Shown here in pieces: positions 1 through 64,000 of a stretch of DNA of 64,000 nt. Made by a program: the position numbers and the translations under genes. Within the stretch, counting starts at the first letter, position 1. The number at the start of each line of letters is the position of its first letter. The stretch is from Psammoneis japonica (taxonomy: Eukaryota). The stretch spans positions 744,001-808,000 of the forward strand of contig QPGO01000002.1 of assembly GCA_008632985.1 (NCBI GenBank). Direction: 5' to 3'. Below the pieces are notes generated by a model. It ran no database searches. It worked only from the letters and a program-made list of their open reading frames with translations, and was not told where the DNA came from.

Positions 1-1
1 A

Positions 2-1944
2 AGTAATATATCGACAAATGATAAGATTGCCTATCTGCGTGCTCAAAATGTGACGGAGGATCAACTACACAAGGCTTGGGAACGTATCGCCGAACAAAAA
101 GACATCTCATCTGCTCCTACCGCTACGTCTACTAATCCTCCACAACCTGCACCACCACAACAACAACAATGCCACCCATCCAGAATGAAATCCATGCAAT
201 CATACAATTCAGATTTTCGGCAAGCACTACCACCATCTTATCCACCAAATAATTATCAATCACAACACGGTTATTATCATTATCAAGAGACGGACGAAGA
301 ACCGCAATATACAAACGCTGCGTTGTTCTTGACAATTGGAGGCATGTTGGGTCTTGGAGCTGCTGCAGCGGTGCGTTGGTTAAATGGTGGTGACTTTACT
401 CTCATGCCTCCTCCGTCCATGGAAGAAAAGAGTGTTGTTGTTGAACATGACCAACAACAACGATATGTATCTCACGAGGAAGAAGAAGAGTCACAAGAAC
501 AAATCTACCTGCAAGACGATGAAGAGATTATTCATTCCACCGATGACATGATTGCTCCCGAGGACGATTCTGCTCGTTATAATCCTCTCTTGGAACAAGT
601 GCAAGAACTCACTACAGTCCTCAAGTCTCACGTGGCAACGCAGGAACGAGTGTTGCAAAAAATGTCGGCCACCCATCAACGTCAAGTTACGGAAAAGCCA
701 TGGATTTGCTTCGTCCACCACCCGAGCCGCCAGCTACCGCAATGTTACAGAATCATGAGTCATACTCCGCACCACTCTGGGCCCTCTATGCACAATTGGT
801 GGACTTCGTGCACACTAAGCAGCACAACTAGCAGCGGAACAACACCACGAATAGCGACCAAGAATCCGAGCTACGAGTCGAGTTGTTGCAGCAACTGTGT
901 TCTTGTATCAAGACGATTGAATTGCAGGTAGAGGTGAAGGTAATGTAGAACCCGATAGCTCCTCGCCGACCTTTACAAGAAAGTCACTCTCTACCGACTC
1001 TTCTTCAACATCGTCTGGTACGCCCGTTTCTCGAGGAACAGCCAATAAACAACAATATTCTGACTCAAGACAAGACTGTTTCCAGTCGGCCACCCACAAG
1101 CTTGCATGGTGCCATTGAACAGTTGGCACTCGAAAACGAACCCAACACTCTAAGATCGGGTGCACAGATTCTCTATCTCTACACACTCAATCTGTCGAGT
1201 CATTCTACGGTTCCACGCTATCGCAAGATTTACAAATCCAACGAGACCTTTAAGCGGGTTCAAGAGTTAAAAGGAGGCACAGAGTTGTTGCTTGCCGTGG
1301 GATTCCAAGACAGTGGCAATGTGTTGGAATGGCAGGGTGATGATCTGACGTGTCTCAAAGAGGCTGCCGCGGCACTCTCCATTCTCAAGTCTCCTCAACA
1401 AGAGTTTGATGCCAACGCCTTGGCCCAAGCTGCCACGGCGGTCTTGTCGTCTTGTAAAGACACTACTACGCTTGAGAATACCACGCCCATGCGAAAATCG
1501 TCGTCCTTGGACGACGACTTTGCCAGCATTCCAGAAAATGACGACCTGTTGCAAACACCCCAAACCAACATTTTGGTATCACCACCCTCGACGAAAAAGC
1601 ACACGTTTTTATCATCGTCGGGCTTTCCCGAAGCGCCGTTGGATATTTTGAATGAATCATCATCCGCCCATGCTCACGAAGAAACGAGTTTGCTGGATAT
1701 ATCGTCGGCGTCTCTCGAAATTCGACCCTATCCCAATGAAGATGAAGAACAAGAAGAAGAACTCTTTTCGTCCGATTCCGTTGTGCAGGAAGAGGAAGAA
1801 GAAGATACGAGTAGTGATGGTGCCGAGCCCGCTACACCCATGATGACCAACGCATCAACAACGATAAGTAGTAATGGGGGAGAGAGCAGTGTAGAGCCTT
1901 CCGATAATCTTCAAACGCCACGGCTTAATAAAGAATTAATATAA
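2..1944 (+). CDS. Pex14-like peroxisomal membrane protein with C-terminal PUB domain (5' partial; apparent frameshifts at ~697-1100)
   Basis: Frame is open from the window edge: STNDKIAYLRAQNVTEDQLHKAW resembles the Pex14 N-terminal motif. It is followed by a Q/P/Y-rich linker, a TM segment (ALFLTIGGMLGLGAAAAVRW) and a coiled coil. ORF 1102-1944 has a PUB signature (LYLYTLNL..PRYRKI...NETFKRV..GGTELLLAVGF). Joining the parts needs several indels. Confidence 0.55.
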
Positions 1945-2305
1945 AAGGGGGAAATTAAATGTGATGAATAAAACGCAACAAAAGCATGAAACATCCTTAA
2001 AATGCACTGCTAATGCTTCAAAGACATTGCCAAGAGGGAAAATCCCCATATTATAATACTGGTTCTTCTTGCTTTCCATGATCGCGCTATTCTGGTCGAT
2101 AAATTCTTTCAGTCGCGGACCGGCGGAACTAGTCTAGTCTATTCTAGCTAGAAAAGCAAATTAAAAAGATGAAACTATCCGTCTAAATACCGGTATAACA
2201 TTACTAAAATTTCGTAGAATCCCCCAAACAAGTATTATCCCCCCAACTAACTACTAACTAACTATTTCCCCAATTTCCCCTTGCCTCGTCGAGCTCTCTT
2301 CTTTT

Positions 2306-3046
2306 TTAGTTTCGAATGGCCGAACGAACACCGTGATTCATGTAGTTGTGCGTACGCAACGAAGACGTGGCCCTCGACATGGAGGGTGGTTTCCACGCTG
2401 CCGCAGACTTGTGGTGATGATGCTTGGTCACGACGGGAGACGTGGCGGTGGGATAGTTCTCGAGAGCAGCAGCATCACTCATTTTGATGTGGTTTTCCGT
2501 AGAACCAACACGTGGAATCATCTCGGTGGTAGAAGCACCCCCACCACCACGGCTCATGAGTTTCTTCTTTTCCATATTGAGTTCTTGCAATTCCATGGCA
2601 TACTTCAATTCCATGGATGCCTTGGAGCCCGTCATGGCGTACATGCCGTTCATGCACGACATTTCCATTTGCGTCTGTTCGTCCTTGAGACTACCAATCG
2701 CACGCTGCATGAGATTCACCATGGCATCGCACGATAGCTTGATCATGGCGAGTTGCTTCTTGATCATGACGACTTGATGAACCGAACGACAGACTTGAGA
2801 CTCGAGGTAAGTGGCGTAATGAGGAGTCGTGCTGTCGTTGGCACGGGCAATCTTGATGCACTGCGTGTACACAAACAGAGGTGACTTGGAGATGGTCTTG
2901 GTGAGGAGCGTCTCGACACGCGTTTCGGCGTCCTTGAAGCGCTTGTGGAGCTTGTCCTTTTCAAGCTCGTGATTCTGGCGGTCCAAGGCGCCCCTGGCAC
3001 GGAGCATGGCGAGCTCTTGACGGGCCTTTTCGATGGCAACTTCCAT
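2306..3046 (-). CDS. Uncharacterised coiled-coil protein (246 aa)
   Basis: Clean ATG (CCGCCATGG context) ORF with heptad-like helical composition; no recognised domain. Confidence 0.7.
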   Translation of the reverse strand: MEVAIEKARQELAMLRARGALDRQNHELEKDKLHKRFKDAETRVETLLTKTISKSPLFVYTQCIKIARANDSTTPHYATYLESQVCRSVHQVVMIKKQLAMIKLSCDAMVNLMQRAIGSLKDEQTQMEMSCMNGMYAMTGSKASMELKYAMELQELNMEKKKLMSRGGGGASTTEMIPRVGSTENHIKMSDAAALENYPTATSPVVTKHHHHKSAAAWKPPSMSRATSSLRTHNYMNHGVRSAIRN

Positions 3047-3525
3047 GGCGGTGTGTTTCTCTGATGGAGCAATATAATTCGTATGTTTTGAGAGAATGAT
3101 CAGAAGTGAAAGTGCGTGGAATGAATGGAAGGCCCCGGGAAAGTTCTTGGATGCGATTTCAGAAGATTACTTAGAGGTCGCACTTTTCGTGCGTGGCTCG
3201 GAGTGTCAAAACTTCCCACCAAAATACTTAGGACTAGACATTTATAGATTATTCGAGCATTATTATGTATGTGGATTTCGGACAATTCTTCCCCGACTCA
3301 TTCTACCTCATCCTATTCGACGATTATTGGTCGACGTCACGACTTTCCTTCCGTGAGATCCTGATCGCAAAACCGTATCTTTTTCCTCCTCCCTCCTCGT
3401 GGGTGCAACGCACACCCAACACACCTCGATAGAGGAACAGAATTTCTCTCCAAAACCTCTGTGCGTTGCGTTGTGTTTTGTTCCTCTCGTTGTCACCACA
3501 AAACTTGCAACACAACTTTCTCACC

Positions 3526-6500
3526 ATGGCATCTGTGAATGTCGTGCCATTCGAAGAGCATGTCCGCTCGCACGGCATGTCTCTCGAGAACGTCAAGAAG
3601 TTGTCTCCTGATGAGTTTCGTGAGAAGTTTCGAAAGCTCTCGACTGGTCCGCTCCAGCACGCTTCCAATTGGCGAGCCTTTTGCAACCTCAAGGATCTTC
3701 CTGTCGTCAATACCAAGATGACGTGCCTCACGCAAGTCTGTAAGGAAGTAGACTTGTGTATGGACCAAGTGTTGCAATTGAAGACCAACGAATTCAGTTT
3801 TCTGGTAGTCAACATTCTGAAGCAATCCGTTGCGGATTATCCTCCTCTCTTTCGGCTCTACCAGGAGGCGCAAAAGCAGAGTCGCACGACTGAAGCTGCT
3901 GCCGCCTCTTTCGAACCCGACACGGCGCCAAGTAGCAGCGGTGAGGCTGTTGCTACAGCTGCTTCGGCGGCTGCTATTGTTCCTACACAAGTAACCTCCG
4001 AGAAGAAGCCGGCATCTGTTCCTGGCAACCCCAAGAAGAGCAGCACTTTAGCTCCCGTGGTTGCTTCTCCAGTGCGCCGTACTCCCACGTCCACCGCTGC
4101 AGCCGTAACTCCGTCTCCCGCAAAAGAAAAGCAGGCTTCTCCTACTTCTTCAACCAAGTTGGAACCTGTTCCCGGTAGTAGTGCTCGTGCAGAGAATGCT
4201 ACTCCTGTGATCCCCAAGAATAAGCCTGTAAAGGCTCGTAACACTACTATCAAGAAGAAAAAGAAGAAGCCGGCTCCTCGAGCAACTTCGTCTCCGCGAA
4301 ACAAGTCTATCGAAGACATCAAGACTGGAATTCTTTCAGTTTTGGCCCAATCTCGTTCGGTTGGAATCCAGGAGCTACAAAAGGTCTATGTTGCCTCGGA
4401 GGTGGGGTACAACAACCATGAAACCAAGAAGTTCCGAGATTCGCTCAGCAGTCTCCGCAAGGATGGATTTGTGAAAACTTCCAAGGAAACGATTCGACTC
4501 ACCGACCAAGGAATCCATGCTTGTCCGGTTGTGGAAGCACCCAAGAGTAACCACGAGATTCAGCAACGGTGGTTGACGATTTTGCAAAACATGGGCAAAG
4601 AGCATACACCCATGGACAAGACCAAGCTTATGTTTGACTACATGTGTGCCAACTCGGACAACAGGGTGCATTCCGTCAAGGCGATTGCGGACAAGGCGGG
4701 TTACACAAACTTGGAGACACGAGCTCTTCGTAACTTTAACAAGCTACTCAAGGATTACAAGTTGGCGACGAATTCCATTGACCCCGTCACCAAGAGCAAA
4801 ACGGTACACTTGACAGATATTCTGTTTCCGTTTGGTCAAGAGGCCGCTCCTGCTGTGGCGGCTGCAACAGTCGAATCTGCTCCCACCATTATTACCTCCT
4901 CCGTCTCCGACAATGGTCCGAGTACTACGACTCCAACTGCCCCAGTGGCAGGTGTGCAAGGTACAAACCCACAACCTGCAGTGGTTACTTCCTTGTCGAA
5001 TCGTCCAGCTTCCAACAGTGCCTCCGTGCCAGCTCCCGCGGAGGTCACTTCGTCGCCTCCAGCACCAGCAGACAGCAAGAAGAAAGCGTCTCCCGCAAAA
5101 GAGAAGCAGGCTTCTCCTACTTTCACCAAGTTGGAACCTGTTCCTGGTAGCAGTGCTCGTACAGAGAATGCTACTCCTGTGGCCCCCAAGAGCAAGCCTG
5201 TAAAGGCTCGTAAGACTACTATCAAGAAGAAAAAGAAGAAGCCGGCACCTCGAGCAACTTCGTCTCCGCGAAACAAGTCGGTCCAAGACATCAAGGCTGG
5301 CATTCTTTCAGTCTTGGCCCAATCTCGTTCGGTTGGAATTCAAGAGCTACAAAAGGTCTATGTTGCTTCGGAGGTGGGGTACAACAACCATGAAACCAAG
5401 AAATTCAGGGATTCGCTTAGCAGTCTCCGCAAGGATGGATTTGTGGAGACTGCCAAGGAAACGATCCGACTCACCGACCAAGGAGCCAATGCTTGTCCGG
5501 TAGTGGAAGCACCCAAGAGCAACCACGAGATTCAACAACGGTGGTTGACGATCTTGCAGAATGTGGGCAAAGAGCATACGCCCATTGATAAGACCAAGCT
5601 TATGTTTGACTACATCTGTGCCAGCTCGAACAACAAAGTGCATTCCGTCAAGGCGATTGCGGACAAGGCGGGTTACAAAAACTTGGAGACACGAGCGCTT
5701 CGTAACTTTATCAAGCTACTCAAGGATTACAAGTTGGCGACGATTTCCATTGACACCGTCACCAAGAGCAAAACGGTGCACATGACAGACATTCTGTTTC
5801 CGTTTGGTCAAGAGGCCGCTCCTGCAGTGGCTGCAGTAAACGTCGAACCTGCTGCCGCTATTGTTGCCTCCGACTCCGAGAATGCCCCAGCGGCGGTTGT
5901 TGTCCAAGGAACAAACCCACAACCTGCAGTGGTTACCTCTTTATCGAATCGTCCAGCTTCCAATAGCACCTCCGCACCGGCTCCCGCGGAGGTCACTTCG
6001 TCGCCTCCAGTAGCTGCAGACAGCAAGAAGAAACCGTCTTCTCCTCCAAACAAGGATCTAATCGATGGAGCCAAGAACCAACTACTCAAGGCCATGGCCG
6101 AACTCCGTGCTCTTGGTGTGACGGAGCCGTCTATCGAGTGCGCTTCGCTCATGGCGGGCTACCTCAACAAGGACAGCCAGACGGTACGCTTGGCGCGTGT
6201 AGAACTCCAAAAGGCGGGGCTCCTTGAAATCGTCAAGCGCACCCAAGAGATGCGTCTCACGGATTTGGGAGTCACGGCGATTCCTCCCGTTTCACCGCCA
6301 CTGAGCAATCAAGAGATGCAAGGGCGTTGGCTCTCGGCATTGAACAAGAAGAAGAAGGAATTTCCGTCGGACGCCAAGAAAAAGGTCATGTTTGAACTCT
6401 TGTGCGACGGCAAGGTGCATTCGGAAGCAGAGGTGGGCGAGAAGGGTGGGTACTCGAATCTGGGTTCTCAAGCCTTTCGTAAATTTGTCAACTTCATGGT

Positions 6501-8877
6501 GGACGACCTCAAGCTAGCCACGTCCATCCCGGACCCCCAAAACAAGAAGAACAAGTTCTTGAAGCTCAACGATATTGCTTTTCCGTATGGTCGAGAAGCG
6601 GTTCGTCAACCTGAAAAAGTTCCCCCTCGACGGACGGATACCGCGGTTGTAGCCGTCGCATCTGCTGCTACCGTAGCCAGTGGGAACGATGTGCCGCAGC
6701 CTGACGCTGCTCCAAGCAGTACGTCCCCAGGTATCCAACGAGTTGCACAACAACCGGCGAAGGTTGCGTCTCCGACTCGTGCTCCCAAGAAGGCAAAGAA
6801 AGCAGCATCTCGAGCAACTCCGTCTCCTGTGAAGCGTGCCACGACTTGCGGGCAATCAGGACGCATTAAAGTTGTCAAGAACACAATTCTTTCCATCATG
6901 GCCGAGACGCGTGAGATTGGCATGCTTGAAGTCCCAGTCATTTATGTTGCAGCCATGTCTGGATACAAGAATCCAAGGTCTGAAATGTTCAACGATGCAC
7001 TCGGAGAGTTCAAAAAGGGCGGCCTCATCGTGGCTGACAAGAACAAGACGCTGAGCCTCACCGAAGAAGGGGTCAAGGCTTGCCCTCAAGTTTCTCCGCC
7101 AAGCAGCAACGCAGAAATGCAAGATCGCTGGCTGGCCGTGTTGCAGAAGTTGGGAGAAGGTGTCACACCAGCCAAAAAGGCAGAGGCAATGTTTCGCTTG
7201 CTTTGTAAGGATGGAAAAGCTCATTCCGTTGAGGACATCGCTTCCGCAGGAGAGTGCAAGAACCTCAGGTCGGAAGCTTTTGGGAAATTTGTCAGGTGCT
7301 TGGTGGACAGCAAGATCGCGGCTGAAGTCAGAGATCCAGCTGCCAATGCAAAGATGATTCAGTTGACCCGTCTCGCTTTTCCATTTGGCCCAGGTGACAT
7401 GTCTACAAACAACGCTTCGCTCCGTGATGCCCAGAGCCCGGACGATGCTCCAAGCAGTGCGCCGCCAACAGCCATTGTTCAAGAAGCTCAAAAGGAAGCT
7501 CCAGCGATTGCGTCTCAGGATCTCGCTCTCGAGACTAAGGACGACAAGAAGTGCCAGACGAGTGCTTCGGGGCCTGCGACAAAGAAGAAGCTTGTTGCGA
7601 CAAAGCCTGCTTTTGGAAATCAAAAAGATACGATTAAGCTCGAGGCAACCAAGAATCTCATTCTTGATGCCATTGCAGAGCTGCAGGTTCTCGGAGTGGA
7701 GGCTCCTGATGCGTACGTTTTGGGCCGCTCTCCCTGCACGTGCACGACTTCCAGAGTATATGCAAAGGCAATGAAGGAGCTCAAGGAAGAAAACCTCATT
7801 GAAAGGGGCTCGGAAGCTGGAAAATTTCGCCTTACGGTCAACGGAGCGAACTTACGACCCCATGCAGTGGCACCTCGGAGCAACAAGGAAGTGCAATCTG
7901 TCTTCTTGGACGCACTCTCCAAGTCAAAAAGAGACGGCTTTCCTCCGCAGCCGAAGCTCTCTGCCATGTTTGAAATGCTCTGTGATGGCCAGTGGCATGC
8001 CGTTTTGGATGTGGCCAAGGCTGGAAACTATTCTTGTGTAACTTCAAAGGGCCTTACGACATTTCTGAGTGTTTCCAAAGACTTCAATCTTATTGAGAAG
8101 GCTGGGAATGGCGACGTGAGGTTTACCGATATTGCGTTCCCGCATGGTCGAGAACAAGCAACGGCTGCGGGTATCACTGCGGCATCCGCCACCATCGTGC
8201 CTCCAGTTGTCAATCCCCCGTGCGCCAAAAAGAAGCGCAAGACCACTACCTCCTCGAGTAGGCCTGCGAAAAAGAAACGCGTCATTTCAAAGCCTAAGGC
8301 TGCGTCTACTTCCAAGCAGGGACCCGTTGCTGTTGCATCGGTATCTAGCACTGGCAACCTGGAGGAAACAAAAGGGCTTATCATTGATGCTATCGCGGAG
8401 CTACAAAAAATTGGCGTGGAGGCTCCCGACGAATACGTCTTGGGACGATCGCCGTACTCGTGCGCCAAATCAAAGATGTATTCCAAAGCAATGAAAGAGC
8501 TCAGGCAGGAGCAGCTGATTGAAAGGGGTGCAGCTGGAAGGCTCCGCCTAACGGAAAAGGGTCTTGGCATGCGCCCTCAAGTCGAAGCTCCGCGGAGTAA
8601 CAAGGAGGTGCAGGATGTTCTTCTCGGAACACTCAAGACGTCAACGAAACCTGGCTATCCAACAGCGAGTAAGGTCGCCGCCATGTTCGATGTGCTCCGT
8701 GATGGCCAGCCGCATGCAGCGATAGATGTTGCCAATGCTGGGAACTATACTTCTTTGAAATCTAAGGGTCTGTCAACGTTTCTCAGCTTCGGAACGCAAA
8801 TCAAGCTACTCGAGAGACCGGCGAAAGGCAAGGTGCAGCTCACAGACGTCGCCTTTCCATATGGGCGTGGCGCCTAA
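3526..8877 (+). CDS. Large intronless protein (~1783 aa) with six tandem double winged-helix modules and K/A/P/S/T-rich linkers; probable chromatin/DNA-binding protein
   Basis: 5.4-kb open frame with ATG in CACCATGG at 3526. Six ~175-aa repeats (I/L..K..IL..+AE...G....GY.N.....F..AL..L...G......RLT..G ... P.SN.E.Q ... MF..LCDG..H....A..G.Y....S..F ... LTDIAFP.G). Linkers carry poly-K NLS-like runs and SPxK motifs. Confidence 0.85.
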   Translation: MASVNVVPFEEHVRSHGMSLENVKKLSPDEFREKFRKLSTGPLQHASNWRAFCNLKDLPVVNTKMTCLTQVCKEVDLCMDQVLQLKTNEFSFLVVNILKQSVADYPPLFRLYQEAQKQSRTTEAAAASFEPDTAPSSSGEAVATAASAAAIVPTQVTSEKKPASVPGNPKKSSTLAPVVASPVRRTPTSTAAAVTPSPAKEKQASPTSSTKLEPVPGSSARAENATPVIPKNKPVKARNTTIKKKKKKPAPRATSSPRNKSIEDIKTGILSVLAQSRSVGIQELQKVYVASEVGYNNHETKKFRDSLSSLRKDGFVKTSKETIRLTDQGIHACPVVEAPKSNHEIQQRWLTILQNMGKEHTPMDKTKLMFDYMCANSDNRVHSVKAIADKAGYTNLETRALRNFNKLLKDYKLATNSIDPVTKSKTVHLTDILFPFGQEAAPAVAAATVESAPTIITSSVSDNGPSTTTPTAPVAGVQGTNPQPAVVTSLSNRPASNSASVPAPAEVTSSPPAPADSKKKASPAKEKQASPTFTKLEPVPGSSARTENATPVAPKSKPVKARKTTIKKKKKKPAPRATSSPRNKSVQDIKAGILSVLAQSRSVGIQELQKVYVASEVGYNNHETKKFRDSLSSLRKDGFVETAKETIRLTDQGANACPVVEAPKSNHEIQQRWLTILQNVGKEHTPIDKTKLMFDYICASSNNKVHSVKAIADKAGYKNLETRALRNFIKLLKDYKLATISIDTVTKSKTVHMTDILFPFGQEAAPAVAAVNVEPAAAIVASDSENAPAAVVVQGTNPQPAVVTSLSNRPASNSTSAPAPAEVTSSPPVAADSKKKPSSPPNKDLIDGAKNQLLKAMAELRALGVTEPSIECASLMAGYLNKDSQTVRLARVELQKAGLLEIVKRTQEMRLTDLGVTAIPPVSPPLSNQEMQGRWLSALNKKKKEFPSDAKKKVMFELLCDGKVHSEAEVGEKGGYSNLGSQAFRKFVNFMVDDLKLATSIPDPQNKKNKFLKLNDIAFPYGREAVRQPEKVPPRRTDTAVVAVASAATVASGNDVPQPDAAPSSTSPGIQRVAQQPAKVASPTRAPKKAKKAASRATPSPVKRATTCGQSGRIKVVKNTILSIMAETREIGMLEVPVIYVAAMSGYKNPRSEMFNDALGEFKKGGLIVADKNKTLSLTEEGVKACPQVSPPSSNAEMQDRWLAVLQKLGEGVTPAKKAEAMFRLLCKDGKAHSVEDIASAGECKNLRSEAFGKFVRCLVDSKIAAEVRDPAANAKMIQLTRLAFPFGPGDMSTNNASLRDAQSPDDAPSSAPPTAIVQEAQKEAPAIASQDLALETKDDKKCQTSASGPATKKKLVATKPAFGNQKDTIKLEATKNLILDAIAELQVLGVEAPDAYVLGRSPCTCTTSRVYAKAMKELKEENLIERGSEAGKFRLTVNGANLRPHAVAPRSNKEVQSVFLDALSKSKRDGFPPQPKLSAMFEMLCDGQWHAVLDVAKAGNYSCVTSKGLTTFLSVSKDFNLIEKAGNGDVRFTDIAFPHGREQATAAGITAASATIVPPVVNPPCAKKKRKTTTSSSRPAKKKRVISKPKAASTSKQGPVAVASVSSTGNLEETKGLIIDAIAELQKIGVEAPDEYVLGRSPYSCAKSKMYSKAMKELRQEQLIERGAAGRLRLTEKGLGMRPQVEAPRSNKEVQDVLLGTLKTSTKPGYPTASKVAAMFDVLRDGQPHAAIDVANAGNYTSLKSKGLSTFLSFGTQIKLLERPAKGKVQLTDVAFPYGRGA
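4112..6035 (+). repeat. Intragenic ~0.95-0.98 kb tandem duplication (modules 1 and 2 plus linkers)
   Basis: cgtctcccgcaaaaga..caggcttctcctact occurs at 4112 and 5088; acaaacccacaacctgcagtggtt occurs at ~4963 and ~5911. Confidence 0.9.
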
Positions 8878-9077
8878 AACGAAATGTGCGAGGATCGAAT
8901 AAAGGGGCATTAGGTCATTAGCAACTCTTGTATGATTAGAAAGAAAATCTCTATAGTATTATGTATCAGAACGTGCCTACGTCTAAAACAACTAGAAACC
9001 GACAAATAGTTTCGACCTTACAAAAAGTTCGGAAGAATGAATCATCAATCTCGACCCGCAAGAATCTTATTCATCCG

Positions 9078-10523
9078 AACGCGAGTAACGATAATTTTTG
9101 GGATTCTGGCAGTTCATCTCACTTCTTAAAGCTGAAGACTCCGCTGATGATTCATTTTGGTTGGTCCGGGTCGCAGTATTGGATAATCCTTGGGACAGGC
9201 TATACACATCGACTGATATAGGTAGTTGTGATTCCCGTGTATTTATAGCGGTTTCATCGACAACGCCTCCTTCTAACCCAACTCCGTCGACGCCAAAGCC
9301 GGCGCCACCTACTCCGACATGCGCTCAGAACGAACGAGAGTTTATTTCAAAGATTGACGCCAATGATTCCCTAACGGAGCAAGACTTTGTCAACCTCTGT
9401 CGGGAAGCATCTTCTGGCTACTGGCATTCGCACAAGGTCCTTGCGAGAAACCGCATTGGAGCAAAGAACAAAAGCCTTGAATAGCTCTGCGTGAAGAGGT
9501 CGACATTTCCATGGAGGAGGTGCTTTCCCTCCCTGAAGATTTCAAATCATGAGACAACGTTTTATCGTGGCCACATAACTCTTTTTGATATAACGCGAGT
9601 AACGATAATTTTTGGGATTCTGGCAGTTCATCTCACTTCTTAAAGCTGAAGACTCCGCTGATGATTCATTTTGGTTGGTCCGGGTCGCAGTATTGGATAA
9701 TCCTTGGGACAGGCTATACACATCGACTGATATAGGTAGTTGTGATTCCCGTGTATTTATAGCGGTTTCATCGACAACGCCTCCTTCTAACCCAACTCCG
9801 TCGACGCCAAAGCCGGCGCCACCTACTCCGACATGCGCTCAGAACGAACGAGAGTTTATTTCAAAGATTGACGCCAATGATTCCCTAACGGAGCAAGACT
9901 TTGTCAACCTCTGTCGGGAAGCATCTTCTGGCTACTGGCATTCGCACAAGGTCCTTGCGAGAAACCGCATTGGAGCAAAGCACAAAAGCCTTGAATAGCT
10001 CTGCGTGAAGAGGTCGACATTTCCATGGAGGAGGTGCTTTCCCTCCCTGAAGATTTCAAATCATGAGACAACGTTTTATCGTGGCCACATAACTCTTTTT
10101 GATATAACGCGAGTAACGATAATTTTTGGGATTCTGGCAGTTCATCTCACTTCTTAAAGCTGAAGACTCCGCTGATGATTCATTTTGGTTGGTCCGGGTC
10201 GCAGTATTGGATAATCCTTGGGACAGGCTATACACATCGACTGATATAGGTAGTTGTGATTGCCGTGTATTTATAGCGGTTTCATCGACAACGCCTCCTT
10301 CTAACCCAACTCCGTCGACGCCAGAGCCGGCGCCACCTACTCCGACATGCGCTCAGAACGAACGAGAGTTTATTTCAAAGATTGACGCCAATGATTACCT
10401 AACGGAGCAAGACTTTGTCAACCTCTGTTGGGAAGCATCTTCTGGCTACTGCCATTCGCACAGGGTCCTTGTGAGAAACCACATTGGAGCAAAGAACAAA
10501 AGCCTTGAATAGCGCTGCGTGAT
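9078..10523 (+). repeat. 514-bp tandem repeat, ~2.8 copies (9078, 9592, 10106)
   Basis: aacgcgagtaacgataatttttggg recurs at exact 514-bp spacing. Copies 1 and 2 are almost identical; copy 3 has about 9 substitutions. Confidence 0.97.
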
Positions 10524-10885
10524 TTCGTGACCACATTGCTCTTTTTGATATTTTCAAGCAACGACAGGAACATTCGAGCTCCTCCAAGAGAGGTGGATGC
10601 GCCCATGCAAAGGGAACGACTCACTCCTGCTGACATTTCGAGCTCCAAGCGTAAGACGAGTACAAAAGAGAGCTGTTTTCTAAATACTTCCGGCAAGAAG
10701 AAACGTGCCAATCCCAAGCACTACACAGCAGCATCCGTCCAGACCACTCAAGGCAACGCCGCGGCACTTGCTCGTGATGATGGGACATCAAAAGTGACAA
10801 AACTTGAACCACCAAGCGTCTCATCCTTGATGCCATTGCGGAGCTACAAGTTCATGGAATTGAGGCTCCCGAGAACGATGTCTCA
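9090..10885 (+). pseudogene. Chimeric relic: C-terminal piece of an M43-peptidase paralog fused to fragments of a paralog of the winged-helix-repeat gene
   Basis: PTCAQNEREFISKIDA matches PACAQDKREFVFKLEA (13.7 kb). EEVDISMEEVLSLPEDF matches KEVDLCMDQVLQLKTNEF (3.7 kb). ctcatccttgatgccattgcggagctacaagtt (10820) matches ctcattcttgatgccattgcagagctgcaggtt (7657). Stops and frameshifts are present. Confidence 0.7.
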
Positions 10886-11778
10886 GTGGACGGGGGGGGG
10901 GGGGCATCCATTGTGCATGCTGAGTGGTTTCCTAATTGTCTTGGGCAGCGCCAACGTAAAACACTGCAGGAAGAACTCTTTGCGTTGAGAGGAGCGCTCG
11001 AATCTGAATCCGAAAGGCAGCGAGCGAGAGTGGATCGCAGATCGCATCATCGATTTTGCGCTCAGAATGGAGGAGTCGTTGTCTGTCTGCCAAATCTTTT
11101 AATTGGAAGGGCGGAACGATCATGACATGCTGCAGTCTCCAGCACATGAAATGTTAACAGAGAGGCTCAACACTCTCAACTCAAACACAAACTGCACAGA
11201 CGCTCTTCGCTCCAACGTCAAACGTCAACATTGTCGGCGCATCGGGTTTCAGTTTTTTTTTGTCTTATTATCTTATTACGCCCTCATGTATTTTACCTCG
11301 TCAGCACGCACTGGTACATACATACGGTACGTACATACTTCGTAGTCGTATGACATTGTTCTCCACGACCACAACAAGTAAGTACTGTGATGCAAATTCA
11401 TTTTTTTAAGCAAAGCCAGGACATTTGAAAGCTACAGGATAGAAAGCGAACATATTTTAGGGCTATTGACAAACAATAGTCATTAAGTCATATTTGACAA
11501 GTGTGCGAAATGCTTTATGTTTCAGGATGACTTCTCAGAAATCAAATCACGAATCCCTTCCTTATTCTATAAATAATATTGAGCGTATCTTGACACGTCC
11601 TCAATTCTGCTGTTTCGTATTTAAGGGAGAACTCGGAAAGAGGCCCTTCTTCTTCGCGATATTTGGTCAAAAGGGTGCAATGAGCTCACCTACCTTTAGC
11701 CGCCATTTCCATTTCTTCTGTTTTCGCGGCGCTCGTTTCATTCTTCAGACAATTGGTGAGAAGTAACGCTGATGAACC

Positions 11779-14083
11779 ATGAAGCATCGCTTCATCTTCC
11801 TGGCATCTTGCCTCCTTGTGGCTGGAGTAGTTGCGCATCCTAACCATCAACATCCTCATGACCATGACCACAATCATGATCATGCTGAACGAGTTGGCCA
11901 TGGCGGGCATTTTTCCCATCCAGGTAATAACGTCGGGAACGCGAACAACCGTCCTTTTTTTGCTCTGGGAAAGTTATGGAAAAACAAGAAGGAGTTTGTC
12001 GAGTCCGGAGCACCTTGCGGCTTCCGTGAACCGAGCAAAGCGGTGCAGCACAGGGACAGGGAGCGGATCCGAATTCATCGCCTCAAGAAGCAGGCCCTCA
12101 TTAACCTTGGTCGTCTCCCGCCCGAAAAGTGGAACAGAAAGAGGCAAGGGAGCGTCCGCAGGTTGAGCAATTTCGGTCCTCAAGATGTCTACACGGTCAA
12201 GGTATACTTCCACGTCATCACCAATCAATTTGGGGATGGCTACATCTCCGACGATGTGATTCAGAAGCAGATGGCGGTTCTGAACGAGGGATTCAGCGGT
12301 ATTGAGACTACCTACGGACGCTGCAACGCCCCAGGCATCGATAGTATTCCTAATGGCCCTGAGACTCCTATCCGCTTTCAGCTATGGGAGACCATCCGCA
12401 CGGTCAACGACAATTGGTTCAATAACATTGACAATGGAGCCTACAAGGCGACGCTAAGACGAGGAGACTGTTCAGATCTGAACATATACACCGGCAAATC
12501 GTATGTTCTTGGATTTGCAAGTCAGCCTGTATTATGCGGTGGAAATTTAAATAATGATGGGGTCGTGTTAAACTACGAGACTCTTCCTGATCAAGGGCTC
12601 ACACCTTACGACGAAGGCGACACTTTAACGCATGAGGTAAGAAAGAGTTTGTTACATTGTAAATGTGAGTTGAGGCTCCATTTCTTACTTTCGAAACTTC
12701 TCTCTACGTTGACGTCATTGTGTATCAGGTCGGCCATTGGCTTGGTCTTTATCACACCTTCGAGGGTGATCTCGAAGAAGATAGTTGCAACGGGGATGGT
12801 GACTACATTGCGGACACGCCGCAAGAAGAATACAGATCTTACGGATGTCCCATTGGCCAAATATCATGTGGAACAATAGATCCGATTCACAACTACATGG
12901 ACTACACCGATGGTAAGTTTGAAGAGCATCGCATGATAACATATGGTACTAATGTTATCGCTCGGCGTGTCTTATTTTTCCTCCTCCCGTTACCCTGCTA
13001 CCTGCTAGACTGTTGCATGTTCAGGTTTTCTCCAGATCAGGTGGAAAAGATGGTTCGTACACAATGAACATTATTGTTGGATTGCACGCGGTTGTGTAGA
13101 GCATGTCTCACGTATCATCATTCTCTATATTTTCAAACCGTTTCAGGTAGATGAGTTGGAGGTGTACCGAGACGTGCAAGCAGGAAATCAGGTTGGTACA
13201 CCCCCGCCTCAGTCAAGTCCACCACCCACGGTTGCTCCGACAGCTTGTCCCTTTGGTGGTACAGAAGTCGTGTTTACCATCTTCACAGATAACTATGGTC
13301 TTGAGACTTCCTGGTTGGTCGAAGATTCAGGAGGGATTACCGTAGCCAATGGCGGTAATTATGGAAACGGAAAGTTATATGTGGAGAACTTCTGCCTTGA
13401 GGATGGTGATTACACCTTTACACTGAAAGATTCCTGTGAGTCTTGTCAATGATCTGACGTATTGCGCTTGCTCCCGTTGAAGTTTTCATCTCCGCTAACT
13501 TGTGGAAACTCTTTGTTTGCTTTTGTGCTTAGTCGGTGACGGCATATGTTGTGCATATGGAGATGGGTGGTATTCATTGGGATTGTCTGCAAATCCTACA
13601 AAATTTGTGGATACAGCAACGTTTACCAGTGATTCTGTATCCCATGAATTCCAAATTGTTTCTCAGCAGTCGCCTCCTCCTCCTCCTCCTCCTCCTCCGC
13701 CGCCACCGCCTCCACCTCCGCCTCCTCCGCCAGCATGTGCCCAAGACAAGCGGGAATTTGTGTTCAAGCTTGAAGCTGGTTCCAATCCGCAAAACACGAG
13801 GTGGTGGCTCAAGCAGAGATCTGGCACTTGGGTAACTGTTGCAGCAAAGGGTTACAATACCTACTGCAGTAATGGTGAAGGCTGCTCATGGCCATACTTT
13901 GAGGAGAGCGTTTGCATTGACGCCAACAATGATCGGTTCAGGTTTCGAATCTTTGATAGGGGAGATGGCGTAAGCAGCTACAACATATCCATAGGTGACA
14001 CAATGCTTTTCTCGAATACTGAAGGCATTGACGGTAATTGGGAACAAACAAGGTGGAAGGACGGTTTCTCGCTTTATCGATAG
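11779..14083 (+). CDS. Secreted M43 (pappalysin/ulilysin-like) zinc metallopeptidase with C-terminal DSFGDGICC-type domains; 5 exons (11779-12636, 12729-12912, 13009-13052, 13147-13435, 13533-14083)
   Basis: Signal peptide and His-rich pro-region. Splicing GT-AG introns restores HEVGHWLGLYHTF, the Met-turn NYMDYTDD and DSFGDGICC. A poly-Pro linker follows. Confidence 0.9.
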
Positions 14084-14299
14084 ATCGTATTAGTTATAAG
14101 TCCACGTACCAGAGTTCACAAAGAATGAAATATTTTTTCTTGCATGTCGATTTGGATTCTCTGGCACTCGATACGCACTATCGCTAGAGAGTCTATGTGT
14201 CGGTACGTTTCTCCGGGACTGCGCGGCGCAATATGTACAAAGGACCTGATGAAAAAGCTCTACAGTGTTAACAAAAGCAATGTACTAGTCCGGTAGAGC

Positions 14300-17200
14300 C
14301 TATTTCTTCTTCGTTGATTTCTTGCTCGATCTGGAACGACCAAAACTAAAGCGACTGCCACTTCTGCCGCTCTCTGTAGTTGATTCTTTTGTTGCGCTTT
14401 TCTTTGGCTCTTTGGTTGATTCCTTTGCTGTGCTTTTCTTGGGTGTGTTCTCCCTGGATCGATGCTTCCGTGCCACAGGAGTGTCCGCTTCTTCAAAATA
14501 CTCGACTTCAATTGCGACTTCATTTTCAGCAAGTGGGGTTTCGGGTTTCGGGTCGGGAAGCTTCAATGACCTTCGTCTTGGGGACATCTCATCTATTGAT
14601 TGAATTCCAATTATATCGCTCTGCTTTGAATCGGATTCTGGGGATCCCACTCCTGGAAGATACTTCTGGATGTCGTTCGCAACAGAATCCAGTTTGAGGC
14701 TTTTTGACACGGATCTGAATCCTCCACTAACAGAATTGCGCATATCACCAAGCGTCTCTGCTGCCATTTCTTGTATGTTCGCTCCTTGAACTGCGCTGTT
14801 TAATTCACGCATGTTGTTGGTACTCTCTACAACGAAGCCACTCGCGACGAGCCCCTCGCTCCTGGGAGTCCGTCCGGAGAAGTGAGAGTGTCCGTCTGTG
14901 CTTTCACTGCGCACAAGCCCTATCGAGGGCGTCTCGAGACTCCCACCCTCACTGGGATGATAAGACGACCCTGTCCCTTCAGAACCAAAGCTGTAAGTCC
15001 TTCTGTCTTTTGATCTGTCGCCGTCGCCCATGTTAAACGTCCTTTTCGCTTCGACCACCATATTGTTCACAGCATCGAGAAATCTGTCGGAGGTTTGATA
15101 GCGGTTTGTCAGGTTGCCTCTGTCCACGGGCGATGACCCCGTATTTTGCGATTCGAACGATATATCTGCCTCCGAAGTAGATTTTGACTGGTTTGGTTGC
15201 ACAAACTCAGGCTCTGTCAGATTGGTTTTCGTTGCAATGTATGCCGGAGATGCGACAGGTTGAGAAACTTTCGGCGAATGATGTCTGGTTTTCAAAATGC
15301 TTTTGGGTTTGGAATCGATGTTTTCGACCGACGCATGCGACGCAAAACTGTTCACCTTTCCCCAATCCTGAGGAGAGTCAAAATCTTCCCAATCCCCGCC
15401 ATCTCCCGATTCTGCATGTTCCTTTTCAGCTGGGAGTTCGTCTGCGTCTGCGTTTGGTACACTCACTACTCTCCGTGCAATATCCCGTGCCATTGCTTGT
15501 TCATCGCTATTTTTGATTTCCTTTGCGTTGACCCTTCTGCGGCTTTGAAGTACTTTGCTTGCACGGGCGGCAAGTGCAGACGCATTGCTGGCTGTCGACG
15601 CGGCGGATTTTGGAGAGAGAGCATCAACCGGTGCTTCCTGCTTATAATGAAAGAAAGAATACTCTGAATCCTGCTCAGCATCAAACGTTGGCTTTGGCTG
15701 TCCTTCCGTTCTAGCTTCCAGTAATTTCTTGTGCTGAAATCGATTGATGGGTCGAGCAGCTGCGGCTCGATTAGGATCAGTTCTTTTCGTGGACGTGTTC
15801 ACCTGGATCTTTGGATCTTCACTCCTTTCCATAGCAACAACCTCCACTTCTTCCATCACAGACCCCGTGGTATCACTTGTTCCAGAGGTTTCACTCTTGG
15901 TGATGCTAGCTCCACTTCCGAGAGCATTGGCTTGCCTCATTTTCCGTCGTTGTTCTTGCAGCCTCTTGCGACGCTCGGGACTTCGCCAACTTGTGGGCGG
16001 GTTGATCCGTTTGGGTGATACAATACGACCAGGTTCATCTTCCGGGTCGTCAGACGGGACTGGTGGGATTTGTGGTTTTTGGCGTGCTGCTGGTTTTTTA
16101 ATCTTTGCACAAAGAGGCGAAGCCCCTAGTCGTGATATGGCAACCGCTGGCGGTGGTGACTTATTCGTACCATTGACCTGCCTCGACGGTGTAACAGGAT
16201 CCTCCTTCTCCAATACATCGGCACCCTTTTTCTTCGTAGAGTCTATGACCCACGACGGTTTCTCCACGGGTGACACGATACCTGGTTTGGGGGAATCGGG
16301 AGCATCCTCATTGGACGTCTCATCGTCATCCAATTCATCCAAATCCACGGGACCAGATTCTCGTTCAACCTCTTTCTTTTTCTTTGGCCAATTATCCGAT
16401 TTGACCCCGGAAGACAAAGAATGAATAGAGGACGCCTCCGATGGAGCTTTTATACCGCCTGGAGATTCCAATTGAGAAGTAGCTTCCTCGAGTTTCTTCC
16501 ACATGTTGTCACGTACACTCGATCGTGGCGCATTTTTCTCTCCTTCGTCCTGCTGCGGTTTAACCCATGGCGGTGATTGGCGTTGCTTCCACGATGGAAC
16601 AGAATCGTCCTTGGAAGCGACGGATACGTCATCATTCGCTTTTGATCCGTCTTCTTGCTTTGGTTTCGCCCAAGGTGGCGATTGGCGTTGCTTCCACGAC
16701 GAAACGGAATCGGAAGCAACTGAAGCATCATCTTGTGCCTTTGCTTCTTCAACCTTCTTCTTTACCCACGGCGGAATCGTTGACGACTGTTTTGGCGGTA
16801 GTCCAGACGAACGTTTCTTCCACGACGGCGATGATTTGGCGACTGATTCGCTTTCTCGCTTTTTCCACATGCTCGCCACGCTATTCTCGTTTGTCCGTTG
16901 AGGTGACGCCGGTTTCTTTTTTTGCACATTCTTTATTCGTGTCGTCGGTGACGATTCAACAACTGCATCGTCGTCGTCATCACCCGTGGGCCAATCCACT
17001 TCGCTATCACGATTCTTTTGCCACATGGCATCATCTCCCAGCACGGGAGTTCGCTCGGCATTGTTTTCGAGAGATTCGTCCTCCATCAGCTCGCCCTCGT
17101 CCTCCTTTTGTTGCTGCTGCTGTACGGTCTTTCTCCAGGATGTTATTTGTGGTGATGACGTGGTTGGTGTCGACTGCTTTTGCAGTCGCTTATTCCAAAT

Positions 17201-18759
17201 GTCAGCAACGCTGGAACGCTTCGATACCGTACTCGCCTCGTCGTCGTTGTCGTCGTCGACGACATTGTGCTCTTCTACTTCCGCTTGTTGTGCTGGCTCT
17301 TCTACAGCTTGCTTTCTGACCCACGATGGTTGCGGTGATGGTTGTATTGGAGGCAATTCCTGTTGCGGTGCCTTCTTTCTCATCCACGACGGAGATGGCG
17401 GCGTATGAAAAGGACCTTTGGGTGCGCCGGGTGTACCAGGAGATGATGCAGCAGCTTTTTTCTTCATCCAAGGTGGCTGAGTCGAAGCATGAGAATCATC
17501 ATCGGATGGAGCATGGTGCGCACTACTAGTGGGAGTAGCAGATCTTTTCTTCATCCAAGGTGGCTGTGACGAAGCATGGGATTCATCATCGGACAGAGTC
17601 GTCTGATGCGTACTAGTGGGTGTCGCACCTTTTTTCTTCATCCAAGGTGGTTGAGATGAAGCATGGGAATCGTCATCTTTGGGCATTGCCGGCTCCAGTG
17701 TCGGTTCCGTGGCTCTCTTCTTCATCCAAGAGGGCGGCGTCGAAGCATGAGAATCGTCGTCTCTTGGTACTGCTGTTTTCTTCTTCATCCAAGAAGGCTT
17801 GACAGACACATGAGAATCATCATCGTTCAGCTCTGCCTCTTCTGACGGTGATCCTGTAGCTTTTTTCTTCATCCAAGGCGGTGTACTCGCTCGACTTTGA
17901 GTTTCTGCTGCTTTTGGAATCTCGCCTGTCGACTCTTCTGCAGCAGCTTTCTTTACCCACGACGGCGTGACGGAGTTCGTAGGCTCTACTTCTGGCCGGT
18001 GTGATGTACCATGCAAAAGTTTCTTCTTTGCCCAAGCCGGCTGTGTTGATTCCGCTGGGGTTCCACTTCTGCTGGGTGCTCTGTCGTATGGGCGAGTCTC
18101 GTCTTCATCCAAGACGGTTGCGTTGATTCTACTGCAGGCTCAACCTCGGCCTGGTGGTGTTCAGAAGCAGGCGCAAGTTTCTTTTTCATCCAAGGCTGAG
18201 GCGGCGTTGACTCTTTTGGAGAATCCACATGCTGTGGACTACTACTACTACTAGGAGGAGGATTCCACTTGTGTGCAACGCCACGTGGTGATTCTGATTT
18301 GGCAGGAGAAGGACTATACCGCTTTTGTTCTTCTTCCCTCTGTTCTTCACCTGCATCCTGTTGCTTTTGTTTCCAAAACGAAGACACACTCGAGCGTTTG
18401 GAAGGAACAGTCGTCGGTGATACTGGCTCTTCTCCTGCAGCTTGTTGCTGAGGAGATTTCTTTTGCGAGTTCCACTTGTTGTCGGCAACACGAATACTTG
18501 CAACTGTTTCCGCGTTTCCCCCCGAATCCCGTTTTCTCCAAATATCAATGACACTGGAGCGTTTCGGTACGGCTTGTTCGATTTCTTCTGCTTCTTCTGG
18601 AATGGACTGTTGCGTATCATCGTCACCGTGACTGTCTGGTATGGAATGGTGATCCGGTATCGAATCATTCATGGCCCTTATGCGATCCTGAATCGACAAC
18701 GAAGTCCATTCCTTTCGACTGTAGCCCGAACGTTGCGAGGCGTCATCAGCGTCAGACAT
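14300..18759 (-). CDS. Large intrinsically disordered protein (~1480 aa) with repeated P[PS]W[MV]KK[KR] motifs; one apparent frameshift at ~18058
   Basis: ORFs 17986-18759 and 14300-18112 overlap and share the same repeat (ESTQPSWMK.. / ESTQPAWAKK). The shift falls in a C homopolymer. Confidence 0.75.
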
Positions 18760-19514
18760 TATGTGGAAAAGAATAATAGCTAGCTTTCAAAATTAACAAC
18801 GAAAAGTACGCCAGCTGCTGTTGTTGCTGTTGTTGCGTTTCGTGGCTATGCTTTTATTTGCCGACTCGGTAGTCGCGTTTTTATTCTTCAACAACAGCAA
18901 GAACAACAGGCAACGACGTCGTGATGCGGATGCATGCATGCGGGTGAAGAACGGCATGTTCCGTCTTTTCGGCGTGCACACGACGCATGTTCATTCTGTG
19001 ATAGCGATATTTTTTGTCTATATACAAGGGTGAAGTTAGTTAAATGCATTGTCAATGGTACCGTTACGTTTGGTCGTGAATCGCCTAAGTATAAACAATA
19101 TTTAGAGAATGGTCTTCTAAATATAATCATATGACAAAATCATTTAGAAAAATACATGTATATAGAGGCAAATTCAATTTCAACGGGCGTAATACTCACA
19201 TTCATGCGTGACAAAAAATATATTCGAACGGTTGTCCAAACGTCATTGTACGTTTGTCTTTGAAAAATGGCGGGAAAAATCTGTTCATTGTCTGTGTCAA
19301 CGGGTCATTGAGTATTTGTATGTTGGTATGAATATCAAGATACGTTCACAAATGTCTGCCACGTACATTTCGTACTGATAGCTACATGATGGGTCATGTC
19401 CGTTGCATCCCAATCAAAACATGCCGTTTTGGAGTTTTCGTCGACAACAAAAACAGGAGTGTGTGTTTTTTTTTGTGTTGCCACACATCTTATCTATCGT
19501 CGCCCCCTCTGACC

Positions 19515-22378
<2,864 letters not shown>

Positions 22379-22539
22379 AAGCGAGTTAAATCTAAGGCGA
22401 CTCTCGATACTACTACAATACACTGTCGGGGCTTGAACGCTCGGAGATTCCGAACGAAAAATAAAGGAGTATTGAATGCCAGCGACAAGGGACCAGAAAG
22501 ATTAAAGAGTTATATCTTTACCGGCATGACTCTAAACTA

Positions 22540-24611
22540 TTATTCTGGCTTTGTGTATATCAAATCCATACTTTCCACGTGCATCTTTTTCGAAAAGTGT
22601 TTGCTGCTTTCATCATCATCCTTGTCATTATCAAGTTTGATAATCTTTTTGGTCGTATTGAGTGGAGACGATGGCCCAACACCATCCGACATGCCCATGA
22701 CCTCGTCCTCGTCTTGGCGTGCATTTTCCCAATTGTGTTTGCATTGCGCCAAGTGCCGCTTACAATCGTCAATGGTCCCTTGTGGATTCAACAACATCCA
22801 CTTGATTTGTTCTTCCAAATAAATGCCAACTTGAGGTCCGCTTGGCAAATCGAGTAATTTGATCAATTCCTTGCCATTCAAGAGTGGTTTCATTTTCCAA
22901 CACAAGTCTAATTTCATTTCTTGCATGATTGCATGATAGACGGTACAAGATATCTGTAGAATGGATTCTCGTTCCGAAACATTTGTGTTTTCCGACTTGT
23001 CAAACTCTCTCAACAGGGTGATCGTTGTCAGCAAGAGACTTGTGACCCACAATTCCTTGATGGATCGCAATACGACACCCGCCTCGAGCCGAAATGGCTG
23101 GCTGGACGACAAAGTACCTGCATGTGGTTGTTTCGTTCCAACATGAGTTTGGCGTTGCGAAGCAAATAGGTCATTTTATCCACGGTATCCAGCACAGTCG
23201 TGACTCGAACGACATCTTTGGTTTTGAATTGAATGCCGTCCCGAATCATGTACTTGACGACACTCTGTCTCCTGCCCTTGTGGTCTGTATAGGAAAGGTG
23301 TCGAAAGGGCAAGACAAAGGTACATATATGCAAGAGACGTGTATCGACTGCACTCCTTTCTGTGCTACCAGCTGTTAGTGCTGCTGCTGCTGCTGCTTCG
23401 TCGGAATTGCTCTTGCGTGCTGCCATGTCTTCTTGATGCTTGTCATACACAGTAGGCAACAATTTTAACATCTCACACGATTCTTCCCATGCCATTTCTC
23501 TCTTGTGCGAGAGTTCCTCATGATTACCAACATACGGTTCTCCCAGTATTGTACCCACAATGGAATCATTGTTGGGAACAATAAACACACTCCCGGCAAG
23601 CTTTAAATGAAATATTGTTTGCAGTGCCTTGTGTGGCTTGGCACCTTTACCCGTCAACATACCCTCCAGTTCTTTGCCCACCCGTTGTCGGCTCACCTTG
23701 ACATGAAGCGACTTGTGCACCTCGGTGGAAACACACGCTTGCTCGAGTGCATCATCCAAGTCGAGATTGTACCGTACGGCAAAGCGAATGGCTCGCAACA
23801 CACGAAGGGGATCGTCATGAAAGGTCGTCATGGGATCCAGCGGCGTTACGAGAACACCCCGTTTCAAATCGGCAATACCCCGCTGTGTCCAGTCTTCGAC
23901 AAGTCTTGTTCTTAGATTAAAGAATAAGGCATTCAATGTAAAATCCCGTCGCTGCGCATCGTCCAGTGGCGTTCCAAAGGTGGTGGTGGGAATCCGCGAA
24001 TGGCTCTCGTATGATTCATTTCCACGCAAATTGGTAAAGTCAACCTCGACATGATGCACCACCATGGTGGCAGTCTCCAAGTGTTTCGATTGAGACGGAT
24101 TCGCCTTGATGACACCCATCTTACCCACGGCACTCTTATCTCCAACAATATCGTTTCGTCCCAATTTCTGTTTGAGATATTCTTGTACCAGCGTCGCAAA
24201 GTCTTTGCCCGTCAAACAGTCCACGGCTAAATCGACATCGTGACTGTACCGTCCCATGATTTTATCACGAACCCAACCACCGGCAATCCGAATCTCGACG
24301 TGACGGGCGGAAATGTCCGGCAACACGATTTCACCACGTTCAAACGCGTTGGCCGTCGACACCAAAACGTCAATGAGATGCTCTTCGTCTTGATCCAAAC
24401 ATAATACAACGGCTCCATCTTTTTCTGATGCTGTTGTTGTCGTTTGTTGTTGTTGTTGAGGTGAGCCTACAATCACACGTGTCGGTACAGAAACCGTCTC
24501 CTGACTTGGAGGAGGAGGAGGAGGAGGAGGTGTAGTTCCGTTTTGATTCGCCATGGTGCTGTGCGTCTGAGATCTGAGATGCTGTGATGCGTTGAGATGG
24601 CGGCTTCGCAT
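22540..24611 (-). CDS. CCA1: Class II tRNA nucleotidyltransferase (CCA-adding enzyme); 1-nt slip at ~23131; start codon uncertain (24611 or 24554)
   Basis: RIAGGWVRDK..DVD, NPSQSKHLETA, FGTPLDDAQRRDFTLNALF, DDPLRVLRAIRF, KVSRQRVGKE; C-terminal KPLLNG..GPQVG. Confidence 0.88.
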
Positions 24612-25351
24612 CAGTCGCGACAAGTGGCGAGAGGTGACAGACAGACGAGACGTGTGCGTGCTTTTTACGCATGCAGCAGCGCCTGCGGGTGCGGAGAGAT
24701 GCGCCCGCGCCGCCACAATGACGATGCGTCTTCAAGTCTGTTGTTGTGCTGCAGAGATGACAGCAAACAGCAATTGCTAAACCCAAGAACCAATGCGAAT
24801 GCAGAATGCTTCTGTTTTTTCTGCTTTTGTCTCTGTGGTCTCTGGATCGCTGGAGGAAGTCTTTTTTTTTGCTGCACAACTGACACAAAGTGCTGCTGTG
24901 CTGCACTCTCAACACTGCTGTTGATGTCAGTGCACATGATGGCCTCTTTCCCTTTGCTGGACATTTTGGCAAAACAGCTCACTTGACATGTTTGTTTGCT
25001 CTGGGCCCACACAAATGTTGTCATCAACACCTGAAAAATGCAGAATGTGCATGTTTGCTTGTGATGATTGTGTGGCATGAATGGAAACACCAGAGCCGCA
25101 CGCAGCACGCTCTCTCTCAAAGATCATGCCCTGCTGCTGGCTGGCCACCCACCAGCATGTTTTGTGCACTCCAGAAACATGCCAGGAATGTGACTTTTCC
25201 TTGCAAGCCTGGGACACCTGCTGCACACCACCAGCTGGTTTTCCTGACTGAGCGCATGAGCCCGCGTCATTTTGTGCAGTGCACACCACCTGTTTTTTCC
25301 AGCACAGGGGTGAGGAAACAAAGGATGCCAGAGCATGGTTGAGCAGCTTTG

Positions 25352-25461
25352 GCAACAACAACAGCAACAACAGCAACAATGGCAACAATGGCAAAAACAG
25401 CAACAACAGGAGCAACAACAGCAACAACAACAGCAACAACAACAGCAACAACAGCAACAAC
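25352..25461 (+). repeat. Imperfect (CAA/CAG)n microsatellite
   Basis: caacaacaacagcaacaacagcaacaatggc...; a shorter counterpart sits at 35458-35488. Confidence 0.85.
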
Positions 25462-27305
25462 ATTTTCTCTGTCCTCGGTTGGTGTCTCTGCATGGTTGCT
25501 GCAGCTGTGGTTTGTTGATCAGAACATTGGACAGATGCCAGCAAAGACTGGGCTTTCAACAAGCAGCTGGCCTGCACAGCTCTCAAGCTCAATGATGGGA
25601 AATGGAGCTTGCTTGTTGCAGCGGGTCTAACACAAATGAGAGTTTCAAAAATGGAGGTGGTTCTTTGTTCAGTTTTCTGGCACCCTCTTCCTCCTCCTCT
25701 CCTCCCCCAACTTTTGATCAACCTTGGTTGAGACAATTTCTCTCTGACATCTGACAAAAACAACAAATGCCACTCAACATGATGGCATTTCTTTCTGGCT
25801 GCCACAACAACAAACAACCAGCTCTGTTGAGAGCCAATCTCCTTTTTTGTGTGTGCATTGTCATTGTTGCTCTGTGCTGCCCACATCGAAGCATGTGCAC
25901 CCACAACAGCAGACCACTCAACATTTGATGCAATGCCCCTCACCTGCCCTGCTCCTTGCTCCTGGCCTCCAGCATGCACACAAAGTGGCTTGAAAAAGTC
26001 ATGGCTGCTTGCTCTAATTGGTCAAGTCAATGGATGCTGAAAAGGGTGCCAAAGCACATTTTTGCCATGGGACAAATTGCCCATTCACTGCCAGATGAGA
26101 AGAACACTGTTGAGTGCTGCTGCCATGTCTTGCTTGAGCTTGTGCTTGTTGCTGGAGAAGACCTTTGCTGGTTGCTGTTGCAAGAATGTGAAAGGAAGAA
26201 GTTGACATCACATGCTGACCCACGCACAATTGACGCTGCTGCCTCTGCTGTTGGACCTCTCTGAGCCATGCTGCAGCGACAAGAAAATTGGACAAAATGC
26301 AAACACTGTGCCACCGGACCCTTGTTGTGTGCATCATGGGCCTGGATGCTGGTGCCTTGGATGTTGTTGTTGCTGTTGTGTGTCCGCACATTGGGCAGTT
26401 GCTTGATGACAAAAGCTGTGCTGTGCAAAGTGAAAGGCCAAATCTGTGCTGTGCAAAGAAGCTCTGAGACCTTGTTGTTGTCATGGCTGGAACCAAAGGC
26501 TCTCATCCTCCACAAAGCAGACAGAAAGCAAACCAGCCAAATCTTTAAGATCAGCTCTGTCACCCAAGTGAAGGAGGCCTTTCATTCTCAAAATGACCAG
26601 CAAAAGGCAAGCTGGCAACAAAATGTTGTTGGAGCAGGAATGGCAAGTTGCACTCTCTTGCAAAACACAAAGAATGAGCTTGCAGAACAGCAACAATGTC
26701 CTCCAAATGCCACACAATGAACACCATCTGCCTCTGCTTTGGCCTGAGCGGCAATGCCAGGCAACCAAAATGCCAAAAAAGCCATGTCTGGCTTTCCCAT
26801 GGGACATGTGGTTGCAAAGATTGAAAGCATCCAGGCTGGCTTTGCCAGGTGCTTGAGAATGGCTTCTCAAGCACCCCTGGTGTGTCGTTCAGCTTCAAGC
26901 TGCATTCCTGAGCAAAGACTCTGTTTGGCGGGTCAAAAACAAGGTCCCAGCACAACTTTCTGTCTTTGCTTTTGTTGTGATTGACCTCATCCAATGCCCC
27001 AGTGACGGCATCAACAAATCCATCAATGGAGTTGCCACGGGTGGACTGATCAACCCCTGACTGTGAGGTGTCAACATTCAGCAATCAACAGACTGCCTCA
27101 ATTGAGTGAAAGGCATCCAAGCCAATCCTTGCAGTCTGGAACAAATGCAACAATGTGGCCACATGCTTGCAAACTTTGTGCCAAGTTCATCATGGAGTGC
27201 AGCTTGCCAATTGATGAGTGTTTTGGTCCATGAAGAGCACATTTTTTGTCTCCTGTGCTGGTTGCAGTTGATGCAAAATTCCATGATTTCCAATCATTGC
27301 TTCTT

Positions 27306-29522
27306 TGTGTGAGCAAGAGGTGTGAGACATGTGTGCAAGACATGTGTGAAATGTGTGCAAGGTGTTTGCAACATGTGTGCAAAATGTTTGAAAGGTGTGT
27401 GGGAGGTTTGAGCAAGACATGTGCAAGTTGTTTGTGGGGCCTGTGCAAAATGTGTGTGCAAAGTGTTTTTGCATGTGTGCAAGGCATGTGCAAGGTGTGT
27501 GTGAAATGTGTTCAAGGTGTGTGCAAGACATGTGCAAAGTGTTTGAAAGGTGTGTGGGAGATGTGTGCAACATGTGTGTGTGTGTGTCTGTGGTGTTTGT
27601 GAGATCTGTGCAAGATGTGTGTGTGACACATTTGCAAGTTGTTTGTGAGATGTGGCAAGATGTGTGTGAGGTGTTTGCAAGACATGTGCAAGTTGTGAGT
27701 TGTGTTCAAGATGTGCATGAGATGTTTGCGAGATGTTTGCAAGATGTGTGTGATGCACTTGTGTGCAAGGTGTTTGCAAGATGATGTGTGCCAGAGGATG
27801 TGTGAGTGTGTGTGAATTGCACAACAGATGTGTGTGGGGTGTTTGGGGGGATGTGTTTGAGCCATGTGCAAGGTGTTTGAGAGATGTGTGCACAATGTGT
27901 GCAAAACATGTGTGTGGTGCATTTGCAAGATGTGTGCATGATGTGTGCAAAATGTGTGTGAGGTGTTTCAGGGGCATTTGGGAGATGTGCACAAGACCTT
28001 TGCAGTGTGTTTGCAAGATGTTTGCATGATGACATCTGTGACGTGTTTTCAAGATGTGTGCAAAGTGCTTGCAAAATGTCTGCTTGACACACACAAGATG
28101 TGTGTCAAATGTGTGTGAGGTGTTTGCAAGATGTGCGCAAATTGTTTGCACAGTGTGCAGGAGTTGTGCATGAGGCATGTGCCAGGTGTTTGCAAGATCA
28201 TGTGCGCAGGTTTTCTGCAAGATGTTTGCCAGATGTGTGCAAGGCGTGTGTTTGAAATGTGTGCAAGATGCACTTGAAACACACAACTTGTGCACAGGGC
28301 ATTTGAGGGATGCACATGAGACCTTTGCAATGTGCTTTCAAGGTGTGTGCATGATGATGTGTGTGACATGTGTGTGGTGTGTTTGCAAGATGTGTGCAAG
28401 GTGTGCTTTCAAGATGTCTGCATGCAAGATGTGTGTGCAAGATGTGTGTCACATGTTTGCAAGGTGTTTGCAAGGTGTGTGCAAATTGTTTGTGAGGTGT
28501 GCAGGAGTTTTGAGGTGTGTGTGAGCTTGTGAGATGCAGGCAAGATTTCTGCAAGATGTGCACCAGATTTTTGTTCAAGAGGTGTGTGAGATGTTTGCAG
28601 AGTGTGCAAGATGTGTGTTGGGTGTGTTTGGGAAATGTGTGCACAAGACACATTCAAGGTGTTTGTGAGATGTGTGCAAGATGTGTGCAACACAAGTGCA
28701 ACATGTTTGTGAGATGTGTGCAAGATGAGGTGCTTGCAAGATGTGCGCAAACTGTGTGCAAGAGTTGTGCACAAGGCATGTGTGAGGCCTTTTGCAAGTT
28801 CTGCTTGCACAGTGTGCATGACACATGTGTGAGGTGTGAAAGATGTGTGCAACATGTGTGTGAGGTGTTTGGGAGATGTGTGTGAAATGTGTGTGAGATG
28901 TGTGCAAAATGTTTGAAAGGTGTGCGGGGGACATGTGCAAGATGTGTGTGAGGTGTTTGGGAGGTGTTTGCAAGTTGTGTGCAAGGTGCTGTGTGTGATG
29001 TGTTTGCAAGATGTGTGCAAGACATGATGTGTGAGGTGTGCAAGCATTGTGCATGATTCATGTGTGAGGTGTTTGCAAAAAGTGTGCAAGATGCATGTGT
29101 GAGGTGTTTGCAAGAGATGTGTGTGCAAGATGTGCATGAAATGTGTGCAAGACATGTCATGGGAGATGTGTGTGCGTGATGTGGCACAACATTTGAAAGA
29201 TGTGTGAGATGTGCACAAGACATGTCTGAGGTGTTTGTGAGATGTGCACAAGACATGTGCAAAGCAAGTGTGGGGGGCTTGGGAGATGTGTGTGAGGCAT
29301 GAGTGAGTTGTTTGCAAGATGTGTGCAAGACATGTGGGAGGGGTGTGTGTGTGTGTGCAATGTGTGAAAAATGTTTGAGAGGTGTGTGAGATGTGCACAA
29401 GACATGCCTGAGGTGTTTGCATGCTGTGTGAAGCAAGTGTGCTGTGCTTGGGAGATGTGTGCGAGGCGCGAGTGAGTTGTTTGCAAGATGTGTTCAAAGT
29501 GCATGTGAGGAGTTTGCAAGAC
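27306..29522. repeat. TG-rich complex satellite block 1 (~11-13-bp monomer GTGTG[CA/TG]AGAT)
   Basis: Continuous gtgtgcaagat / gtgtgtgagat / gtttgcaaggt variants. Confidence 0.92.
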
Positions 29523-31992
29523 CACATGGGCTCTCCAGGAAATCATTGCATTTGCAGCCTGGCGTGGGTCATGATGAGCACAAATCATGTCAGCCAGCAA
29601 GAGGTCAATTGAAAAAAAAAACAGCAGGTTTGGTGCTGCAATGACTTCACAGAGAAGAAGACACTCTTTTTGCATGCACAAAATGTGGGTCAAAACAAAA
29701 AATGTCACTTTCTGGATGAAGCACAGGATCACACCAACAAGCTTCAGAATGAAAAACCTGATCACACATCTTTTTAAATGTGCGGCACATTTTGAAAAAT
29801 GCACTCCCGGGCACTCTTTTTCAAGTGCAGAAATTGTGCTTGACTCTTCCTCACAGGAATGTTTTGTGCATGTCTGGGTTTGCATTTTGTGAGCTGTCCT
29901 TTGGCACACAGAAAAAGTGTGTGTGCACACAGATCCTTGCTTGGACAGAAAGAACCAGCACTCTGGTTGGCTCAATGAATTCCACACAAAATGTCTGGCA
30001 TTGTTGGGCACAGGAGAGGGGCCAGGAAGCATCAACATTGCCCCTGACAGAGCTGGTCTTGGATCAGCAGCCCAAACACATGGGCAATCACTGTGGTTTC
30101 CCACCCAGTCACAGAAACTTTTCAGAGTGCTTCACACACAACAAGCAGTCTTCTGCAAGCTTGGTGACACAGAGTTTGCAGATGGAAATGACTTTCATCC
30201 AAACCAGAGCCAGAGTGCTCAGGGCAGTCAGCTCTGACAGCCTCAAGCTTGTTGGTGATCTGAAATGCCATGTTGAACAATGTTTGGCATGACCCAAGTG
30301 TGTCATCCCCAAACTCTGCACACATCTTCAAGTCGTGCCACAGCCCAGTGTCTGCTTGGACTCAACAGCATCTCTTGCCCAACCTGAAAAAGATCATCTG
30401 AGTTGCTGGCTTGAGAGTTGAAAGATGTGCAGCAGTTGTCATGATGTCTTTTGTTCATCAATGTCAAAAGATCATTGCAAAACACAGGCTGCTGTGGACA
30501 GACTCTTGAAGGCAATGCATTCACACTGAATCTTTTGAGGTTGGCAACATTCTGCTGCATGCAAGAAGGTGCCCTGCCAAAGACAGATGAAACAATGCCA
30601 AACCTCCTTCAAATTCTGGGTCTTGATGCTCATGGTTTCAAGCTTGGCAATCTAAAAGACTTTGTTTGGCAAGGCATGGTGCAACAGAACACATCATCCC
30701 CGAGCTCTGTGCTGGCATCTGCAAGCCCCACCATGTCTGAATGTCTGCTCAGATGCGACAATGCCTTGATCCCAAAGAAGGTCTGCCAGCTGATTGTCCG
30801 CCATTGGCTTGAATTGAGAGATGTGCAGCAGTTGTCATTGTCTTCTTGTTCATGTTGAAAAATTGTTGCAAACCACAAGCCACTCTGGACAGACCTCATG
30901 AAGCAATGCTGTCCAAATCTGTTTGATGTGTTGGCAACATTTTGTGTTGGAGCCATTGTGACTGCCTTGTGAGGCTTCAATTTCACAGAGATCTGTCATT
31001 TCCACTTCATCCCAAAGGGCTCCCTGAAGAGCTGCTCATGCAAGGTGATTTTCTCCTTTGCACATGGAAGCTGGAGGCCATTTGCTTCTACATTGATCTT
31101 CAGAGAGGAAGCACCCAGATGACATCTGCAACACATTGAGCCAAGCTGGATGAGAGTGGGGAACCTGTTCCCACCTTCGAAGGCATCAAGCAACAAAAGA
31201 CAGAACCCTGCTTCATGGGTTGAGACGGAAACAGAGAATTTGTGTGTGCCAGCTCAAGCAAAGATGATGAAGAGAATGAGAGAACAGGTGGCACCACAGA
31301 GATCCAGCTGTGTGCTGATGACGCAATCAAACAAGCCAAAGTGCACCATTGCAAGTGAGTTGAACAGTTTCAGCAAATTTGATTGTCCAGTTGTTGTCAA
31401 AATGCACGCAAGCCTGTCTTGCAAGGTGGAAGGCAAGAACGTTCCCAAAACAGACTGGCCACTTGTGCTCCCTGGTTGGAGAACATGACTCCTTTTAGAA
31501 TTGCAACAATGAAGGTGGATTGGTGCTGTGCTTTTGCACAGATGTGCAATCCCATTGGAAGGAATTGGCTGATTGACGTGCCAACTTGCCTCTGCCGTTT
31601 GATCCTTTGATTCTTGTGACTTTTTTTTCCATGCAGCGAGTGCTGGAAAATCAGATTTGGATTTGCCTCTGCCATTTGATCCTTTGATTCTTGTGACACT
31701 TTGTTCCCCACGCGGCAAGTGCTGGAATCAGATTTGGATTGGAGGTGGTGCAATCCATGTCCGGATGGAGAATGATGCAAGGGATGCTTGTTCCTTGCAT
31801 CTTCAGCATGCCACACATTTGGTCTCAGAGACTGTCACATCAACTTCTTGGGTGTTGTTTCACCCAGGCTCCTCTTGATGTGCCGCGAAGTGATGCGCCA
31901 TGATGAAGAGGCACAGCAGCCAGGACAGCAATTTAGAAAGAGTGCACTGCAACTGTGAACAATGCTTGGATGAGTTGCTTGCTTTGTCGCAA

Positions 31993-32297
31993 CTTTCTGT
32001 GAAACTGCTTGGTGCATGTGAGTGATGAAGGATCATTCCTGCTCTAGAATCAAGGTGCTTGTGTGAATGTTTCTTGAGTCTTCACTTGCTTGCACTGCAG
32101 GTGCAGTCATTTGGAAGTGAGCTCACTGCTGGCAATCTTGTTGATGACATCAAATGTTGAATGGACTGATGTTTTTGGTCTCGGGGGTTCAAGACAACCT
32201 GCAATTGAAAACTCTAGAAACATTCACACAAGTGTCTTGATTCTGGAGTGGGAACGAACCTTTGTCACTCATGCGCGCCAATCAGTTTCACAGAAAA
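31993..32297. repeat. ~95-bp inverted repeat with ~110-bp spacer just upstream of the Penelope-like ORF
   Basis: tttctgtgaaactg...gtgtgaatgtttcttgagtcttcacttg (31993-32088) is the reverse complement of caattgaaaactctagaaacattcacac...cagtttcacagaaa (32202-32297). Confidence 0.9.
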
Positions 32298-32363
32298 GCA
32301 GCACACAGTGTGATGAAAAGCGTCAAATGCATTGGTGGCTCAAGTCTGCAAAAAAGAAAACAA

Positions 32364-34050
32364 GATGGAGCCCGGCGCAGCTTGACTCTCTGACCCCAGT
32401 CCTTCTCTGCCAGTGAAAAACCTGCTTTGTCTGGACTGCAAGAACCCAACTCAAACTGGTGCTTGAAACAGGAACCCCACTGGCAGGAAAGAACAATGCA
32501 GCAAAAGACAATGAAGTGCCAAAAGGAAAAGGAAAAAGGAAATGCCAGCCCCAAGCCTTGAAGACAAGTGGGAAACCATCTGCCAACAGACACAAGAATG
32601 AAGCCAAGAACTGCCACGGAAAAAAAAAGTGGGGATCATGGAGGACAGCACAGAGGCAAGCAAAGAGGAAAGAGAAGCAACAGGCAAAACCAGAGGCAAA
32701 ACTCCTCCACCAAGGAACCATGCTCCCCATCAAAATTGCTGAAAAACAATCCGACCGCTGCTGCATCAGAGTCCATGGTTTCATGCCAAATCCTGACGCC
32801 CCCCTGTGGGAAAATGCAGCAACGGCTGTTGACAAGATGAAAGCCATGGCACACTTCAACCACCTGGACAATGTGTCTTGCCGTGACCTCTGTGCAAAGC
32901 TGCAACCACCGCCTGGCACTGGATTGCTGTAAGAACTTGGACACAAGTTCTGCATAGAATCAAGCACCCCGTTCCAACACAACCACCATGGCACACAACG
33001 CTTCCAGCAAACCATGCATCTGTGGAACTTTGTTGAGAACTCCAAGCTTGCAAACAATGAAGACGGATGCAACCCACACCTGTGCATCCCCTCCAATTTT
33101 GCCCCTCCACAGATTGAAGATGGGGCAACAGAACTTTGAATGATGGACTTTGCAAACAAGACAGACAGAGCCAGTCAAACAGCCAACTGCCAACAACCCT
33201 GCTTTAATTTGATGCCACAGCAGTGCCAAAGACCACAAACATTGCAAAATGACAGACAACTCATCGTGTCCGAGACTCTCACCAAGTCCTTGCCAACTTG
33301 TGATTGCTTGGAAAACTGCCACCAGATGCTGAGCTGTTCACAGTCAATGCAGCAGGAATGTGCAGCAATGTCAATGCCAGCCATGCTCTGGAAACATTCC
33401 ACCAGTGGTTCCTTGAGCACCCTGATGAGATGCAAAAAAACTTCCCAATTGACTTCTTCCTTGCCATGCTGGAAATCATCATGACAAGAAACATCATCCA
33501 GTTTGACAACACCTGCTGGCTCCAAATCAACGGTGCAGCCATGGGTGCCAGTGCAGCCTGCATGTGCACCGCCATGTGCAAGGCTCTCCACGAATGCCAA
33601 AGCATGCTAACCCGACTCAACTTAGACCTGCCCTGTTGTGGATGATTCACAGATGACATGCTTGGTGCATGGACAGGTGGCGAAGGTGAAACATGGGACA
33701 AGTTCAAACACGAACTTAACAACTTTGGCACCTTGGAATGGGAAACCTCCAAGCTCAGTGACCCAGCTGCATTTCTGGATCTTGACATCAAGATGGGAGC
33801 AAACTGGTGCATTGAAACAAGAGCGCACCAGAAGGCCATGAACCTGTGCCTCTACATGCCCCCAAGCTCAACACATCCACCTGGAGTGCTGAGAAGCATT
33901 GTGCATGGAAACCTTTGCACATGTTGGGCACAAAATCCAAACAACAAGGAATGCCAAAAAAACAGTGGCCCAGTTCAGGGCACAGCGGGTTCAGCCAGTT
34001 GGCAGCGGTGTGCTCAAGACCCAAAAACCCAAGAGATGCCCTTGTGTGAA
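32364..34050 (+). mobile_element. Decayed Penelope-like retroelement (reverse transcriptase relic)
   Basis: LPPDAELFTVNAAGMCSNV, LEIIMTRNIIQFDNTCWLQINGAAMGASAAC, WFTDDMLGAW, AFLDLDI, RAHQKAMNLCLYMPPSSTHPPGVLRSIVHG match PLE RT motifs (MYTN, YW.Q..G.AMG, (Y/F).DD, FLD, Y.K...Y....S.HP) with Tyr turned to Cys/His. No GIY-YIG domain seen. Confidence 0.85.
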
Positions 34051-34559
34051 CACCGCTGAAGGAGCCCAACAGGCAGCGTGCTCCAGACATTGTCAAAATG
34101 CTCTCTCATGCACTGGAGCTCTGATTTGGCGAATCCATTGCAATGAGTCACCTCCGGTAAAAAACTCAAACAGGCCACCCACCACGTCACCACGGTGCTG
34201 CGGCTTGTGCCTGTTTTGAGTTTTTTCTGTTTTGTGTTTTGAGTTTGTTCACTTGTGCACTTGCTGCAGCAGAGCATGCTTCCACATCTGGCAGCAGCAG
34301 GAACATCAACTCGCTCTTTCTCAAACACCATTGGAGTTTTTGAGATGGATCTTTCTGATGCTCTTTCAACAACTGCCATGTCAGCTGCAATGACAGCCAT
34401 TGAAAAATGCCGATTTCGAAATTTTCAGCTCGAAAAACAGCCGACAACACTGACGAAGCAAAAGCAAAAGCTCACATCATTGAGCTTTGCATGTCAGGCA
34501 ACTCTTGATGGATTGCTGTTGTGCCAAAGGCTGTCAGTGCATTGGACAACCCCGAAAAC

Positions 34560-34910
34560 AATGCTCTTGGTCTTGATCCAAACACAACAAAATGGCTCCA
34601 TCTTTTTCTTCTGTTGTTGTTTGTTGTTGTTGTTGTTTGTTGTTGAGGTGAACCTCCAATCACACGTGTCAGTGCAGAAACTGTCTCCTGACTTGGAGGA
34701 GGAAGTGCAGCTCCATTTTGATTTGCCATGGTTGGTGGGGTGTGTCTGAGACAATGCTGTGTGGTGCATTGAGATGGCAGCTTCACATCAGTTGTGAGGA
34801 GTGAGTCATCGCAAAAAGTGGCAAGATGTGACAGACAGATGTGTGCATGCTTTTCATGCTCCCAGCAGTGTGTGCAGCATGCAGAGAGATGCTCTGCCCC
34901 GCCACAATGA
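34560..34910 (-). pseudogene. Duplicated, hypermutated 5' fragment of the CCA-adding enzyme gene (homology continues into upstream DNA to ~35765)
   Basis: atgctcttggtcttgatccaaac.. aligns with 24378-24722. It translates as MANQNGAALPPPSQETVSALTRVIGGSPQQQ versus MANQNGTTPPP..SQETVSVPTRVIVGSPQQQ. Confidence 0.9.
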
Positions 34911-35791
34911 CAGTGCATCCATTGCGCTGCAGCAAGACAACAGCCAGTGGCAATTGCCAAACCCAACAACCTGTGCGAGTGCGGAACACTTCTGTTTTTT
35001 TCTGTTTCTGTTTCTGCAGTCTCTGGGTTGCTGGAGAGGAGTTCTTTTTTTTTTCCACTGCGCCACACAGCCAACACCACAAAGTGCTGTGCTGCACTCC
35101 TGCCAGTGTTGTCAATGCACAAGACCTCTTCCCCTTTGGACATTTTGACAAAACAGCTCACTTGGCATGTTTGCTCTGGGCCCACACAAATTTGTCATCA
35201 ATGCCTGAAAAACGCAGAATGTGGCTGGCCACCCACCTGCATGTTTTGTGCACAGAAACATGCCAGGAAAGTGACTTCCTTGCAAGCCTGGTGCACCCGC
35301 TTGCACAGTCAACTGTGTGCGCATTTTGCACACCAGCTTGTTTTCCTGAGCGCATGACTCTCTGGGTCATTTTGTGCAGTGTGCGCCACTTGTTTTTCTC
35401 CAGTCAGTGCAGGGGTGAGGAAACTAAGGATGCCAGAGCACAGCTGAGCAGCTTTGGCGACAACAACAACAACGACAACAAAGCAACATTTTCTCTGTCC
35501 TCAGTGGTCATGTCTGCACCATGATTGCTGCAGCTGTGGTTTGTTGGTCAGAACATCAGCCAGATGCCAGCAAAGGCTGGGCTTTCAGGAAACAGCTGGC
35601 CAGCGCAACTCTCAAATGCCCAATGATGGAAAATGGAGTTTGTTTGTTGCAGCGGGTCCAAAGCAAATGAGAGTTTCAAAAATGGAGATGGCTCTTTGTT
35701 CAGTTTTCCAGCACCCTCCTCCTCTTCTCCTCCCCCTCCCCCAGCTCTTGACCAACCTTGGTTGATGACCAGCTCTGTTGTGAGCAAATCT

Positions 35792-35796
<5 letters not shown>

Positions 35797-35830
<34 letters not shown>

Positions 35831-36127
35831 NNNNNNNNNNNNNNNNNNNNNNNNNNNNNNNNNNNNNNNNNNNNNNNNNNNNNNNNNNNNNNNNNNNNNN
35901 NNNNNNNNNNNNNNNNNNNNNNNNNNNNNNNNNNNNNNNNNNNNNNNNNNNNNNNNNNNNNNNNNNNNNNNNNNNNNNNNNNNNNNNNNNNNNNNNNNNN
36001 NNNNNNNNNNNNNNNNNNNNNNNNNNNNNNNNNNNNNNNNNNNNNNNNNNNNNNNNNNNNNNNNNNNNNNNNNNNNNNNNNNNNNNNNNNNNNNNNNNNN
36101 NNNNNNNNNNNNNNNNNNNNNNNNNNN
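35797..36127. other. (TG)n run followed by an assembly gap (Ns at 35831-36127)
   Basis: Seen directly. Confidence 0.99.
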
Positions 36128-36989
36128 GCGCACAGCAGCTCGTCAAAGTCGCGGCTGCTTGCTCTGGTTGGTCAAGTTCATGGATGCTGAAAAGGGCACC
36201 ACAGCACATTTTTGCCATGGACCCATTGCCCATTCACTGCCAGATGAGCGCTGCTGCCATGCCTTGCTTGAGCTTGTGCTTGTTGCTGCAGAAGACGTTT
36301 GCTGGTTGCTGCTGCTGCAACAGTGTGAAAGGAAGAAGTTGACATCTGCCAACCCACACACACAGTTGACACTGTTGCCTCTGCTGTTGGACCTCTCTGA
36401 GCCATGCTGCAGTGACAAGAAAATTGGACAAAATGCAAACACCGCTGTGCCGTTGGACCCCCTTGTTGTGTGCATCATGGGCCTGGATGCTGGTGCCTTG
36501 AATGTTGTTGTTGCTGTTGTGTGTCCACACATTGGGCAGTTGCTTGATGACAAAAGCTGTGCTGTGCAAAGTGAAAGGCCAAATCTGCAATGTGCCAAGA
36601 GGCTCTGAGACCTTGTTGTTGCCATGGCTGGAGACCAAAGGCTCTCATCCTCCATGCAGCAGACAGAAAGCAAGCTCACTCAAATCTTTGAGAGCAGCTC
36701 TGTCGCCCAAATGGAGGAGGCCTGTCATTCTCAGAATGACCAGCAAGGCAAGCTGGCAACAAAATGTTGTTGGAGCAGGAATGGCAAGTTGCACTCTCTT
36801 GCAAAACACAAAGAATGAGCTTGCAGAACCAGCAACAATGTCCTCCAAATGCCACACAATGAACACCATCTGCCTCTGCTTTGGCCTGAGCGGCAATGCC
36901 AGGCATCCAAAACACCAAAAAAGCAATGTCTGGCTTTCCCATGGGACATGTGGTTGCAAAGATTGAAAGCATCCAGGCTGGCTTTGCAA

Positions 36990-38376
36990 GGTTCAATGTT
37001 CGGAAAAATGCACATTGCTTGTGCACCTGTGTTGGAAGTTGGGGTGGCCAGAGTGTGAAATCAAAGCCCCAGCCATTGGCTGCATCTTCTTGTGGAAAGG
37101 CCACTGAGCACTTTCAAGACACACAATGTCATCTTTGGACATTGCCAAAACGGGGGTGCAGGCACACAAGACAGGCTGCTTGCCATGTCATTCAAAGGGC
37201 TCAGGTGTGTGCAAGGAAGATGTTGTTGAGTACATCATCATCAAACCAGCCTTGCTCGCTGCACATGGTTCTGAAAGTGGGCTTGACATTCTCTTGTGAT
37301 CCACAAAGTGGGCTTGAATTGCCCAGACATCTTTGTTGGCTTTCAGAGTCAAGACAATGGGGCAGGGAAATTGGAGTTTTTTGGAGTGAAAAGTGTGCTC
37401 TTCTCCATTGTGCGCAGCTCTGGGAGTTTGTGAGAAGTGAAAACTGACCCTGCATTGACCTGGGCCAGTGGGACATTTGCATCTGGCAGGCATGAAACCT
37501 TCTCCTTTTGAAACTGGTCAATCACAACAAGCTCAAAAAGTGGTCCTGAAACATTGTTTGCAACAAGTGGGTCAGTGAAAACACACACAAGAGGTTTGCC
37601 TCATGTTTTTCCACACAGCCTGTCAAAGAACTGTCCAAAAAACAAGGTGCAGCTGGCGACATGCACACTGGAAAGACCAGCTTCAGAAAACCTCTTGATG
37701 GAAAACTGAGCATTTCTTGCTTGTTGCAGATCTTGGACAAATGACCAGGGCCAGCATCGCAAATGCTCAGGAGACAGTGAACCACAGACACTGTGATCTC
37801 TGCCCTTTGACTCTTGTCACATTCTTCCACAGGCTTGCGCATGCATGCAAGGACAGCAGCAACTGGCTTGTCTTTGCACTCTTCTTGAAATGGTGCCTTG
37901 TTCAGCAGCTCTGAAACTTGCAGCAGGCATTTCCCAGCTGCAGCAACAAGCTTGTTCCAAACTTTGTCATCAAAATCCTTTCGCTCTGGCCTCCACACTG
38001 ATTTCCTTGTCCCTGATTTCAAGTGGGTGCACTCACAGCCATTGAATCATTTGCTGTTTTCTTTGCAGGACAGACCATTGTCTGTGGATGCCAAGATCAC
38101 AGCGTGGGCACAGCACACATTTTTGTTCAGCTGCTTCATCCATGAGAATGGCTTTTCAAGCACCCTTGGTGTGTCTTTCACCTTCAAGCTGTGTTTCTGA
38201 GCAAAGCCTCTGTTGAGCTGGTCAAAAACAAGGTCCCAGCACAACTTTCTGTCTTTGCTTTTGTTGTGGTTGACCTCATTCAATGCCCCGCCAGTGATGG
38301 CATCAACAAATCCACCAATGGAGTTGCCATGGGTGGACTGATCAACCCATGATTGTGAGGTGTCAACATTCAGCAA
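36990..38376 (-). pseudogene. Decayed unidentified coding relic (partial copies at 46456-47099, 55417-56060, 26853-27084)
   Basis: Protein-like frames (DGFVDAITGALDEVN..WDLVFDQLNRGF; KDFDDKVWNKLVAAAGK; QGWFDDDVLNNIF) interrupted by stops and shifts. Confidence 0.35.
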
Positions 38377-38625
38377 TCAACAGACTGCCTCAATCAAGTG
38401 AAAGGCATCCAGCCAACCCTCACAGTCTCAAACAAATGCAACAATGTGGTCTCATGCTTGCAAACTTTGTGCCAAGTTCATCATGGAGTGCAGCTTGCCA
38501 ATGCCATGTGTGTCACACACTGTGAGTCCAAGATGAGTGTTTTGGTCCATGAAGAGCACATGTTTTGTCTCCTGTGCTGGTTGCAGTTGATGCAAAATTC
38601 CATGATTTCCAATCATTGCTTCTTT

Positions 38626-41600
38626 GTGTGAGCAAGAGGTGTGAGACATGTGTGCAAGACATGTGTGAAATGTGTGCAAGGTGTTTGCAACATGTGTGCA
38701 AAATGTTTGAAAGGTGTGTGGGAGGTTTGAGCAAGACACAAGCAAGTTGTTTGTGGGGCCTGTGCAAAATGTGTGTGCAAAGTGTTTTTGCATGTGTGCA
38801 AGGCATGTGCAAGGCATGTGTGAAATGTGTTCAAGGTGTGTGCAAGATGTGTGAAAAGTGTTTGAAAGGTGTGTGGGAGATGTGTGCAACACGTGTGTGT
38901 GTCTCTGTGGTGTTTGTGAGATCTGTGCAAGACGTGTGTGTGACACATTTGCAAGTTGTTTGTGAGATGTGGCAAGATGTGTGTGAGGTGTTTGCAAGAC
39001 ATGTGCAAGGTGTGAGTTGTGCTCAAGATGTGCGTGAGACATTTGCAAGATGTCTGCAAGATGTGTGTGATGCATTTGTGCAGTGTGTTTGCCAGATGTG
39101 TGTGAGATGTGTGCAAGGTGTTTGCAAGATGATGTGTGCCAGAGGATGTGTGAGTGCATGTGAGTTGCACAACAGATGTGTGTGGGTCATTGGGGGGGAT
39201 GTGTTTGAGCCATGTGCAAGGTGTTTGGGAGATGTGTGCACAATGTGTGCCAAACATGTGTGTCGTGTGTTTGCAAGATGCATGCAATGTGCTTGCAAGA
39301 GGTGTGCATGATGTGTGCAAGATGTGTGTGAGGTGTTTGTGGGTCATTTGGGAGATGTGCGCAAGACCTTTGCAGTGTGTTTGCAAGATGTTTGCATGAT
39401 GACATCTGTGACGTGTTTTCAAGATGTGTGCAAAGTGCTTGCAAAATGTCTGCTTGACACATGCAAGATGAGTGTCAAATGTGTGCAAGGTGTTTGCAAG
39501 GTGTGTGCAAATTGTTTGTGAGGTGTGAAGGAGTTTTGAGGTGTGCATGAGCTTGTGAGATGTGGGAAAGTTGGGTCATGATTGGCACAAATCATGTCAG
39601 CCACAACTTGTGCACAGGGCATTTGAAGGATGCACATGAGACCTTTGCAATGTGCTTTCAAGGTGTGTGCATGATGATGTGTGTGTCACGTGTGTGGTGT
39701 GTTTGCAAGATGTGTGCAAGGTGTGCTTTCAAGATGTCTGCATGCAAGATGTGTGTGCAAGATGTGTGTCAAATGTGTGCAAGGTGTTTGCAAGGTGTGC
39801 AGGAGTTTTGAGGTGTGTGTGTGAGCTTGTGAGATGTGGGCAAGTTGTCTGCAAGATGTGTGCCAGATTTTTGTGCAAGAGGTGCATGTGAAATGTGTGT
39901 GAGATGTTGTTTGCAGAGTGTGCGAGATGTGTGTTGGTTGTGTTTTGGAAATGTGTGCACAAGACACATTCAAAAAGTGTGTGTGAGAGATGTGTGCATG
40001 ATGTGTGCAACACAAGTGCAACGTGTTTGTGAGATGTGTGTAAGATGAGGTGCCTGCAAGATGTGTGCAAATTGTGTGCAAGAGTTGTGCACAAGGCGTG
40101 TGTGAGGCCTTTTGCAAGTTCTGCTTGCATCAGTGTGCATGACACATGTGTGAGGTGTGAAAGATGTGTGCAACATGTGTGTGAGGTGTTTGGGAGATGT
40201 GTCGGAGATGTGTGTGAAGTGTGTGTGAGATGTGTGCAAAATGTTTGAAAGGTGTGCGGGGGACATGTGCAAGATGTGTGTGAGGTGTTTGGGAGGTGTT
40301 TGCAAGTTGTGTGCAAGGTGCTGTGTGTGATGTGTTTGCAAGATGTGTGCAAGACATGATGTGTGAGGTGTGCAAGTGTTGTGCGTGATTCATGTGTGAG
40401 GTGTTTGCAAAAAGTGTGCAAGATGCATGTGTGAGGTGTTTGCAAGAGATGTGTGTGCAAGATGTGCATGAGATGTGTGCAAGACATGTCATGGGAGATG
40501 TGTGTGTGTGATGTGGTGAAACATTTGAAAGGTGTGTGAGATGTGCACAAGACATGTCTGAGGTGTTTGTGAGATGTGTGCAAGACATGTGCAAAGCAAG
40601 TGTGGGGTGATTGGGAGATGTGTGTGAGGTGTGAGTGAGTTGTTTGCAAGATGTGTTTAAGACATGTGGGAGATGTGTGTGTGTGTGCGATGTTTGAAAA
40701 ATGTTTGAAAGGTGTGCGAGATGTGCGCAAGACTTGTCTGAGGTGTTTGTGAGATGTGTGCAAGAAGACATGTGTGAAGCAAGTGTGCTGTGCTTGGGAG
40801 ATGTGTGCAAGGCATGAGCAAGTTGTTTCCAAGATGTGTTCAAAGTGCATGTGAGGTGTTTGCAAGACCACATGGGCTCTCCAGGAAATCATTGCATTTG
40901 CAGCCTGGCGTGGATCATGATTGGCACAAATCATGTCAGCCAGCAAGGGGTCAATTGAAAAAAATGCAGCAGGTTTGGTGCTGCAATGACTTCACAGAGA
41001 AGAAGACACTCTTTTTGCATGCACAAAAGATGTGTGCATGATGTGTGCAAGATGTGTGTGAGGTGTTTGCGGGTCATTTGGGAGATGTGTGCAAGACCTT
41101 TGCAGCACTTTTGCAAGATGTTTGCATGATGACATCTGTGACATGTTTTCAAGATGTGTGCAAAGTGCTTGCAAAATGTCTGCTTGGCACATGCAAGATG
41201 TGTGTCAAATGTGTGCAAGGTGTTTGCAAGGTGTGCACAAATTGTTTGGGAGGTTTGCAGGAGTTTTGAGGTGTGTGTGTGAGCTTGTGAGATGTGGGCA
41301 AGTTGTCTGCAAGATGTGTGCCAGATTTTTGTGCAAGAGGTCATGTGTGTGAAATGTGTGTGAGATGTTCACAGAGTGTGCAAGATGTGTGTCAGGGGTG
41401 TTTTGGAAATGTGCGCACAAGACACACTCAAGGTGTTTGTGAGATGTGTGCATGATGTGTGCAACACAAGTGCAGCGTGTTTGTGAGATGTGTGCAAGAT
41501 GAGGTGCTTGCAAGATGTGTGCAAATTGTGTGCAAGAGTTGTGCGCAAGGCATGTGTGAGGCCTTTTACAAGTTCTGCTTGCACAGAGTGCATGACGTGT

Positions 41601-43438
41601 GAAAGATGTGCACAACATGTGTGTGAGGTGTTTGGGAGATGTGTGTGAGATGTGTGTGAAATGTGTGGGAGATGTGTGTGAGGTGTGTGCAACATGTTTG
41701 AAAGGTGTGGAGGACATGTGCAAGATGTGTGTGAGGTGCTTGGGAGGTGTTTGCAAGTTGCGCACAAGGTGCTGCATGTGATGTGTTTGCAAGATGTGTG
41801 CAAAACATGATGTCTGAGGTGTGCAAGCATTGTGCATGAGACATGTGTGAGGTGTTTGCAAAAAGTGTGCAAGATGCATGTGTGAGGTGTTTGCAAGAGG
41901 TGTGTGCAAGATGTGCATGAGATGTGTGCAAGACATGTCACAGGAGATGTGTGTGTGCGATGTGTGAAAAATGTTTGAAAGGTGTGTGAGATGTGCACAA
42001 GACATGTCTGAGGTGTTTGTGAGATGTGCCCAAGACATGTGCAAAGCAAGTGTGGGGTGCATGGGAGATGTGTGTGAGGCATGTGTGAGTTGTTTGCAAG
42101 ATGTGTTCAAAGTGCATGTGAGGTGTTTGCAAGACCACATGGGCTCTCCAGGAAATCGCTGCATTTGCAGCCTGGCATGGGTCATGATTGGCACAAATCA
42201 TGTCAGCCACAACTTGTGCACAGGGCATTTGAAGGATGCACATGAGACCTTTGCAATGTGCTTTCAAGGTGTGTGCATGTTGATGTGTGTGTCACGTGTG
42301 TGGTGTGTTTGCAAGATGTGTGCAAGGTGTGCTTTCAAGATGTCTGCATGCAAGATGTGTGTGCAAGATGTGTGTCACATGTTTGCAAGGTGTGTGCAAA
42401 TTGTTTGTGAGGTGTGCAGGAGTTTTGAGGTGTGTGTGAGCTTGTGAGATGCAGGCAAGATTTCTGCAAGATGTGCACCAGATTTTTGTTCAAGAAGTGT
42501 GTGAGATGTTCGCAGAGTGTGCAAGATGTGTGTTGGGTGTGTTTGGGAAATGTGCGCCCAAGACACATTCAAGGTGTTTGTGAGACGTGTGCATGATGTG
42601 TGCAACACAAGTGCAATGTGTTTGTGAGATGTGTGCAAGATGAGGTGCTTGCAAGATGTGTGCAAATTGTGTGCAAGAGTTGTGCACAAGGCATGTGTGA
42701 GGCCTTTTGCAAGTTCTGCTTGCACAGCGTGCATGACACATGTGTGAGGTGTGAAAGATGTGTGCAACATGTGTGTGAGGTGTTTGGGAGATGTGTGTGA
42801 AATGTGTGTGAGATGTGTGCAAAATGTTTAAAAGGTGTGCGGGGGACATGTGCAAGATGTGTGTGAGGTGTTTGGGAGGTGTTTGCAAGTTGTGTGCAAG
42901 GTTCTGTGTGTGACATGTTTGCAAGATGTGTGCAAGACATGATGTGTGAGGTGTGCAAGCACAGTGCGTGAGACATGTGTGAGGTGTTTGCAAAAAGTGT
43001 GCAAGATGCATGTGTGAGGTGTTTGCAAGAGATGTGTGTGCAAGATGTGCATGAAATGTGTGCAAGACATGTCATGGGAGATGTGTGTGCGTGATGTGGC
43101 ACAACATTTGAAAGATGTGTGAGATGTGCACAAGACATGTCTGAGGTGTTTGTGAGATGTGCACAAGACATGTGCAAAGCAAGTGTGGGGGGCTTGGGAG
43201 ATGTGTGTGAGGCGTGAGTGAGTTGTTTGCAAGATGTGTGCAAGACATGTGGGAGGGGTGTGTGTGTGTGTGCAATGTGTGAAAAATGTTTGAGAGGTGT
43301 GTGAGATGTGCACAAGACATGCCTGAGGTGTTTGCATGCTGTGTGAAGCAAGTGTGCTGTGCTTGGGAGATGTGTGCGAGGCGTGAGTGAGTTGTTTGCA
43401 AGATGTGTTCAAAGTGCATGTGAGGAGTTTGCAAGACC
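38626..43438. repeat. TG-rich satellite block 2 (internally rearranged, with short non-satellite inserts)
   Basis: Same monomer as block 1; 42.2-43.4 kb matches 28.3-29.5 kb. Confidence 0.92.
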
Positions 43439-46400
43439 ACATGGGCTCTCCAGGAAATCATTGCATTTGCAGCCTGGCGTGGGTCATGATGAGCACAAAT
43501 CATGTCAGCCAGCAAGAGGTCAATTGAAAAAAAAAACAGCAGGTTTGGTGCTGCAATGACTTCACAGAGAAGAAGACACTCTTTTTGCATGCACAAAATG
43601 TGGGTCAAAACAAAAAATGTCACTTTCTGGATGAAGCACAGGATCACACCAACAAGCTTCAGAATGAAAAACCTGATCACACATCTTTTTAAATGTGCGG
43701 CACATTTTGAAAAATGCACTCCCGGGCACTCTTTTTCAAGTGCAGAAATTGTGCTTGACTCTTCCTCACAGGAATGTTTTGTGCATGTCTGGGTTTGCAT
43801 TTTGTGAGCTGTCCTTTGGCACACAGAAAAAGTGTGTGTGCACACAGATCCTTGCTTGGACAGAAAGAACCAGCACTCTGGTTGGCTCAATGAATTCCAC
43901 ACAAAATGTCTGGCATTGTTGGGCACAGGAGAGGGGCCAGGAAGCATCAACATTGCCCCTGACAGAGCTGGTCTTGGATCAGCAGCCCAAACACATGGGC
44001 AATCACTGTGGTTTCCCACCCAGTCACAGAAACTTTTCAGAGTGCTTCACACACAACAAGCAGTCTTCTGCAAGCTTGGTGACACAGAGTTTGCAGATGG
44101 AAATGACTTTCATCCAAACCAGAGCCAGAGTGCTCAGGGCAGTCAGCTCTGACAGCCTCAAGCTTGTTGGTGATCTGAAATGCCATGTTGAACAATGTTT
44201 GGCATGACCCAAGTGTGTCATCCCCAAACTCTGCACACATCTTCAAGTCGTGCCACAGCCCAGTGTCTGCTTGGACTCAACAGCATCTCTTGCCCAACCT
44301 GAAAAAGATCATCTGAGTTGCTGGCTTGAGAGTTGAAAGATGTGCAGCAGTTGTCATGATGTCTTTTGTTCATCAATGTCAAAAGATCATTGCAAAACAC
44401 AGGCTGCTGTGGACAGACTCTTGAAGGCAATGCATTCACACTGAATCTTTTGAGGTTGGCAACATTCTGCTGCATGCAAGAAGGTGCCCTGCCAAAGACA
44501 GATGAAACAATGCCAAACCTCCTTCAAATTCTGGGTCTTGATGCTCATGGTTTCAAGCTTGGCAATCTAAAAGACTTTGTTTGGCAAGGCATGGTGCAAC
44601 AGAACACATCATCCCCGAGCTCTGTGCTGGCATCTGCAAGCCCCACCATGTCTGAATGTCTGCTCAGATGCGACAATGCCTTGATCCCAAAGAAGGTCTG
44701 CCAGCTGATTGTCCGCCATTGGCTTGAATTGAGAGATGTGCAGCAGTTGTCATTGTCTTCTTGTTCATGTTGAAAAATTGTTGCAAACCACAAGCCACTC
44801 TGGACAGACCTCATGAAGCAATGCTGTCCAAATCTGTTTGATGTGTTGGCAACATTTTGTGCTGGAGCCATTGTGACTGCCTTGTGAGGCTTCAATTTCA
44901 CAGAGATCTGTCATTTCCACTTCATCCCAAAGGGCTCCCTGAAGAGCTGCTCATGCAAGGTGATTTTCTCCTTTGCACATGGAAGCTGGAGGCCATTTGC
45001 TTCTACATTGATCTTCAGAGAGGAAGCACCCAGATGACATCTGCAACACATTGAGCCAAGCTGGATGAGAGTGGGGAACCTGTTCCCACCTTCGAAGGCA
45101 TCAAGCAACAAAAGACAGAACCCTGCTTCATGGGTTGAGACAGAAACAGAGAATTTGTGTGTGCCAGCTTGAGCAAAGATGATGAAGAGAACGAAAGAAA
45201 AGGTTGCACCACAGAGATCCAGCTGTGTGCTGATGATGCAATCAAACAAGCCAAAGCACACCATTGCAAGTGAGTTGAACAGTTTCAGCAAATTTGATTG
45301 TCCAGTTGTTGTTGAAATGCAAGCAAGCCTGTCTTGCAAGGTGGAAGGCAAGAATGTCCCCAAAACACACATGCTGCTTGTGCTCCCCGGTTGGAACATG
45401 ACTCCTTCTAGAATTGCAACAACAAAGGTGGATTGGCACTGTGCTTTTGCACAGATGTGCAATGCCATTGGAAGGAATTGGCTGATTGACATGCCAACTC
45501 GCCTCTGCTGTTTGATCCTTCAATTCTTGTGACTTTTTCCCCATGTGGCAAGTGCCAGAATCAGATTTGGATTTGGGGTGCAACATGTGTCTGGATGGAG
45601 AATGACGCAAGGGATGTTTGTTCCTTGCATCTTCAGCACGCCACACATTTGGTCTTGGAGAAGACTGTCACATCAACTTCTTGGGTGTTGTTTTACCCAG
45701 GCTCCTCTCAATGTGCCATGAAGTGATGTGCCGCAATGAAGAGGCGCAGCCAGGACATCAATTTAGAAAAAGAGCGCACTGCAACTGTGTGAACAATGGA
45801 GCTTCTTGGACAAGTTGCTTGCTTTGTTGCAACTTTCTGTGAAACTGCTTGGTGCAAGTGAGTGATGAAGGTTCATTCCCACACTAGAATCAAGACACTT
45901 GTGTGAATGTTTCTAGAGTTTTCAATTGTCCAGTCCTTCTCTGCCAGCAGTGAAAAACCTGCTTTGTCTGGACTGCAAGAACCCAACTCAAACTGGTCCT
46001 CGAAACAGGAACCCCACTGGCACAAAACAATGATGCAGCAAAAGACAATGAAGTGCCAAAAGGAAAAGGAAAGTGGAAATGCCAGCCCCAAGCCTTGAAG
46101 ATGAGTGGGAAACCATCTGCCAACAGACACAAGAATGAAGCCAAGAACTGCCATGGAAAAAGAAATGGGAATCATGGAGGACAGCACAGAGGCAAGCAAA
46201 GAGGAAAGAGAAGCAACAGGCAAAACCAGAGGCAAAACTCCTCCACCAAGGCACCATGCTCCCCATCAAAATTGCCAAAAAAAATCCAATCGCTGCTGCA
46301 TCAGAGTCCATGGTTTCATGCCAAATCCTGACGCCCCCCCTGTGGGAAAATGCAGCAATGGCTGTTGGCAAGATGAAAGCCATGGCACACTTCAACCACC

Positions 46401-47348
46401 TGGACAATGTGTCTTGCCATGACCTCTGTGCAAAGCTGCAACCACTGCCCGGCATCTTGGACAAACGACCAGGGCCAGCATCGCAAATGCTCAGGAGACA
46501 GTGAGCCACAGACACTGTGATCTTTGCCCTTTGACTCTTGTCACATTCTTCCACAGGCTTGTGCATGCATGCAAGGACAGCAGCAACTGGCTTGTCTTTG
46601 CACTCTTCTTGAAATGGTGCCTTGTTCAGCAGCTCTGAAACTTGCAGCAGGCATTTCCCAGCTGCGGCAACAAGCTTGTTCCAAACTTTGTCATTAAAAT
46701 CCTTTCACTCTGGCTTCCACACACTGATTTCCTTGTCCCTGATTTCAAGTGGGTGCACTCACAGCCATTGAATCCTTTGCTGTTTTTTTTGCAGGACAGA
46801 CCATTGTCTGTGGATGCCAAGATCACAGCGTGGGCACAGTGCACATTTTTGTTCAGCTGCTTCATCCATGAGAATGGCTTCTCAAGCACCCTTGGTGTGT
46901 CTTTCAGCTTCAAGCTGTGTTCCTGAGCAAAGCCTCTGTTGAGCTGGTCAAAAACAAGGTCCCAGCACAACTTTCTGTCTTTGCTTTTGTTGTGATTGAC
47001 CTCATCCAATGCTCCAGTGATGGCATCAACAAATCCATCAATGGAGTTGCCATGGGTGGACTGATCAACCTCTGATTGTGAGGTGTCAACATTCAGCAAT
47101 CAACAGACTGCCTCAATCAAGTGAAAGGCATCCAGCCAACCCTCACAGTCTCGAACAAATGCAACAATGTGGCCACATGCTTGCAAACTTTGTGCCAAGT
47201 TCATCATGGAGTGCAGCTTGCCAATGCCATGTGTGTCACACACTGTGAGTCCAAGATGAGTGTTCTGGTCCATGAAGAGCACATGTTTTGTCTCCTGTGC
47301 TGGTTGCAGTTGATGCAAAATTCCATGATTTCCAATCATTGCTTCTTT

Positions 47349-49504
47349 GTGTGAGCAAGAGGTGTGAGATGTGTGTGCAAGACATGTGTGAAATGTGTGC
47401 AAGGTGTTTGCAACATGTGTGCAAAATGTTTGAAAGGTGTGTGGGAGGTTTGAGCAAGACACAAGCAAGTTGTTTGTGGGGCCTGTGCAAAATGTGTGTG
47501 CAAAGTGTTTTTGCATGTGTGCAAGGCATGTGCAAGGCATGTGTGAAATGTGTTCAAGGTGTGTGCAAGATGTGTGAAAAGTGTTTGAAAGGTGTGTGGG
47601 AGATGTGTGCAACACGTGTGTGTGTCTCTGTGGTGTTTGTGAGATCTGTGCAAGACGTGTGTGTGTCACATTTGCAAGTTGTTTGTGAGATGTGGCAAGA
47701 TGTGTGTGAGGTGTTTGCAAGACATGTGCATGGTGTGAGTTGTGCTCAAGATGTGCGCGAGACATTTGCAAGATGTCTGCAAGATGTGTGTGATGCATTT
47801 GTGCAGTGTGTTTGCCAGATGTGTGTGAGATGTGTGCAAGGTGTTTGCAAGATGATGTGTGCCAGAAGATGTGTGAGTGCATGTGAGTTGCACAACAGAT
47901 GTGTGTGGGTCATTGGGGGGGATGTGTTTGAGCCATGTGCAAGGTGTTTGGGAGATGTGTGCACAATGTGTGCCAAACATGTGTGTCGTGTGTTTGCAAG
48001 ATGCATGCAATGTGCTTGCAAGAGGTGTGCATGATGTGTGCAAGATGTGTGTGAGGTGTTTGTGGGTCATTTGGGAGATGTGCGCAAGACCTTTGCAGTG
48101 TGTTTGCAAGATGTTTGCATGATGACATCTGTGACGTGTTTTCAAGATGTGTGCAAAGTGCTTGCAAAATGTCTGCTTGACACATGCAAGATGAGTGTCA
48201 AATGTGTGCAAGGTGTTTGCAAGGTGTGTGCAAATTGTTTGTGAGGTGTGAAGGAGTTTTGAGGTGTGCATGAGCTTGTGAGATGTGGGAAAGTTGGGTC
48301 ATGATTGGCACAAATCATGTCAGCCACAACTTGTGCACAGGGCATTTGAAGGATGCACATGAGACCTTTGCAATGTGCTTTCAAGGTGTGTGCATGATGA
48401 TGTGTGTGTCACGTGTGTGGTGTGTTTGCAAGATGTGTGCAAGGTGTGCTTTCAAGATGTTTGCATGCAAGATGTGTGTGCAAGATGTGTGTCAAATGTG
48501 TGCAAGGTGTTTGCAAGGTGTGTGCAAATTGTTTGTGAGGTGTGCAGGAGTTTTGAGGTGTGTGTGTGAGCTTGTGAGATGTGGGCAAGTTGTCTGCAAG
48601 ATGTGTGCCAGATTTTTTGTGCAAGAGGTGCATGTGAAATGTGTGTGAGATGTTGTTTGCAGAGTGTGCGAGATGTGTGTTGGGTGTGTTTTGGAAATGT
48701 GTGCACAAGACACATTCAAAAAGTGTGTGCATGAGATGTGTGCATGATGTGTTCAACACAAGTGCAGTGTGTTTGTGAGATGTGTGCAAGATGAGGTGCC
48801 TGCAAGATGTGTGCAAATTGTGTGCAAGAGTTGTGCACAAGGCGTGTGTGAGGCCTTTTGCAAGTTCTGCTTGCACCAGTGTGCATGACACATGTGTGAG
48901 GTGTGAAAGATGTGTGCAACATGTGTGTGAGGTGTTTGGGAGATGTGTCAGAGATGTGTGTGAAGTGTGTGTGAGATGTGTGCAAAATGTTTGAAAGGTG
49001 TGTGGGGGAAATGTGCAAGATGTGTGTGAGGTGTTTGGGAGGTGTTTGCAAGTTGTGTGCAAGGTGCTGTGTGTGATGTGTGTGCAAGATGTGTGCAAGA
49101 CATGATGTGTGAGGTGTGCAAGCATTGTGCATGATTCATGTGTGAGGCATTTGCAAAAAGTGTGCATGAGGCATGTGTGAGGTGTTTGCAAGAGATGTGT
49201 GTGCAAGATGTGCATGAGATGTGTGCAAGACATGTCACGGGAGACGTGTGTGCGCGATGTGTGAAAAATGTTTGAAAGGTGTGTGAGATGTGAGATGTGC
49301 ACAAGACATGTCTGAGGTGTTTGTGAGATGTGCACAAGACATGTGCAAAGCAAGTGTGGGGTGCATGGGAGATGTGTGTGAGGCATGAGTGAGTTGTTTG
49401 CAAGATGTGTTTAAGACATGTGGGAGATGTGTGTGTGCAATGTGTGAAAAATGTTTGAAAGGTGTGTGAGATGTGCGCAAGACATGTGTGAAGCAAGTGT
49501 GCTG
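47349..49504. repeat. TG-rich satellite block 3
   Basis: Same monomer; the start is near-identical to block 2 at offset 8723. Confidence 0.92.
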
Positions 49505-49719
49505 GGAGTCGCCTCAGAGATGCATTCTTGAATGACTTTGCAAAATTTTGCAATGTCCGCATTGCAACATTGTTGGCCAATTGGACTGCACAAAATTTAG
49601 CCTGTTGCCCATCACACATGTTGGCAATGAATGATTGCTCTCTGCAAACGAATGAGCTCATTTGCACAGCTTTGCAGCTTTCGACAACAAGAAAGTCATT
49701 GCAGTGTTTATCGCCAAAT

Positions 49720-49857
49720 AACTTTCAACAACTTTTTGTTGAAAGTCGTCACTTTCAACACTTTTTGTTGAAAGACGTAACTTTCAACAACTTTTCGTTG
49801 AAACACGCAACTTTCAACACCTTTTTGTTGAAAGACGTAACTTTCAACAACTTCAAC
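49720..49857. repeat. 30-bp tandem array of GTTGAAAG-N6-CTTTCAAC palindromes (left)
   Basis: About 4.5 units read directly. Confidence 0.9.
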
Positions 49858-50900
49858 AGAAAACTTGTGGGCACGAAAATCTGATTTGAAAAGCGACGTC
49901 ATCTAAGACAAGCATGCATGACCGACATGCATCGTTGGGTGCAGTGTTTGCTGCAGCACTTTACTCAGCAAACTGCAGCGAGCACAATGAAGCGAGCAGA
50001 CGGTGTCCACTTTACGGCATGACATCTCAACGATGCTTGCACCGTTTTCCCCATTTCTTTTTTCATTGTTGGGAGCAATTGCACAATGCATCCTTCTGGG
50101 TTGGTCCCATTGTGTGTCATTGAGAATTGTGGATTTCTGTTTTGTTTGAAACCTCAAAGCAATTTCAATTTTTTTTAATGGCGCGCATGAAGTGTGCAGG
50201 TCAGTGCCATTCGATTCTCAGTGGTGCTGTCACCAATGTTCTCACTTCTAAGTCCTTTGTTGATTCTAATGAGACGTGACGTGTTGAGCCGTGTCCACAC
50301 CTTGGTGTGACTGACGGAGTTGCTTGTGACTTGGCACTTTTGTCCAAGGATGAAACCACCTGAGACAGGGCCCTGCAGCATGCTGGGACCCAGACTCGGA
50401 ACGGTGGATGGGATTGCTGGGCTCAGAGGATGGAGCAGCCGATGGTTTGGCACTGGGATGATTCTCACTTAGAGCTGTAGACAGCGCCTGACCACGCACT
50501 GGGTGAGATCGGAGGCAGATCACTGCCAGGTGGGAGCTTTGCTTGGTGCGAAGTGCGTTGGACGGCGGCTCACTTGGAGCCATCGAAGGTGCTCCACTGC
50601 CAGAAGATTTCAAGAAATTGACAATTCTGAAACTGCTGCAGCTGAAAATTCTGAAACTGCCACACTTTACACTCTGAAACTGCCGCCATGAACTTTGAAA
50701 CTGCCACCACAAATTGTCAAAAAACTGCTTCTGCTAAAAACCACCAAACCAGCACTGAACTGCCAAGCCAACTTCACGCCGCTCTTTTAGATTTTGGCAA
50801 GGTGTGCATCGCTCATGCTGTTCTCATCACGATCTTTGACTTTTGTGTTGCCCGACTGCAGTGCAACCCCAAAAACAATGTCTCCACACGTGTCGATGTG

Positions 50901-51068
50901 GTTTTTGTTGAAAGATGTAACTTTCAACAGATTTTTGTTGAAAGATCTAACTTTCAACAGATTTTTTTTGAAAGATGCAACTTTCAACAGATTTTTGTTG
51001 AAAGTTCTAACTTTCAACAACTTTTTTGTTGAAAGATCTAACTTTCAACAACTTTTTGTTGAAAGTCG
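50901..51068. repeat. 30-bp tandem array of GTTGAAAG-N6-CTTTCAAC palindromes (right)
   Basis: About 5.5 units read directly. Confidence 0.9.
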
Positions 51069-51388
51069 GTTGTCCGTTGAGTTGTGACCGTAAACTGAAC
51101 ATGCAACATTTGTTGCTGGACATGTTCACATTAGGAAAGGGCAGCAGCATTGTCTTCAACGGACATGTGTTGCAGCGTGCAAAAATGTCCATTTCACCAG
51201 AGTCGTCAGTGGGAATCAGATGCACCGCGCCTGCATGCACGAGCGCGACGGGAGGGACAGCTTCGACTTTCAACAGAATTGAGGCAACTCCCTGTGCTTG
51301 GGAGATGTGTGTGAGGTGTGAGTGAGTTGTTTGCATGATGTGTTCAAAGTGCATGTGAGGTGTTTGCAAGACCACATGGGCTCTCCAG

Positions 51389-52674
51389 CACCATGCGGGA
51401 AAACGGCTCAAATGCGCACATGTTTGCATTCACAACGGACATGAGCAAACACCACACCAAGTGGCATTTGAGAGGGGTCACCCCCTTGTTTGTCCTGGAA
51501 TTGCCGCGCGATTTGAACAAGGCGATTTGTCAGTGTTTGTTTTTGAATGCAAAAATTGTCCACATTCCCACCTGATCGTGCACAAAAACGAAAACCATCG
51601 GCACCGCGATCAAAGCACAACAATGATGCAATCATTGACATTGCTTAAAAACGCAGCGCTCCACCTCCGCACTGTCATCTGACACTGATCATGCAATGCA
51701 TGGCGAGCATGATGCCAATGAGAGTGCAGAGCCAGCACACTTCTGTTGCATGCTTGTGGCTCACAGTTTTCATCACAGTGAAGCACGGAGAAATTCAGAA
51801 AAAATCATGCAAATCATGAGCCATTTGGCCAAATTCAAGCTAAAAAAGCAGCGACCAACCACTCTCAACAGTCATGACTGAGAGTTCCAGTCTTGGCTTT
51901 TTTGACCGAAAGTTTGAGCAATTGTGTCAAACTTGCATCCCCACTTGCTCAAACTTGGCAAGTTTGAGCAATTGCTCAAACTTGCCGCAAGTTTGAGCAC
52001 ATGCTCAAACTTCGAGATTGCTCAAACTTGCGCAAGTTTGAGCAATTGCTCAAAATGCACAAAAAACAAAAAATCCGTGTTGGCATGACGATGCATGGGG
52101 CTGTGACAACAACATAAAGATGGTCTAATGCCGGCACTTGCTGATGATCTGTTTGATGTGTTTTTGACTTGAAACAACAAATGTCAATGCTGAGGCACAT
52201 GTCAATGCCAAGGCACAGTTTGAAAATGTTTTTGATTGAAACAAAAGACAAAATGTTGTCACACGACACTGTGCATTTTTGTGCGTGAGTTTGCATCACA
52301 TGTCTTTCATTGGAATGTTGGGCTTCTTGAAGGCATTGTTGTGGAGAAAATGTCGTTCGTGTCACCATGGTGCGATGGTTGCAATTTTGTTGTTTGTCGC
52401 CAACGGCTGCAAAACCTCATTTTTCCGTTGGATTTACTTTGCACTGACAGCTGCATGCAGTGCAAGTGGCAAGTGCTCAAATTTGCACAAAGTTTGAGCA
52501 ATTCCTCAAACATTGAGCCCCGTTTTCTCAAACATGACATGTTTGAGCAAAAGGTGGCGTTTCAACAAAGCGTGATTCAAGTTGCACATCACAGTGGCCA
52601 CAACGGTGACACATGTTTTTTCAAAATGTTGTCATGCAAAATTCACACGTTTTGAGCAAAATGCCCACACGGTG
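51389..52674. mobile_element. Non-autonomous CACTA/CMC-like TIR element (~1.29 kb), 3-bp CAG TSD, internal GCTCAAA/TTTGAGC repeats
   Basis: CACCATGCGGG (51389) and CCCACACGGTG (ending 52674), with imperfect inverted similarity over ~48 bp. CAG at 51386-51388 and 52675-52677. The empty site ctctc-cag-gaaatc occurs at 29531, 40877, 43446 and 58586. Confidence 0.85.
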
Positions 52675-55600
52675 CAGGAAATCATTGCATTTGCAGCCTG
52701 GTGTGGGTCATGATTGGTGCAAATCATGTCAGCCAGCAAGAGGTCAATTGAAAAAAAAACAGCAGGTTTGGTGCTGCAATGACTTCACAGAGAAGAAGAC
52801 ACTCTTTTTGCATGCACAAAATGTGGGTCAAAACAAAAAATGTCACTTTCTGGATGAAGCGCAGGATCACACCAACAAGCTTCAGAATGAAAAACCTGGT
52901 CACATGTCTTTTTAAATGTGTGGCACATTTTGAAAAATGCACTCCCGGGCACTGTTTTTCAAGTGTAGAATCTGTGTTTGACTCTTCCTCACAGGAATGT
53001 TTTGTGCATGCCTGGGTTTGCATTTTGTGGGTTGTCCTGTGGCACACAGAAAAAGTGTGTGTGCACACAGATCCTTGCTTGGACAGAAAGAACCGGCACT
53101 CTGGTTGGCTCAATGAATTTCACAAAAAATGTCTGGCATTGTTGAGCACAGGAGAGGGGGCAGGAAGCACCAGCATTGCCCCTGACAGAGCTGATCTTGG
53201 ATCAGCAGCCCAAGCACATGGGCAATCACTGTGGTTTCCCACCCAGTCACAGAAACTTTTCAGAGTGCTTCACACACAACAAGCAGTCTTCTGCAAGTTT
53301 GGCAACACAGAGTTTGCAAATGGAAATGACTTTCATCCAAACCAGAGCCTTGAGAGTTGAAAGATGCGCGGCAGTTGTCAGGCCACCATAGACAGACTCT
53401 TGAAGGCAGTGCATTCACTCTGAATCTTTTGAGGTTGGCGACATTCTGCTGCATGCAGCAAGGTGCCCTGCAGAAAACAGATGAAACAATGCCAAACCTC
53501 CTTTAAATTCTGGGTTTTGATGCTCATGGCTTCCAGCTCCTTGGCAATCTAAAAGACTTTGTTTGGCAAGGCATGGTGCAACAGAACACATCATCCCCAA
53601 ACTCTGTGCTGGCATCTGCAAGCCCTGCCATGTCTGAATGTCTGCTGAGATGTGACAATGCCTTGATCCCAAAGAAGGTCTGCCAACGGATTGTCTGCCA
53701 TTGGCTTGAATTGAGAGACATGCTGCAGTTGCCATTGTCTTCTTGTTCATGTTGAAAGATTGTTGCAAACCACAAGCCACTCTGGACAGACCTCATGAAG
53801 CAGTGCTGTCCAAATCTGTTTGATGTGTTGGTGACATTTTGTGCTGGAGCCATTGTGGCTGCCTCACGAGGCTTCAACTTTGCAGAGATCTGTCATTTCC
53901 AGTTCATCCCGAAGGGCTTCCTGAAGAGCTGCTCATGCAAGGCATGCAAGGTGACTTTCTCCTTCACACATGGAAACCAGAGGCCATTTGCTCAGATGAC
54001 ATCTGCAACACATTGAGTCAAGCTGGATGAGAATGGGGAGCCTGTTCCCACTTGCAAAAGCATCAAGCAACAAAAGACAGAACCCTGCTTCATGGGTTAA
54101 GATGGAAACAGAGATTTTGTTTGTGCCAGCTTGAGCAAAGATGATGAAGAGAACGAAAGAAAAGGTTGCACCACAGAGATCCAGCTGTGTGCTGATGATG
54201 CAATCAAACAAGCCAAAGCACACCATTGCAAGTGAGTTGAACAGTTTCAGCAAATTTGATTGTCCAGTTGTTGTTGAAATGCAAGCAAGCCTGTCTTGCA
54301 AGGTGGAAGGCAAGAATGTCCCCAAAACACACATGCTGCTTGTGCTCCCCGGTTGGAACATGACTCCTTCTAGAATTGCAACAACAAAGGTGGATTGGCA
54401 CTGTGCTTTTGCACAGATGTGCAATGCCATTGGAAGGAATTGGCTGATTGACATGCCAACTCGCCTCTGCTGTTTGATCCTTCAATTCTTGTGACTTTTT
54501 CCCCATGTGGCAAGTGCCAGAATCAGATTTGGATTTGGGGTGCAACATGTGTCTGGATGGAGAATGACGCAAGGGATGTTTGTTCCTTGCATCTTCAGCA
54601 CGCCACACATTTGGTCTTGGAGAAGACTGTCACATCAACTTCTTGGGTGTTGTTTTACCCAGGCTCCTCTCAATGTGCCATGAAGTGATGTGCCGCAATG
54701 AAGAGGCGCAGCCAGGACATCAATTTAGAAAAAGAGCGCACTGCAACTGTGTGAACAATGGAGCTTCTTGGACAAGTTGCTTGCTTTGTTGCAACTTTCT
54801 GTGAAACTGCTTGGTGCAAGTGAGTGATGAAGGTTATTCCCACACTAGAATCAAGACACTTGTGTGAATGTTTCTAGAGTTTTCAATTGTCCAGTCCTTC
54901 TCTGCCAGCAGTGAAAAACCTGCTTTGTCTGGACTGCAAGAACCCAACTCAAACTGGTCCTCAAAACAGGAACCCCACTGGCACAAAACAATGATGCAGC
55001 AAAAGACAATGAAGTGCCAAAAGGAAAAGGAAAGTGGAAATGCCAGCCCCAAGCCTTGAAGATGAGTGGGAAACCATCTGCCAACAGACACAAGAATGAA
55101 GCCAAGAACTGCCATGGAAAAAGAAATGGGAATCATGGAGGACAGCACAGAGGCAAGCAAAGAGGAAAGAGAAGCAACAGGCAAAACCAGAGGCAAAACT
55201 CCTCCACCAAGGCACCATGCTCCCCATCAAAATTGCCAAAAAAAATCCAATCGCTGCTGCATCAGAGTCCATGGTTTCATGCCAAATCCTGACGCCCCCC
55301 CTGTGGGAAAATGCAGCAATGGCTGTTGGCAAGATGAAAGCCATGGCACACTTCAACCACCCAGACAATGTGTCTTGCCATGACCTCTGTGCAAAGCTGC
55401 AACCACTGCCCGGCATCTTGGACAAACGACCAGGGCCAGCATCGCAAATGCTCAGGAGACAGTGAGCCACAGACACTGTGATCTTTGCCCTTTAACTCTT
55501 GTCACATTCTTCCACAGGCTTGTGCATGCATGCAAGGACAGCAGCAACTGGCTTGTCTTTGCACTCTTCTTGAAATGGTGCCTTGTTCAGCAGCTCTGAA

Positions 55601-56309
55601 ACTTGCAGCAGGCATTTCCCAGCTGCGGCAACAAGCTTGTTCCAAACTTTGTCATTAAAATCCTTTCACTCTGGCTTCCACACACTGATTTCCTTGTCCC
55701 TGATTTCAAGTGGGTGCACTCACAGCCATTGAATCCTTTGCTGTTTTTTTTGCAGGACAGACCATTGTCTGTGGATGCCAAGATCACAGCATGGGCACAG
55801 TGCACATTTTTGTTCAGCTGCTTCATCCATGAGAATGGCTTCTCAAGCACCCTTGGTGTGTCTTTCAGCTTCAAGCTGTGTTCCTGAGCAAAGCCTCTGT
55901 TGAGCTGGTCAAAAACAAGGTCCCAGCACAACTTTCTGTCTTTGCTTTTGTTGTGATTGACCTCATCCAATGCTCCAGTGATGGCATCAACAAATCCATC
56001 AATGGAGTTGCCATGGGTGGACTGATCAACCTCTGATTGTGAGGTGTCAACATTCAGCAATCAACAGACTGCCTCAATCAAGTGAAAGGCATCCAGCCAA
56101 CCCTCACAGTCTCGAACAAATGCAACAATGTGGCCACATGCTTGCAAACTTTGTGCCAAGTTCATCATGGAGTGCAGCTTGCCAATGCCATGTGTGTCAC
56201 ACACTGTGAGTCCAAGATGAGTGTTTTGGTCCATGAAGAGCACATTTTTTGTCTCCTGTGCTGGTTGCAGTTGATGCAAAATTCCATGATTTCCAATCAT
56301 TGCTTCTTT

Positions 56310-57475
56310 GTGTGAGCAAGAGGTGTGAGACATGTGTGCAAGACATGTGTGAAATGTGTGCAAGGTGTTTGCAACATGTGTGCAAAATGTTTGAAAGGTG
56401 TGTGGGAGGTTTGAGCAAGACACAAGCAAGTTGTTTGTGGGGCCTGTGCAAAATGTGTGTGCAAAGTGTTTTTGCATGTGTGCAAGGCATGTGCAAGGTG
56501 TGTGCAAGATGTGTGCAAAGTGTTTGAAAGGTGTGTGGGAGATTTGTGCAACACATGTGTGTGTCTCTGTGGTGTTTGTGAGATCTGTGCAAGACGTGTG
56601 TGTGGCACATTTGCAAGTTGTTTGTGAGATGTGGCAAGATGTGTGTGAGGTGTTTGCAAGACATGTGCAAGGTGTGAGTTGTGTTCAAGATGTGCATGAG
56701 ACATTTGCAAGATGTTTGCAAGATGTGCGTGATGCATTTGTGCAGTGTGTTTGCCAGATGTGTGTGAGATGTGTGCAAGGTGTTTGCAAGATGATGTGTG
56801 CCAGAGGATGTGTGAGTGCATGTGAAATGCACAACAGATGTGTGTGGGCATTGGGGGGGATGTGTTTGAGCCATGTGCAAGGTGTTTGGGAGATGTGTGC
56901 ACAATGTGTGCCAAACATGTGTGTCATGTGTTTGCAAGATGCACGCAATGTGCTTGCAAGAGGTGTGCATGATGTGTGCAAGATGTGTGTGAGGTGTTTG
57001 TGGGTCATTTGGGAGATGTGTGCAAGACCTTTGCAGTGTGTTTGCAAGATGTTTGCATGATGGCATCTGTGACATGTTTTCAAGATGTGTGCAAAGTGAT
57101 CGCAAAATGTCTGCTTGACACACGCAAGATGAGTGTCAAATGTGTGCAAGGTGTTTGCAAGGTGTGCGCAAAATGTTTGTGAGGTGTGCATGAGCTTGTG
57201 AGATGTGGGAAAGTTGGGTCATGATTGGCACAAATCATGTCAGCCACAACTTGTGCACAGGGCATTTGAAGGATGCACATGAGACCTTTGCAATGTGCTT
57301 TCAAGGTGTGTGCATGATGATGTGTGTGTCACGTGTGTGGTGTGTTTGCAAGATGTGTGCAAGGTGTGCTTTCAAGATGTCTGCATGCAAGATGTGTGCA
57401 CAAGATGTGTTTCAAATGTGTGCAAGGTGTTTGCAAGGTGTGTGCAAATTGTTTGTGAGGTGTGCAGGAGTTTTG

Positions 57476-57519
<44 letters not shown>

Positions 57520-58578
57520 TGGTGTGTGTGAGCTTGTGAGATGTGGGCAAGTTGTCTGCAAGATGTGTGCCAGATTTTTGTGCAAGAGGTGCATGTGAAA
57601 TGTGTGTGAGATGTTGTTTGCAGAGTGTGCGAGATGTGTGTTGGGTGTGTTTTGGAAATGTGTGCACAAGACACATTCAAAAAGTGTGTGCATGAGATGT
57701 GTGCATGATGTGTTCAACACAAGTGCAGTGTGTTTGTGAGATGTGTGCAAGATGAGGTGCCTGCAAGATGTGTGCAAATTGTGTGCAAGAGTTGTGCACA
57801 AGGCGTGTGTGAGGCCTTTTGCAAGTTCTGCTTGCACCAGTGTGCATGACACATGTGTGAGGTGTGAAAGATGTGTGCAACATGTGTGTGAGGTGTTTGG
57901 GAGATGTGTCAGAGATGTGTGTGAAGTGTGTGTGAGATGTGTGCAAAATGTTTGAAAGGTGTGCGGGGGAAATGTGCAAGATGTGTGTGAGGTGTTTGGG
58001 AGGTGTTTGCAAGTTGTGTGCAAGGTGCTGTGTGTGATGTGTGTGCAAGATGTGTGCAAAACATGATGTGTGAGGTGTGCAAGCATTGTGCATGATTCAT
58101 GTGTGAGGCATTTGCAAAAAGTGTGCAAGATGCATGTGTGAGGTGTTTGCAAGAGATGTGTGTGCAAGATGTGCATGAAATGTGTGCAAGACATGTCATG
58201 GGAGATGTGTGTGCGTGATGTGGCACAACATTTGAAAGATGTGTGAGATGTGCACAAGACATGTCTGAGGTGTTTGTGAGATGTGCACAAGACATGTGCA
58301 AAGCAAGTGTGGGTTGATTGGGAGATGTGTGTGAGGCATGAGTGAGTTGTTTGCAAGATGTGTTTGAGACATGTGGGAGATGTGTGTGTGTGTGTGCAAT
58401 GTGTGAAAAATGTTTGAAAGGTGTGCGAGATGTGTGCAAGACATGTCTGAGGTGTTTGTGAGATGTGCGCAAGAAGACATGTGTGAAGCAAGTGTGCTGT
58501 GCTTGGGAGATGTGTGCGAGGCATGAGCAAGTTGTTTCCAAGATGTGTTCAAAGTGCATGTGAGGAGTTTGCAAGACC
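56310..58578. repeat. TG-rich satellite block 4 (includes a (TG)n expansion at ~57477-57530)
   Basis: Same monomer as the other blocks. Confidence 0.92.
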
Positions 58579-61048
58579 ACATGGGCTCTCCAGGAAATCA
58601 TTGCATTTGCAGCCTGGCGTGGGTCATGATGAGCACAAATCATGTCAGCCAGCAAGAGGTCAATTGAAAAAAAAAACAGCAGGTTTGGTGCTGCAATGAC
58701 TTCACAGAGAAGAAGACACTCTTTTTGCATGCACAAAATGTGGGTCAAAATAAAAAATGTCACTTTCTGGATGAAGCACAGGATCACACCAACAAGCTTC
58801 AGAATGAAAAACCTGATCACACATCTTTTTAAATGTGCGGCACATTTTGAAAAATGCACTCCCGGGCACTCTTTTTCAAGTGCAGAAATTGTGCTTGACT
58901 CTTCCTCACAGGAATGTTTTGTGCATGTCTGGGTTTGCATTTTGTGAGCTGTCCTGTGGCACACAGAAAAAGTGTGTGTGCACACAGATCCTTGCTTGGA
59001 CAGAAAGAACCAGCACTCTGGTTGGCTCAATGAATTCCACACAAAATGTCTGGCATTGTTGGGCACAGGAGAGGGGCCAGGAAGCATCAACATTGCCCCT
59101 GACAGAGCTGGTCTTGGATCAGCAGCCCAAACACATGGGCAATCACTGTGGTTTCCCACCCAGTCACAGAAACTTTTCAGAGTGCTCCACACACAACAAG
59201 CAGTCTTCTGCAAGCTTGGTGACACAGAGTTTGCAGATGGAAATGACTTTCATCCAAACCAGAGCCAGAGTGCTCAGGGCAGTCAGCTCTGACAGCCTCA
59301 AGCTTGTTGGTGATCTGAAATGCCATGTTGAACAATGTTTGGCATGACCCAAGTGTGTCATCCCCAAACTCTGCACACATCTTCAAGTCGTGCCACAGCC
59401 CAGTGTCTGCTTGGACTCAACAGCATCTCTTGCCCAACCTGAAAAAGATCATCTGAGTTGCTGGCTTGAGAGTTGAAAGATGTGCAGCAGTTGTCATGAT
59501 GTCTTTTGTTCATCAATGTCAAAAGATCATTGCAAAACACAGGCTGCTGTGGACAGACTCTTGAAGGCAATGCATTCACTCTGAATTTTTTGATGTTGGC
59601 GACATTCTGCTGCATGCAAGAAGGTGCCCTGCAGAAAACAGATGAAACAATGCCAAACCTCTTTCAAATTCTGGGTCTTGATGCTCATGGCTTCAAGCTT
59701 GGCAATCTAAAAGACTTTGTTTGGCAAGGCATGGTGCACAACAGAACACATCATCCCCAAGCTCTGTGCTGGCATCTGCAAGCCCCACCATGTCTAAATG
59801 TCTGCTCAGATGTGACAATGCCTTGATCCCAAAGAAGGTCTGCCAGCAGATTGCCCGCCATTGGCTTGAATTGAGAGATGTGCAGCAGTTGTCATTGTCT
59901 TCTTGTTCATGTTGAAAAATTGTTGCAAACCACAAGCCACTCTGGACGGACCTCATGAAGCAATGCTGTCCAAATCTGTTTGATGTGTTGGCAACATTTT
60001 GTGCTGGAGCCATTGTGACTGCCTTGTGAGGCTTCAATTTCACAGAGATCTGTCATTTCCACTTCATCCCAAAGGGCTCCCTGAAGAGCTGCTCATGCAA
60101 GGTGATTTTCTCCTTTGCACATGGAAGCTGGAGGCCATTTGCTTCTACATTGATCTTCAGAGAGGAAGCACCCAGATGACATCTGCAACACATTGAGCCA
60201 AGCTGGATGAGAGTGGGGAACCTGTTCCCACCTTCGAAGGCATCAAGCAACAAAAGACAGAACCCTGCTTCATGGGTTAAGATGGAAACAGAGAATTTGT
60301 GTGTGCCAGCTCAAGCAAAGATGATGAAGAGAATGAGAGAACAGGTGGCACCACAGAGATCCAGCTGTGTGCTGATGACGCAATCAAACAAGCCAAAGTG
60401 CACCATTGCAAGTGAGTTGAACAGTTTCAGCAAATTTGATTGTCCAGTTGTTGTCAAAATGCATGCAAGCCTGTCTTGCAAGGTGGAAGGCAAGAACGTT
60501 CCCAAAACAGACTGGCCACTTGTGCTCCCTGGTTGGAGAACATGACTCCTTTTAGAATTGCAACAATGAAGGTGGATTGGTGCTGTGCTTTTGCACAGAT
60601 GTGCAACCCCATTGGAAGGAATTGGCTGATTGACGTGCCAACTTGCCTCTGCCGTTTGATCCTTTGATTCTTGTGACTTTTTTTCCATGCAGCGAGTGCT
60701 GGAAAATCAAATTTGGATTTGCCTCTGCCATTTGATCCTTTGATTCTTGTGACACTTTGTTCCCCACGCGGCAAGTGCTGGAATCAGATTTGGATTGGAG
60801 GTGGTGCAATCCATGTCCGGATGGAGAATGATGCAAGGGATGCTTGTTCCTTGCATCTTCAGCATGCCACACATTTGGTCTCAGAGACTGTCACATCAAC
60901 TTCTTGGGTGTTGTTTCACCCAGGCTCCTCTTGATGTGCCATGAAGTGATGCGCCATGATGAAGAGGCGCAGCAGCCAGGACAGCAATTTAGAAAGAGTG
61001 CACCGCAACTGTGAACAATGCTTGGATGAGTTGCTTGCTTTGTTGCAA

Positions 61049-61526
61049 CTTTCTGTGAAACTGCTTGGTGCATGTGAGTGATGAAGGATCATTCCTGCTC
61101 TAGAATCAAGGTGCTTGTGTGAATGTTTCTTGAGTCTTCACTTGCTTGCACTGCAGGTGCAGTCATTTGGAAGTGAGCTCACTGCTGGCAATCTTGTTGA
61201 TGACATCAAATGTTGAATGGACTGATGTTTTTGGGCTCGGGGGTTCAAGACAACCTGCAATTGAAAACTCTAGAAACATTCATACATGTATCTCGATTCT
61301 AGTGTAGGAATGAACCTTATCACTCACGCGCACCAAGCAGTTTCACAGAAAGGCAGTGCACAGTGTGATGAAAAGCGTCAATCGCATTGGTGGCTCAAGT
61401 CTGCAAAAAAGAAAACGAGATGGAGCCCGGTGCAGCTCGACTCCCTAACCCCAGTCCTTCTCTACCAGTAAAAAACCTACTTTATCTGGACTACAAGAAC
61501 CCAACTCAAACCGGTGCTCGAAACAG
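61049..61526 (+). mobile_element. Inverted repeat plus 5' end of the Penelope-like element, truncated at ~61526; right ~250 bp largely unmutated
   Basis: Aligns with 31993-32471; translates MEPGAARLPNPSPSLPVKNLLYLDYKNPTQTGARNR. Confidence 0.8.
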
Positions 61527-61569
61527 AAATAAGCACCACAAAGGGGACTTCAGACTTGAGGCATTTCCT

Positions 61570-62532
61570 CTATACCTCATCGCTGTCATCATCCGTGGAT
61601 TGTTCTTCCTGAGCGCCGGCTACGCTTGTTGCGGGAGTTCGACCCAATCCCTTGGCGTCCCATACAAAGCCTTCGTTGGAAAGCTTCATAATCTTTTCTG
61701 CTGTAATGTACGTTTTCTCCCCCCTTAGATATTTCTTGTAATACTGACGTTGTTCCGCTACCCAGGAACCCAGTCCACCAGGATTGTGCTGTGGAACGTA
61801 GGCATGCCCGTGTGCTGCCTTGTACTGTTTGAATTCCTCGAATCGGGTTTCCCAACTCTTGCGGTTTTGGCATGCACCTTCAGGCATACGATTCCCAGCC
61901 AGCCAAACAAATCCCAAGTCTTCGAGTTCTTTCTGTCGCTCATCGGTGAGGGAAGTTTTTTTACCGCTCATCTTGTCCTTGTAGGCGCGTCGCACGTGAC
62001 CAACCCATTTTCCTAAGGCAGTACCGTTCACAGGAACCTTCACATGGCCGTGCTGTGCATGGAACGCTTTTAGCGCCTTCATACGGTCTTCCCAAGGGGT
62101 GAATCCCCCGTTTGCTTTAAACACGAATTCAGCTTCGGTAAGCTTCACGAGCCTATGCGCATCGAGTGTCGACTCTTCTCCGTTTTTCAACTTCCTGTAT
62201 TCCTGTCGAATATTCTGAACCCAGTAACTCAGTTTCGTTTTTTGGTCACACGGGACTCTGGTGTGTCCGTGGACCCTCTTAAATTCAGCCAACTCCTCAA
62301 GGCGCTTATCGAACCTCTCCTCGTGTTTGCTCTTCTTTTTCGGTTTTTCTTGTTTCTTCTTGTTTGGTTTTTCTCGTTTCTTCTTGTTTGGTCCTCTCCG
62401 ATCTCTGTCAATTTTGGGATCGTAGTCCCTGTCGTCCGGATCATCCGCTGTGCTACCCATCTTCCTCTTCTTACCATTACCCGACTTACGGCGTGAACAC
62501 TCCCTCGTCTTTTTCGCTGCTTCCATTGTCAC
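61570..62532 (-). CDS. Helicase-associated (HA) domain protein, three HA repeats; true 5' end probably further upstream
   Basis: Three copies of (F/W)E.R...L..F...HGH..VP......L..WV...R..Y..........L...R...L....FVW. Possible upstream intron at ~62675-62748. Confidence 0.85.
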   Translation of the reverse strand: MTMEAAKKTRECSRRKSGNGKKRKMGSTADDPDDRDYDPKIDRDRRGPNKKKREKPNKKKQEKPKKKSKHEERFDKRLEELAEFKRVHGHTRVPCDQKTKLSYWVQNIRQEYRKLKNGEESTLDAHRLVKLTEAEFVFKANGGFTPWEDRMKALKAFHAQHGHVKVPVNGTALGKWVGHVRRAYKDKMSGKKTSLTDERQKELEDLGFVWLAGNRMPEGACQNRKSWETRFEEFKQYKAAHGHAYVPQHNPGGLGSWVAEQRQYYKKYLRGEKTYITAEKIMKLSNEGFVWDAKGLGRTPATSVAGAQEEQSTDDDSDEV

Positions 62533-62903
62533 TCTTCTTGTTATTGCGTTTGGAATGATCCCTCTACAGATATGCGAGTCGACGCTCGGTGCCTCACCGT
62601 CAAAGTCAAGCAGCGATGCTCATTGTGGTGATGTTCAGTTGTGCATCGCTGAGGTTGCTGGCATTCCCGAGCCTCTGCACATATAAATTTATTAATTTAT
62701 ATATAAATATATATATAGAATGGAAAGATGGGGAGTGTATGTACGTACCCAAGACCCTGCGGGGGAAGGACAGACATCAGCTAGCAAAACTCATGCATGC
62801 GCGCGCGGCACGTACGCTTTACGTAAGGTATCGTACTCCGCACTCTAGCTAACTACATAGTATCTAACTCTACTTTCCATCTTGGATCTACTCTACCTAC
62901 TCT

Positions 62904-62925
62904 AGAGAGAGAGAGAGAGAGAGAG
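62904..62925. repeat. (GA)n microsatellite
   Basis: agagagagagagagagagagag. Confidence 0.9.
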
Positions 62926-63364
62926 CTAGCTCTAGCTGTTAAGGCCCCAAATTTCTTGGGTTATTGTACAGTACTTCCTCTGGAAATGGCGGAAATAACC
63001 AGGGGTAATCTGATACAGAACGCTAGGGTGGACGCTTGTGTTTCTTGAGCTTGCTTTTTAGAGAACTGTCTCCCTAACTTTTCGGAGAGTTTTTACCACT
63101 GCTTCTTTCCATGCATGGCTCGCGAAAGAGACAGGTTGAGTTGGACTGCAGACTAAAGAAAGCATACCCAAGTTACTTTTATTTTCGCGACTTTGCTACA
63201 GCACAAATCTGCCTAGCAAGAACATGGCAGAAGGCCAAACGCGTTCCCAATGAATCACCGACGGACGCTCCCAGGAATTGCGTCCGTCCACAGCTTTGAG
63301 CCATCCCAAATGCAAACCCATGATCAGATTAAAAATACCTTACAAGGCTAGAGACAAAGCCATT

Positions 63365-64000
63365 CTAGTCCTCTTTCTGTTGCTCCGAAAACAGCAACTC
63401 GTACACCATTTGAGCCACGACACAATCCTGCACGGCGACTCCCGAAGAATCAAAAATTGAGAAATTATGTTGCTCTTCCTGCCGACCACCCTGGTTCGAG
63501 ATGTAGTCTCCCAATTCTACAACGCCATCTAGAGAAATGAGTCCTTGTTTCAGCGCTATTTGGAATTCACCGCGTTCTTGAGTTTGAAGCTTGGAATCCG
63601 CAACGAGCAAATCCGACTGGGTTACAAGTTCCGGGTCCAACTCATGCTTACCCGGAGCATCCGCGCCAATGCAAGTAATATGCTGTGGGCGCAATCTATT
63701 AACCGTGTCCAACTTGACGCCCAGCACAGATTCACGAGCACTTGTGGTGGTGACGACAACGTGGCACTGTTTCAGCAACTCGTTTGGCTCCTTTGCAACC
63801 TTGACATCCCATCCCTCACTCTCCATATCCTTACAGAAGCTATCTAGGTTCTCTTGAGTTCTTCCATAAACTAGAACTGAGCGACACAAACAAACGTGCT
63901 CTAGCATTCGCAACTGGTACCTGGCCTGAACGCCCGTGCCCAAAACACCAATGCAATCCACCATGGACGTTGGAAAGGAGGATAGCAAACACGCCTCCAG
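63365..64000 (-). CDS. Ornithine cyclodeaminase / mu-crystallin family protein (5' part outside the window)
   Basis: Rossmann IGVLGTGVQARYQL, VVTTT, HITCIGADAPGKHELD, ERGE, FDSSGVAVQD. Confidence 0.9.
   Translation of the reverse strand: MEACLLSSFPTSMVDCIGVLGTGVQARYQLRMLEHVCLCRSVLVYGRTQENLDSFCKDMESEGWDVKVAKEPNELLKQCHVVVTTTSARESVLGVKLDTVNRLRPQHITCIGADAPGKHELDPELVTQSDLLVADSKLQTQERGEFQIALKQGLISLDGVVELGDYISNQGGRQEEQHNFSIFDSSGVAVQDCVVAQMVYELLFSEQQKED

Follow-up and report, generated by a model that had tools for sequence, protein, structure and literature searches.

What empties one sharply delimited stretch of DNA of nearly all its TpA and most of its CpG, while the sequence on either side of it looks normal? 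This question is raised by a 36,541-bp island (including a gap of 297 N) within the 64-kb window, that is, the whole stretch of DNA analysed here. A sequence-only reading had described TA as nearly absent and CG as rare between 24730 and 61270, with normal flanks, and the counts bear this out: the island has 85 TA where about 2,500 are expected (observed/expected ratio, o/e, 0.03) and 366 CG (o/e 0.19), and is rich in TG (5456, o/e 2.04) and CA (3694, o/e 2.03), compared with o/e values for TA and CG of 0.52 and 0.99 in the left flank (1-24729) and 0.69 and 0.88 in the right flank. Even the count by eye, which had put TA at about 20 over the first 11 kb, proved exact (20 between 24730 and 35730), and the sliding-window check that had been proposed, carried out within the window, gave a TA o/e of at most 0.16 in each 1-kb window from 25001 to 60001. 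The TA- and CG-poor, TG/CA-rich island is confirmed as real and extreme. Both borders, at about 24730 and 61270, are sharp to approximately 100 bp, are adjoined by normal DNA and lie within about 100-300 bp of gene ends. At the left border, CG is dense up to 24727, after which just 24796, 24848 and 25097 follow; at the right border, one TA at 61101 precedes the dense TA that begins again at 61271. The gene for the CCA-adding enzyme on the left, whose named best homologues are all from diatoms (identity at most 57%), probably starts, by our reading of the sequence, at an ATG near 24554, with the island beginning about 175 bp upstream; on the right, downstream of the HA-domain gene, the spared segment is found about 40-300 bp past the stop codon (Table 1).

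The island is made of segmental repeats, and duplicated material accounts for two thirds of it. The units of the first satellite array measure about 33, 66 and 74 bp and are based on TGTGTGCAAGATG-like words, while the structure of the inverted repeat at the right border recurs at 31993-32296, with single arms at 45833-45915 and 54795-54876. Two tandem arrays of 30 bp lie within the sub-island at 49400-52700, and a contig of 1902 nt from sequencing run X2 has about 85% identity to 32722-33961. When every later repeat copy was masked, the resulting de-duplicated set of 12,325 bp had 41 TA against 850 expected (o/e 0.048) and 194 CG (o/e 0.28), and the island minus its satellites (24,168 bp) had o/e values of 0.047 for TA and 0.215 for CG. 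In other words, the depletion of TA does not depend on copying, as it persists in de-duplicated sequence.

Coding content was assessed on 93 stop-to-stop ORFs of at least 90 aa, the non-satellite portion of 189 listed. None of the 91 that lie in the island matched Pfam at E<=0.001, and no TE, viral or reverse transcriptase domain was found among them; two weak low-complexity matches (E ~0.005-0.01) occurred among the scanned ORFs, and one island ORF gave a single weak repetitive match among 1.84 billion proteins. Long reading frames are nevertheless common, with 30 of the 33 ORFs of at least 200 aa listed for 24730-64000 falling inside the island: a TA-free island gives rise to long false ORFs that lack tyrosine codons and in which TGA is the only stop. 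The sequence classes that had been named earlier therefore stand in part, as the satellite and the gene relic (34561-35223, from the CCA-adding enzyme gene) were recovered and the retroelement relic was not, with 0 of 91 ORFs matching. The earlier idea that TE coding capacity is being erased likewise goes further than these domain searches allow. Heavy decay could mask the origin of the island DNA.

Table 1. Features of the island and its surroundings (positions within the window)
Feature	Position	Strand	Remarks
CCA-adding tRNA nucleotidyltransferase, left flanking gene	23028..24716	-	Pfam PF01743, E 2e-23; normal composition
Spared left-edge original	24378..24729	.	5' coding end of the gene and CpG-rich upstream region
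TA- and CG-depleted, TG/CA-enriched island	24730..61270	.	Segmental repeats and TG-rich satellite, without recognisable protein domain
TG-rich degenerate satellite array 1	27290..29540	+	GC skew up to +0.39
Interior copy of right edge (61056-61529)	32000..32474	.	
Unique TA-poor stretch between both interior edge copies	32475..34560	.	
Interior relic of left edge	34561..35223	.	Copy of 24378-25049, 74-75% identity
Assembly gap	35831..36127		297 N
TG-rich satellite array 2	38450..43460	+	
TG-rich satellite array 3	47090..49500	+	
Less decayed unique sub-island	49400..52700	.	TA 28 (o/e 0.11), CG 101 (o/e 0.61)
TG-rich satellite array 4	56190..58600	+	
Inverted repeat	61049..61352	.	Arms of ~82 bp (61049-61130, 61271-61352); straddles right border
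Spared right-edge segment	61271..61529	.	TA and CG kept, though homologous to island repeats
Helicase-associated (HA) domain protein, right flanking gene	61573..62619	-	Pfam PF03457, E 5.8e-47; normal composition

The direction of change can be read from segments copied from the flanks, where the original at the edge keeps its TA and CG and its counterpart within the island has been converted. With 24378-24729 as a proxy for the ancestor, the relic of the left edge keeps 0 of 6 ancestral TA and 3 of 26 ancestral CG; the interior copy of the right edge keeps 1 of 12 TA and 3 of 10 CG in the part homologous to 61270-61529. In this polarised set, which is of limited size (18 TA sites and a further 6 sites in 5 copies each) and comes from two edges only, 16 of the 18 TA had become TG or CA, one had become TC and one was kept, and among 36 CG sites 28 had become TG or CA, 2 had changed otherwise and 6 were kept. 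Counted per base, transitions affected 16/36 positions at TA and 28/73 at CG compared with 22/471 (about 5%) elsewhere (TA versus other bases, Fisher test on transitions, p = 9e-11); TA→TG/CA thus stands above other transitions, as the sequence-only reading had expected of a polarised spectrum.

Comparisons between repeat copies place these changes in time and space. In a six-copy alignment, the arm just outside the border retains 6 TA; the five interior copies retain the RTAY, RTAR and YTAY sites in 0/5, and two CTAG sites in 3/5 and 4/5. At two of the lost sites the interior copies divide 3 TG : 2 CA, which indicates independent mutations of one ancestral TA. Of the 125 double differences that ten paralogue alignments contain, 83 are adjacent CA<->TG swaps, with 72 kinds of swap possible and 1-8 adjacent pairs per alignment expected by chance, while CG/TG and CG/CA together account for 120 single differences between island copies, which differ also by indels and transversions. 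TpA conversion happened after the duplications. Within the inverted repeat across the right border, the outer arm is spared and the inner arm converted. The data support a conversion that depends on position rather than on homology between repeats, and a second process, beside CpG decay, that turns TpA into TpG/CpA within a sharp domain; such a domain-bounded process had been proposed before, and both the polarised comparisons and the six-copy alignment speak for it. The two losses are separable, and TA loss can precede CG loss: in 49400-52700, where RTAY numbers 0 and YTAR 16, the o/e of TA is 0.11 and that of CG 0.61.

The TA that remain are unevenly distributed over sequence contexts. Among the 85 in the island there are 57 YTAR, 14 RTAR, 13 YTAY and a single RTAY, compared with 154, 206, 301 and 300, respectively, among 961 in the flanks, and the bias is found in the de-duplicated set (chi-square p = 1.7e-14). 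Retention by 3' base was 0.010 for TAT, 0.029 for TAC, 0.10 for TAG and 0.155 for TAA, loss at TAT/TAC being 4-15 times that at TAG/TAA. For mixed sites, an additive two-strand hazard model predicted 0.026, and 0.040 was observed. Outside the satellites, CA is gained at R__R sites (16.8/kb vs 4.5 for TG) and TG at Y__Y sites (15.3 vs 3.6 for CA), and the context-based rule for direction held at no more than 7 of the 11 polarised sites with mixed context. Long-range strand clustering of TG and CA was sought in the island and none was seen, and there is therefore no sign of processive single-strand patches. CG is lost in all contexts with a 2.4-fold spread, retention being 0.12 at TCG vs 0.29 at GCG.

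We consider it probable that the island belongs to a diatom-lineage nuclear genome as a silent repeat domain devoid of genes, in which two context-specific transition processes would have run in place nearly to completion. The first would be ordinary CpG→TpG/CpA decay, presumably via 5-methylcytosine, and the second a TpA→TpG/CpA hypermutation with the signature found in mutation-accumulation lines of Bigelowiella natans. DNA within the borders would be converted and homologous DNA just outside left alone, and T-A-Y would be preferred over T-A-R, so that RTAY would be erased first and YTAR last, with mixed sites ending as the YTGY/RCAR duplex. The island looks like the end state of TA-directed hypermutation. 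With regard to the chemistry, the sequence-only reading had also named adenine deamination, and this, at T-A-Y, is our best guess and favoured candidate: a deaminase-fold enzyme would convert adenine in DNA to inosine, copied as G; we propose such an enzymatic origin tentatively. Targeting may run through silent chromatin, and the biological role may be defence against repeats or foreign DNA.

The same context rule would arise if thymine were attacked, since T>C at R-T-A is A>G at T-A-Y on the other strand and the two are indistinguishable by sequence. JBP and TET enzymes use T as a substrate, and 5-formyluracil mispairs with G. A TET/JBP-type dioxygenase acting on 5-methylpyrimidines at symmetric Y-R steps (the T in TpA, 5mC in CpG) would produce T>C where 5-formyluracil pairs with G, and C>T from oxidised or deaminated 5mC; a single enzyme would then push both dinucleotides to TG/CA, in line with the loss of both self-complementary Y-R steps into a common sink, the YTGY/RCAR duplex. 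We judge this unlikely, considering that the loss of TA is not tied to that of CG in 49400-52700, and that the sole experimental precedent, in the accessible part of its report, reads the signature as deamination of A, itself likewise unproven.

It is far less probable still that the island is a sequencing or assembly artefact, with modified bases of native DNA miscalled in a sequence that really has TA and CG. While there is no record of the platform used for the assembly or for the public run X1, and the island probably consists of modified DNA, X1 contigs (k=31; perhaps the assembly's own source data and so not independent) show 0-1 differences across 611-1056 bp to single-copy island parts, at a k-mer depth of 63-71 vs 58.8 in the flank, and one of them bridges the left border. 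A base-calling artefact is unlikely because these contigs carry the TA-free sequence at flank depth; exact contigs at single-copy depth are unlike error-prone native-DNA reads, strand-specific miscalls would be expected to give mixed TG/CA/TA/CG and not a clean loss of palindromes, and copies differ by indels and transversions, as in diverged DNA. We give equally little credence to the pol-eta-like WA>WG error-prone patch repair, with T:G mismatches at methylated CpG as its trigger, that the sequence-only reading had put forward. Losses of TA and CG do share domain and borders, yet the expected loss of AA is absent (o/e 1.31 vs 1.19 in the flank, with ancestral AA kept at 41/44 positions of the polarised comparison), TA loss is near-complete where CG depletion is mild, and it depends on the base 3' of A (Y >> R). 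Founder composition or selection, in which a TA/CG-free family was amplified or TA was selected against without any special mutation process, would suit an island that is two thirds duplicated and a satellite unit that is inherently TG-rich; it is hardly credible given that the island's copies of normal flank sequence have lost their TA and CG, that one ancestral TA was resolved differently between copies, and that 12.3 kb of non-redundant sequence is equally depleted. On dsRNA, ADARs prefer a 3' G, whereas the 3' neighbour preferred here is a pyrimidine. A route through RNA, in which repeat transcripts undergo ADAR-like A-to-I editing and are then reverse-transcribed and reinserted, is the least probable of all: the 5' T(U) neighbour agrees with the ADAR preference quoted in the accessible part of 10.64898/2026.01.13.699255, but the changes were made in place and are bounded by position, they occur in non-coding edge copies, satellite and unique DNA, and no reverse transcriptase was found by Pfam among the 91 island ORFs.

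The island, probably the product of CpG decay and TpA hypermutation acting side by side, would be the first diatom-lineage case of TpA hypermutation that we could find. So far a single preprint, on a rhizarian alga and dated 2026, has described this process; a saturated, sharply bounded case in the diatom lineage suggests that it is not peculiar to one species and could be common across an ecologically very important group. Any mechanism is now constrained by the T-A-Y (RTAY) preference, additive two-strand action, independence from CpG loss, positional rather than homology targeting, and borders within about 100-300 bp of gene ends. A simple dinucleotide scan suffices to find such islands, and if a deaminase is responsible, it would represent a naturally occurring enzyme that edits adenine in chromosomal DNA. 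A wider and more doubtful proposal is that in diatoms, and with Bigelowiella perhaps in much of SAR, a chromatin-domain-targeted T-A-Y DNA adenine editor and CpG decay together drive silenced DNA to a TG/CA sink, as an ancient "reverse-RIP" defence whose footprint, if this is true, would be legible from sequence alone. In its boldest form, one dual A/C ADAT2-type deaminase would convert both T-A and (T)-C-G.

How does the island compare with known systems? CpG decay by deamination of 5mC occurs in vertebrate and other methylated transposons, and the island resembles it in that CG became TG/CA at 28/36 polarised sites and in its sharp contrast with the CpG-rich promoter at the border; this process accounts for the CG half only, without TpA loss. 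Fungal RIP is triggered by duplication, mutates both copies and creates TpA through CpA→TpA. The island shares with RIP repeats riddled by transition hypermutation and the logic of genome defence, but TpA is destroyed (o/e 0.03; TA→TG/CA), and the edge originals at 24378-24729 and 61271-61529 are spared, although the duplications in question are short, with 260-350 bp lying outside the island. Among deaminases, amphioxus BjADAT2 has a fold that, in the accessible part of its report (PMC10354150), deaminates both A and C in DNA, with the motif GAA for A and a preference for T 5' of C (TCG); CG loss in the island is somewhat stronger after T, in agreement with the latter, whereas the A motif of the island, T-A-Y with a pyrimidine preferred at +1, differs from GAA. 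Trypanosoma ADAT2 and engineered TadA base editors are further DNA-editing deaminases of the ADAT2/TadA type, cited in the accessible parts of PMC10354150 and 10.64898/2026.01.13.699255.

The sequence-only reading knew of no described mechanism for this signature, but the same signature has been reported by Mettrop et al. (bioRxiv 10.64898/2026.01.13.699255, 2026). According to the accessible text of this preprint, de novo hypermutation of integrated viral DNA in B. natans is A:T>G:C at TpA only: A>G/T>C made up 230/231 mutations in two hypermutable viral regions, the authors state that every one of these GC-biased mutations fell on TpA, the NCLDV target is transcriptionally silent, and an ADAT2-type deaminase is proposed (10.64898/2026.01.13.699255). 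The two systems differ in lineage (a diatom-like stramenopile and a rhizarian), in evidence (a footprint alone here, de novo mutation measured in B. natans), in target (viral in B. natans, without recognisable viral or TE gene here) and in depth of depletion (TA o/e 0.03 vs a Rho of 0.45 in the NCLDV region). CpG co-depletion, borders at gene ends and the RTAY >> YTAR rule set the island apart from the report as far as it is accessible, CpG, flanking bases and diatoms being without mention in that part of its main text (10.64898/2026.01.13.699255). Common to both are TpA→TpG/CpA change by A:T>G:C only, regional confinement, and TpA depletion with CpA and TpG enrichment in clustered 1-kb windows. 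Indeed, with the B. natans footprint cut-offs for 1-kb windows, 36/36 island windows pass, and 0/26 outside.

The region 24730-61270 (the island) contains 85 TA (observed/expected, o/e, 0.03) and 366 CG (o/e 0.19), with TG and CA each at about twice expectation, whereas the window sequence on either side (the flanks) has TA o/e values of 0.52-0.69 and CG o/e values of 0.88-0.99. This bears out the sequence-only reading's observation of a TA- and CG-poor domain set between normal flanks. GC content is nearly constant between island and flanks. TA o/e is at most 0.16 in 36/36 one-kb windows within the island, and 36/36 island windows, against 0/26 outside, pass the cut-offs for "TpA-depleted/CpA+TpG-enriched" sequence taken from a preprint on Bigelowiella natans (B. 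natans). Both borders are sharp: the CpG-rich DNA that precedes the CCA-adding tRNA nucleotidyltransferase (CCA) gene on the left stops at 24727, ~175 bp ahead of the gene's probable start codon, and on the right, TA is back from 61271, ~300 bp downstream of the stop of the helicase-associated-domain (HA) protein gene.

The island is made up of four arrays of degenerate TG-rich satellite, plus segments present 2-4 times at 85-98% identity. Masking all later copies left 12,325 bp with 41 TA versus 850 expected; since the depletion persists in this non-redundant sequence, copying alone is insufficient as an explanation. A 25-nt box occurs identically at four positions (0 expected by chance) and forms the start of 82-bp inverted-repeat arms. 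A search of metagenome contigs for an exact 25-nt box of the island found none.

Positions of features within the window
Feature	Position	Strand	Remark
PUB-domain protein gene			left flank
ArfGAP-PH-ankyrin protein gene			left flank
CCA-adding tRNA nucleotidyltransferase gene	23028-24716	-	left flank
HA protein gene	61573-62619	-	right flank
Ornithine-cyclodeaminase-family protein gene			right flank
Unbroken 1803-aa ORF	3466-8877	+	left flank; internal direct repeat of ~950 bp, 4112-5091 vs 5087-6039, 88% identity
Interior copy	34561-35223		of 24378-25049 (CCA gene 5' end and upstream region)
Interior copy	32000-32474		of 61056-61529 (right edge)
25-nt box	32202-32226		
25-nt box	45904-45928	-	
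25-nt box	54865-54889	-	
25-nt box	61258-61282		right border of island lies inside this copy
30-bp tandem array	49719-49853		less decayed sub-island
30-bp tandem array	50902-51065		less decayed sub-island
X1 contig match	24541-25349		spans left border
X1 contig match	33138-33756		inside island
X1 contig match	33874-34484		inside island
X1 contig match	34652-35707		inside island
X1 contig match	36958-37772		inside island

Each edge of the island also has a copy in the island's interior, and the parts of the edge originals that lie outside the island (24378-24729 and 61271-61529), which have normal composition, were used as ancestral proxies. Among 18 ancestral TA, 1 was kept, 16 had become TG or CA and 1 had become TC; among 36 ancestral CG, 6 were kept, 28 had become TG or CA and 2 had changed otherwise. 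Transitions per base amounted to 16/36 within TA and 28/73 within CG, compared with 22/471 elsewhere (Fisher p = 9e-11, TA vs other). In a six-copy alignment of the 82-bp arm, the copy just outside the right border retains six TA, while four sites outside the YTAR context (R, purine; Y, pyrimidine) are kept as TA in none of the five island copies; the converted inner arm is only ~130 bp away from the spared outer arm. At two of these four sites the copies split into three TG and two CA, which indicates that separate hits, some on one strand and some on the other, changed one and the same ancestral TA once the copies had parted. Ten alignments of paralogues contain 125 adjacent double differences, and 83 of these are CA<->TG swaps, well in excess of chance. 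The aligned pairs share copies, so that the swaps do not amount to 83 independent events, and a swap can also have arisen from CG.

Retention of TA depends strongly on the flanking bases (p = 1.7e-14 on de-duplicated island sequence). YTAR accounts for 57/85 TA in the island versus 154/961 in the flanks, RTAR or YTAY for 27/85 versus 507/961, and RTAY for 1/85 versus 300/961. When both strands are counted, the retained fraction, with the flanks as reference, is 0.010 for TAT, 0.029 for TAC, 0.10 for TAG and 0.155 for TAA; if the two strands are hit independently, each at a rate set by the base 3' of the A, mixed sites are predicted at 0.026, and 0.040 was observed. TA positions that every copy of a family shares belong mostly to YTAR, which marks them as survivors and not as recent gains. 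Outside the satellite, R__R sites of the island gain CA at 16.8/kb versus TG at 4.5/kb, and Y__Y sites show the reverse, so that YTGY/RCAR is the duplex into which CG and TA both drain; among the mixed-context TA sites of the polarised set, which is small, just 7 of 11 follow this rule of direction. The two interior edge copies lean to opposite strands, but strand-coordinated (processive) mutation was rejected as unsupported: lag-1 agreement of the TG and CA signs is 0.505-0.514 versus 0.523 in the flanks, with no excess clustering, and long-range clustering of TG versus CA within the island was not found either.

Homology to the island repeats crosses both borders and conversion halts there, which makes position inside the domain, and not repeat status, the determinant. 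We infer that the process is delimited by putative silent chromatin. In the flank of normal composition, two almost identical tandem copies (9078-10522; 9078-10008 vs 9592-10522, 98.8% identity, period ~514 bp) have normal TA and CG, so that this young repeat outside the island has stayed unconverted. Within the island, the sub-island 49400-52700 has already lost TA (o/e 0.11; RTAY 0/28) but still has a CG o/e of 0.61, so the TA and CG processes are separable. Its ORFs are noise-like. Two tandem arrays lie here whose 30-bp units have a palindrome at their core (TTTCAACA...TGTTGAAA-like), and TA of the CTAA type is retained in every unit.

We consider it likely that the island reflects CpG decay together with a transition mutagenesis like that of B. 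natans, directed at TpA and confined by position, which would have been taken to saturation. The sequence-only reading had proposed just such a position-bounded conversion of TpA to TpG/CpA beside CpG decay, and that part is supported; the undescribed status that it assigned to the process, and its suggestion of pol-eta-type repair, are not. As to the chemistry, enzymatic adenine deamination at T-A-Y is our tentative favourite. Thymine oxidation at TpA ranks behind it as an unlikely alternative, the two being indistinguishable from sequence data. A single dual deaminase with a TCG motif for both conversions is retained only within a bolder, speculative reading, given that the 5' base has little effect on CG retention (0.12 for TCG to 0.29 for GCG, just 2.4-fold). 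Pol-eta-type repair and ADAR-type RNA editing are both disfavoured. So is a founder composition, because the edge copies inside the island have lost TA and CG and the same ancestral TA was resolved differently among copies.

A sequencing artefact, in which modified bases were miscalled, is likewise disfavoured. The stretch is contained in one public run, X1, whose platform is off record and which may be the assembly's own data. K-mer contigs from X1 differ at no more than one position each from the single-copy island sequence that they match, at a depth of 63-71 versus 58.8 on the flank genes; exact 31-mers at this depth imply accurate reads and argue against miscalling. Over the repeated island segments (27337-42000), X1 k-mer depth is 150-550 versus ~60 for single-copy DNA, and since these segments have 3-4 copies within the window, the genome behind X1 appears to have only a small number of additional copies outside the window. 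In a second run, X2 (library type off record), contigs cover the flank genes and not the island, save for one divergent contig of 1902 nt, which matches 32722-33961 at ~85% identity. This contig probably stems from another place in the genome, as a relative that has undergone less conversion or none. Over all matched sequence, transitions make up 155 of 175 differences between X2 and the window.

The window is eukaryotic nuclear DNA. For the CCA enzyme, all best homologues with a named source come from diatoms (Seminavis, Cyclotella, Skeletonema, Thalassiosira and others), at no more than 57% identity, and on this basis the organism is taken to be a diatom or close relative; a protein-guided scan with this enzyme for the loci of relatives gave no confirmed locus. 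The 1803-aa ORF of the left flank has weak Mrr_N and winged-helix (HTH_45) matches. In the island, TGA is the sole stop codon because TAA and TAG are gone. A Pfam scan of 91 island ORFs gave no match at E<=0.001, and an exhaustive HMMER search with the ORF at 32326-33174 gave a single weak match, to a repetitive protein. Among the ORFs of at least 200 aa listed for 24730-64000, 30 of 33 lie in the island, none with a Pfam domain; such long domain-less ORFs are a trap for gene callers. With the island devoid of a recognisable TE or viral gene, the putative defence function is plausible at most.

Fungal RIP differs in that repeat status is decisive there, while position inside the domain is decisive here. 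Our literature search for TpA-destroying mutation found only the preprint on B. natans (Mettrop et al., bioRxiv 10.64898/2026.01.13.699255), and no report for diatoms; the signature for which the sequence-only reading knew of no described mechanism has thus been described, very recently, in another lineage. Two integrated viral regions together acquired 231 mutations in mutation-accumulation lines of B. natans; 230 of them were A>G or T>C, all of these on TpA according to the authors. Mutation rates in these regions exceeded those of the remaining genome ~1000-fold, and the authors put forward an ADAT2-type adenine deaminase as a candidate. The motifs reported for amphioxus ADAT2 on DNA, TCG where C is the target and GAA where it is A (PMC10354150), fit the island pattern only loosely. 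CpG, flanking bases and diatoms go unmentioned in the main text of the B. natans preprint. The new elements here are the lineage, the saturation, the loss of CpG alongside that of TpA, borders that fall at gene ends and a specificity for tetranucleotide context.

Follow-up and report, generated by a model that had tools for sequence, protein, structure and literature searches.

Context-biased depletion of TpA and CpG in a sharply bounded repeat domain of a diatom chromosome

What has removed nearly every TpA from a long stretch of a diatom chromosome, and why do the few that remain share a sequence context? The question is raised by a 64,000-nucleotide stretch of Psammoneis japonica DNA (contig QPGO01000002.1, positions 744,001 to 808,000), hereafter the window. 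Dinucleotide counts over this window delimited an island at 24760..61240 (36.5 kb, no strand assigned), made up of segmental repeats and minisatellite and bounded by two genes. The TA o/e was 0.03 in the island and 0.54 in the flank, which is mostly coding and serves here as a proxy for the ancestral island composition. The CG o/e was likewise reduced (0.18 vs. 0.98), whereas that of CA/TG was doubled (2.03 vs. 1.15). The GC content was not raised (0.47 vs. 0.49), AA was not depleted (o/e 1.16 vs. 1.18) and AG was not increased (0.92 vs. 0.98), the A:T sites outside TpA being unaffected. Survivors amounted to 6.6% for TA and 17% for CG, loss being thus more complete at TpA than at CpG. For each N-YR-N context, the counts added up to roughly the same total in island and flank, as would be expected if TA and CG had been converted in place. 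No second stretch free of TA and CG was found elsewhere in the 64-kb window.

Both island edges were less than 100 bp wide and stopped at gene borders. The left edge (24728..24796) is located ~200 bp upstream of the start of a tRNA CCA-adding enzyme gene (23028..24554, minus strand), whose product carries a PolyA_pol head domain (Pfam E 2e-23) and whose named best relatives are all from diatoms, with a top identity of 57%. There, the number of CG per 100 bp dropped from 12 and 7 to 1 and 0, with the final flank CG at 24727 and the final flank TA at 24666. The right edge (61240..61283) is found ~300 bp past the 3' end of a gene encoding an HA-domain (helicase-associated) protein (61570..62532, minus strand; Pfam PF03457 in three stretches, E 4e-47). 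At this edge, the TA per 100 bp climbed from 0-1 to 3-6, and the first unconverted TA outside the YTAR context was at 61283. The flanks, which carry diatom genes, had a normal dinucleotide composition.

Inside the island, four TG-rich minisatellite blocks were found on the plus strand (27201..29520, 38500..43500, 47200..49600 and 56150..58600), the first with a degenerate unit of ~33 bp and a GC skew of +0.3 to +0.5. A segment at 49500..52675 (no strand), unique within the window, was less converted (TA o/e 0.11, CG o/e 0.63). The island also includes a 297-N gap. The Pfam search of 55 island ORFs returned no domain above cut-off and two sub-threshold low-complexity matches (E 0.005-0.01). The two longest ORFs encode low-complexity sequence, and long ORFs are no surprise in DNA that lacks TAA and TAG. 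The Rfam search (gathering thresholds) and the tRNA search of the whole window gave 0 matches. A metagenome scan with a 20-base minisatellite word hit nine loci, but in no case did the similarity to the window extend further; these were chance matches, with ordinary TA (o/e 0.41-0.59) and ordinary CG. The strongest periodicities of the surviving CG and TA were at 134 and 143 bp; with a power ~10 times the median, they could not be clearly distinguished from chance. We describe the island as a non-coding repeat domain with sharp bounds on a diatom chromosome, probably in silent chromatin.

The original prediction concerned the first third of the island (24778..35430, no strand), where about 20 TA had been seen by eye, 15 of them YTAR and none RTAY. 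The exact count confirmed each of the 20 sites: 15 YTAR, two YTAY (31089 and 33853, both CTAC), three RTAR (32930 GTAA, 32955 ATAG and 34158 GTAA) and no RTAY. In the flank, 155 of 970 TA (16%) were YTAR, the others being 209 RTAR, 306 YTAY and 300 RTAY, and the 20 survivors departed from these proportions (chi2 53, p 2e-11). The whole island contained 85 TA (57 YTAR, 14 RTAR, 13 YTAY and 1 RTAY), but counts over all island copies are not independent. Collapsing paralogous positions left 63 sites, a number that fell to 58 once the 30-bp tandem units were treated likewise (36 YTAR, 11 RTAR, 10 YTAY and 1 RTAY). The collapsed survivors deviated from all flank TA (chi2 97), and the context result was the same with flank TA outside long ORFs as reference (chi2 66).

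This enrichment did not amount to an exemption. The claim that YTAR escapes does not hold, since only 57 of the ~206 YTAR expected were left (~70% lost) and mutation had reached 2 of the 3 YTAR sites that could be polarised. The tetranucleotide rule captured the bias of the survivors and was incomplete, as the base at -2 also counts: TTTA and TCTA were ~4-fold enriched among survivors, whereas ACTA and CCTA were depleted like RTA. TAT was lost at least as fully as TAC (2 survivors per 286 flank-equivalent sites vs. 12 per 320). The less-converted segment retained 24 collapsed TA (13 YTAR, 6 RTAR, 5 YTAY and 0 RTAY), where flank densities predicted 18, 24, 35 and 35, respectively, and its TA loss was ahead of its CG loss (o/e 0.11 vs. 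0.63). In alignments of three to four copies, the remaining TA were lost at 1 of 39 copy-sites and CG at 8 of 42.

We have used the paralogs that cross the island edges to establish the direction of change, the unmutated paralog sequence in the window being limited to ~650 bp. On the left, the 5' end of the CCA-enzyme gene and its upstream region, outside the island (24378..24760; 6 TA, 28 CG), align to 34561..34945 inside it, where 0 TA and 4 CG are left. All six TA were lost, the changes including four T>C and one A>G, and 21 transitions were found at CG, with no strand coordination. On the right, the end of the last repeat copy, just outside the island (61265..61526; 12 TA, 10 CG), aligns to 32209..32471 inside it, its last third aligning also at 45.9 kb and 54.9 kb. 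In this mutated paralog, 11 of 12 TA and 7 of 10 CG were changed by transitions, against a background of 11 other differences per ~216 other bases. The product was TG on the plus strand for 10 of the 11 TA changes and 6 of the 7 CG changes (16/18). Together, the two pairs provided 28 polarised CG transitions (7 right, 21 left). As the copies are unmutated outside and their paralogs inside carry TA>TG/CA and CG>TG/CA changes, the direction of change is known.

Hence, the process acted in place, converting the inside copies of gene-proximal flank DNA and not the outside originals. It followed the domain and not repeat status: island segments of single-copy depth were also converted, TA and CG were normal in flank tandem repeats 514 bp and 1 kb long, and the repeat ends that protrude past both edges were unmutated. 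When island copies differed from each other at two adjacent bases, the difference was CA vs. TG in 90 of 136 cases, as would follow from an ancestral TA or CG resolved on opposite strands in different copies. Mutation therefore went on after the repeats were duplicated. We regard domain-limited, context-biased conversion of TA and CG as very probably real.

The context bias could be broken down to single strands. In an additive model, each TpA is treated as two independent half-sites, one per strand, with a hazard set by the base 5' of the T, which is equally the base 3' of the A on the other strand. The fitted hazards were 3.31 for A, 2.31 for G, 0.84 for C and 0.48 for T, and the model described the TpA data well (chi2 9.5 on 12 df), in contrast to a context-free one (189 on 15 df). 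Statistically, then, each TpA strand was attacked independently, at a rate governed chiefly by the 5' neighbour of T (ATA > GTA >> CTA > TTA, a 4- to 7-fold range) and further modulated by the -2 base. RTAY would thus be lost first and YTAR last, leaving residual TA that are mostly YTAR. The direction of individual changes agreed with this rule. Where island copies differed at a TA, the changed strand was R-T-A in 22 of 28 chances and Y-T-A in 25 of 66; R..R contexts gained far more CA than TG; and 8 of 11 polarised transitions at YTAY or RTAR went in the predicted direction, with 3 opposite. The proposed target, RTA>RCA or equivalently TAY>TGY, therefore stands as a 4- to 7-fold preference. 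As an exclusive target it fails, because TAR>TGR was also seen (CTAG>CTGG, CTAA>CTGA, GTAG>GTGG and GTAA>GTGA).

The CpG sites obeyed another neighbour rule. Their half-site hazards were 1.26 after T, 1.02 after C, 0.96 after A and 0.37 after G, so that statistically a 5' G protects and the other three bases are similar, although the additive fit was poor (chi2 41 on 12 df). As the neighbour rules for TA and CG differ, two separate processes are possible. Unpolarised CA/TG doublets in unique DNA had no class bias (17 R..Y, 16 Y..R, 14 R..R and 11 Y..Y).

We propose that a local mutation process turns TpA and CpG, both self-complementary pyrimidine-purine steps, into TpG or CpA by transitions. 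The most economical chemistry would be hydrolytic deamination, with A and C changed on one strand: adenine in T-A-Y would become inosine and be read as G, and cytosine or 5-methylcytosine in H-C-G would become U or T. A nucleic-acid deaminase brought to the island domain would be responsible. To this explanation as a whole, conversion and chemistry blended, we assign a probability of roughly 0.55. Its deamination component, suggested by the direction and strandedness of ~50 polarised sites, taken by itself falls short of even odds. The full form, a natural hypermutator of DNA adenine acting as a deaminase confined to silent chromatin, with T-A-Y adenine going to inosine and, on that same strand, CpG cytosine to U or T, is a tentative and slightly more doubtful candidate. 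Strand coordination, which speaks against deamination where it is missing, was weak outside the right edge and the minisatellite and absent from the left-edge pair. Beyond the minisatellite, CA vs. TG in palindromic contexts showed only a modest excess variance.

The best-surviving alternative, though an unlikely one, is that the base changed at TpA is thymine. The T of R-T-A would undergo oxidation or another modification within the domain (5-hydroxymethyl- or 5-formyl-uracil type) and mispair with G, giving T>C, and 5-methylcytosine at CpG would change to T in parallel; at both YpR steps, the target would then be a 5-methyl-pyrimidine. Dinoflagellate DNA and kinetoplastid base J provide cases in which thymine followed by A is hydroxylated, and 5-formyluracil does mispair with G. 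This reading expresses the context rule most simply, as the base 5' of T, and accommodates that both erased dinucleotides are pyrimidine-purine steps ending as CA or TG. However, the right-edge changes CG>TG and TA>TG fell on the same strand (16/18) and a pyrimidine reading puts them on opposite strands; moreover, the 5' neighbour rules are unlike for T and C.

It is improbable that the residual TA were newly made by the cytosine mutator (C>T at Y-C-A), with context-blind removal of the old ones. Creation on either strand would then favour YTAR and never yield RTAY. Eight singleton TA did face CA or TG in at least two other copies, and of seven TA that appeared new by majority rule against CA/TG, five had a 5' Y at the new T, so that some context bias in TA creation is possible. 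On the other hand, TA shared by paralogous copies, which are older than the duplications, were YTAR at 10 of 12 sites, and the eight singletons (4 YTAR, 3 RTAR and 1 YTAY) indicated that creation is not limited to YTAR. The less-converted segment, with 13 of ~18 expected YTAR and 0 of ~35 RTAY, displayed a pattern of loss, and the direction of TA loss was itself context-dependent. The apparent gain of 0.003 per CA/TG copy-site was below the rate of other transitions (55/5,553), and the survivors did not match TA creation in proportion to island CA/TG contexts (chi2 95).

A still weaker case can be made for attack on cytosine alone, the TpA changes being collateral of an error-prone polymerase during patch repair, such as polymerase eta, which makes A>G errors at WA motifs. 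The coupling of C>T and A>G in one domain, and on one strand at the right edge, would suit this scheme. Nevertheless, WA-type errors should erode AA, and AA (1.16 vs. 1.18) and AG (0.92 vs. 0.98) stayed level while 97% of TA was gone; the faster loss of TA than CG in the less-converted segment is also the wrong order for a by-product. Very improbable is a reading with no mutator at all, in which selection acted against TA and CG (UpA/CpG or cleavage-site avoidance) or foreign DNA kept its native composition. Selection is known to lower CpG and UpA together in RNA viruses and mRNAs, but the paralog comparisons already contradict this view, with inside copies of host gene-proximal DNA converted, as do a 97% depletion across unrelated sequences, edges less than 100 bp wide, and 0 of 55 scanned island ORFs with a Pfam domain above cut-off.

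Finally, an artefact of sequencing or assembly, for instance base-calling errors at modified bases, is hardly credible: the gap within the island and the single sample behind all runs containing the sequence (three, from one study, none listed as RNA) would allow it, but the copies carry the indels and assorted substitutions of genuine paralogs, and independently assembled Logan contigs from run X1 agreed with single-copy segments of the island to within 0-1 mismatches, their depth (63-71) being the normal one (flank 59). Run X1 probably comes from the window's own sample, which puts an assembly-consensus artefact out of the question yet provides no independent biological replication.

We know of no natural hypermutator of DNA adenine, nor of a described natural counterpart for A:T>G:C change at TpA in DNA. 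To our knowledge, point hypermutation of repeats on a regional scale has been described in fungi, with cytosine involved in every case; in the island, A:T pairs at TpA were removed more completely than CpG. The openly accessible literature searched contained no account of TpA and CpG being erased together, nor of A:T>G:C hypermutation of repeats in algae, diatoms included. A deaminase of the kind proposed would strip TpA and CpG from whole domains and might constitute a genome-defence or heterochromatin-ageing system. If general in the genome, the process would be a new eukaryotic way to disable or age repeated DNA and might serve as a natural source of activity that edits adenine in DNA. It would also be a warning for gene finders and repeat annotators, since islands without TAA and TAG fill with long spurious ORFs, and similarity searches would miss where such islands came from. 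As a concrete signature, the half-site rule ATA > GTA >> CTA > TTA lends itself to tests across the genome and in vitro.

Among known systems, adenosine deaminases share with the island A>G change with an obligatory 5' neighbour of T/U type. ADAR hyper-edits double-stranded RNA, preferring a 5' U or A and a 3' G, and TadA/ADAT are tRNA deaminases with engineered DNA base-editor derivatives; their substrates in nature are RNA. In the island, AA was undepleted and TAG and TAA were the protected contexts, the opposite of a 3' G preference. As to the one-strand A>G clusters typical of ADAR editing, the picture was mixed: 10 of 11 TA changes at the right edge were A>G on the plus strand, and the left edge and the rest of the island showed little coordination. 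The natural TadA site, U-A-C, resembles the T-A-Y favoured here over TAR, but TAT was lost at least as fully as TAC. Antibody somatic hypermutation, in which AID acts and polymerase eta errors at WA follow, also couples C>T and A>G locally in a bounded region. Polymerase eta mutates A to G at both TA and AA, whereas the island specificity is CpG and TpA, with AA untouched.

The original prediction had favoured an enzyme over GC-biased gene conversion. Such conversion would have a net W>S bias that raises GC and would lack dinucleotide specificity. It is indeed excluded, mainly because CpG was erased in the same domain and GC was not raised (0.47 vs. 0.49), and not by the context rule; CG>TG/CA is moreover an S>W change, and other A:T sites were unaffected. 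An enzyme is the reading we infer. Repair could in principle fix a deaminated adenine, since TDG aberrantly excises thymine opposite hypoxanthine (Talhaoui et al. 2014, PMC4041421). In this way, base excision repair can turn a hypoxanthine:T pair into G:C with no need for replication; the excision described there has a TpG/CpX context and creates CpG, whereas the island context is TpA and CpG is lost.

The decay of 5-methylcytosine at CpG resembles what was found in that CG>TG/CA transitions (28 polarised; CG o/e 0.18) are confined to a delimited and presumably methylated domain, with a CG o/e near 1 at the gene flanks, taken to be unmethylated. It leaves the TpA loss unexplained, which is more complete and faster. 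Pucciniomycotina have a RIP-like hypermutation of repeats at TpCpG (Horns et al. 2012, PMC3318451). The likeness lies in CpG C>T change in repeats with a 5' preference, the island hazard being highest at TCG (1.26) and lowest at GCG (0.37). In contrast, T, C and A differ little as 5' neighbours in the island, only G standing apart, and the larger effect there falls on TpA, which the Pucciniomycotina system leaves untouched.

Diatom DNMT4 enzymes, the function of which is reported as not established, are related to the RIP factor RID (Hoguin et al. 2023, PMC9998398). Ascomycete RIP itself resembles the island in its dense transitions in repeated non-genic DNA, its strong dinucleotide signature and its sharply bounded regions. 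RIP depends on cytosine methyltransferases of the RID/DIM-2 type and takes place in a sexual phase. The RIP signature, with TpA up and CpA/TpG down, was reversed in the island (TA o/e 0.03, CA/TG 2.03, polarised TA>CA/TG), and the restriction of RIP to duplicates did not apply, as 24378-24760, 61265-61526 and the flank repeats were spared and island DNA of single-copy depth was converted. RIP changes C to T mainly at CpA, thereby creating TpA, as described with RIPCAL, whereas the island destroys TpA and yields CpA and TpG through mutation of A:T pairs.

The window comes from a eukaryote. Genes in the flanks specify a PUB protein, a PH+ArfGap protein, a CCA-adding enzyme and a helicase-associated domain protein, and all named relatives of the CCA enzyme are from diatoms (best identity 57%). 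From ~24,760 to 61,240 the composition switches abruptly, with 0-8 TA per kb vs. 20-60 outside, CG observed/expected (o/e) down to about 0.1-0.3, CA/TG o/e up to 1.7-2.7 and a steady GC content near 0.47. Scanning with 300-bp windows showed that both edges of this island are <100 bp wide and revealed no second TA/CG-free stretch elsewhere in the window. Segmental repeats (85-98% identity) make up the island together with a degenerate TG-rich minisatellite, which has a ~33-bp unit and forms four blocks (27201-29520, 38500-43500, 47200-49600 and 56150-58600); no protein domain, RNA family or tRNA was recognisable in the island. The minisatellite blocks have a GC skew of up to +0.54 and a negative AT skew, and their read-contig depth (300-600 vs. 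60 for single-copy DNA) suggests many further copies elsewhere in the genome. The excess of TG on one of their strands may be ancestral or may have been made by the mutator. The segment 33676-34529, although found only once in the window, has a depth of 334-422 vs. ~60 and is thus a dispersed repeat; the genome contains ~6 other near-identical copies, already free of TA and CG. Inside the island, a scaffold gap of 297 N (35831-36127) interrupts the left-hand segment in its second copy.

A consensus artefact was ruled out as the origin of the island sequence, because independent assembly of the reads from a single run (X1, probably the same sample as the window) gave contigs that reproduced its single-copy segments with 0-1 mismatches and at flank depth. 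Over the flank at 23001-24137, the X1 contig and the window disagreed at 8 of 1,137 positions, compared with only 2 positions for five contigs of single-copy island DNA (3,607 bp in total). One of these two island differences, 24803 (A/G), is a CA/CG difference. These flank and island counts may reflect the haplotype sampled.

Two repeat copies cross the island edges, one at each side. On the left, the unmutated copy (24378-24760) covers the 5' end of the CCA gene and its upstream region, and its paralog (34561-34945) retains none of the 6 TA and carries 21 CG transitions. At the right edge, 12 TA and 10 CG are intact in the terminal 262 bp of the final repeat copy (61265-61526), and the paralog at 32209-32471 shows transitions at 11 and 7 of them, respectively, with only 11 differences among the ~216 remaining bases. 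Thus, TA>TG/CA and CG>TG/CA are real, directional changes, with frequencies tens of times above background. When island copies were compared, CA stood opposite TG in 90 of the 136 two-base differences. Such pairs can only arise from an ancestral TA or CG resolved on different strands in the two copies, and the process therefore continued after the duplications. One repeat pair (31255-31634 and 45170-45546), otherwise 98% identical, has eight CA/TG doublet differences clustered in 380 bp, suggesting a mosaic history, by gene conversion or by segments differing in age.

The original prediction had listed 20 TA in 24778..35430, and this list proved exact (15 YTAR, 2 YTAY, 3 RTAR and no RTAY). The whole island has 85 TA (57 YTAR, 14 RTAR, 13 YTAY and 1 RTAY), and the flanks have 970 (155, 209, 306 and 300, respectively). 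Because repeat copies have sites in common, we have merged paralogous positions (63 sites) and then also the 30-bp tandem units, leaving 58 sites (36 YTAR, 11 RTAR, 10 YTAY and 1 RTAY). Residual TA do not follow flank proportions (chi2 97 against all flank TA; 66 against those outside long ORFs). A null in which TA are made in proportion to the island CA/TG contexts predicts mostly RTAY and was rejected (chi2 95).

A model with independent attack on the two strands, in which the base 5' of T determines the hazard, fitted all 16 NTAN counts (chi2 9.5, 12 df), as opposed to a context-free model (chi2 189, 15 df). The half-site hazards were 3.31 for A, 2.31 for G, 0.84 for C and 0.48 for T. At TA sites still differing between copies, the change fell on the R-T-A side in 22 of 28 chances, compared with 25 of 66 for the Y-T-A side, these events not being phylogenetically independent. 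In R..R contexts CA gained +158 to +251 vs. +18 to +70 for TG. The less-converted segment at 49.5-52.7 kb (TA o/e 0.11, CG 0.63) retains 13 of ~18 expected YTAR, 6 of 24 RTAR, 5 of 35 YTAY and 0 of 35 RTAY. Of the 12 TA sites common to paralogous copies, 10 were YTAR; the singleton TA, which are likely to be new, comprised 4 YTAR, 3 RTAR and 1 YTAY; and in 3-4-copy alignments remaining TA were lost at 1 of 39 copy-sites vs. 8 of 42 for CG. All these data support differential removal, the logic of the original prediction. A minor bias in TA creation may also exist; 5 of 7 apparent TA gains have a Y 5' of the new T.

The claim that YTAR escapes was too strong: it is slowed, with only 57 of ~206 expected sites left and 2 of 3 polarised sites changed. 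The proposed target, TAY>TGY or RTA>RCA, accounts for 8 of 11 polarised YTAY/RTAR transitions; the other 3 went otherwise, and TAR>TGR was seen 4 times. The tetranucleotide rule is incomplete: besides the base 5' of T, the -2 base matters as well, TTTA and TCTA being ~4-fold enriched in surviving half-sites and ACTA and CCTA depleted like RTA. Two arrays of a 30-bp unit (49719-49853 and 50902-51065) contain a hairpin-forming inverted repeat (CTTTCAACA...TGTTGAAAG) within the unit; one position varies between GTAA, CTAA and GCAA, a small internal TA/CA difference.

The domain that lost TA has also lost CG, under a different neighbour rule (hazards by 5' base: T 1.26, C 1.02, A 0.96 and G 0.37), GCGC being the best survivor. 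By hand tally, polarised GCG became GCA 8 times and GTG 2 times, and TCG became TTG 6 times and TCA 2 times.

Targeting is set by position, not by homology. Repeat ends reaching past the island edges are spared, single-copy-depth segments within it are converted, and two flank repeats, one tandem with a 514-bp unit and the other of 1 kb, are normal in TA/CG. The former (9078-10522; 2.8 copies, 98-99% identity, TA o/e 0.66, CG 1.06) served as control, showing no conversion of repeats beyond the island. Both spared repeat ends adjoin genes, and we infer that the island is a chromatin domain with active genes as boundaries. In the left flank, an 1803-aa ORF (3466-8877, + strand) with weak Mrr_N and winged-helix matches has an internal ~1 kb tandem duplication (4112-5091 vs. 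5087-6039, 88% identity). In its 7001-8000 portion TA is low (o/e 0.18) and CG close to normal; an effect of coding or of amino-acid repeats is the probable cause.

At the right edge, 16 of 18 TA and CG changes gave TG on the + strand, that is, C>T together with A>G on a single strand, as would be expected if both bases were deaminated on an exposed strand; strand coordination is weak away from this edge. We favour adenine and cytosine deamination, with a probability of about one in three. A modified-thymine route giving T>C ranks next and seems rather improbable. A polymerase-eta-like process acting at WA is unlikely, because AA is untouched and TA goes faster than CG. Generic GC-biased conversion is excluded, as the original prediction held, but on other grounds than context specificity: CG>TG/CA is a strong-to-weak change, and the island shows no rise in GC content.

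Joint TpA and CpG erasure was not found described in the literature searched. We rate the island process as regional repeat hypermutation in a previously undescribed form; that its chemistry is categorically new is less likely than not, but a real possibility. Among the systems closest to the island process, RNA adenosine deaminases have neighbour preferences that match those of the island only in part. Ordinary CpG decay, also among them, accounts for no more than half the pattern. Another is ascomycete RIP, in which the dinucleotides change the opposite way and whose homology rule does not hold in the island. The DNMT4 enzymes of diatoms, which have no assigned function, are relatives of RID, a factor in RIP (Hoguin et al. 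2023, PMC9998398). The TCG hypermutation of Pucciniomycotina (Horns et al. 2012, PMC3318451) is likewise one of the closest systems.

Follow-up and report, generated by a model that had tools for sequence, protein, structure and literature searches.

A duplicated fragment of a working diatom gene records a local mutation process that has converted the dinucleotides CG and TA to TG or CA. The fragment lies within a compositional island of about 36 kb in a 64,000-nucleotide stretch of the Psammoneis japonica genome, here called the window (GenBank assembly GCA_008632985.1, contig QPGO01000002.1, positions 744,001 to 808,000 of the forward strand; all coordinates are those of the window). The gene from which it was copied stands 10 kb away, outside the island. 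Since the relic has been converted and the gene has not, an unusual local mutation process has made the composition of the island. The alignments demonstrate a duplication, a direction of change, two dinucleotide contexts, CG and TA, in which it occurs, a dependence on position, and no strand runs along the relic. We consider it likely that the border of the island was duplicated into the interior of a repeat array, that local and cumulative mutation of CG and TA to TG or CA followed there, and that the original was spared because it remained outside.

The CG- and TA-poor domain (approximately 24741..61282, recognized from dinucleotide counts and with its edges taken from alignments) fills the gap between the promoter of the gene for the CCA-adding enzyme and the 3' side of a gene with helicase-associated (HA) domains (61573..62619, minus strand; PF03457, E=5.8e-47), the stop codon of which is towards the island. 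Measured over windows of 2 kb, the odds ratio of CG falls from 0.82–1.11 to mostly 0.10–0.32 in the island and that of TA from 0.29–0.72 to 0.00–0.07, with TG and CA up to approximately 2–3. Between 24760 and 61250 (36,194 non-N bases) there are 366 CG against 1934 expected and 85 TA against 2555 expected, together with 5448 TG (2696 expected) and 3690 CA (1833 expected). The ratios of observed to expected are thus 0.19 for CG and 0.03 for TA, compared with flank values of 0.98 and 0.54. The transition at either edge is abrupt when viewed in bins of 200 bp. On the left, 19 CG are present in the bin 24601-24800 and one in the next; on the right, the bin 61001-61200 contains one CG and one TA and the next contains six of each. 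The left edge, at about 24741, is approximately 185 bp upstream of the ATG of the CCA gene, and the right edge, at about 61283, is approximately 290 bp beyond the stop codon of the HA-domain gene.

By self-BLAST, the island is made up of four head-to-tail copies of a unit of 6–9 kb: copy A (26854..32918), copy B (37730-46454), copy C (46454-55415) and copy D (55415-61529). Tandem Repeats Finder shows that every copy includes approximately 2.2 kb of a degenerate satellite with an 11-bp unit, TGTGTGCAAGA. The unit copies are 96.8–98.1% identical at aligned bases and have most of their TG and CA states in common. In contigs derived from one public sequencing run the unit has a depth of 170–300, compared with approximately 63–68 for single-copy parts, indicating about four copies; since this is the number present in the window, the unit forms a local array and is not a dispersed family. 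Of the 126 stop-to-stop ORFs of at least 110 aa between 26.5 and 64 kb, the 91 that lie outside the satellites of copies B to D were compared with Pfam, and no transposon domain was found in them. Pfam matches within the island were weak and below the cut-off only (CFAI_FIMAC_N, Pentapeptide_4 and PT), and tRNA and Rfam scans of the window gave 0 and 0 matches. The satellite blocks, at 27308-29521 and near 38.6–43.4, 47.3–49.5 and 56.3–58.6 kb, are G/T-rich, with a GC skew of up to +0.54, and TG is far commoner than CA in them, which may reflect either their original composition or mutation of one strand. Along approximately 630 bp (31600-32226 and 60657-61282) copies A and D show hardly any differences, the remainder of the pair being more different, which suggests recent gene conversion between units.

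Is such a composition the result of mutation, or has it been inherited? Composition by itself cannot tell a region that has been mutated from one that is CG- and TA-free by descent. A relic can make this distinction, because its ancestral sequence survives in a nearby working gene and is confirmed by orthologues. The gene in question, which encodes the CCA-adding enzyme (tRNA nucleotidyltransferase; 22540..24554, minus strand), comprises two ORFs, 23028-24554 and 22540-23112. The first of these, 508 aa from the ATG at 24552-24554, has 1271 protein matches at E<=0.001, with PF01743 in all of them. The closest of the 1271 homologues has 57% protein identity, and the matches from named organisms are diatoms throughout, Seminavis, Cyclotella, Skeletonema, Thalassiosira and Cylindrotheca among them, which marks the window as nuclear DNA of a diatom. 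The second ORF is the conserved C-terminus and aligns with the C-termini of the homologues. At 23095-23112 (minus strand), where both ORFs meet, there is a frame shift that is possibly a GT..AG interval of 20 nt or 41 nt, or else an assembly indel. The part of the gene that is duplicated in the island (24378..24740, minus strand) consists of codons 1-59 (24378-24554) and approximately 186 bp upstream. It sits outside the CG- and TA-poor domain and has 26 CG and 6 TA in the ungapped alignment. A BLAST search of 22000-26000 against the window found no copy of the gene downstream of codon 59.

The diverged copy of this segment occupies 34561-34925, on the minus strand. The relic of codons 1-59, identified by alignment and translation, is at 34561..34729, and the relic of the upstream region, identified by alignment, is at 34730..34925. 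The ATG has been kept (34727-34729), 12 bp have been deleted from a proline run, and the reading frame is broken by a shift within a (CAA/ACA)n tract, translations in two different frames reading MANQNGAALPPPSQETVSALTRVIGGSPQQQ and EEKDGAILLCLDQDQEH. The preliminary description, made from the sequence alone, had reported a piece of the gene at 34560..34910. The copy is real, yet it is not an insert of 350 bp, as homology continues to 36992 in a 2.4-kb duplicate of the border of the island. This whole duplicate (34561..36992), delimited by BLAST segments, is a second copy of the left border, 24378-26850, the source segment containing codons 1-59, about 186 bp of upstream sequence of normal composition and 2 kb of the island edge. 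The first pair of segments, 24378-25049 and 34561-35223, is 73.9% identical over 700 columns (E=1.7e-87). It is followed by 25138-25376 with 35222-35481, by 25434-25731 with 35461-35765 and, past an assembly gap of 297 N within the duplicate (35831-36127), by 25981-26850 with 36131-36992 at 89% in self-BLAST.

Since the relic carries the promoter side of the gene and 2 kb of flank, in order, it is a segmental DNA duplicate, a dead copy made at the level of DNA and not a retro-copy. A processed pseudogene and a fragment captured by a transposon were both rejected on the same grounds, the upstream region and 2-kb flank with their order kept. A simple tandem duplication of 24378-34560 is not supported, there being no second copy of 32919-34560 after copy B. 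Directly to the left of the relic, within the island, 34410-34460 has six CG in approximately 60 bp and no TA. The depth bin 34270-34664 has a value of 486, compared with approximately 65 for single-copy sequence; either some of this sequence has further copies elsewhere or the depth is inflated by the adjoining TTG tract.

Gene and relic were compared over the part in which the gene copy lies outside the island (24378-24760), which gives 354 aligned bases. The 60 mismatches comprise 48 transitions and 12 transversions. In place of the 26 CG of the gene, the relic has TG at 11, CA at 11, and GG and CC at one each, with CG kept at two; the six TA have become CA four times, TG once and TC once. 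This leaves the relic with no TA and three CG. In the upstream part, 16 of the 18 CG have been changed, seven to TG and nine to CA. Transitions are found at 22 of 54 CG positions (Fisher p=3.7e-9) and at 5 of 12 TA positions (p=0.0017), in each case against 21 of 288 other positions. Mismatches from CG or TA in the gene to TG or CA in the relic number 27, and there is one in the reverse direction (binomial p=2.2e-7). The other 32 of the 60 differences fit neither direction and are ordinary background changes outside this signature. Changes from A:T to G:C make up one quarter of all differences, with 10 T>C and 5 A>G.

The pairwise alignment that the preliminary description had proposed therefore displays the bias it predicted, and the three pairs of strings quoted there were all located (24397-24413 and 34580-34596, 24481-24498 and 34668-34685, 24531-24552 and 34706-34727). 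Its statement that both TG and CA are produced also holds. The relic has TG 12 times and CA 15 times, arranged in 15 runs where 14.3 are expected (z=0.27), so that there are no strand runs. The further suggestion, that the process acts on any DNA in the domain and not only on transposable elements, is correct in that DNA derived from a gene has been converted; the 91 ORFs compared with Pfam gave no evidence that the island consists of transposable elements.

The direction of change was polarised with outgroups, namely 120 diatom orthologues among the matches listed, which were aligned to the gene and scored at signature changes that alter a residue. As these outgroups are distant, with protein identity of at most 57%, the polarisation is at the amino-acid level only. 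At V23, a TA site where GTA of the gene corresponds to GCA of the relic, 50 of 107 outgroups have V and 3 of 107 have A. At P24, a CG site (CCG in the gene, CTG in the relic), P is present in 67 of 109 and L in 1 of 109, and at V49, also a CG site (GTT after GCC in the gene, ATT in the relic), V is present in 59 of 113 and I in 21 of 113. E57Q, which is a transversion within CG, has E in 113 of 113 outgroups and Q in 0 of 113. The columns of V29, V50 and T7-P9 are variable or gapped and uninformative on polarity, and the remaining quoted signature sites are synonymous. That the gene represents the ancestral state, as first proposed, is borne out by the agreement of the outgroups with the gene at V23, P24 and V49 and by the broken frame of the relic. 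At every testable site, these being the three signature sites at conserved residues, agreement of the outgroups with the relic, named beforehand as the contrary outcome, is absent.

The right edge of the island provides a second control. The last 247 bp of copy D (61283..61529) are outside the domain and are paralogous to 32227-32474 inside it. The outside sequence keeps 10 TA and 10 CG. In the inside paralogue all 10 TA are TG, and seven of the 10 CG sites have changed, six to TG and one to CA, with three kept. Copies B and C (45930-46011 and 54891-54972) likewise have TG at 5 of 5 TA over 79 common bases. This control agrees with the relic and indicates that the process depends on position and not on homology, and that it is cumulative. 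These two border pieces are the only ones within the island that are polarised. In 32227-32474, 16 of the 17 signature changes read as C>T or A>G on the plus strand, which simple symmetric decay does not predict. This one-strand pattern hints that both reactions can act together on one strand; the relic is without such a bias.

On this evidence, a 36-kb intergenic tandem-repeat array would have received, in its interior, a DNA-level segmental duplicate of its own left border. Codons 1-59 of the CCA gene, the promoter region of that gene and 2 kb of the array edge would have made up the border that was copied. Within the array, CG and TA, both of which are self-complementary, would be turned into TG or CA by a local and cumulative process that acts on single sites and, in the relic, on one strand or the other. 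The source copy would have been spared through its location outside the domain, the boundary of which is approximately 185 bp upstream of the ATG. The domain itself may be silenced, cytosine-methylated chromatin between two transcribed genes. Here CG would become TG or CA through deamination of 5-methylcytosine, and TA would become TG or CA through a second process, from A:T to G:C, acting in the same domain. Judged by the changes seen, deamination of 5-methylcytosine is the likely cause of the CG loss, and it is textbook knowledge that silenced repeats lose CG. We know of no chemistry that removes TA as efficiently; the candidates are deamination of adenine at TpA, a mutagenic modified thymine and a context-bound bias of mismatch repair. 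One modified base, 5-hydroxymethyluracil, prefers TpA in dinoflagellates. Literature titles and abstracts yielded no report of this base in diatoms, and the term TpA does not occur in a paper on it (PMC6313786). Repeats are CG-methylated in diatoms, in one model species by DNMT5a, according to another report (PMC9998398).

Could the repeats themselves have triggered the mutation? A homology-triggered, premeiotic mutator resembling fungal RIP but with a new dinucleotide specificity, for which the domain would be no more than the sum of the repeated sequences, would account for an island that consists of repeats, and RIP does share with the island a transition hypermutation of repeated, non-genic DNA that has a dinucleotide context and leaves a compositional island (PMC2621366). 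The 16 of 17 changes on one strand in 32227-32474 recall the strand-biased tracts of RIP, and genes for RID-related DNMT4 are reported from many diatoms (PMC9998398). Despite this we judge it improbable. RIP mutates both copies of a duplicate, whereas here the partners outside the domain are unaffected: the gene copy, including its approximately 186 bp of non-coding upstream sequence, despite a homologue 10 kb away and with 27 changes against 1, and the end of copy D despite three inside paralogues. Two stretches that are single in the window, 32919-34560 and 36993-37729, are as depleted as the rest of the island, although a depth of 185–485 across 32690-34664 suggests that parts are repeated elsewhere. 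Conversely, tandem duplicates in the normal flank (4112-6039, 88% identical, and 9078-10522, 98–99%) lie in 2-kb windows with CG ratios of 0.82–1.07, so that duplication alone does not confer the signature. The relic has no strand runs. Finally, RIP makes changes only from C:G to T:A, mostly CpA to TpA, and thereby creates TA (PMC2621366); the island has changes from A:T to G:C and its TA has been destroyed, which is the opposite. Taken together, these points favour a process bound to the domain over one triggered by homology.

It is also conceivable that nothing was converted at all and that the island owes its composition to ancestry or selection, CG and TA having always been missing from the repeats or not being tolerated there, and the relic having come to resemble them by chance or conversion. 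The 11-bp satellite unit is TG-rich by nature and most TG and CA states are common to the repeat units. We nevertheless regard this as very improbable: the relic aligns base for base with a gene whose CG and TA the outgroups show to be the older state, the CG and TA steps are precisely where the single transitions fall, and the relic has no similarity to the repeat units, hence no donor for conversion. Equally hard to credit is an assembly or sequencing artefact restricted to the region. The 297-N gap does fall within the duplicate, and the only public run that contains this sequence may be the source of the assembly itself. However, contigs derived from its reads reproduce 24541-25349 at the gene edge and 34652-35707 in the relic with 0–1 differences each, both at the single-copy depth of approximately 63–68, and to our knowledge no library artefact converts CG and TA alone within sharp borders.

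A different possibility, which we rather doubt without thinking it far-fetched, concerns the agent and not the location: a mutator targeted to the chromatin domain that deaminates two bases, the C of CpG and the A of TpA. Such a process of genome defence or heterochromatin would have no described counterpart, and 32227-32474 would be its single-stranded footprint. Either change would then give TG on the edited strand, and TpA would be removed at least as fast as methyl-CpG decays. Three other mechanisms were rejected. WA mutagenesis of the polymerase-eta type as the sole cause was discarded since the island shows no depletion of AA (1.30, with 1.20 in the flanks) or of TT (1.04, with 1.16 in the flanks), and GC-biased gene conversion because the G+C of the island is not raised (0.469, against 0.488 in the flanks). 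Editing of retroelement intermediates of the APOBEC/ADAR type was set aside in view of the mixture of TG and CA without runs and of the lack of a reverse transcriptase in the 91 of 126 ORFs.

Among known systems, ordinary methyl-CpG decay has much in common with the process favoured here, that of local mutation within the domain. In both, CG is changed to TG or CA on either strand, at single sites and cumulatively (22 of 26 CG in the relic), and in both the effect is limited to a silenced domain, the silencing of this one being presumed, with sharp borders at genes and with any sequence affected. Unlike methyl-CpG decay, the island also loses TA, and more completely than CG. CG is not the only strongly depleted dinucleotide, since the relic has five of its six TA converted and the right-edge control all 10. 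Deamination of cytosine cannot change TA to TG or CA, which is a change from A:T to G:C, and so another cause is needed. Very-short-patch repair of T:G mismatches reportedly depletes CTAG in E. coli (Bhagwat and McClelland, 1992). This resembles the island in that a TA-containing word is lost by T to C as a side effect of a system for 5-methylcytosine deamination. Unlike the island, it is bacterial, has a tetra- to pentanucleotide context and is modest in size, and there is no sign here of such a repair system. Transcription reportedly goes together with a surplus of C-to-T and A-to-G changes on the strand that is not transcribed (Green et al., 2003). This asymmetry is matched by the joint C>T and A>G changes on the plus strand in 32227-32474 and by the G/T-rich satellite blocks; in contrast to the island it has no specificity for CG and TA and is far weaker, and the relic lacks a strand bias. 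No report of joint conversion of CG and TA to TG and CA was found in the literature, for diatoms or elsewhere. Unlike the loss of CG, the near-total, polarised loss of TA by A:T to G:C changes in the same domain is without a precedent that we could find.

The relic thus indicates that any DNA placed in this domain is rewritten and that TA is a target besides CG. If this is general in the organism, it would provide a mutational clock by which silent chromatin of diatoms could be dated and would point to a new DNA modification, deaminase or repair bias at TpA.

Some features bear on the timing of the changes. Because the units have most of their TG and CA states in common, most of the depletion cannot be dated relative to the amplification of the array. 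Where both copies of the border lie within the island, 744 aligned bases have 98 differences, including 12 dinucleotides at which TG of one copy faces CA of the other, and between repeat units there are 8–24 such double differences per pair. They would be expected if each copy had resolved an old CG or TA independently, or if TG and CA had flipped by way of a short-lived CG or TA. Copy C contains one insertion, or two, at 49505-52674, with palindromic stretches at 50905-51066 and 51913-52054. Three bins of this insertion have 16–19 CG and 5–7 TA per 500 bp, compared with 0–8 and 0–3 in most of the island. The insertion looks younger than its surroundings, and its intermediate content fits gradual decay; if its starting composition was like that of the flanks, TA has been lost faster than CG.

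The dinucleotides that are left in the island have preferred contexts. The 85 residual TA (24790-61250) are mostly YTAR, with CTAA at 18, TTAA at 18, TTAG at 11 and CTAG at 9. RTAY is nearly missing among them, with one GTAC and no ATAT, ATAC or GTAT. The residual CG are enriched in RCGY, which accounts for 132 of 366 in the island and 344 of 1586 in the flanks.

Follow-up and report, generated by a model that had tools for sequence, protein, structure and literature searches.

Which of two homologous segments carries the ancestral letters, when nearly all of their differences are TA or CG in one copy and TG in the other? This question is raised by the right part of the window, by which we mean the whole 64,000-nucleotide stretch of the Psammoneis japonica contig QPGO01000002.1 analyzed here. 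The first-pass annotation had claimed that the segment at 61270-61526 is an unmutated edge copy that reveals the direction of change, from TA to TG. The two segments concerned are as follows.

61257..61529: outer right-edge copy of the repeat end, with TA 12 and CG 10, essentially unmutated, including 61270-61526
32201..32474: inner mutated homologue of the right-edge copy, with TA 1 and CG 6

Positions 61441-61525 align with 32386-32470 over 85 bases without a gap and with nine differences, and all six TA adenines and both CpG dinucleotides are changed, in agreement with the earlier reading. At 61447, 61464, 61470, 61479, 61484 and 61493, an A that follows T in the edge copy is a G in the inner copy, and the CG dinucleotides at 61512 and 61519 are TG there. 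The sole remaining difference is at 61444, C in the edge copy and T in the inner one. The probability that nine changes among 85 positions take in all six TA adenines is 1.9e-7. When the entire homologous end is aligned (61257-61529 with 32201-32474), 30 of 273 bases differ. The inner copy has lost 11 of the 12 TA dinucleotides (10 to TG, 1 to CA) and 7 of the 10 CG dinucleotides (6 to TG, 1 to CA), and no TG or CA of the edge copy appears as TA in it across these 273 bases. In composition the edge copy matches the normal sequence next to it (TA 44.0 per kb, versus 46.9 in that flank), and its TA/AT ratio is 0.92.

The inner homologue lies within a long stretch of unusual composition. The assembly is a draft, and the window contains a 297-N scaffold gap.

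About 24800..61250: hypermutated domain, with 0-2 TpA per 500 bp over most of its length and CpG at about 0.2 of the flank density

The limits of this domain are resolved to about 24,730-24,850 and 61,240-61,283, that is, to about 50-120 bp. The domain of approximately 36-37 kb fills the whole interval between two genes, and the neighboring DNA is normal. TA counts per 500 bp are 0-2 in most of 25,000-61,000 and at most 7 in an island at 49,500-52,700, compared with 10-40 outside, and the dinucleotide odds within the domain are 0.0-0.06 for TA and 1.8-2.1 for TG/CA. When the flank is used as a proxy for the ancestral composition, TA makes up 0.32% of the dinucleotides in the non-satellite domain versus 3.57% in the flank, and CG 1.17% versus 5.78%, which is a depletion of about 5-fold; the flank is mostly coding and the domain has no recognizable coding sequence, and the absolute survival fractions are therefore approximate. 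The combined loss of TA and CG, 7.86 percentage points, stands beside a gain of 8.38 points in TG plus CA (22.66% versus 14.28%), and the domain-to-flank ratios of the remaining trinucleotides all lie inside 0.72-1.87. The GC content is about the same inside and outside (about 0.47, range 0.45-0.49). Thus, the domain has undergone near-saturating, heritable point mutation of TpA and CpG to TpG/CpA, confined within sharp limits, and the 270 bp at issue, just outside it, form the outward-facing end of a segment that was duplicated locally.

The genes on both sides and the second edge of the domain were also located.

23028..24554, minus strand: conserved flanking gene for tRNA nucleotidyltransferase (CCA-adding enzyme), with a PolyA_pol head domain
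24378..24800: left-edge outer copy, comprising the first 58 codons and the upstream region of the CCA-adding-enzyme gene, with TA 7 and CG 27 (aligned dinucleotides)
34561..35010: inner mutated homologue of the left-edge copy, with 0 TA left
61570..62619, minus strand: flanking gene for a protein with three HA (helicase-associated) domains

The start codon of the CCA-adding enzyme is located about 180-300 bp outside the domain limit and the stop codon of the HA-domain gene about 310 bp outside it, so that the right-edge piece is the 3′ flank of the latter gene. The first-pass annotation had also read the substitutions as turning the peptide LLYLDYKN into LLCLDCKN. The arithmetic of this translation is correct, but a real coding frame is unsupported, as the frame is antisense to the HA-domain gene and just downstream of it, and the homologous inner ORFs have no Pfam hit at E<=0.05. 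A Pfam search of the 52 domain ORFs of at least 110 aa gave 0/52 above the curated cut-off and six sub-threshold hits at chance level (E 0.0045-0.047). Rfam at gathering thresholds gave no match in the whole window, and an Atlas look-up assigned no family to a 283-aa domain ORF, with low recognition (823) and a best score of 0.85. These searches thus detected neither viral nor transposon domains in the target, and heavy mutation could hide a viral or other foreign origin.

The left edge is an independent replicate of the right one, with TA and CG in the outer copy and TG or CA in the inner copy. All seven TA sites of the outer copy are changed in the inner one (5 to CA, 1 to TG, 1 to TC), as are 23 of its 27 CG sites (9 to TG, 12 to CA, 2 to other dinucleotides). 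Taking both edges together, the outer copy holds TA at 17/17 sites where TA is opposed to TG or CA (11/11 right, 6/6 left; sign test 7.6e-6) and CG at 28 of the 32 differences between CG and TG/CA. The 19 TA sites of the outer copies became TG or CA in 17 cases and TC in one, and one is unchanged.

Two further copies of the right-edge repeat end are present inside the domain.

45860..46008: third copy, comprising 45860-45928, which repeats the segment 61257-61326 in inverted orientation, and 45930-46008, which is collinear with 32396-32470 and reads TG at 5/5 sites
54820..54969: fourth copy, built like the third

In alignment with the copies at 45930 and 54891, TG is found in both at all five sites covered. 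Intact relatives with TG would have made the TA state the derived one; TG is indeed what the relatives have, but each of them is located within the mutated domain and none is intact. Because three inner copies share TG, parsimony within the family cannot by itself root these five sites. The polarity from TA to TG follows instead from position, since the edge copy lies outside the domain and its sister at 32201-32474 lies inside and is rewritten. Two sites add to this: at CCTT[TA]TC the edge copy has TA, the 32201-32474 copy TG and the copies at 45860 (in its inverted part) and 54820 CA, and a CTAG is retained in the edge, third and fourth copies and is CTGG solely in the 32201-32474 copy. Thus, the proposed direction, TA to TG and CG to TG with the edge copy unmutated, is supported by domain position, the left-edge replicate, the three-state site, the CTAG site, the mass balance and the context-dependent survival described below.

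Comparison of repeat copies within the domain indicates when the mutation occurred. In a four-copy block (block I), 27 sites vary solely between TG and CA, CG survives at 34 sites and TA at 8. Where copies in the domain have TG and CA at one and the same site, the ancestor after the duplication must have had TA or CG. Mutation therefore went on after the duplications. The TG/CA states track the clades into which the copies fall and the recombination among them, with a recombination breakpoint near 31,221. Pieces that are single-copy within the window, at 32919-34560 and 36993-37729, are fully mutated. The process is therefore not strictly repeat-induced, because single-copy DNA in the window is mutated and the outer duplicates are spared.

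A third of the domain consists of an 11-bp satellite.

27300..29520, plus strand: 11-bp satellite with the unit TGTGTGCAAGA, one of four blocks
38620-43450, 47340-49500 and 56300-58580: the other 11-bp satellite blocks

These blocks cause a strong GC skew and spurious long ORFs on the minus strand. The skew was considered as a sign of strand-biased mutation, and this idea was rejected, as the skew belongs to the amplified 11-bp unit. A metagenome scan with a 19-base satellite word returned 21 loci, none of which is TpA-free (TA odds 0.34-1.02). As relatives of the domain these loci were dismissed and treated as chance matches, with no related satellite array beyond two short cases.

The TA dinucleotides that survive in the domain reveal a target rule. 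Survivors relative to the flank-based expectation number 1/274.5 for RTAY, 12/275.5 for YTAY, 13/187.9 for RTAR and 53/141.9 for YTAR; many of these surviving sites are common to paralogous copies, so that the counts are not independent. A two-parameter per-strand model (sY 0.082, sR 0.616) predicts 1.8, 13.9, 9.5 and 53.8, respectively, and fits all four classes. The strands thus behave independently, and the A of 5′-TAY-3′ is lost about 5 times faster than the A of 5′-TAR-3′. This multiplicative dependence of TA survival on context is explained only by a loss process. No depletion of AAY, CAY or GAY was observed when domain and flank trinucleotides were compared. The overall CG survival in the domain is 0.20, and TAY sites decay faster than CpG. 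The flanking preference for CpG loss is weak, with survival of 0.145 at TCG, 0.164 at ACG, 0.219 at CCG and 0.305 at GCG. One part of the domain is less mutated.

49492..52674: less mutated island in the domain, with CG survival 0.54, RTAY 0/35 expected and YTAR 15/18 expected

The profile of this island indicates that TAY sites were lost first, before CpG.

The run of changes on one strand at the right edge had been tentatively attributed either to processive, strand-coordinated mutation or to a TAY context rule. The TAY rule is real, but it is insufficient alone to account for the run, as the probability of at least 10 of 11 changes to TG is 0.011 under the context model. Strand coordination (P about 0.01) was observed nowhere but at this edge; 10 other lists were tested and none showed it. 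Wald-Wolfowitz runs tests were applied to 10 lineage lists from six copy pairs (two further lists were too short) and gave |z| <= 1.77 throughout and |z| < 1 in 9/10. The left edge also has mixed strands, with 5 CA and 1 TG from TA and 9 TG and 12 CA from CG. A generally processive, strand-coordinated process was therefore rejected for now on the basis of the runs tests and the left-edge mix.

The best explanation of these observations, to which we assign a probability of about 80%, is that the edge copy of a duplicated segment lies outside a domain of saturating TpA/CpG to TpG/CpA mutation, produced by a putative deaminase together with methyl-CpG decay and bounded by genes. As has been proposed for the TpA-only hypermutation in mutation-accumulation lines of Bigelowiella natans, the TpA part would result from a TadA/ADAT2-like deaminase that is targeted to silenced DNA and converts its adenine to inosine. 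The CpG part would reflect the usual loss of methylated CpG from this silent domain, and the two flanking transcription units may set the domain limits.

Other explanations reverse the direction or deny that mutation took place. Were TG ancestral, a RIP-like process changing C to T and G to A at CpA/TpG would have hit the edge copy and created its TA dinucleotides. TG is indeed common to three of the four copies at 5/5 alignable sites, 10/11 changes fall on one strand, a bias also left by single RIP events, the TA/AT ratio of the edge copy is compatible with such an origin, and diatom DNMT4 proteins are related to fungal RID according to passages of PMC9998398. This explanation also needs seven changes from TG/CA to CG within the 273 aligned bp, a kind of change that RIP does not produce, and it is contradicted by the three-state and CTAG sites, both of which are polarized to ancestral TA. 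Moreover, the left edge repeats the pattern with the 5′ end of a functional gene as the TA-bearing copy, the composition of the edge copy is that of the neighboring unique flank, and the TpA-free 36 kb would be left unexplained; we regard a derived TA state as very improbable. Hardly credible, in our judgment, is an origin as foreign or specialized DNA that is free of TA and CG by nature, owing to selection or donor bias. The absence of a recognizable protein family from the domain and its high satellite content would suit such an origin, but 32201-32474 and 34561-35010 contradict it as copies of normal local sequence that differ almost solely by TA/CG to TG/CA, as do the domain copies that have TG versus CA at the same site. 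An artifact, in which modified bases in heterochromatin were misread and TA/CG called as TG/CA, would be favored by the draft state of the assembly with its scaffold gap and by the modification-dependent miscalls that some long-read base callers make. Contigs of the short-read run X1, built from k-mers (word depth 57.5 in the unique flank and 150-340 in repeats), reproduce the window, with 0 differences over 61387-62895, exactly at the edge; X1 is possibly the sample behind the assembly and is not an independent specimen. Five of six other listed X1 pieces have 0-2 differences each, and the remaining differences match paralogous copies. The TG/CA states are inherited along the genealogy of the copies, which a read-level artifact would not bring about, and we consider the chance of an artifact to be slight.

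A different kind of alternative keeps both the direction and the domain and changes only the base attacked. The thymine of 5′-RTA-3′ could be modified instead, for example, oxidized by an enzyme of the TET/JBP type to 5-hydroxymethyl- or 5-formyluracil, mispair with G and be read as T to C. TET/JBP enzymes hydroxylate thymine, and 5-formyluracil mispairs with G. The data define the motif TAY/RTA alone and do not distinguish which base within the pair is attacked; both target dinucleotides are self-complementary pyrimidine-purine steps, and part of the CpG loss could come from the action of this oxidase on 5mC. On the other side, the literature that joins 5-hydroxymethyluracil with diatoms concerns dinoflagellates, judging from the titles among the matches listed, and the sole TpA hypermutation observed experimentally is read as deamination of A in its authors' main text. 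We consider thymine modification unlikely, and adenine deamination remains our preferred account of the TpA part.

The significance of the domain depends on how far this account can be generalized. As a tentative joint reading, with the odds somewhat against it, we propose a chromatin-guided DNA adenine-editing defense of diatoms, in which a TAY-specific deaminase saturates silent DNA between transcription units as part of an ancient SAR-wide immune or silencing system that would share no mechanism with fungal RIP or animal APOBEC. The SAR-wide age would follow, if the reading is true, from the occurrence of this TpA signature as a live process in a rhizarian alga. Targeted DNA would then lose all its Tyr codons and, of the three stop codons, both TAA and TAG. 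Diatoms, to which the source of the window belongs by protein similarity, contribute a large share of marine primary production. Targeted A:T to G:C hypermutation at TpA has been described so far in one preprint and one organism, and the window presents the end state of the process after its completion in another major lineage. The TAY/TAR rule can be tested directly, both with candidate deaminases and against the mutations published for B. natans. Such domains yield long spurious ORFs without Tyr and defeat homology searches, and a scan for TpA/(TpG+CpA) would find them genome-wide.

Several known systems share part of this pattern. Fungal RIP, in Neurospora and others, likewise produces dense transitions in a dinucleotide context, with sharp edges, in a block of repeated DNA whose coding content is inactivated. 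However, it makes TpA from CpA/TpG and lowers GC, whereas the domain loses TpA at unchanged GC, and it mutates both duplicates and spares unique DNA, whereas here the outer copies are spared and in-window unique DNA is mutated. A TCG-type RIP-like process in Microbotryum/Pucciniomycotina (PMC3318451) resembles the CpG to TpG part of the domain. Methyl-CpG decay in the silenced repeats of vertebrates, plants and diatom transposons changes CG to TG/CA as in the domain, and diatom transposons are methylated by DNMT5 according to passages of PMC9998398; this decay accounts for only one of the two components, and TAY is lost faster than CpG.

Enzymes that convert A to G come closer to the TpA component. 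ADAR hyper-editing of dsRNA, fixed via retro-copies, shares the A to G change and the preference for a 5′ U/T, but the preferred 3′ neighbor of ADAR is G, whereas it is C or T here. No RNA intermediate is needed, because both DNA strands are mutated site by site and local copies are affected in place. TadA/ADAT2 act in tRNA-Arg(ACG) on a context of U33-A34 followed by a pyrimidine; these enzymes and the base editors derived from them thus target A after T/U and favor a 3′ pyrimidine, as here, and their typical recoding is also Tyr (TAY) to Cys (TGY). Their natural substrates are tRNA loops, in contrast to 36 kb of chromosomal DNA.

The closest parallel is with Bigelowiella natans, a chlorarachniophyte in which de novo hypermutation solely of TpA to TpG/CpA has been reported in silent integrated viral regions (Mettrop et al., bioRxiv 10.64898/2026.01.13.699255, 2026). 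According to the main text of this preprint, mutation-accumulation lines were studied, the targets are integrated NCLDV and virophage DNA, an ADAT2-like deaminase is proposed, and amphioxus and trypanosome ADAT2 are cited as editing DNA. The differences are that de novo mutation was measured there, at about 6e-7 per site per generation, whereas the domain presents a fixed end state alone; that the preprint reports almost no GC to AT change, whereas here CpG is depleted about 5-fold with 28 CG to TG/CA changes at the edges; and that the targets there are viral, whereas viral or foreign origin was not detected here among the 52 ORFs searched against Pfam. A term search of its main text found no mention of 3′ context, gene-end boundaries or diatoms, and the literature searched, which lacked most subscription journals, held no report of TpA-erasing hypermutation in diatoms. 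To that main text, the present locus adds the polarity control at two ends, the rule that TAY is lost about 5 times faster than TAR, the gene-end boundaries and the CpG decay alongside. As far as the main text describes them, the two systems agree in the change of TpA to TpG or CpA by strand, in discrete regions with normal neighbors, and in a long-term footprint of TpA depletion with clustered CpA plus TpG enrichment. In both, single-copy DNA is mutated (here, the pieces that are single-copy in the window), so that the process is not homology-driven, and both organisms are marine algae of the SAR assemblage. The domain thus looks like a saturated second case of B. natans-type TpA hypermutation, in a diatom and with CpG decay added.

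The window is a gene-rich piece of eukaryotic DNA whose reading frames are long and unbroken, and it encodes PUB, ArfGap+PH, PolyA_pol-head, and HA domains. The CCA-adding enzyme has 1271 relatives at E <= 0.001 (8000 candidates scored; top match, 57% identity), and all matches carrying an organism name are diatoms. The nearest Atlas clusters of the HA protein are mostly Bacillariophyta, with weak scores of 0.81-0.82. We read the source as a diatom or something closely related to diatoms. The interval ~24,800-61,250, hereafter the domain, is a block of segmental duplicates that includes a 5.7-kb unit and four satellite arrays.

23031-24554, minus strand: CCA-adding-enzyme gene (PolyA_pol-head domain)
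27300-29520: 11-bp satellite array, unit TGTGTGCAAGA
38620-43450: array of the same unit
47340-49500: array of the same unit
56300-58580: array of the same unit

The satellite shows higher-order periods of 22, 33, and 35 bp, and its GC skew reaches +0.5. With no TA and a period that three does not divide, the arrays leave every minus-strand frame open for 250-450 codons, which yields spurious ORFs rich in His, Thr, and Cys. At 35793-36127, a (TG)19 run is followed by a 297-N scaffold gap, and the domain is therefore partly unassembled. Farther left, an unbroken plus-strand frame of 1814 codons (3433-8877), with weak repeated winged-helix matches (Mrr_N, HTH_45), contains a 1-kb tandem duplication (4112-5091 vs 5087-6039, 88% identical). 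A 514-bp unit is repeated three times in tandem at 9078-10522 (98-99% identical), in left flank of normal composition, and represents young repeated DNA without TpA or CpG loss. The minus-strand open frame at 14300-18139 (1279 codons) had zero Pfam matches, and the AT skew of this region is strongly negative.

Across most of the domain, each 500 bp holds 0-2 TpA, compared with 10-40 in the flanks, and CpG falls from ~29 to ~3 per 500 bp; TG and CA are increased, and the GC content is unchanged at 0.45-0.49. TA makes up 3.57% of dinucleotides in the flanks and 0.32% in the non-satellite domain, and CG 5.78% and 1.17%, so that together they lose 7.86 points; TG plus CA account for 22.66% in the domain against 14.28% in the flanks, 8.38 points more. 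All other trinucleotides stay inside 0.72-1.87-fold. We found no description of this type of composition in diatoms. Both boundaries are sharp. The left one, where composition switches between ~24,730 and ~24,850, lies ~180-300 bp upstream of the CCA-enzyme start codon. The right one lies ~310 bp beyond the HA-gene stop codon, with 0 TA and 1 CG in the final 127 bp before 61,271 and flank density from 61,283 onward. Because the boundaries adjoin this stop and this start, the domain probably occupies the whole interval between two transcription units.

The first-pass annotation had claimed that an unmutated edge copy at 61441-61525, set against 32386-32470, reveals a change from TA to TG. Rereading both stretches gave the same sequences, which differ at 9 of 85 ungapped bases. 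Six differences are A in the outer copy and G in the inner one, each preceded by T; the remaining three are CG vs TG (twice) and C/T (once). All six TA dinucleotides of 61441-61525 are altered (P = 1.9e-7 given 9 changes in 85 positions), bearing out the description that every TA and two CG became TG with little else changed. Over the entire homologous end (61257-61529 vs 32201-32474; 273 aligned bases, 30 differences), 11 of the 12 TA of the outer copy are altered in the inner copy (10 TG, 1 CA), as are 7 of its 10 CG (6 TG, 1 CA). Three sites have CG in the inner copy and TG/CA in the outer, and none of the 273 bases pairs an inner TA with an outer TG/CA. At every flagged site within their reach (5/5), the copies at 45930 and 54891 also read TG.

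The flagged piece lies outside the domain and forms the outer 270-bp end of the repeat. It contains 44.0 TA per kb (TA/AT 0.92), compared with 46.9 per kb (0.87) in the adjacent unique flank and 3.6 per kb in the inner homologue. The left edge provides an independent replicate, in which the outer copy (24378-24800), with codons 1-58 of the CCA-enzyme gene and the sequence upstream of them, pairs with 34561-35010. There, 7/7 outer TA are altered (5 CA, 1 TG, 1 TC), the inner copy has no TA, and 23/27 outer CG are altered (9 TG, 12 CA, 2 other). When both edges are pooled, TA belongs to the outer copy at 17/17 TA-vs-TG/CA differences (sign test, 7.6e-6), and CG does so at 28/32 CG differences. 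The copies at 45860 and 54820 include an inverted duplicate of the segment's first 75 bp. At the site CCTT[TA]TC, the copy at 61257 has TA, that at 32201 TG, and these two CA; an ancestral TA is favoured because it requires two steps, compared with three from TG or CA. A CTAG site is identical in the copies at 61257, 45860, and 54820 and is CTGG only in that at 32201. These two sites polarise the change independently of composition. The opposite reading, in which a RIP-like process created the TA state in the outer copy, would additionally require seven TG/CA-to-CG changes within 273 bp and would leave the TpA-free 36 kb without explanation. Judged from these alignments, the direction is firmly TA to TG, and the annotated polarity now stands on much stronger ground through the left-edge replicate, the 17/17 sites, and the three-state and CTAG sites.

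These states are unlikely to be technical in origin. A short-read run (X1), assembled into k-mer contigs, contains 85% of sampled words from 58600-62600, and its contigs cover all bins over 58600-63600. The unique flank has a word depth of 57.5 and the repeats one of 150-340, approximately the in-window copy number. A 1539-base contig covers 61387-62895 with 0 differences, and a second contig of lower depth carries the variants of the 32201 copy at 61417-61447. This match excludes assembly or consensus error; strain peculiarity is outside its reach, and X1 may be the assembly sample itself. TG/CA states also follow the copy genealogy, including the point near 31,221 where the copy at 43451 changes affinity; nothing else produces such tracking, and the mutations were therefore inherited.

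Surviving TA dinucleotides point to a per-strand target.

TA survivors in the non-satellite domain, with the flanks as proxy for ancestral composition (context; observed; expected from flanks; model)
RTAY; 1; 274.5; 1.8
YTAY; 12; 275.5; 13.9
RTAR; 13; 187.9; 9.5
YTAR; 53; 141.9; 53.8

The model treats adenines of both strands as independent, with survival of 0.082 before a 3' pyrimidine and 0.616 before a 3' purine; such absolute fractions are approximate because most of the flank sequence is coding and many of the survivors are common to paralogues, a caveat that does not apply to the 100-fold gap separating RTAY from YTAR. From the fit to all four classes, the unit attacked is the A of 5'-TAY-3' (equivalently, the T of 5'-RTA-3'), with TAY lost ~5x faster than TAR in this per-strand model. 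The 5' T is necessary because AAY, CAY, and GAY are not depleted. In the less advanced sub-region 49492-52674, CG survival is 0.54, YTAR numbers 15 (18.3 expected), and RTAY 0 (35.4 expected); TAY decay is therefore faster than CpG decay. CpG survival depends weakly on its flanks (TCG 0.145 to GCG 0.305), as would be expected for methyl-CpG decay. This sub-region is an only partly mutated island (27 TA, 100 CG) without a full-length in-window paralogue. It contains palindromic 30-bp tandem repeats at 49719-49853 and 50902-51065, and its 97 bp at 51292-51388 are 92-96% identical to sequence at satellite-array ends.

Copies inside the domain differ as TG vs CA at the same dinucleotide, so a TA or CG ancestor was still present after duplication. 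The four-copy block (29536-32088 and partners) has 27 TG/CA-only sites, 34 with a CG survivor, and 8 with a TA survivor; in the rest of its 2190 ungapped columns there are 50 transitions, and a further 32 columns are transversions or multi-state. This variation indicates that the process continued past the duplications. Pieces that are single-copy within the 64-kb window (32919-34560 and 36993-37729) are mutated as much as repeats, and the outer duplicate copies at both edges are spared; therefore, location, not homology, appears to govern the process, which is confined to the domain. Among the copies, an inverted 70-75-bp piece homologous to 61257-61326 and 32201-32270 occurs at 45860-45928 and 54820-54889, directly preceding the collinear part of these copies, which do not have the intervening ~300 bp (61144-61451 equivalent). 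The copy at 43451-45928 has the TG/CA/CG states of the 29536 copy up to the ~31,221 equivalent and those of the 52675 copy beyond, and is a recombination or gene-conversion mosaic of repeat copies (29536-32088 and 52675-54889).

A same-strand run had also been noted at the flagged edge, and it is present there. On the plus strand, 10/11 TA changes (A to G) and 6/7 CG changes (C to T) are formally deaminations of that strand (16/18, binomial P = 0.0007); under a context-only model, the probability of at least 10 of 11 TG is 0.011, and GTAG and GTAA sites were changed on the strand disfavoured by the TAY rule. The run is not general, however: in runs tests on ten lineage lists, drawn from six copy pairs, z ranged from -1.77 to +0.96, and the left edge shows mixed strand assignment. 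Because the stretch was picked for looking striking, the local run is suggestive at most.

We assign a probability of about 45-50% to the TpA component being enzymatic A-to-I deamination of DNA, which a TadA/ADAT2-like enzyme would carry out; the T-A-pyrimidine context presumably fits the preference of this family. Thymine-directed chemistry on the RTA strand, in place of adenine deamination, is an alternative for which sequence alone leaves room. Methylated CpG in the same silent chromatin would decay in the ordinary way, which is the likely source of the CpG component. Plausibly, active transcription units shield their own DNA and would thereby set both domain edges.

We conclude that the finding is genuine; the phenomenon behind it is unusual and has barely begun to appear in the literature. 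Our searches on diatom RIP, dinucleotide depletion, and deaminase hypermutation found no comparable case, and among the papers listed for 5-hydroxymethyluracil in diatoms, none concerned diatoms by its title. One paper from these searches notes that many diatoms have DNMT4 proteins akin to fungal RID, whose function it gives as unknown (PMC9998398). RIP was tested on two of its defining features and rejected: it adds TpA and mutates both members of a duplicate pair, whereas the domain loses TpA and the outer duplicates are spared. In mutation-accumulation lines of the chlorarachniophyte Bigelowiella natans, a 2026 preprint describes TpA hypermutation in which an integrated giant-virus region and a virophage region take 231/302 nuclear point mutations, 230/231 of them A to G or T to C and all at TpA, at ~6e-7 per site per generation in a subset of lines only (bioRxiv 10.64898/2026.01.13.699255). 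Its authors suggest that a DNA adenine deaminase resembling ADAT2 is responsible, and its main text leaves diatoms, CpG, and trinucleotide context unmentioned (bioRxiv 10.64898/2026.01.13.699255). What the present domain adds is an extension of TpA hypermutation to a diatom, together with the TAY rule, the final state of the process, and its behaviour at boundaries. The domain carries the same TpA signature as B. natans, but it is near saturation, belongs to another lineage, shows CpG decay as well, and has no viral target that can be recognised; it is thus filed with this very recently described type of TpA hypermutation and not with RIP.
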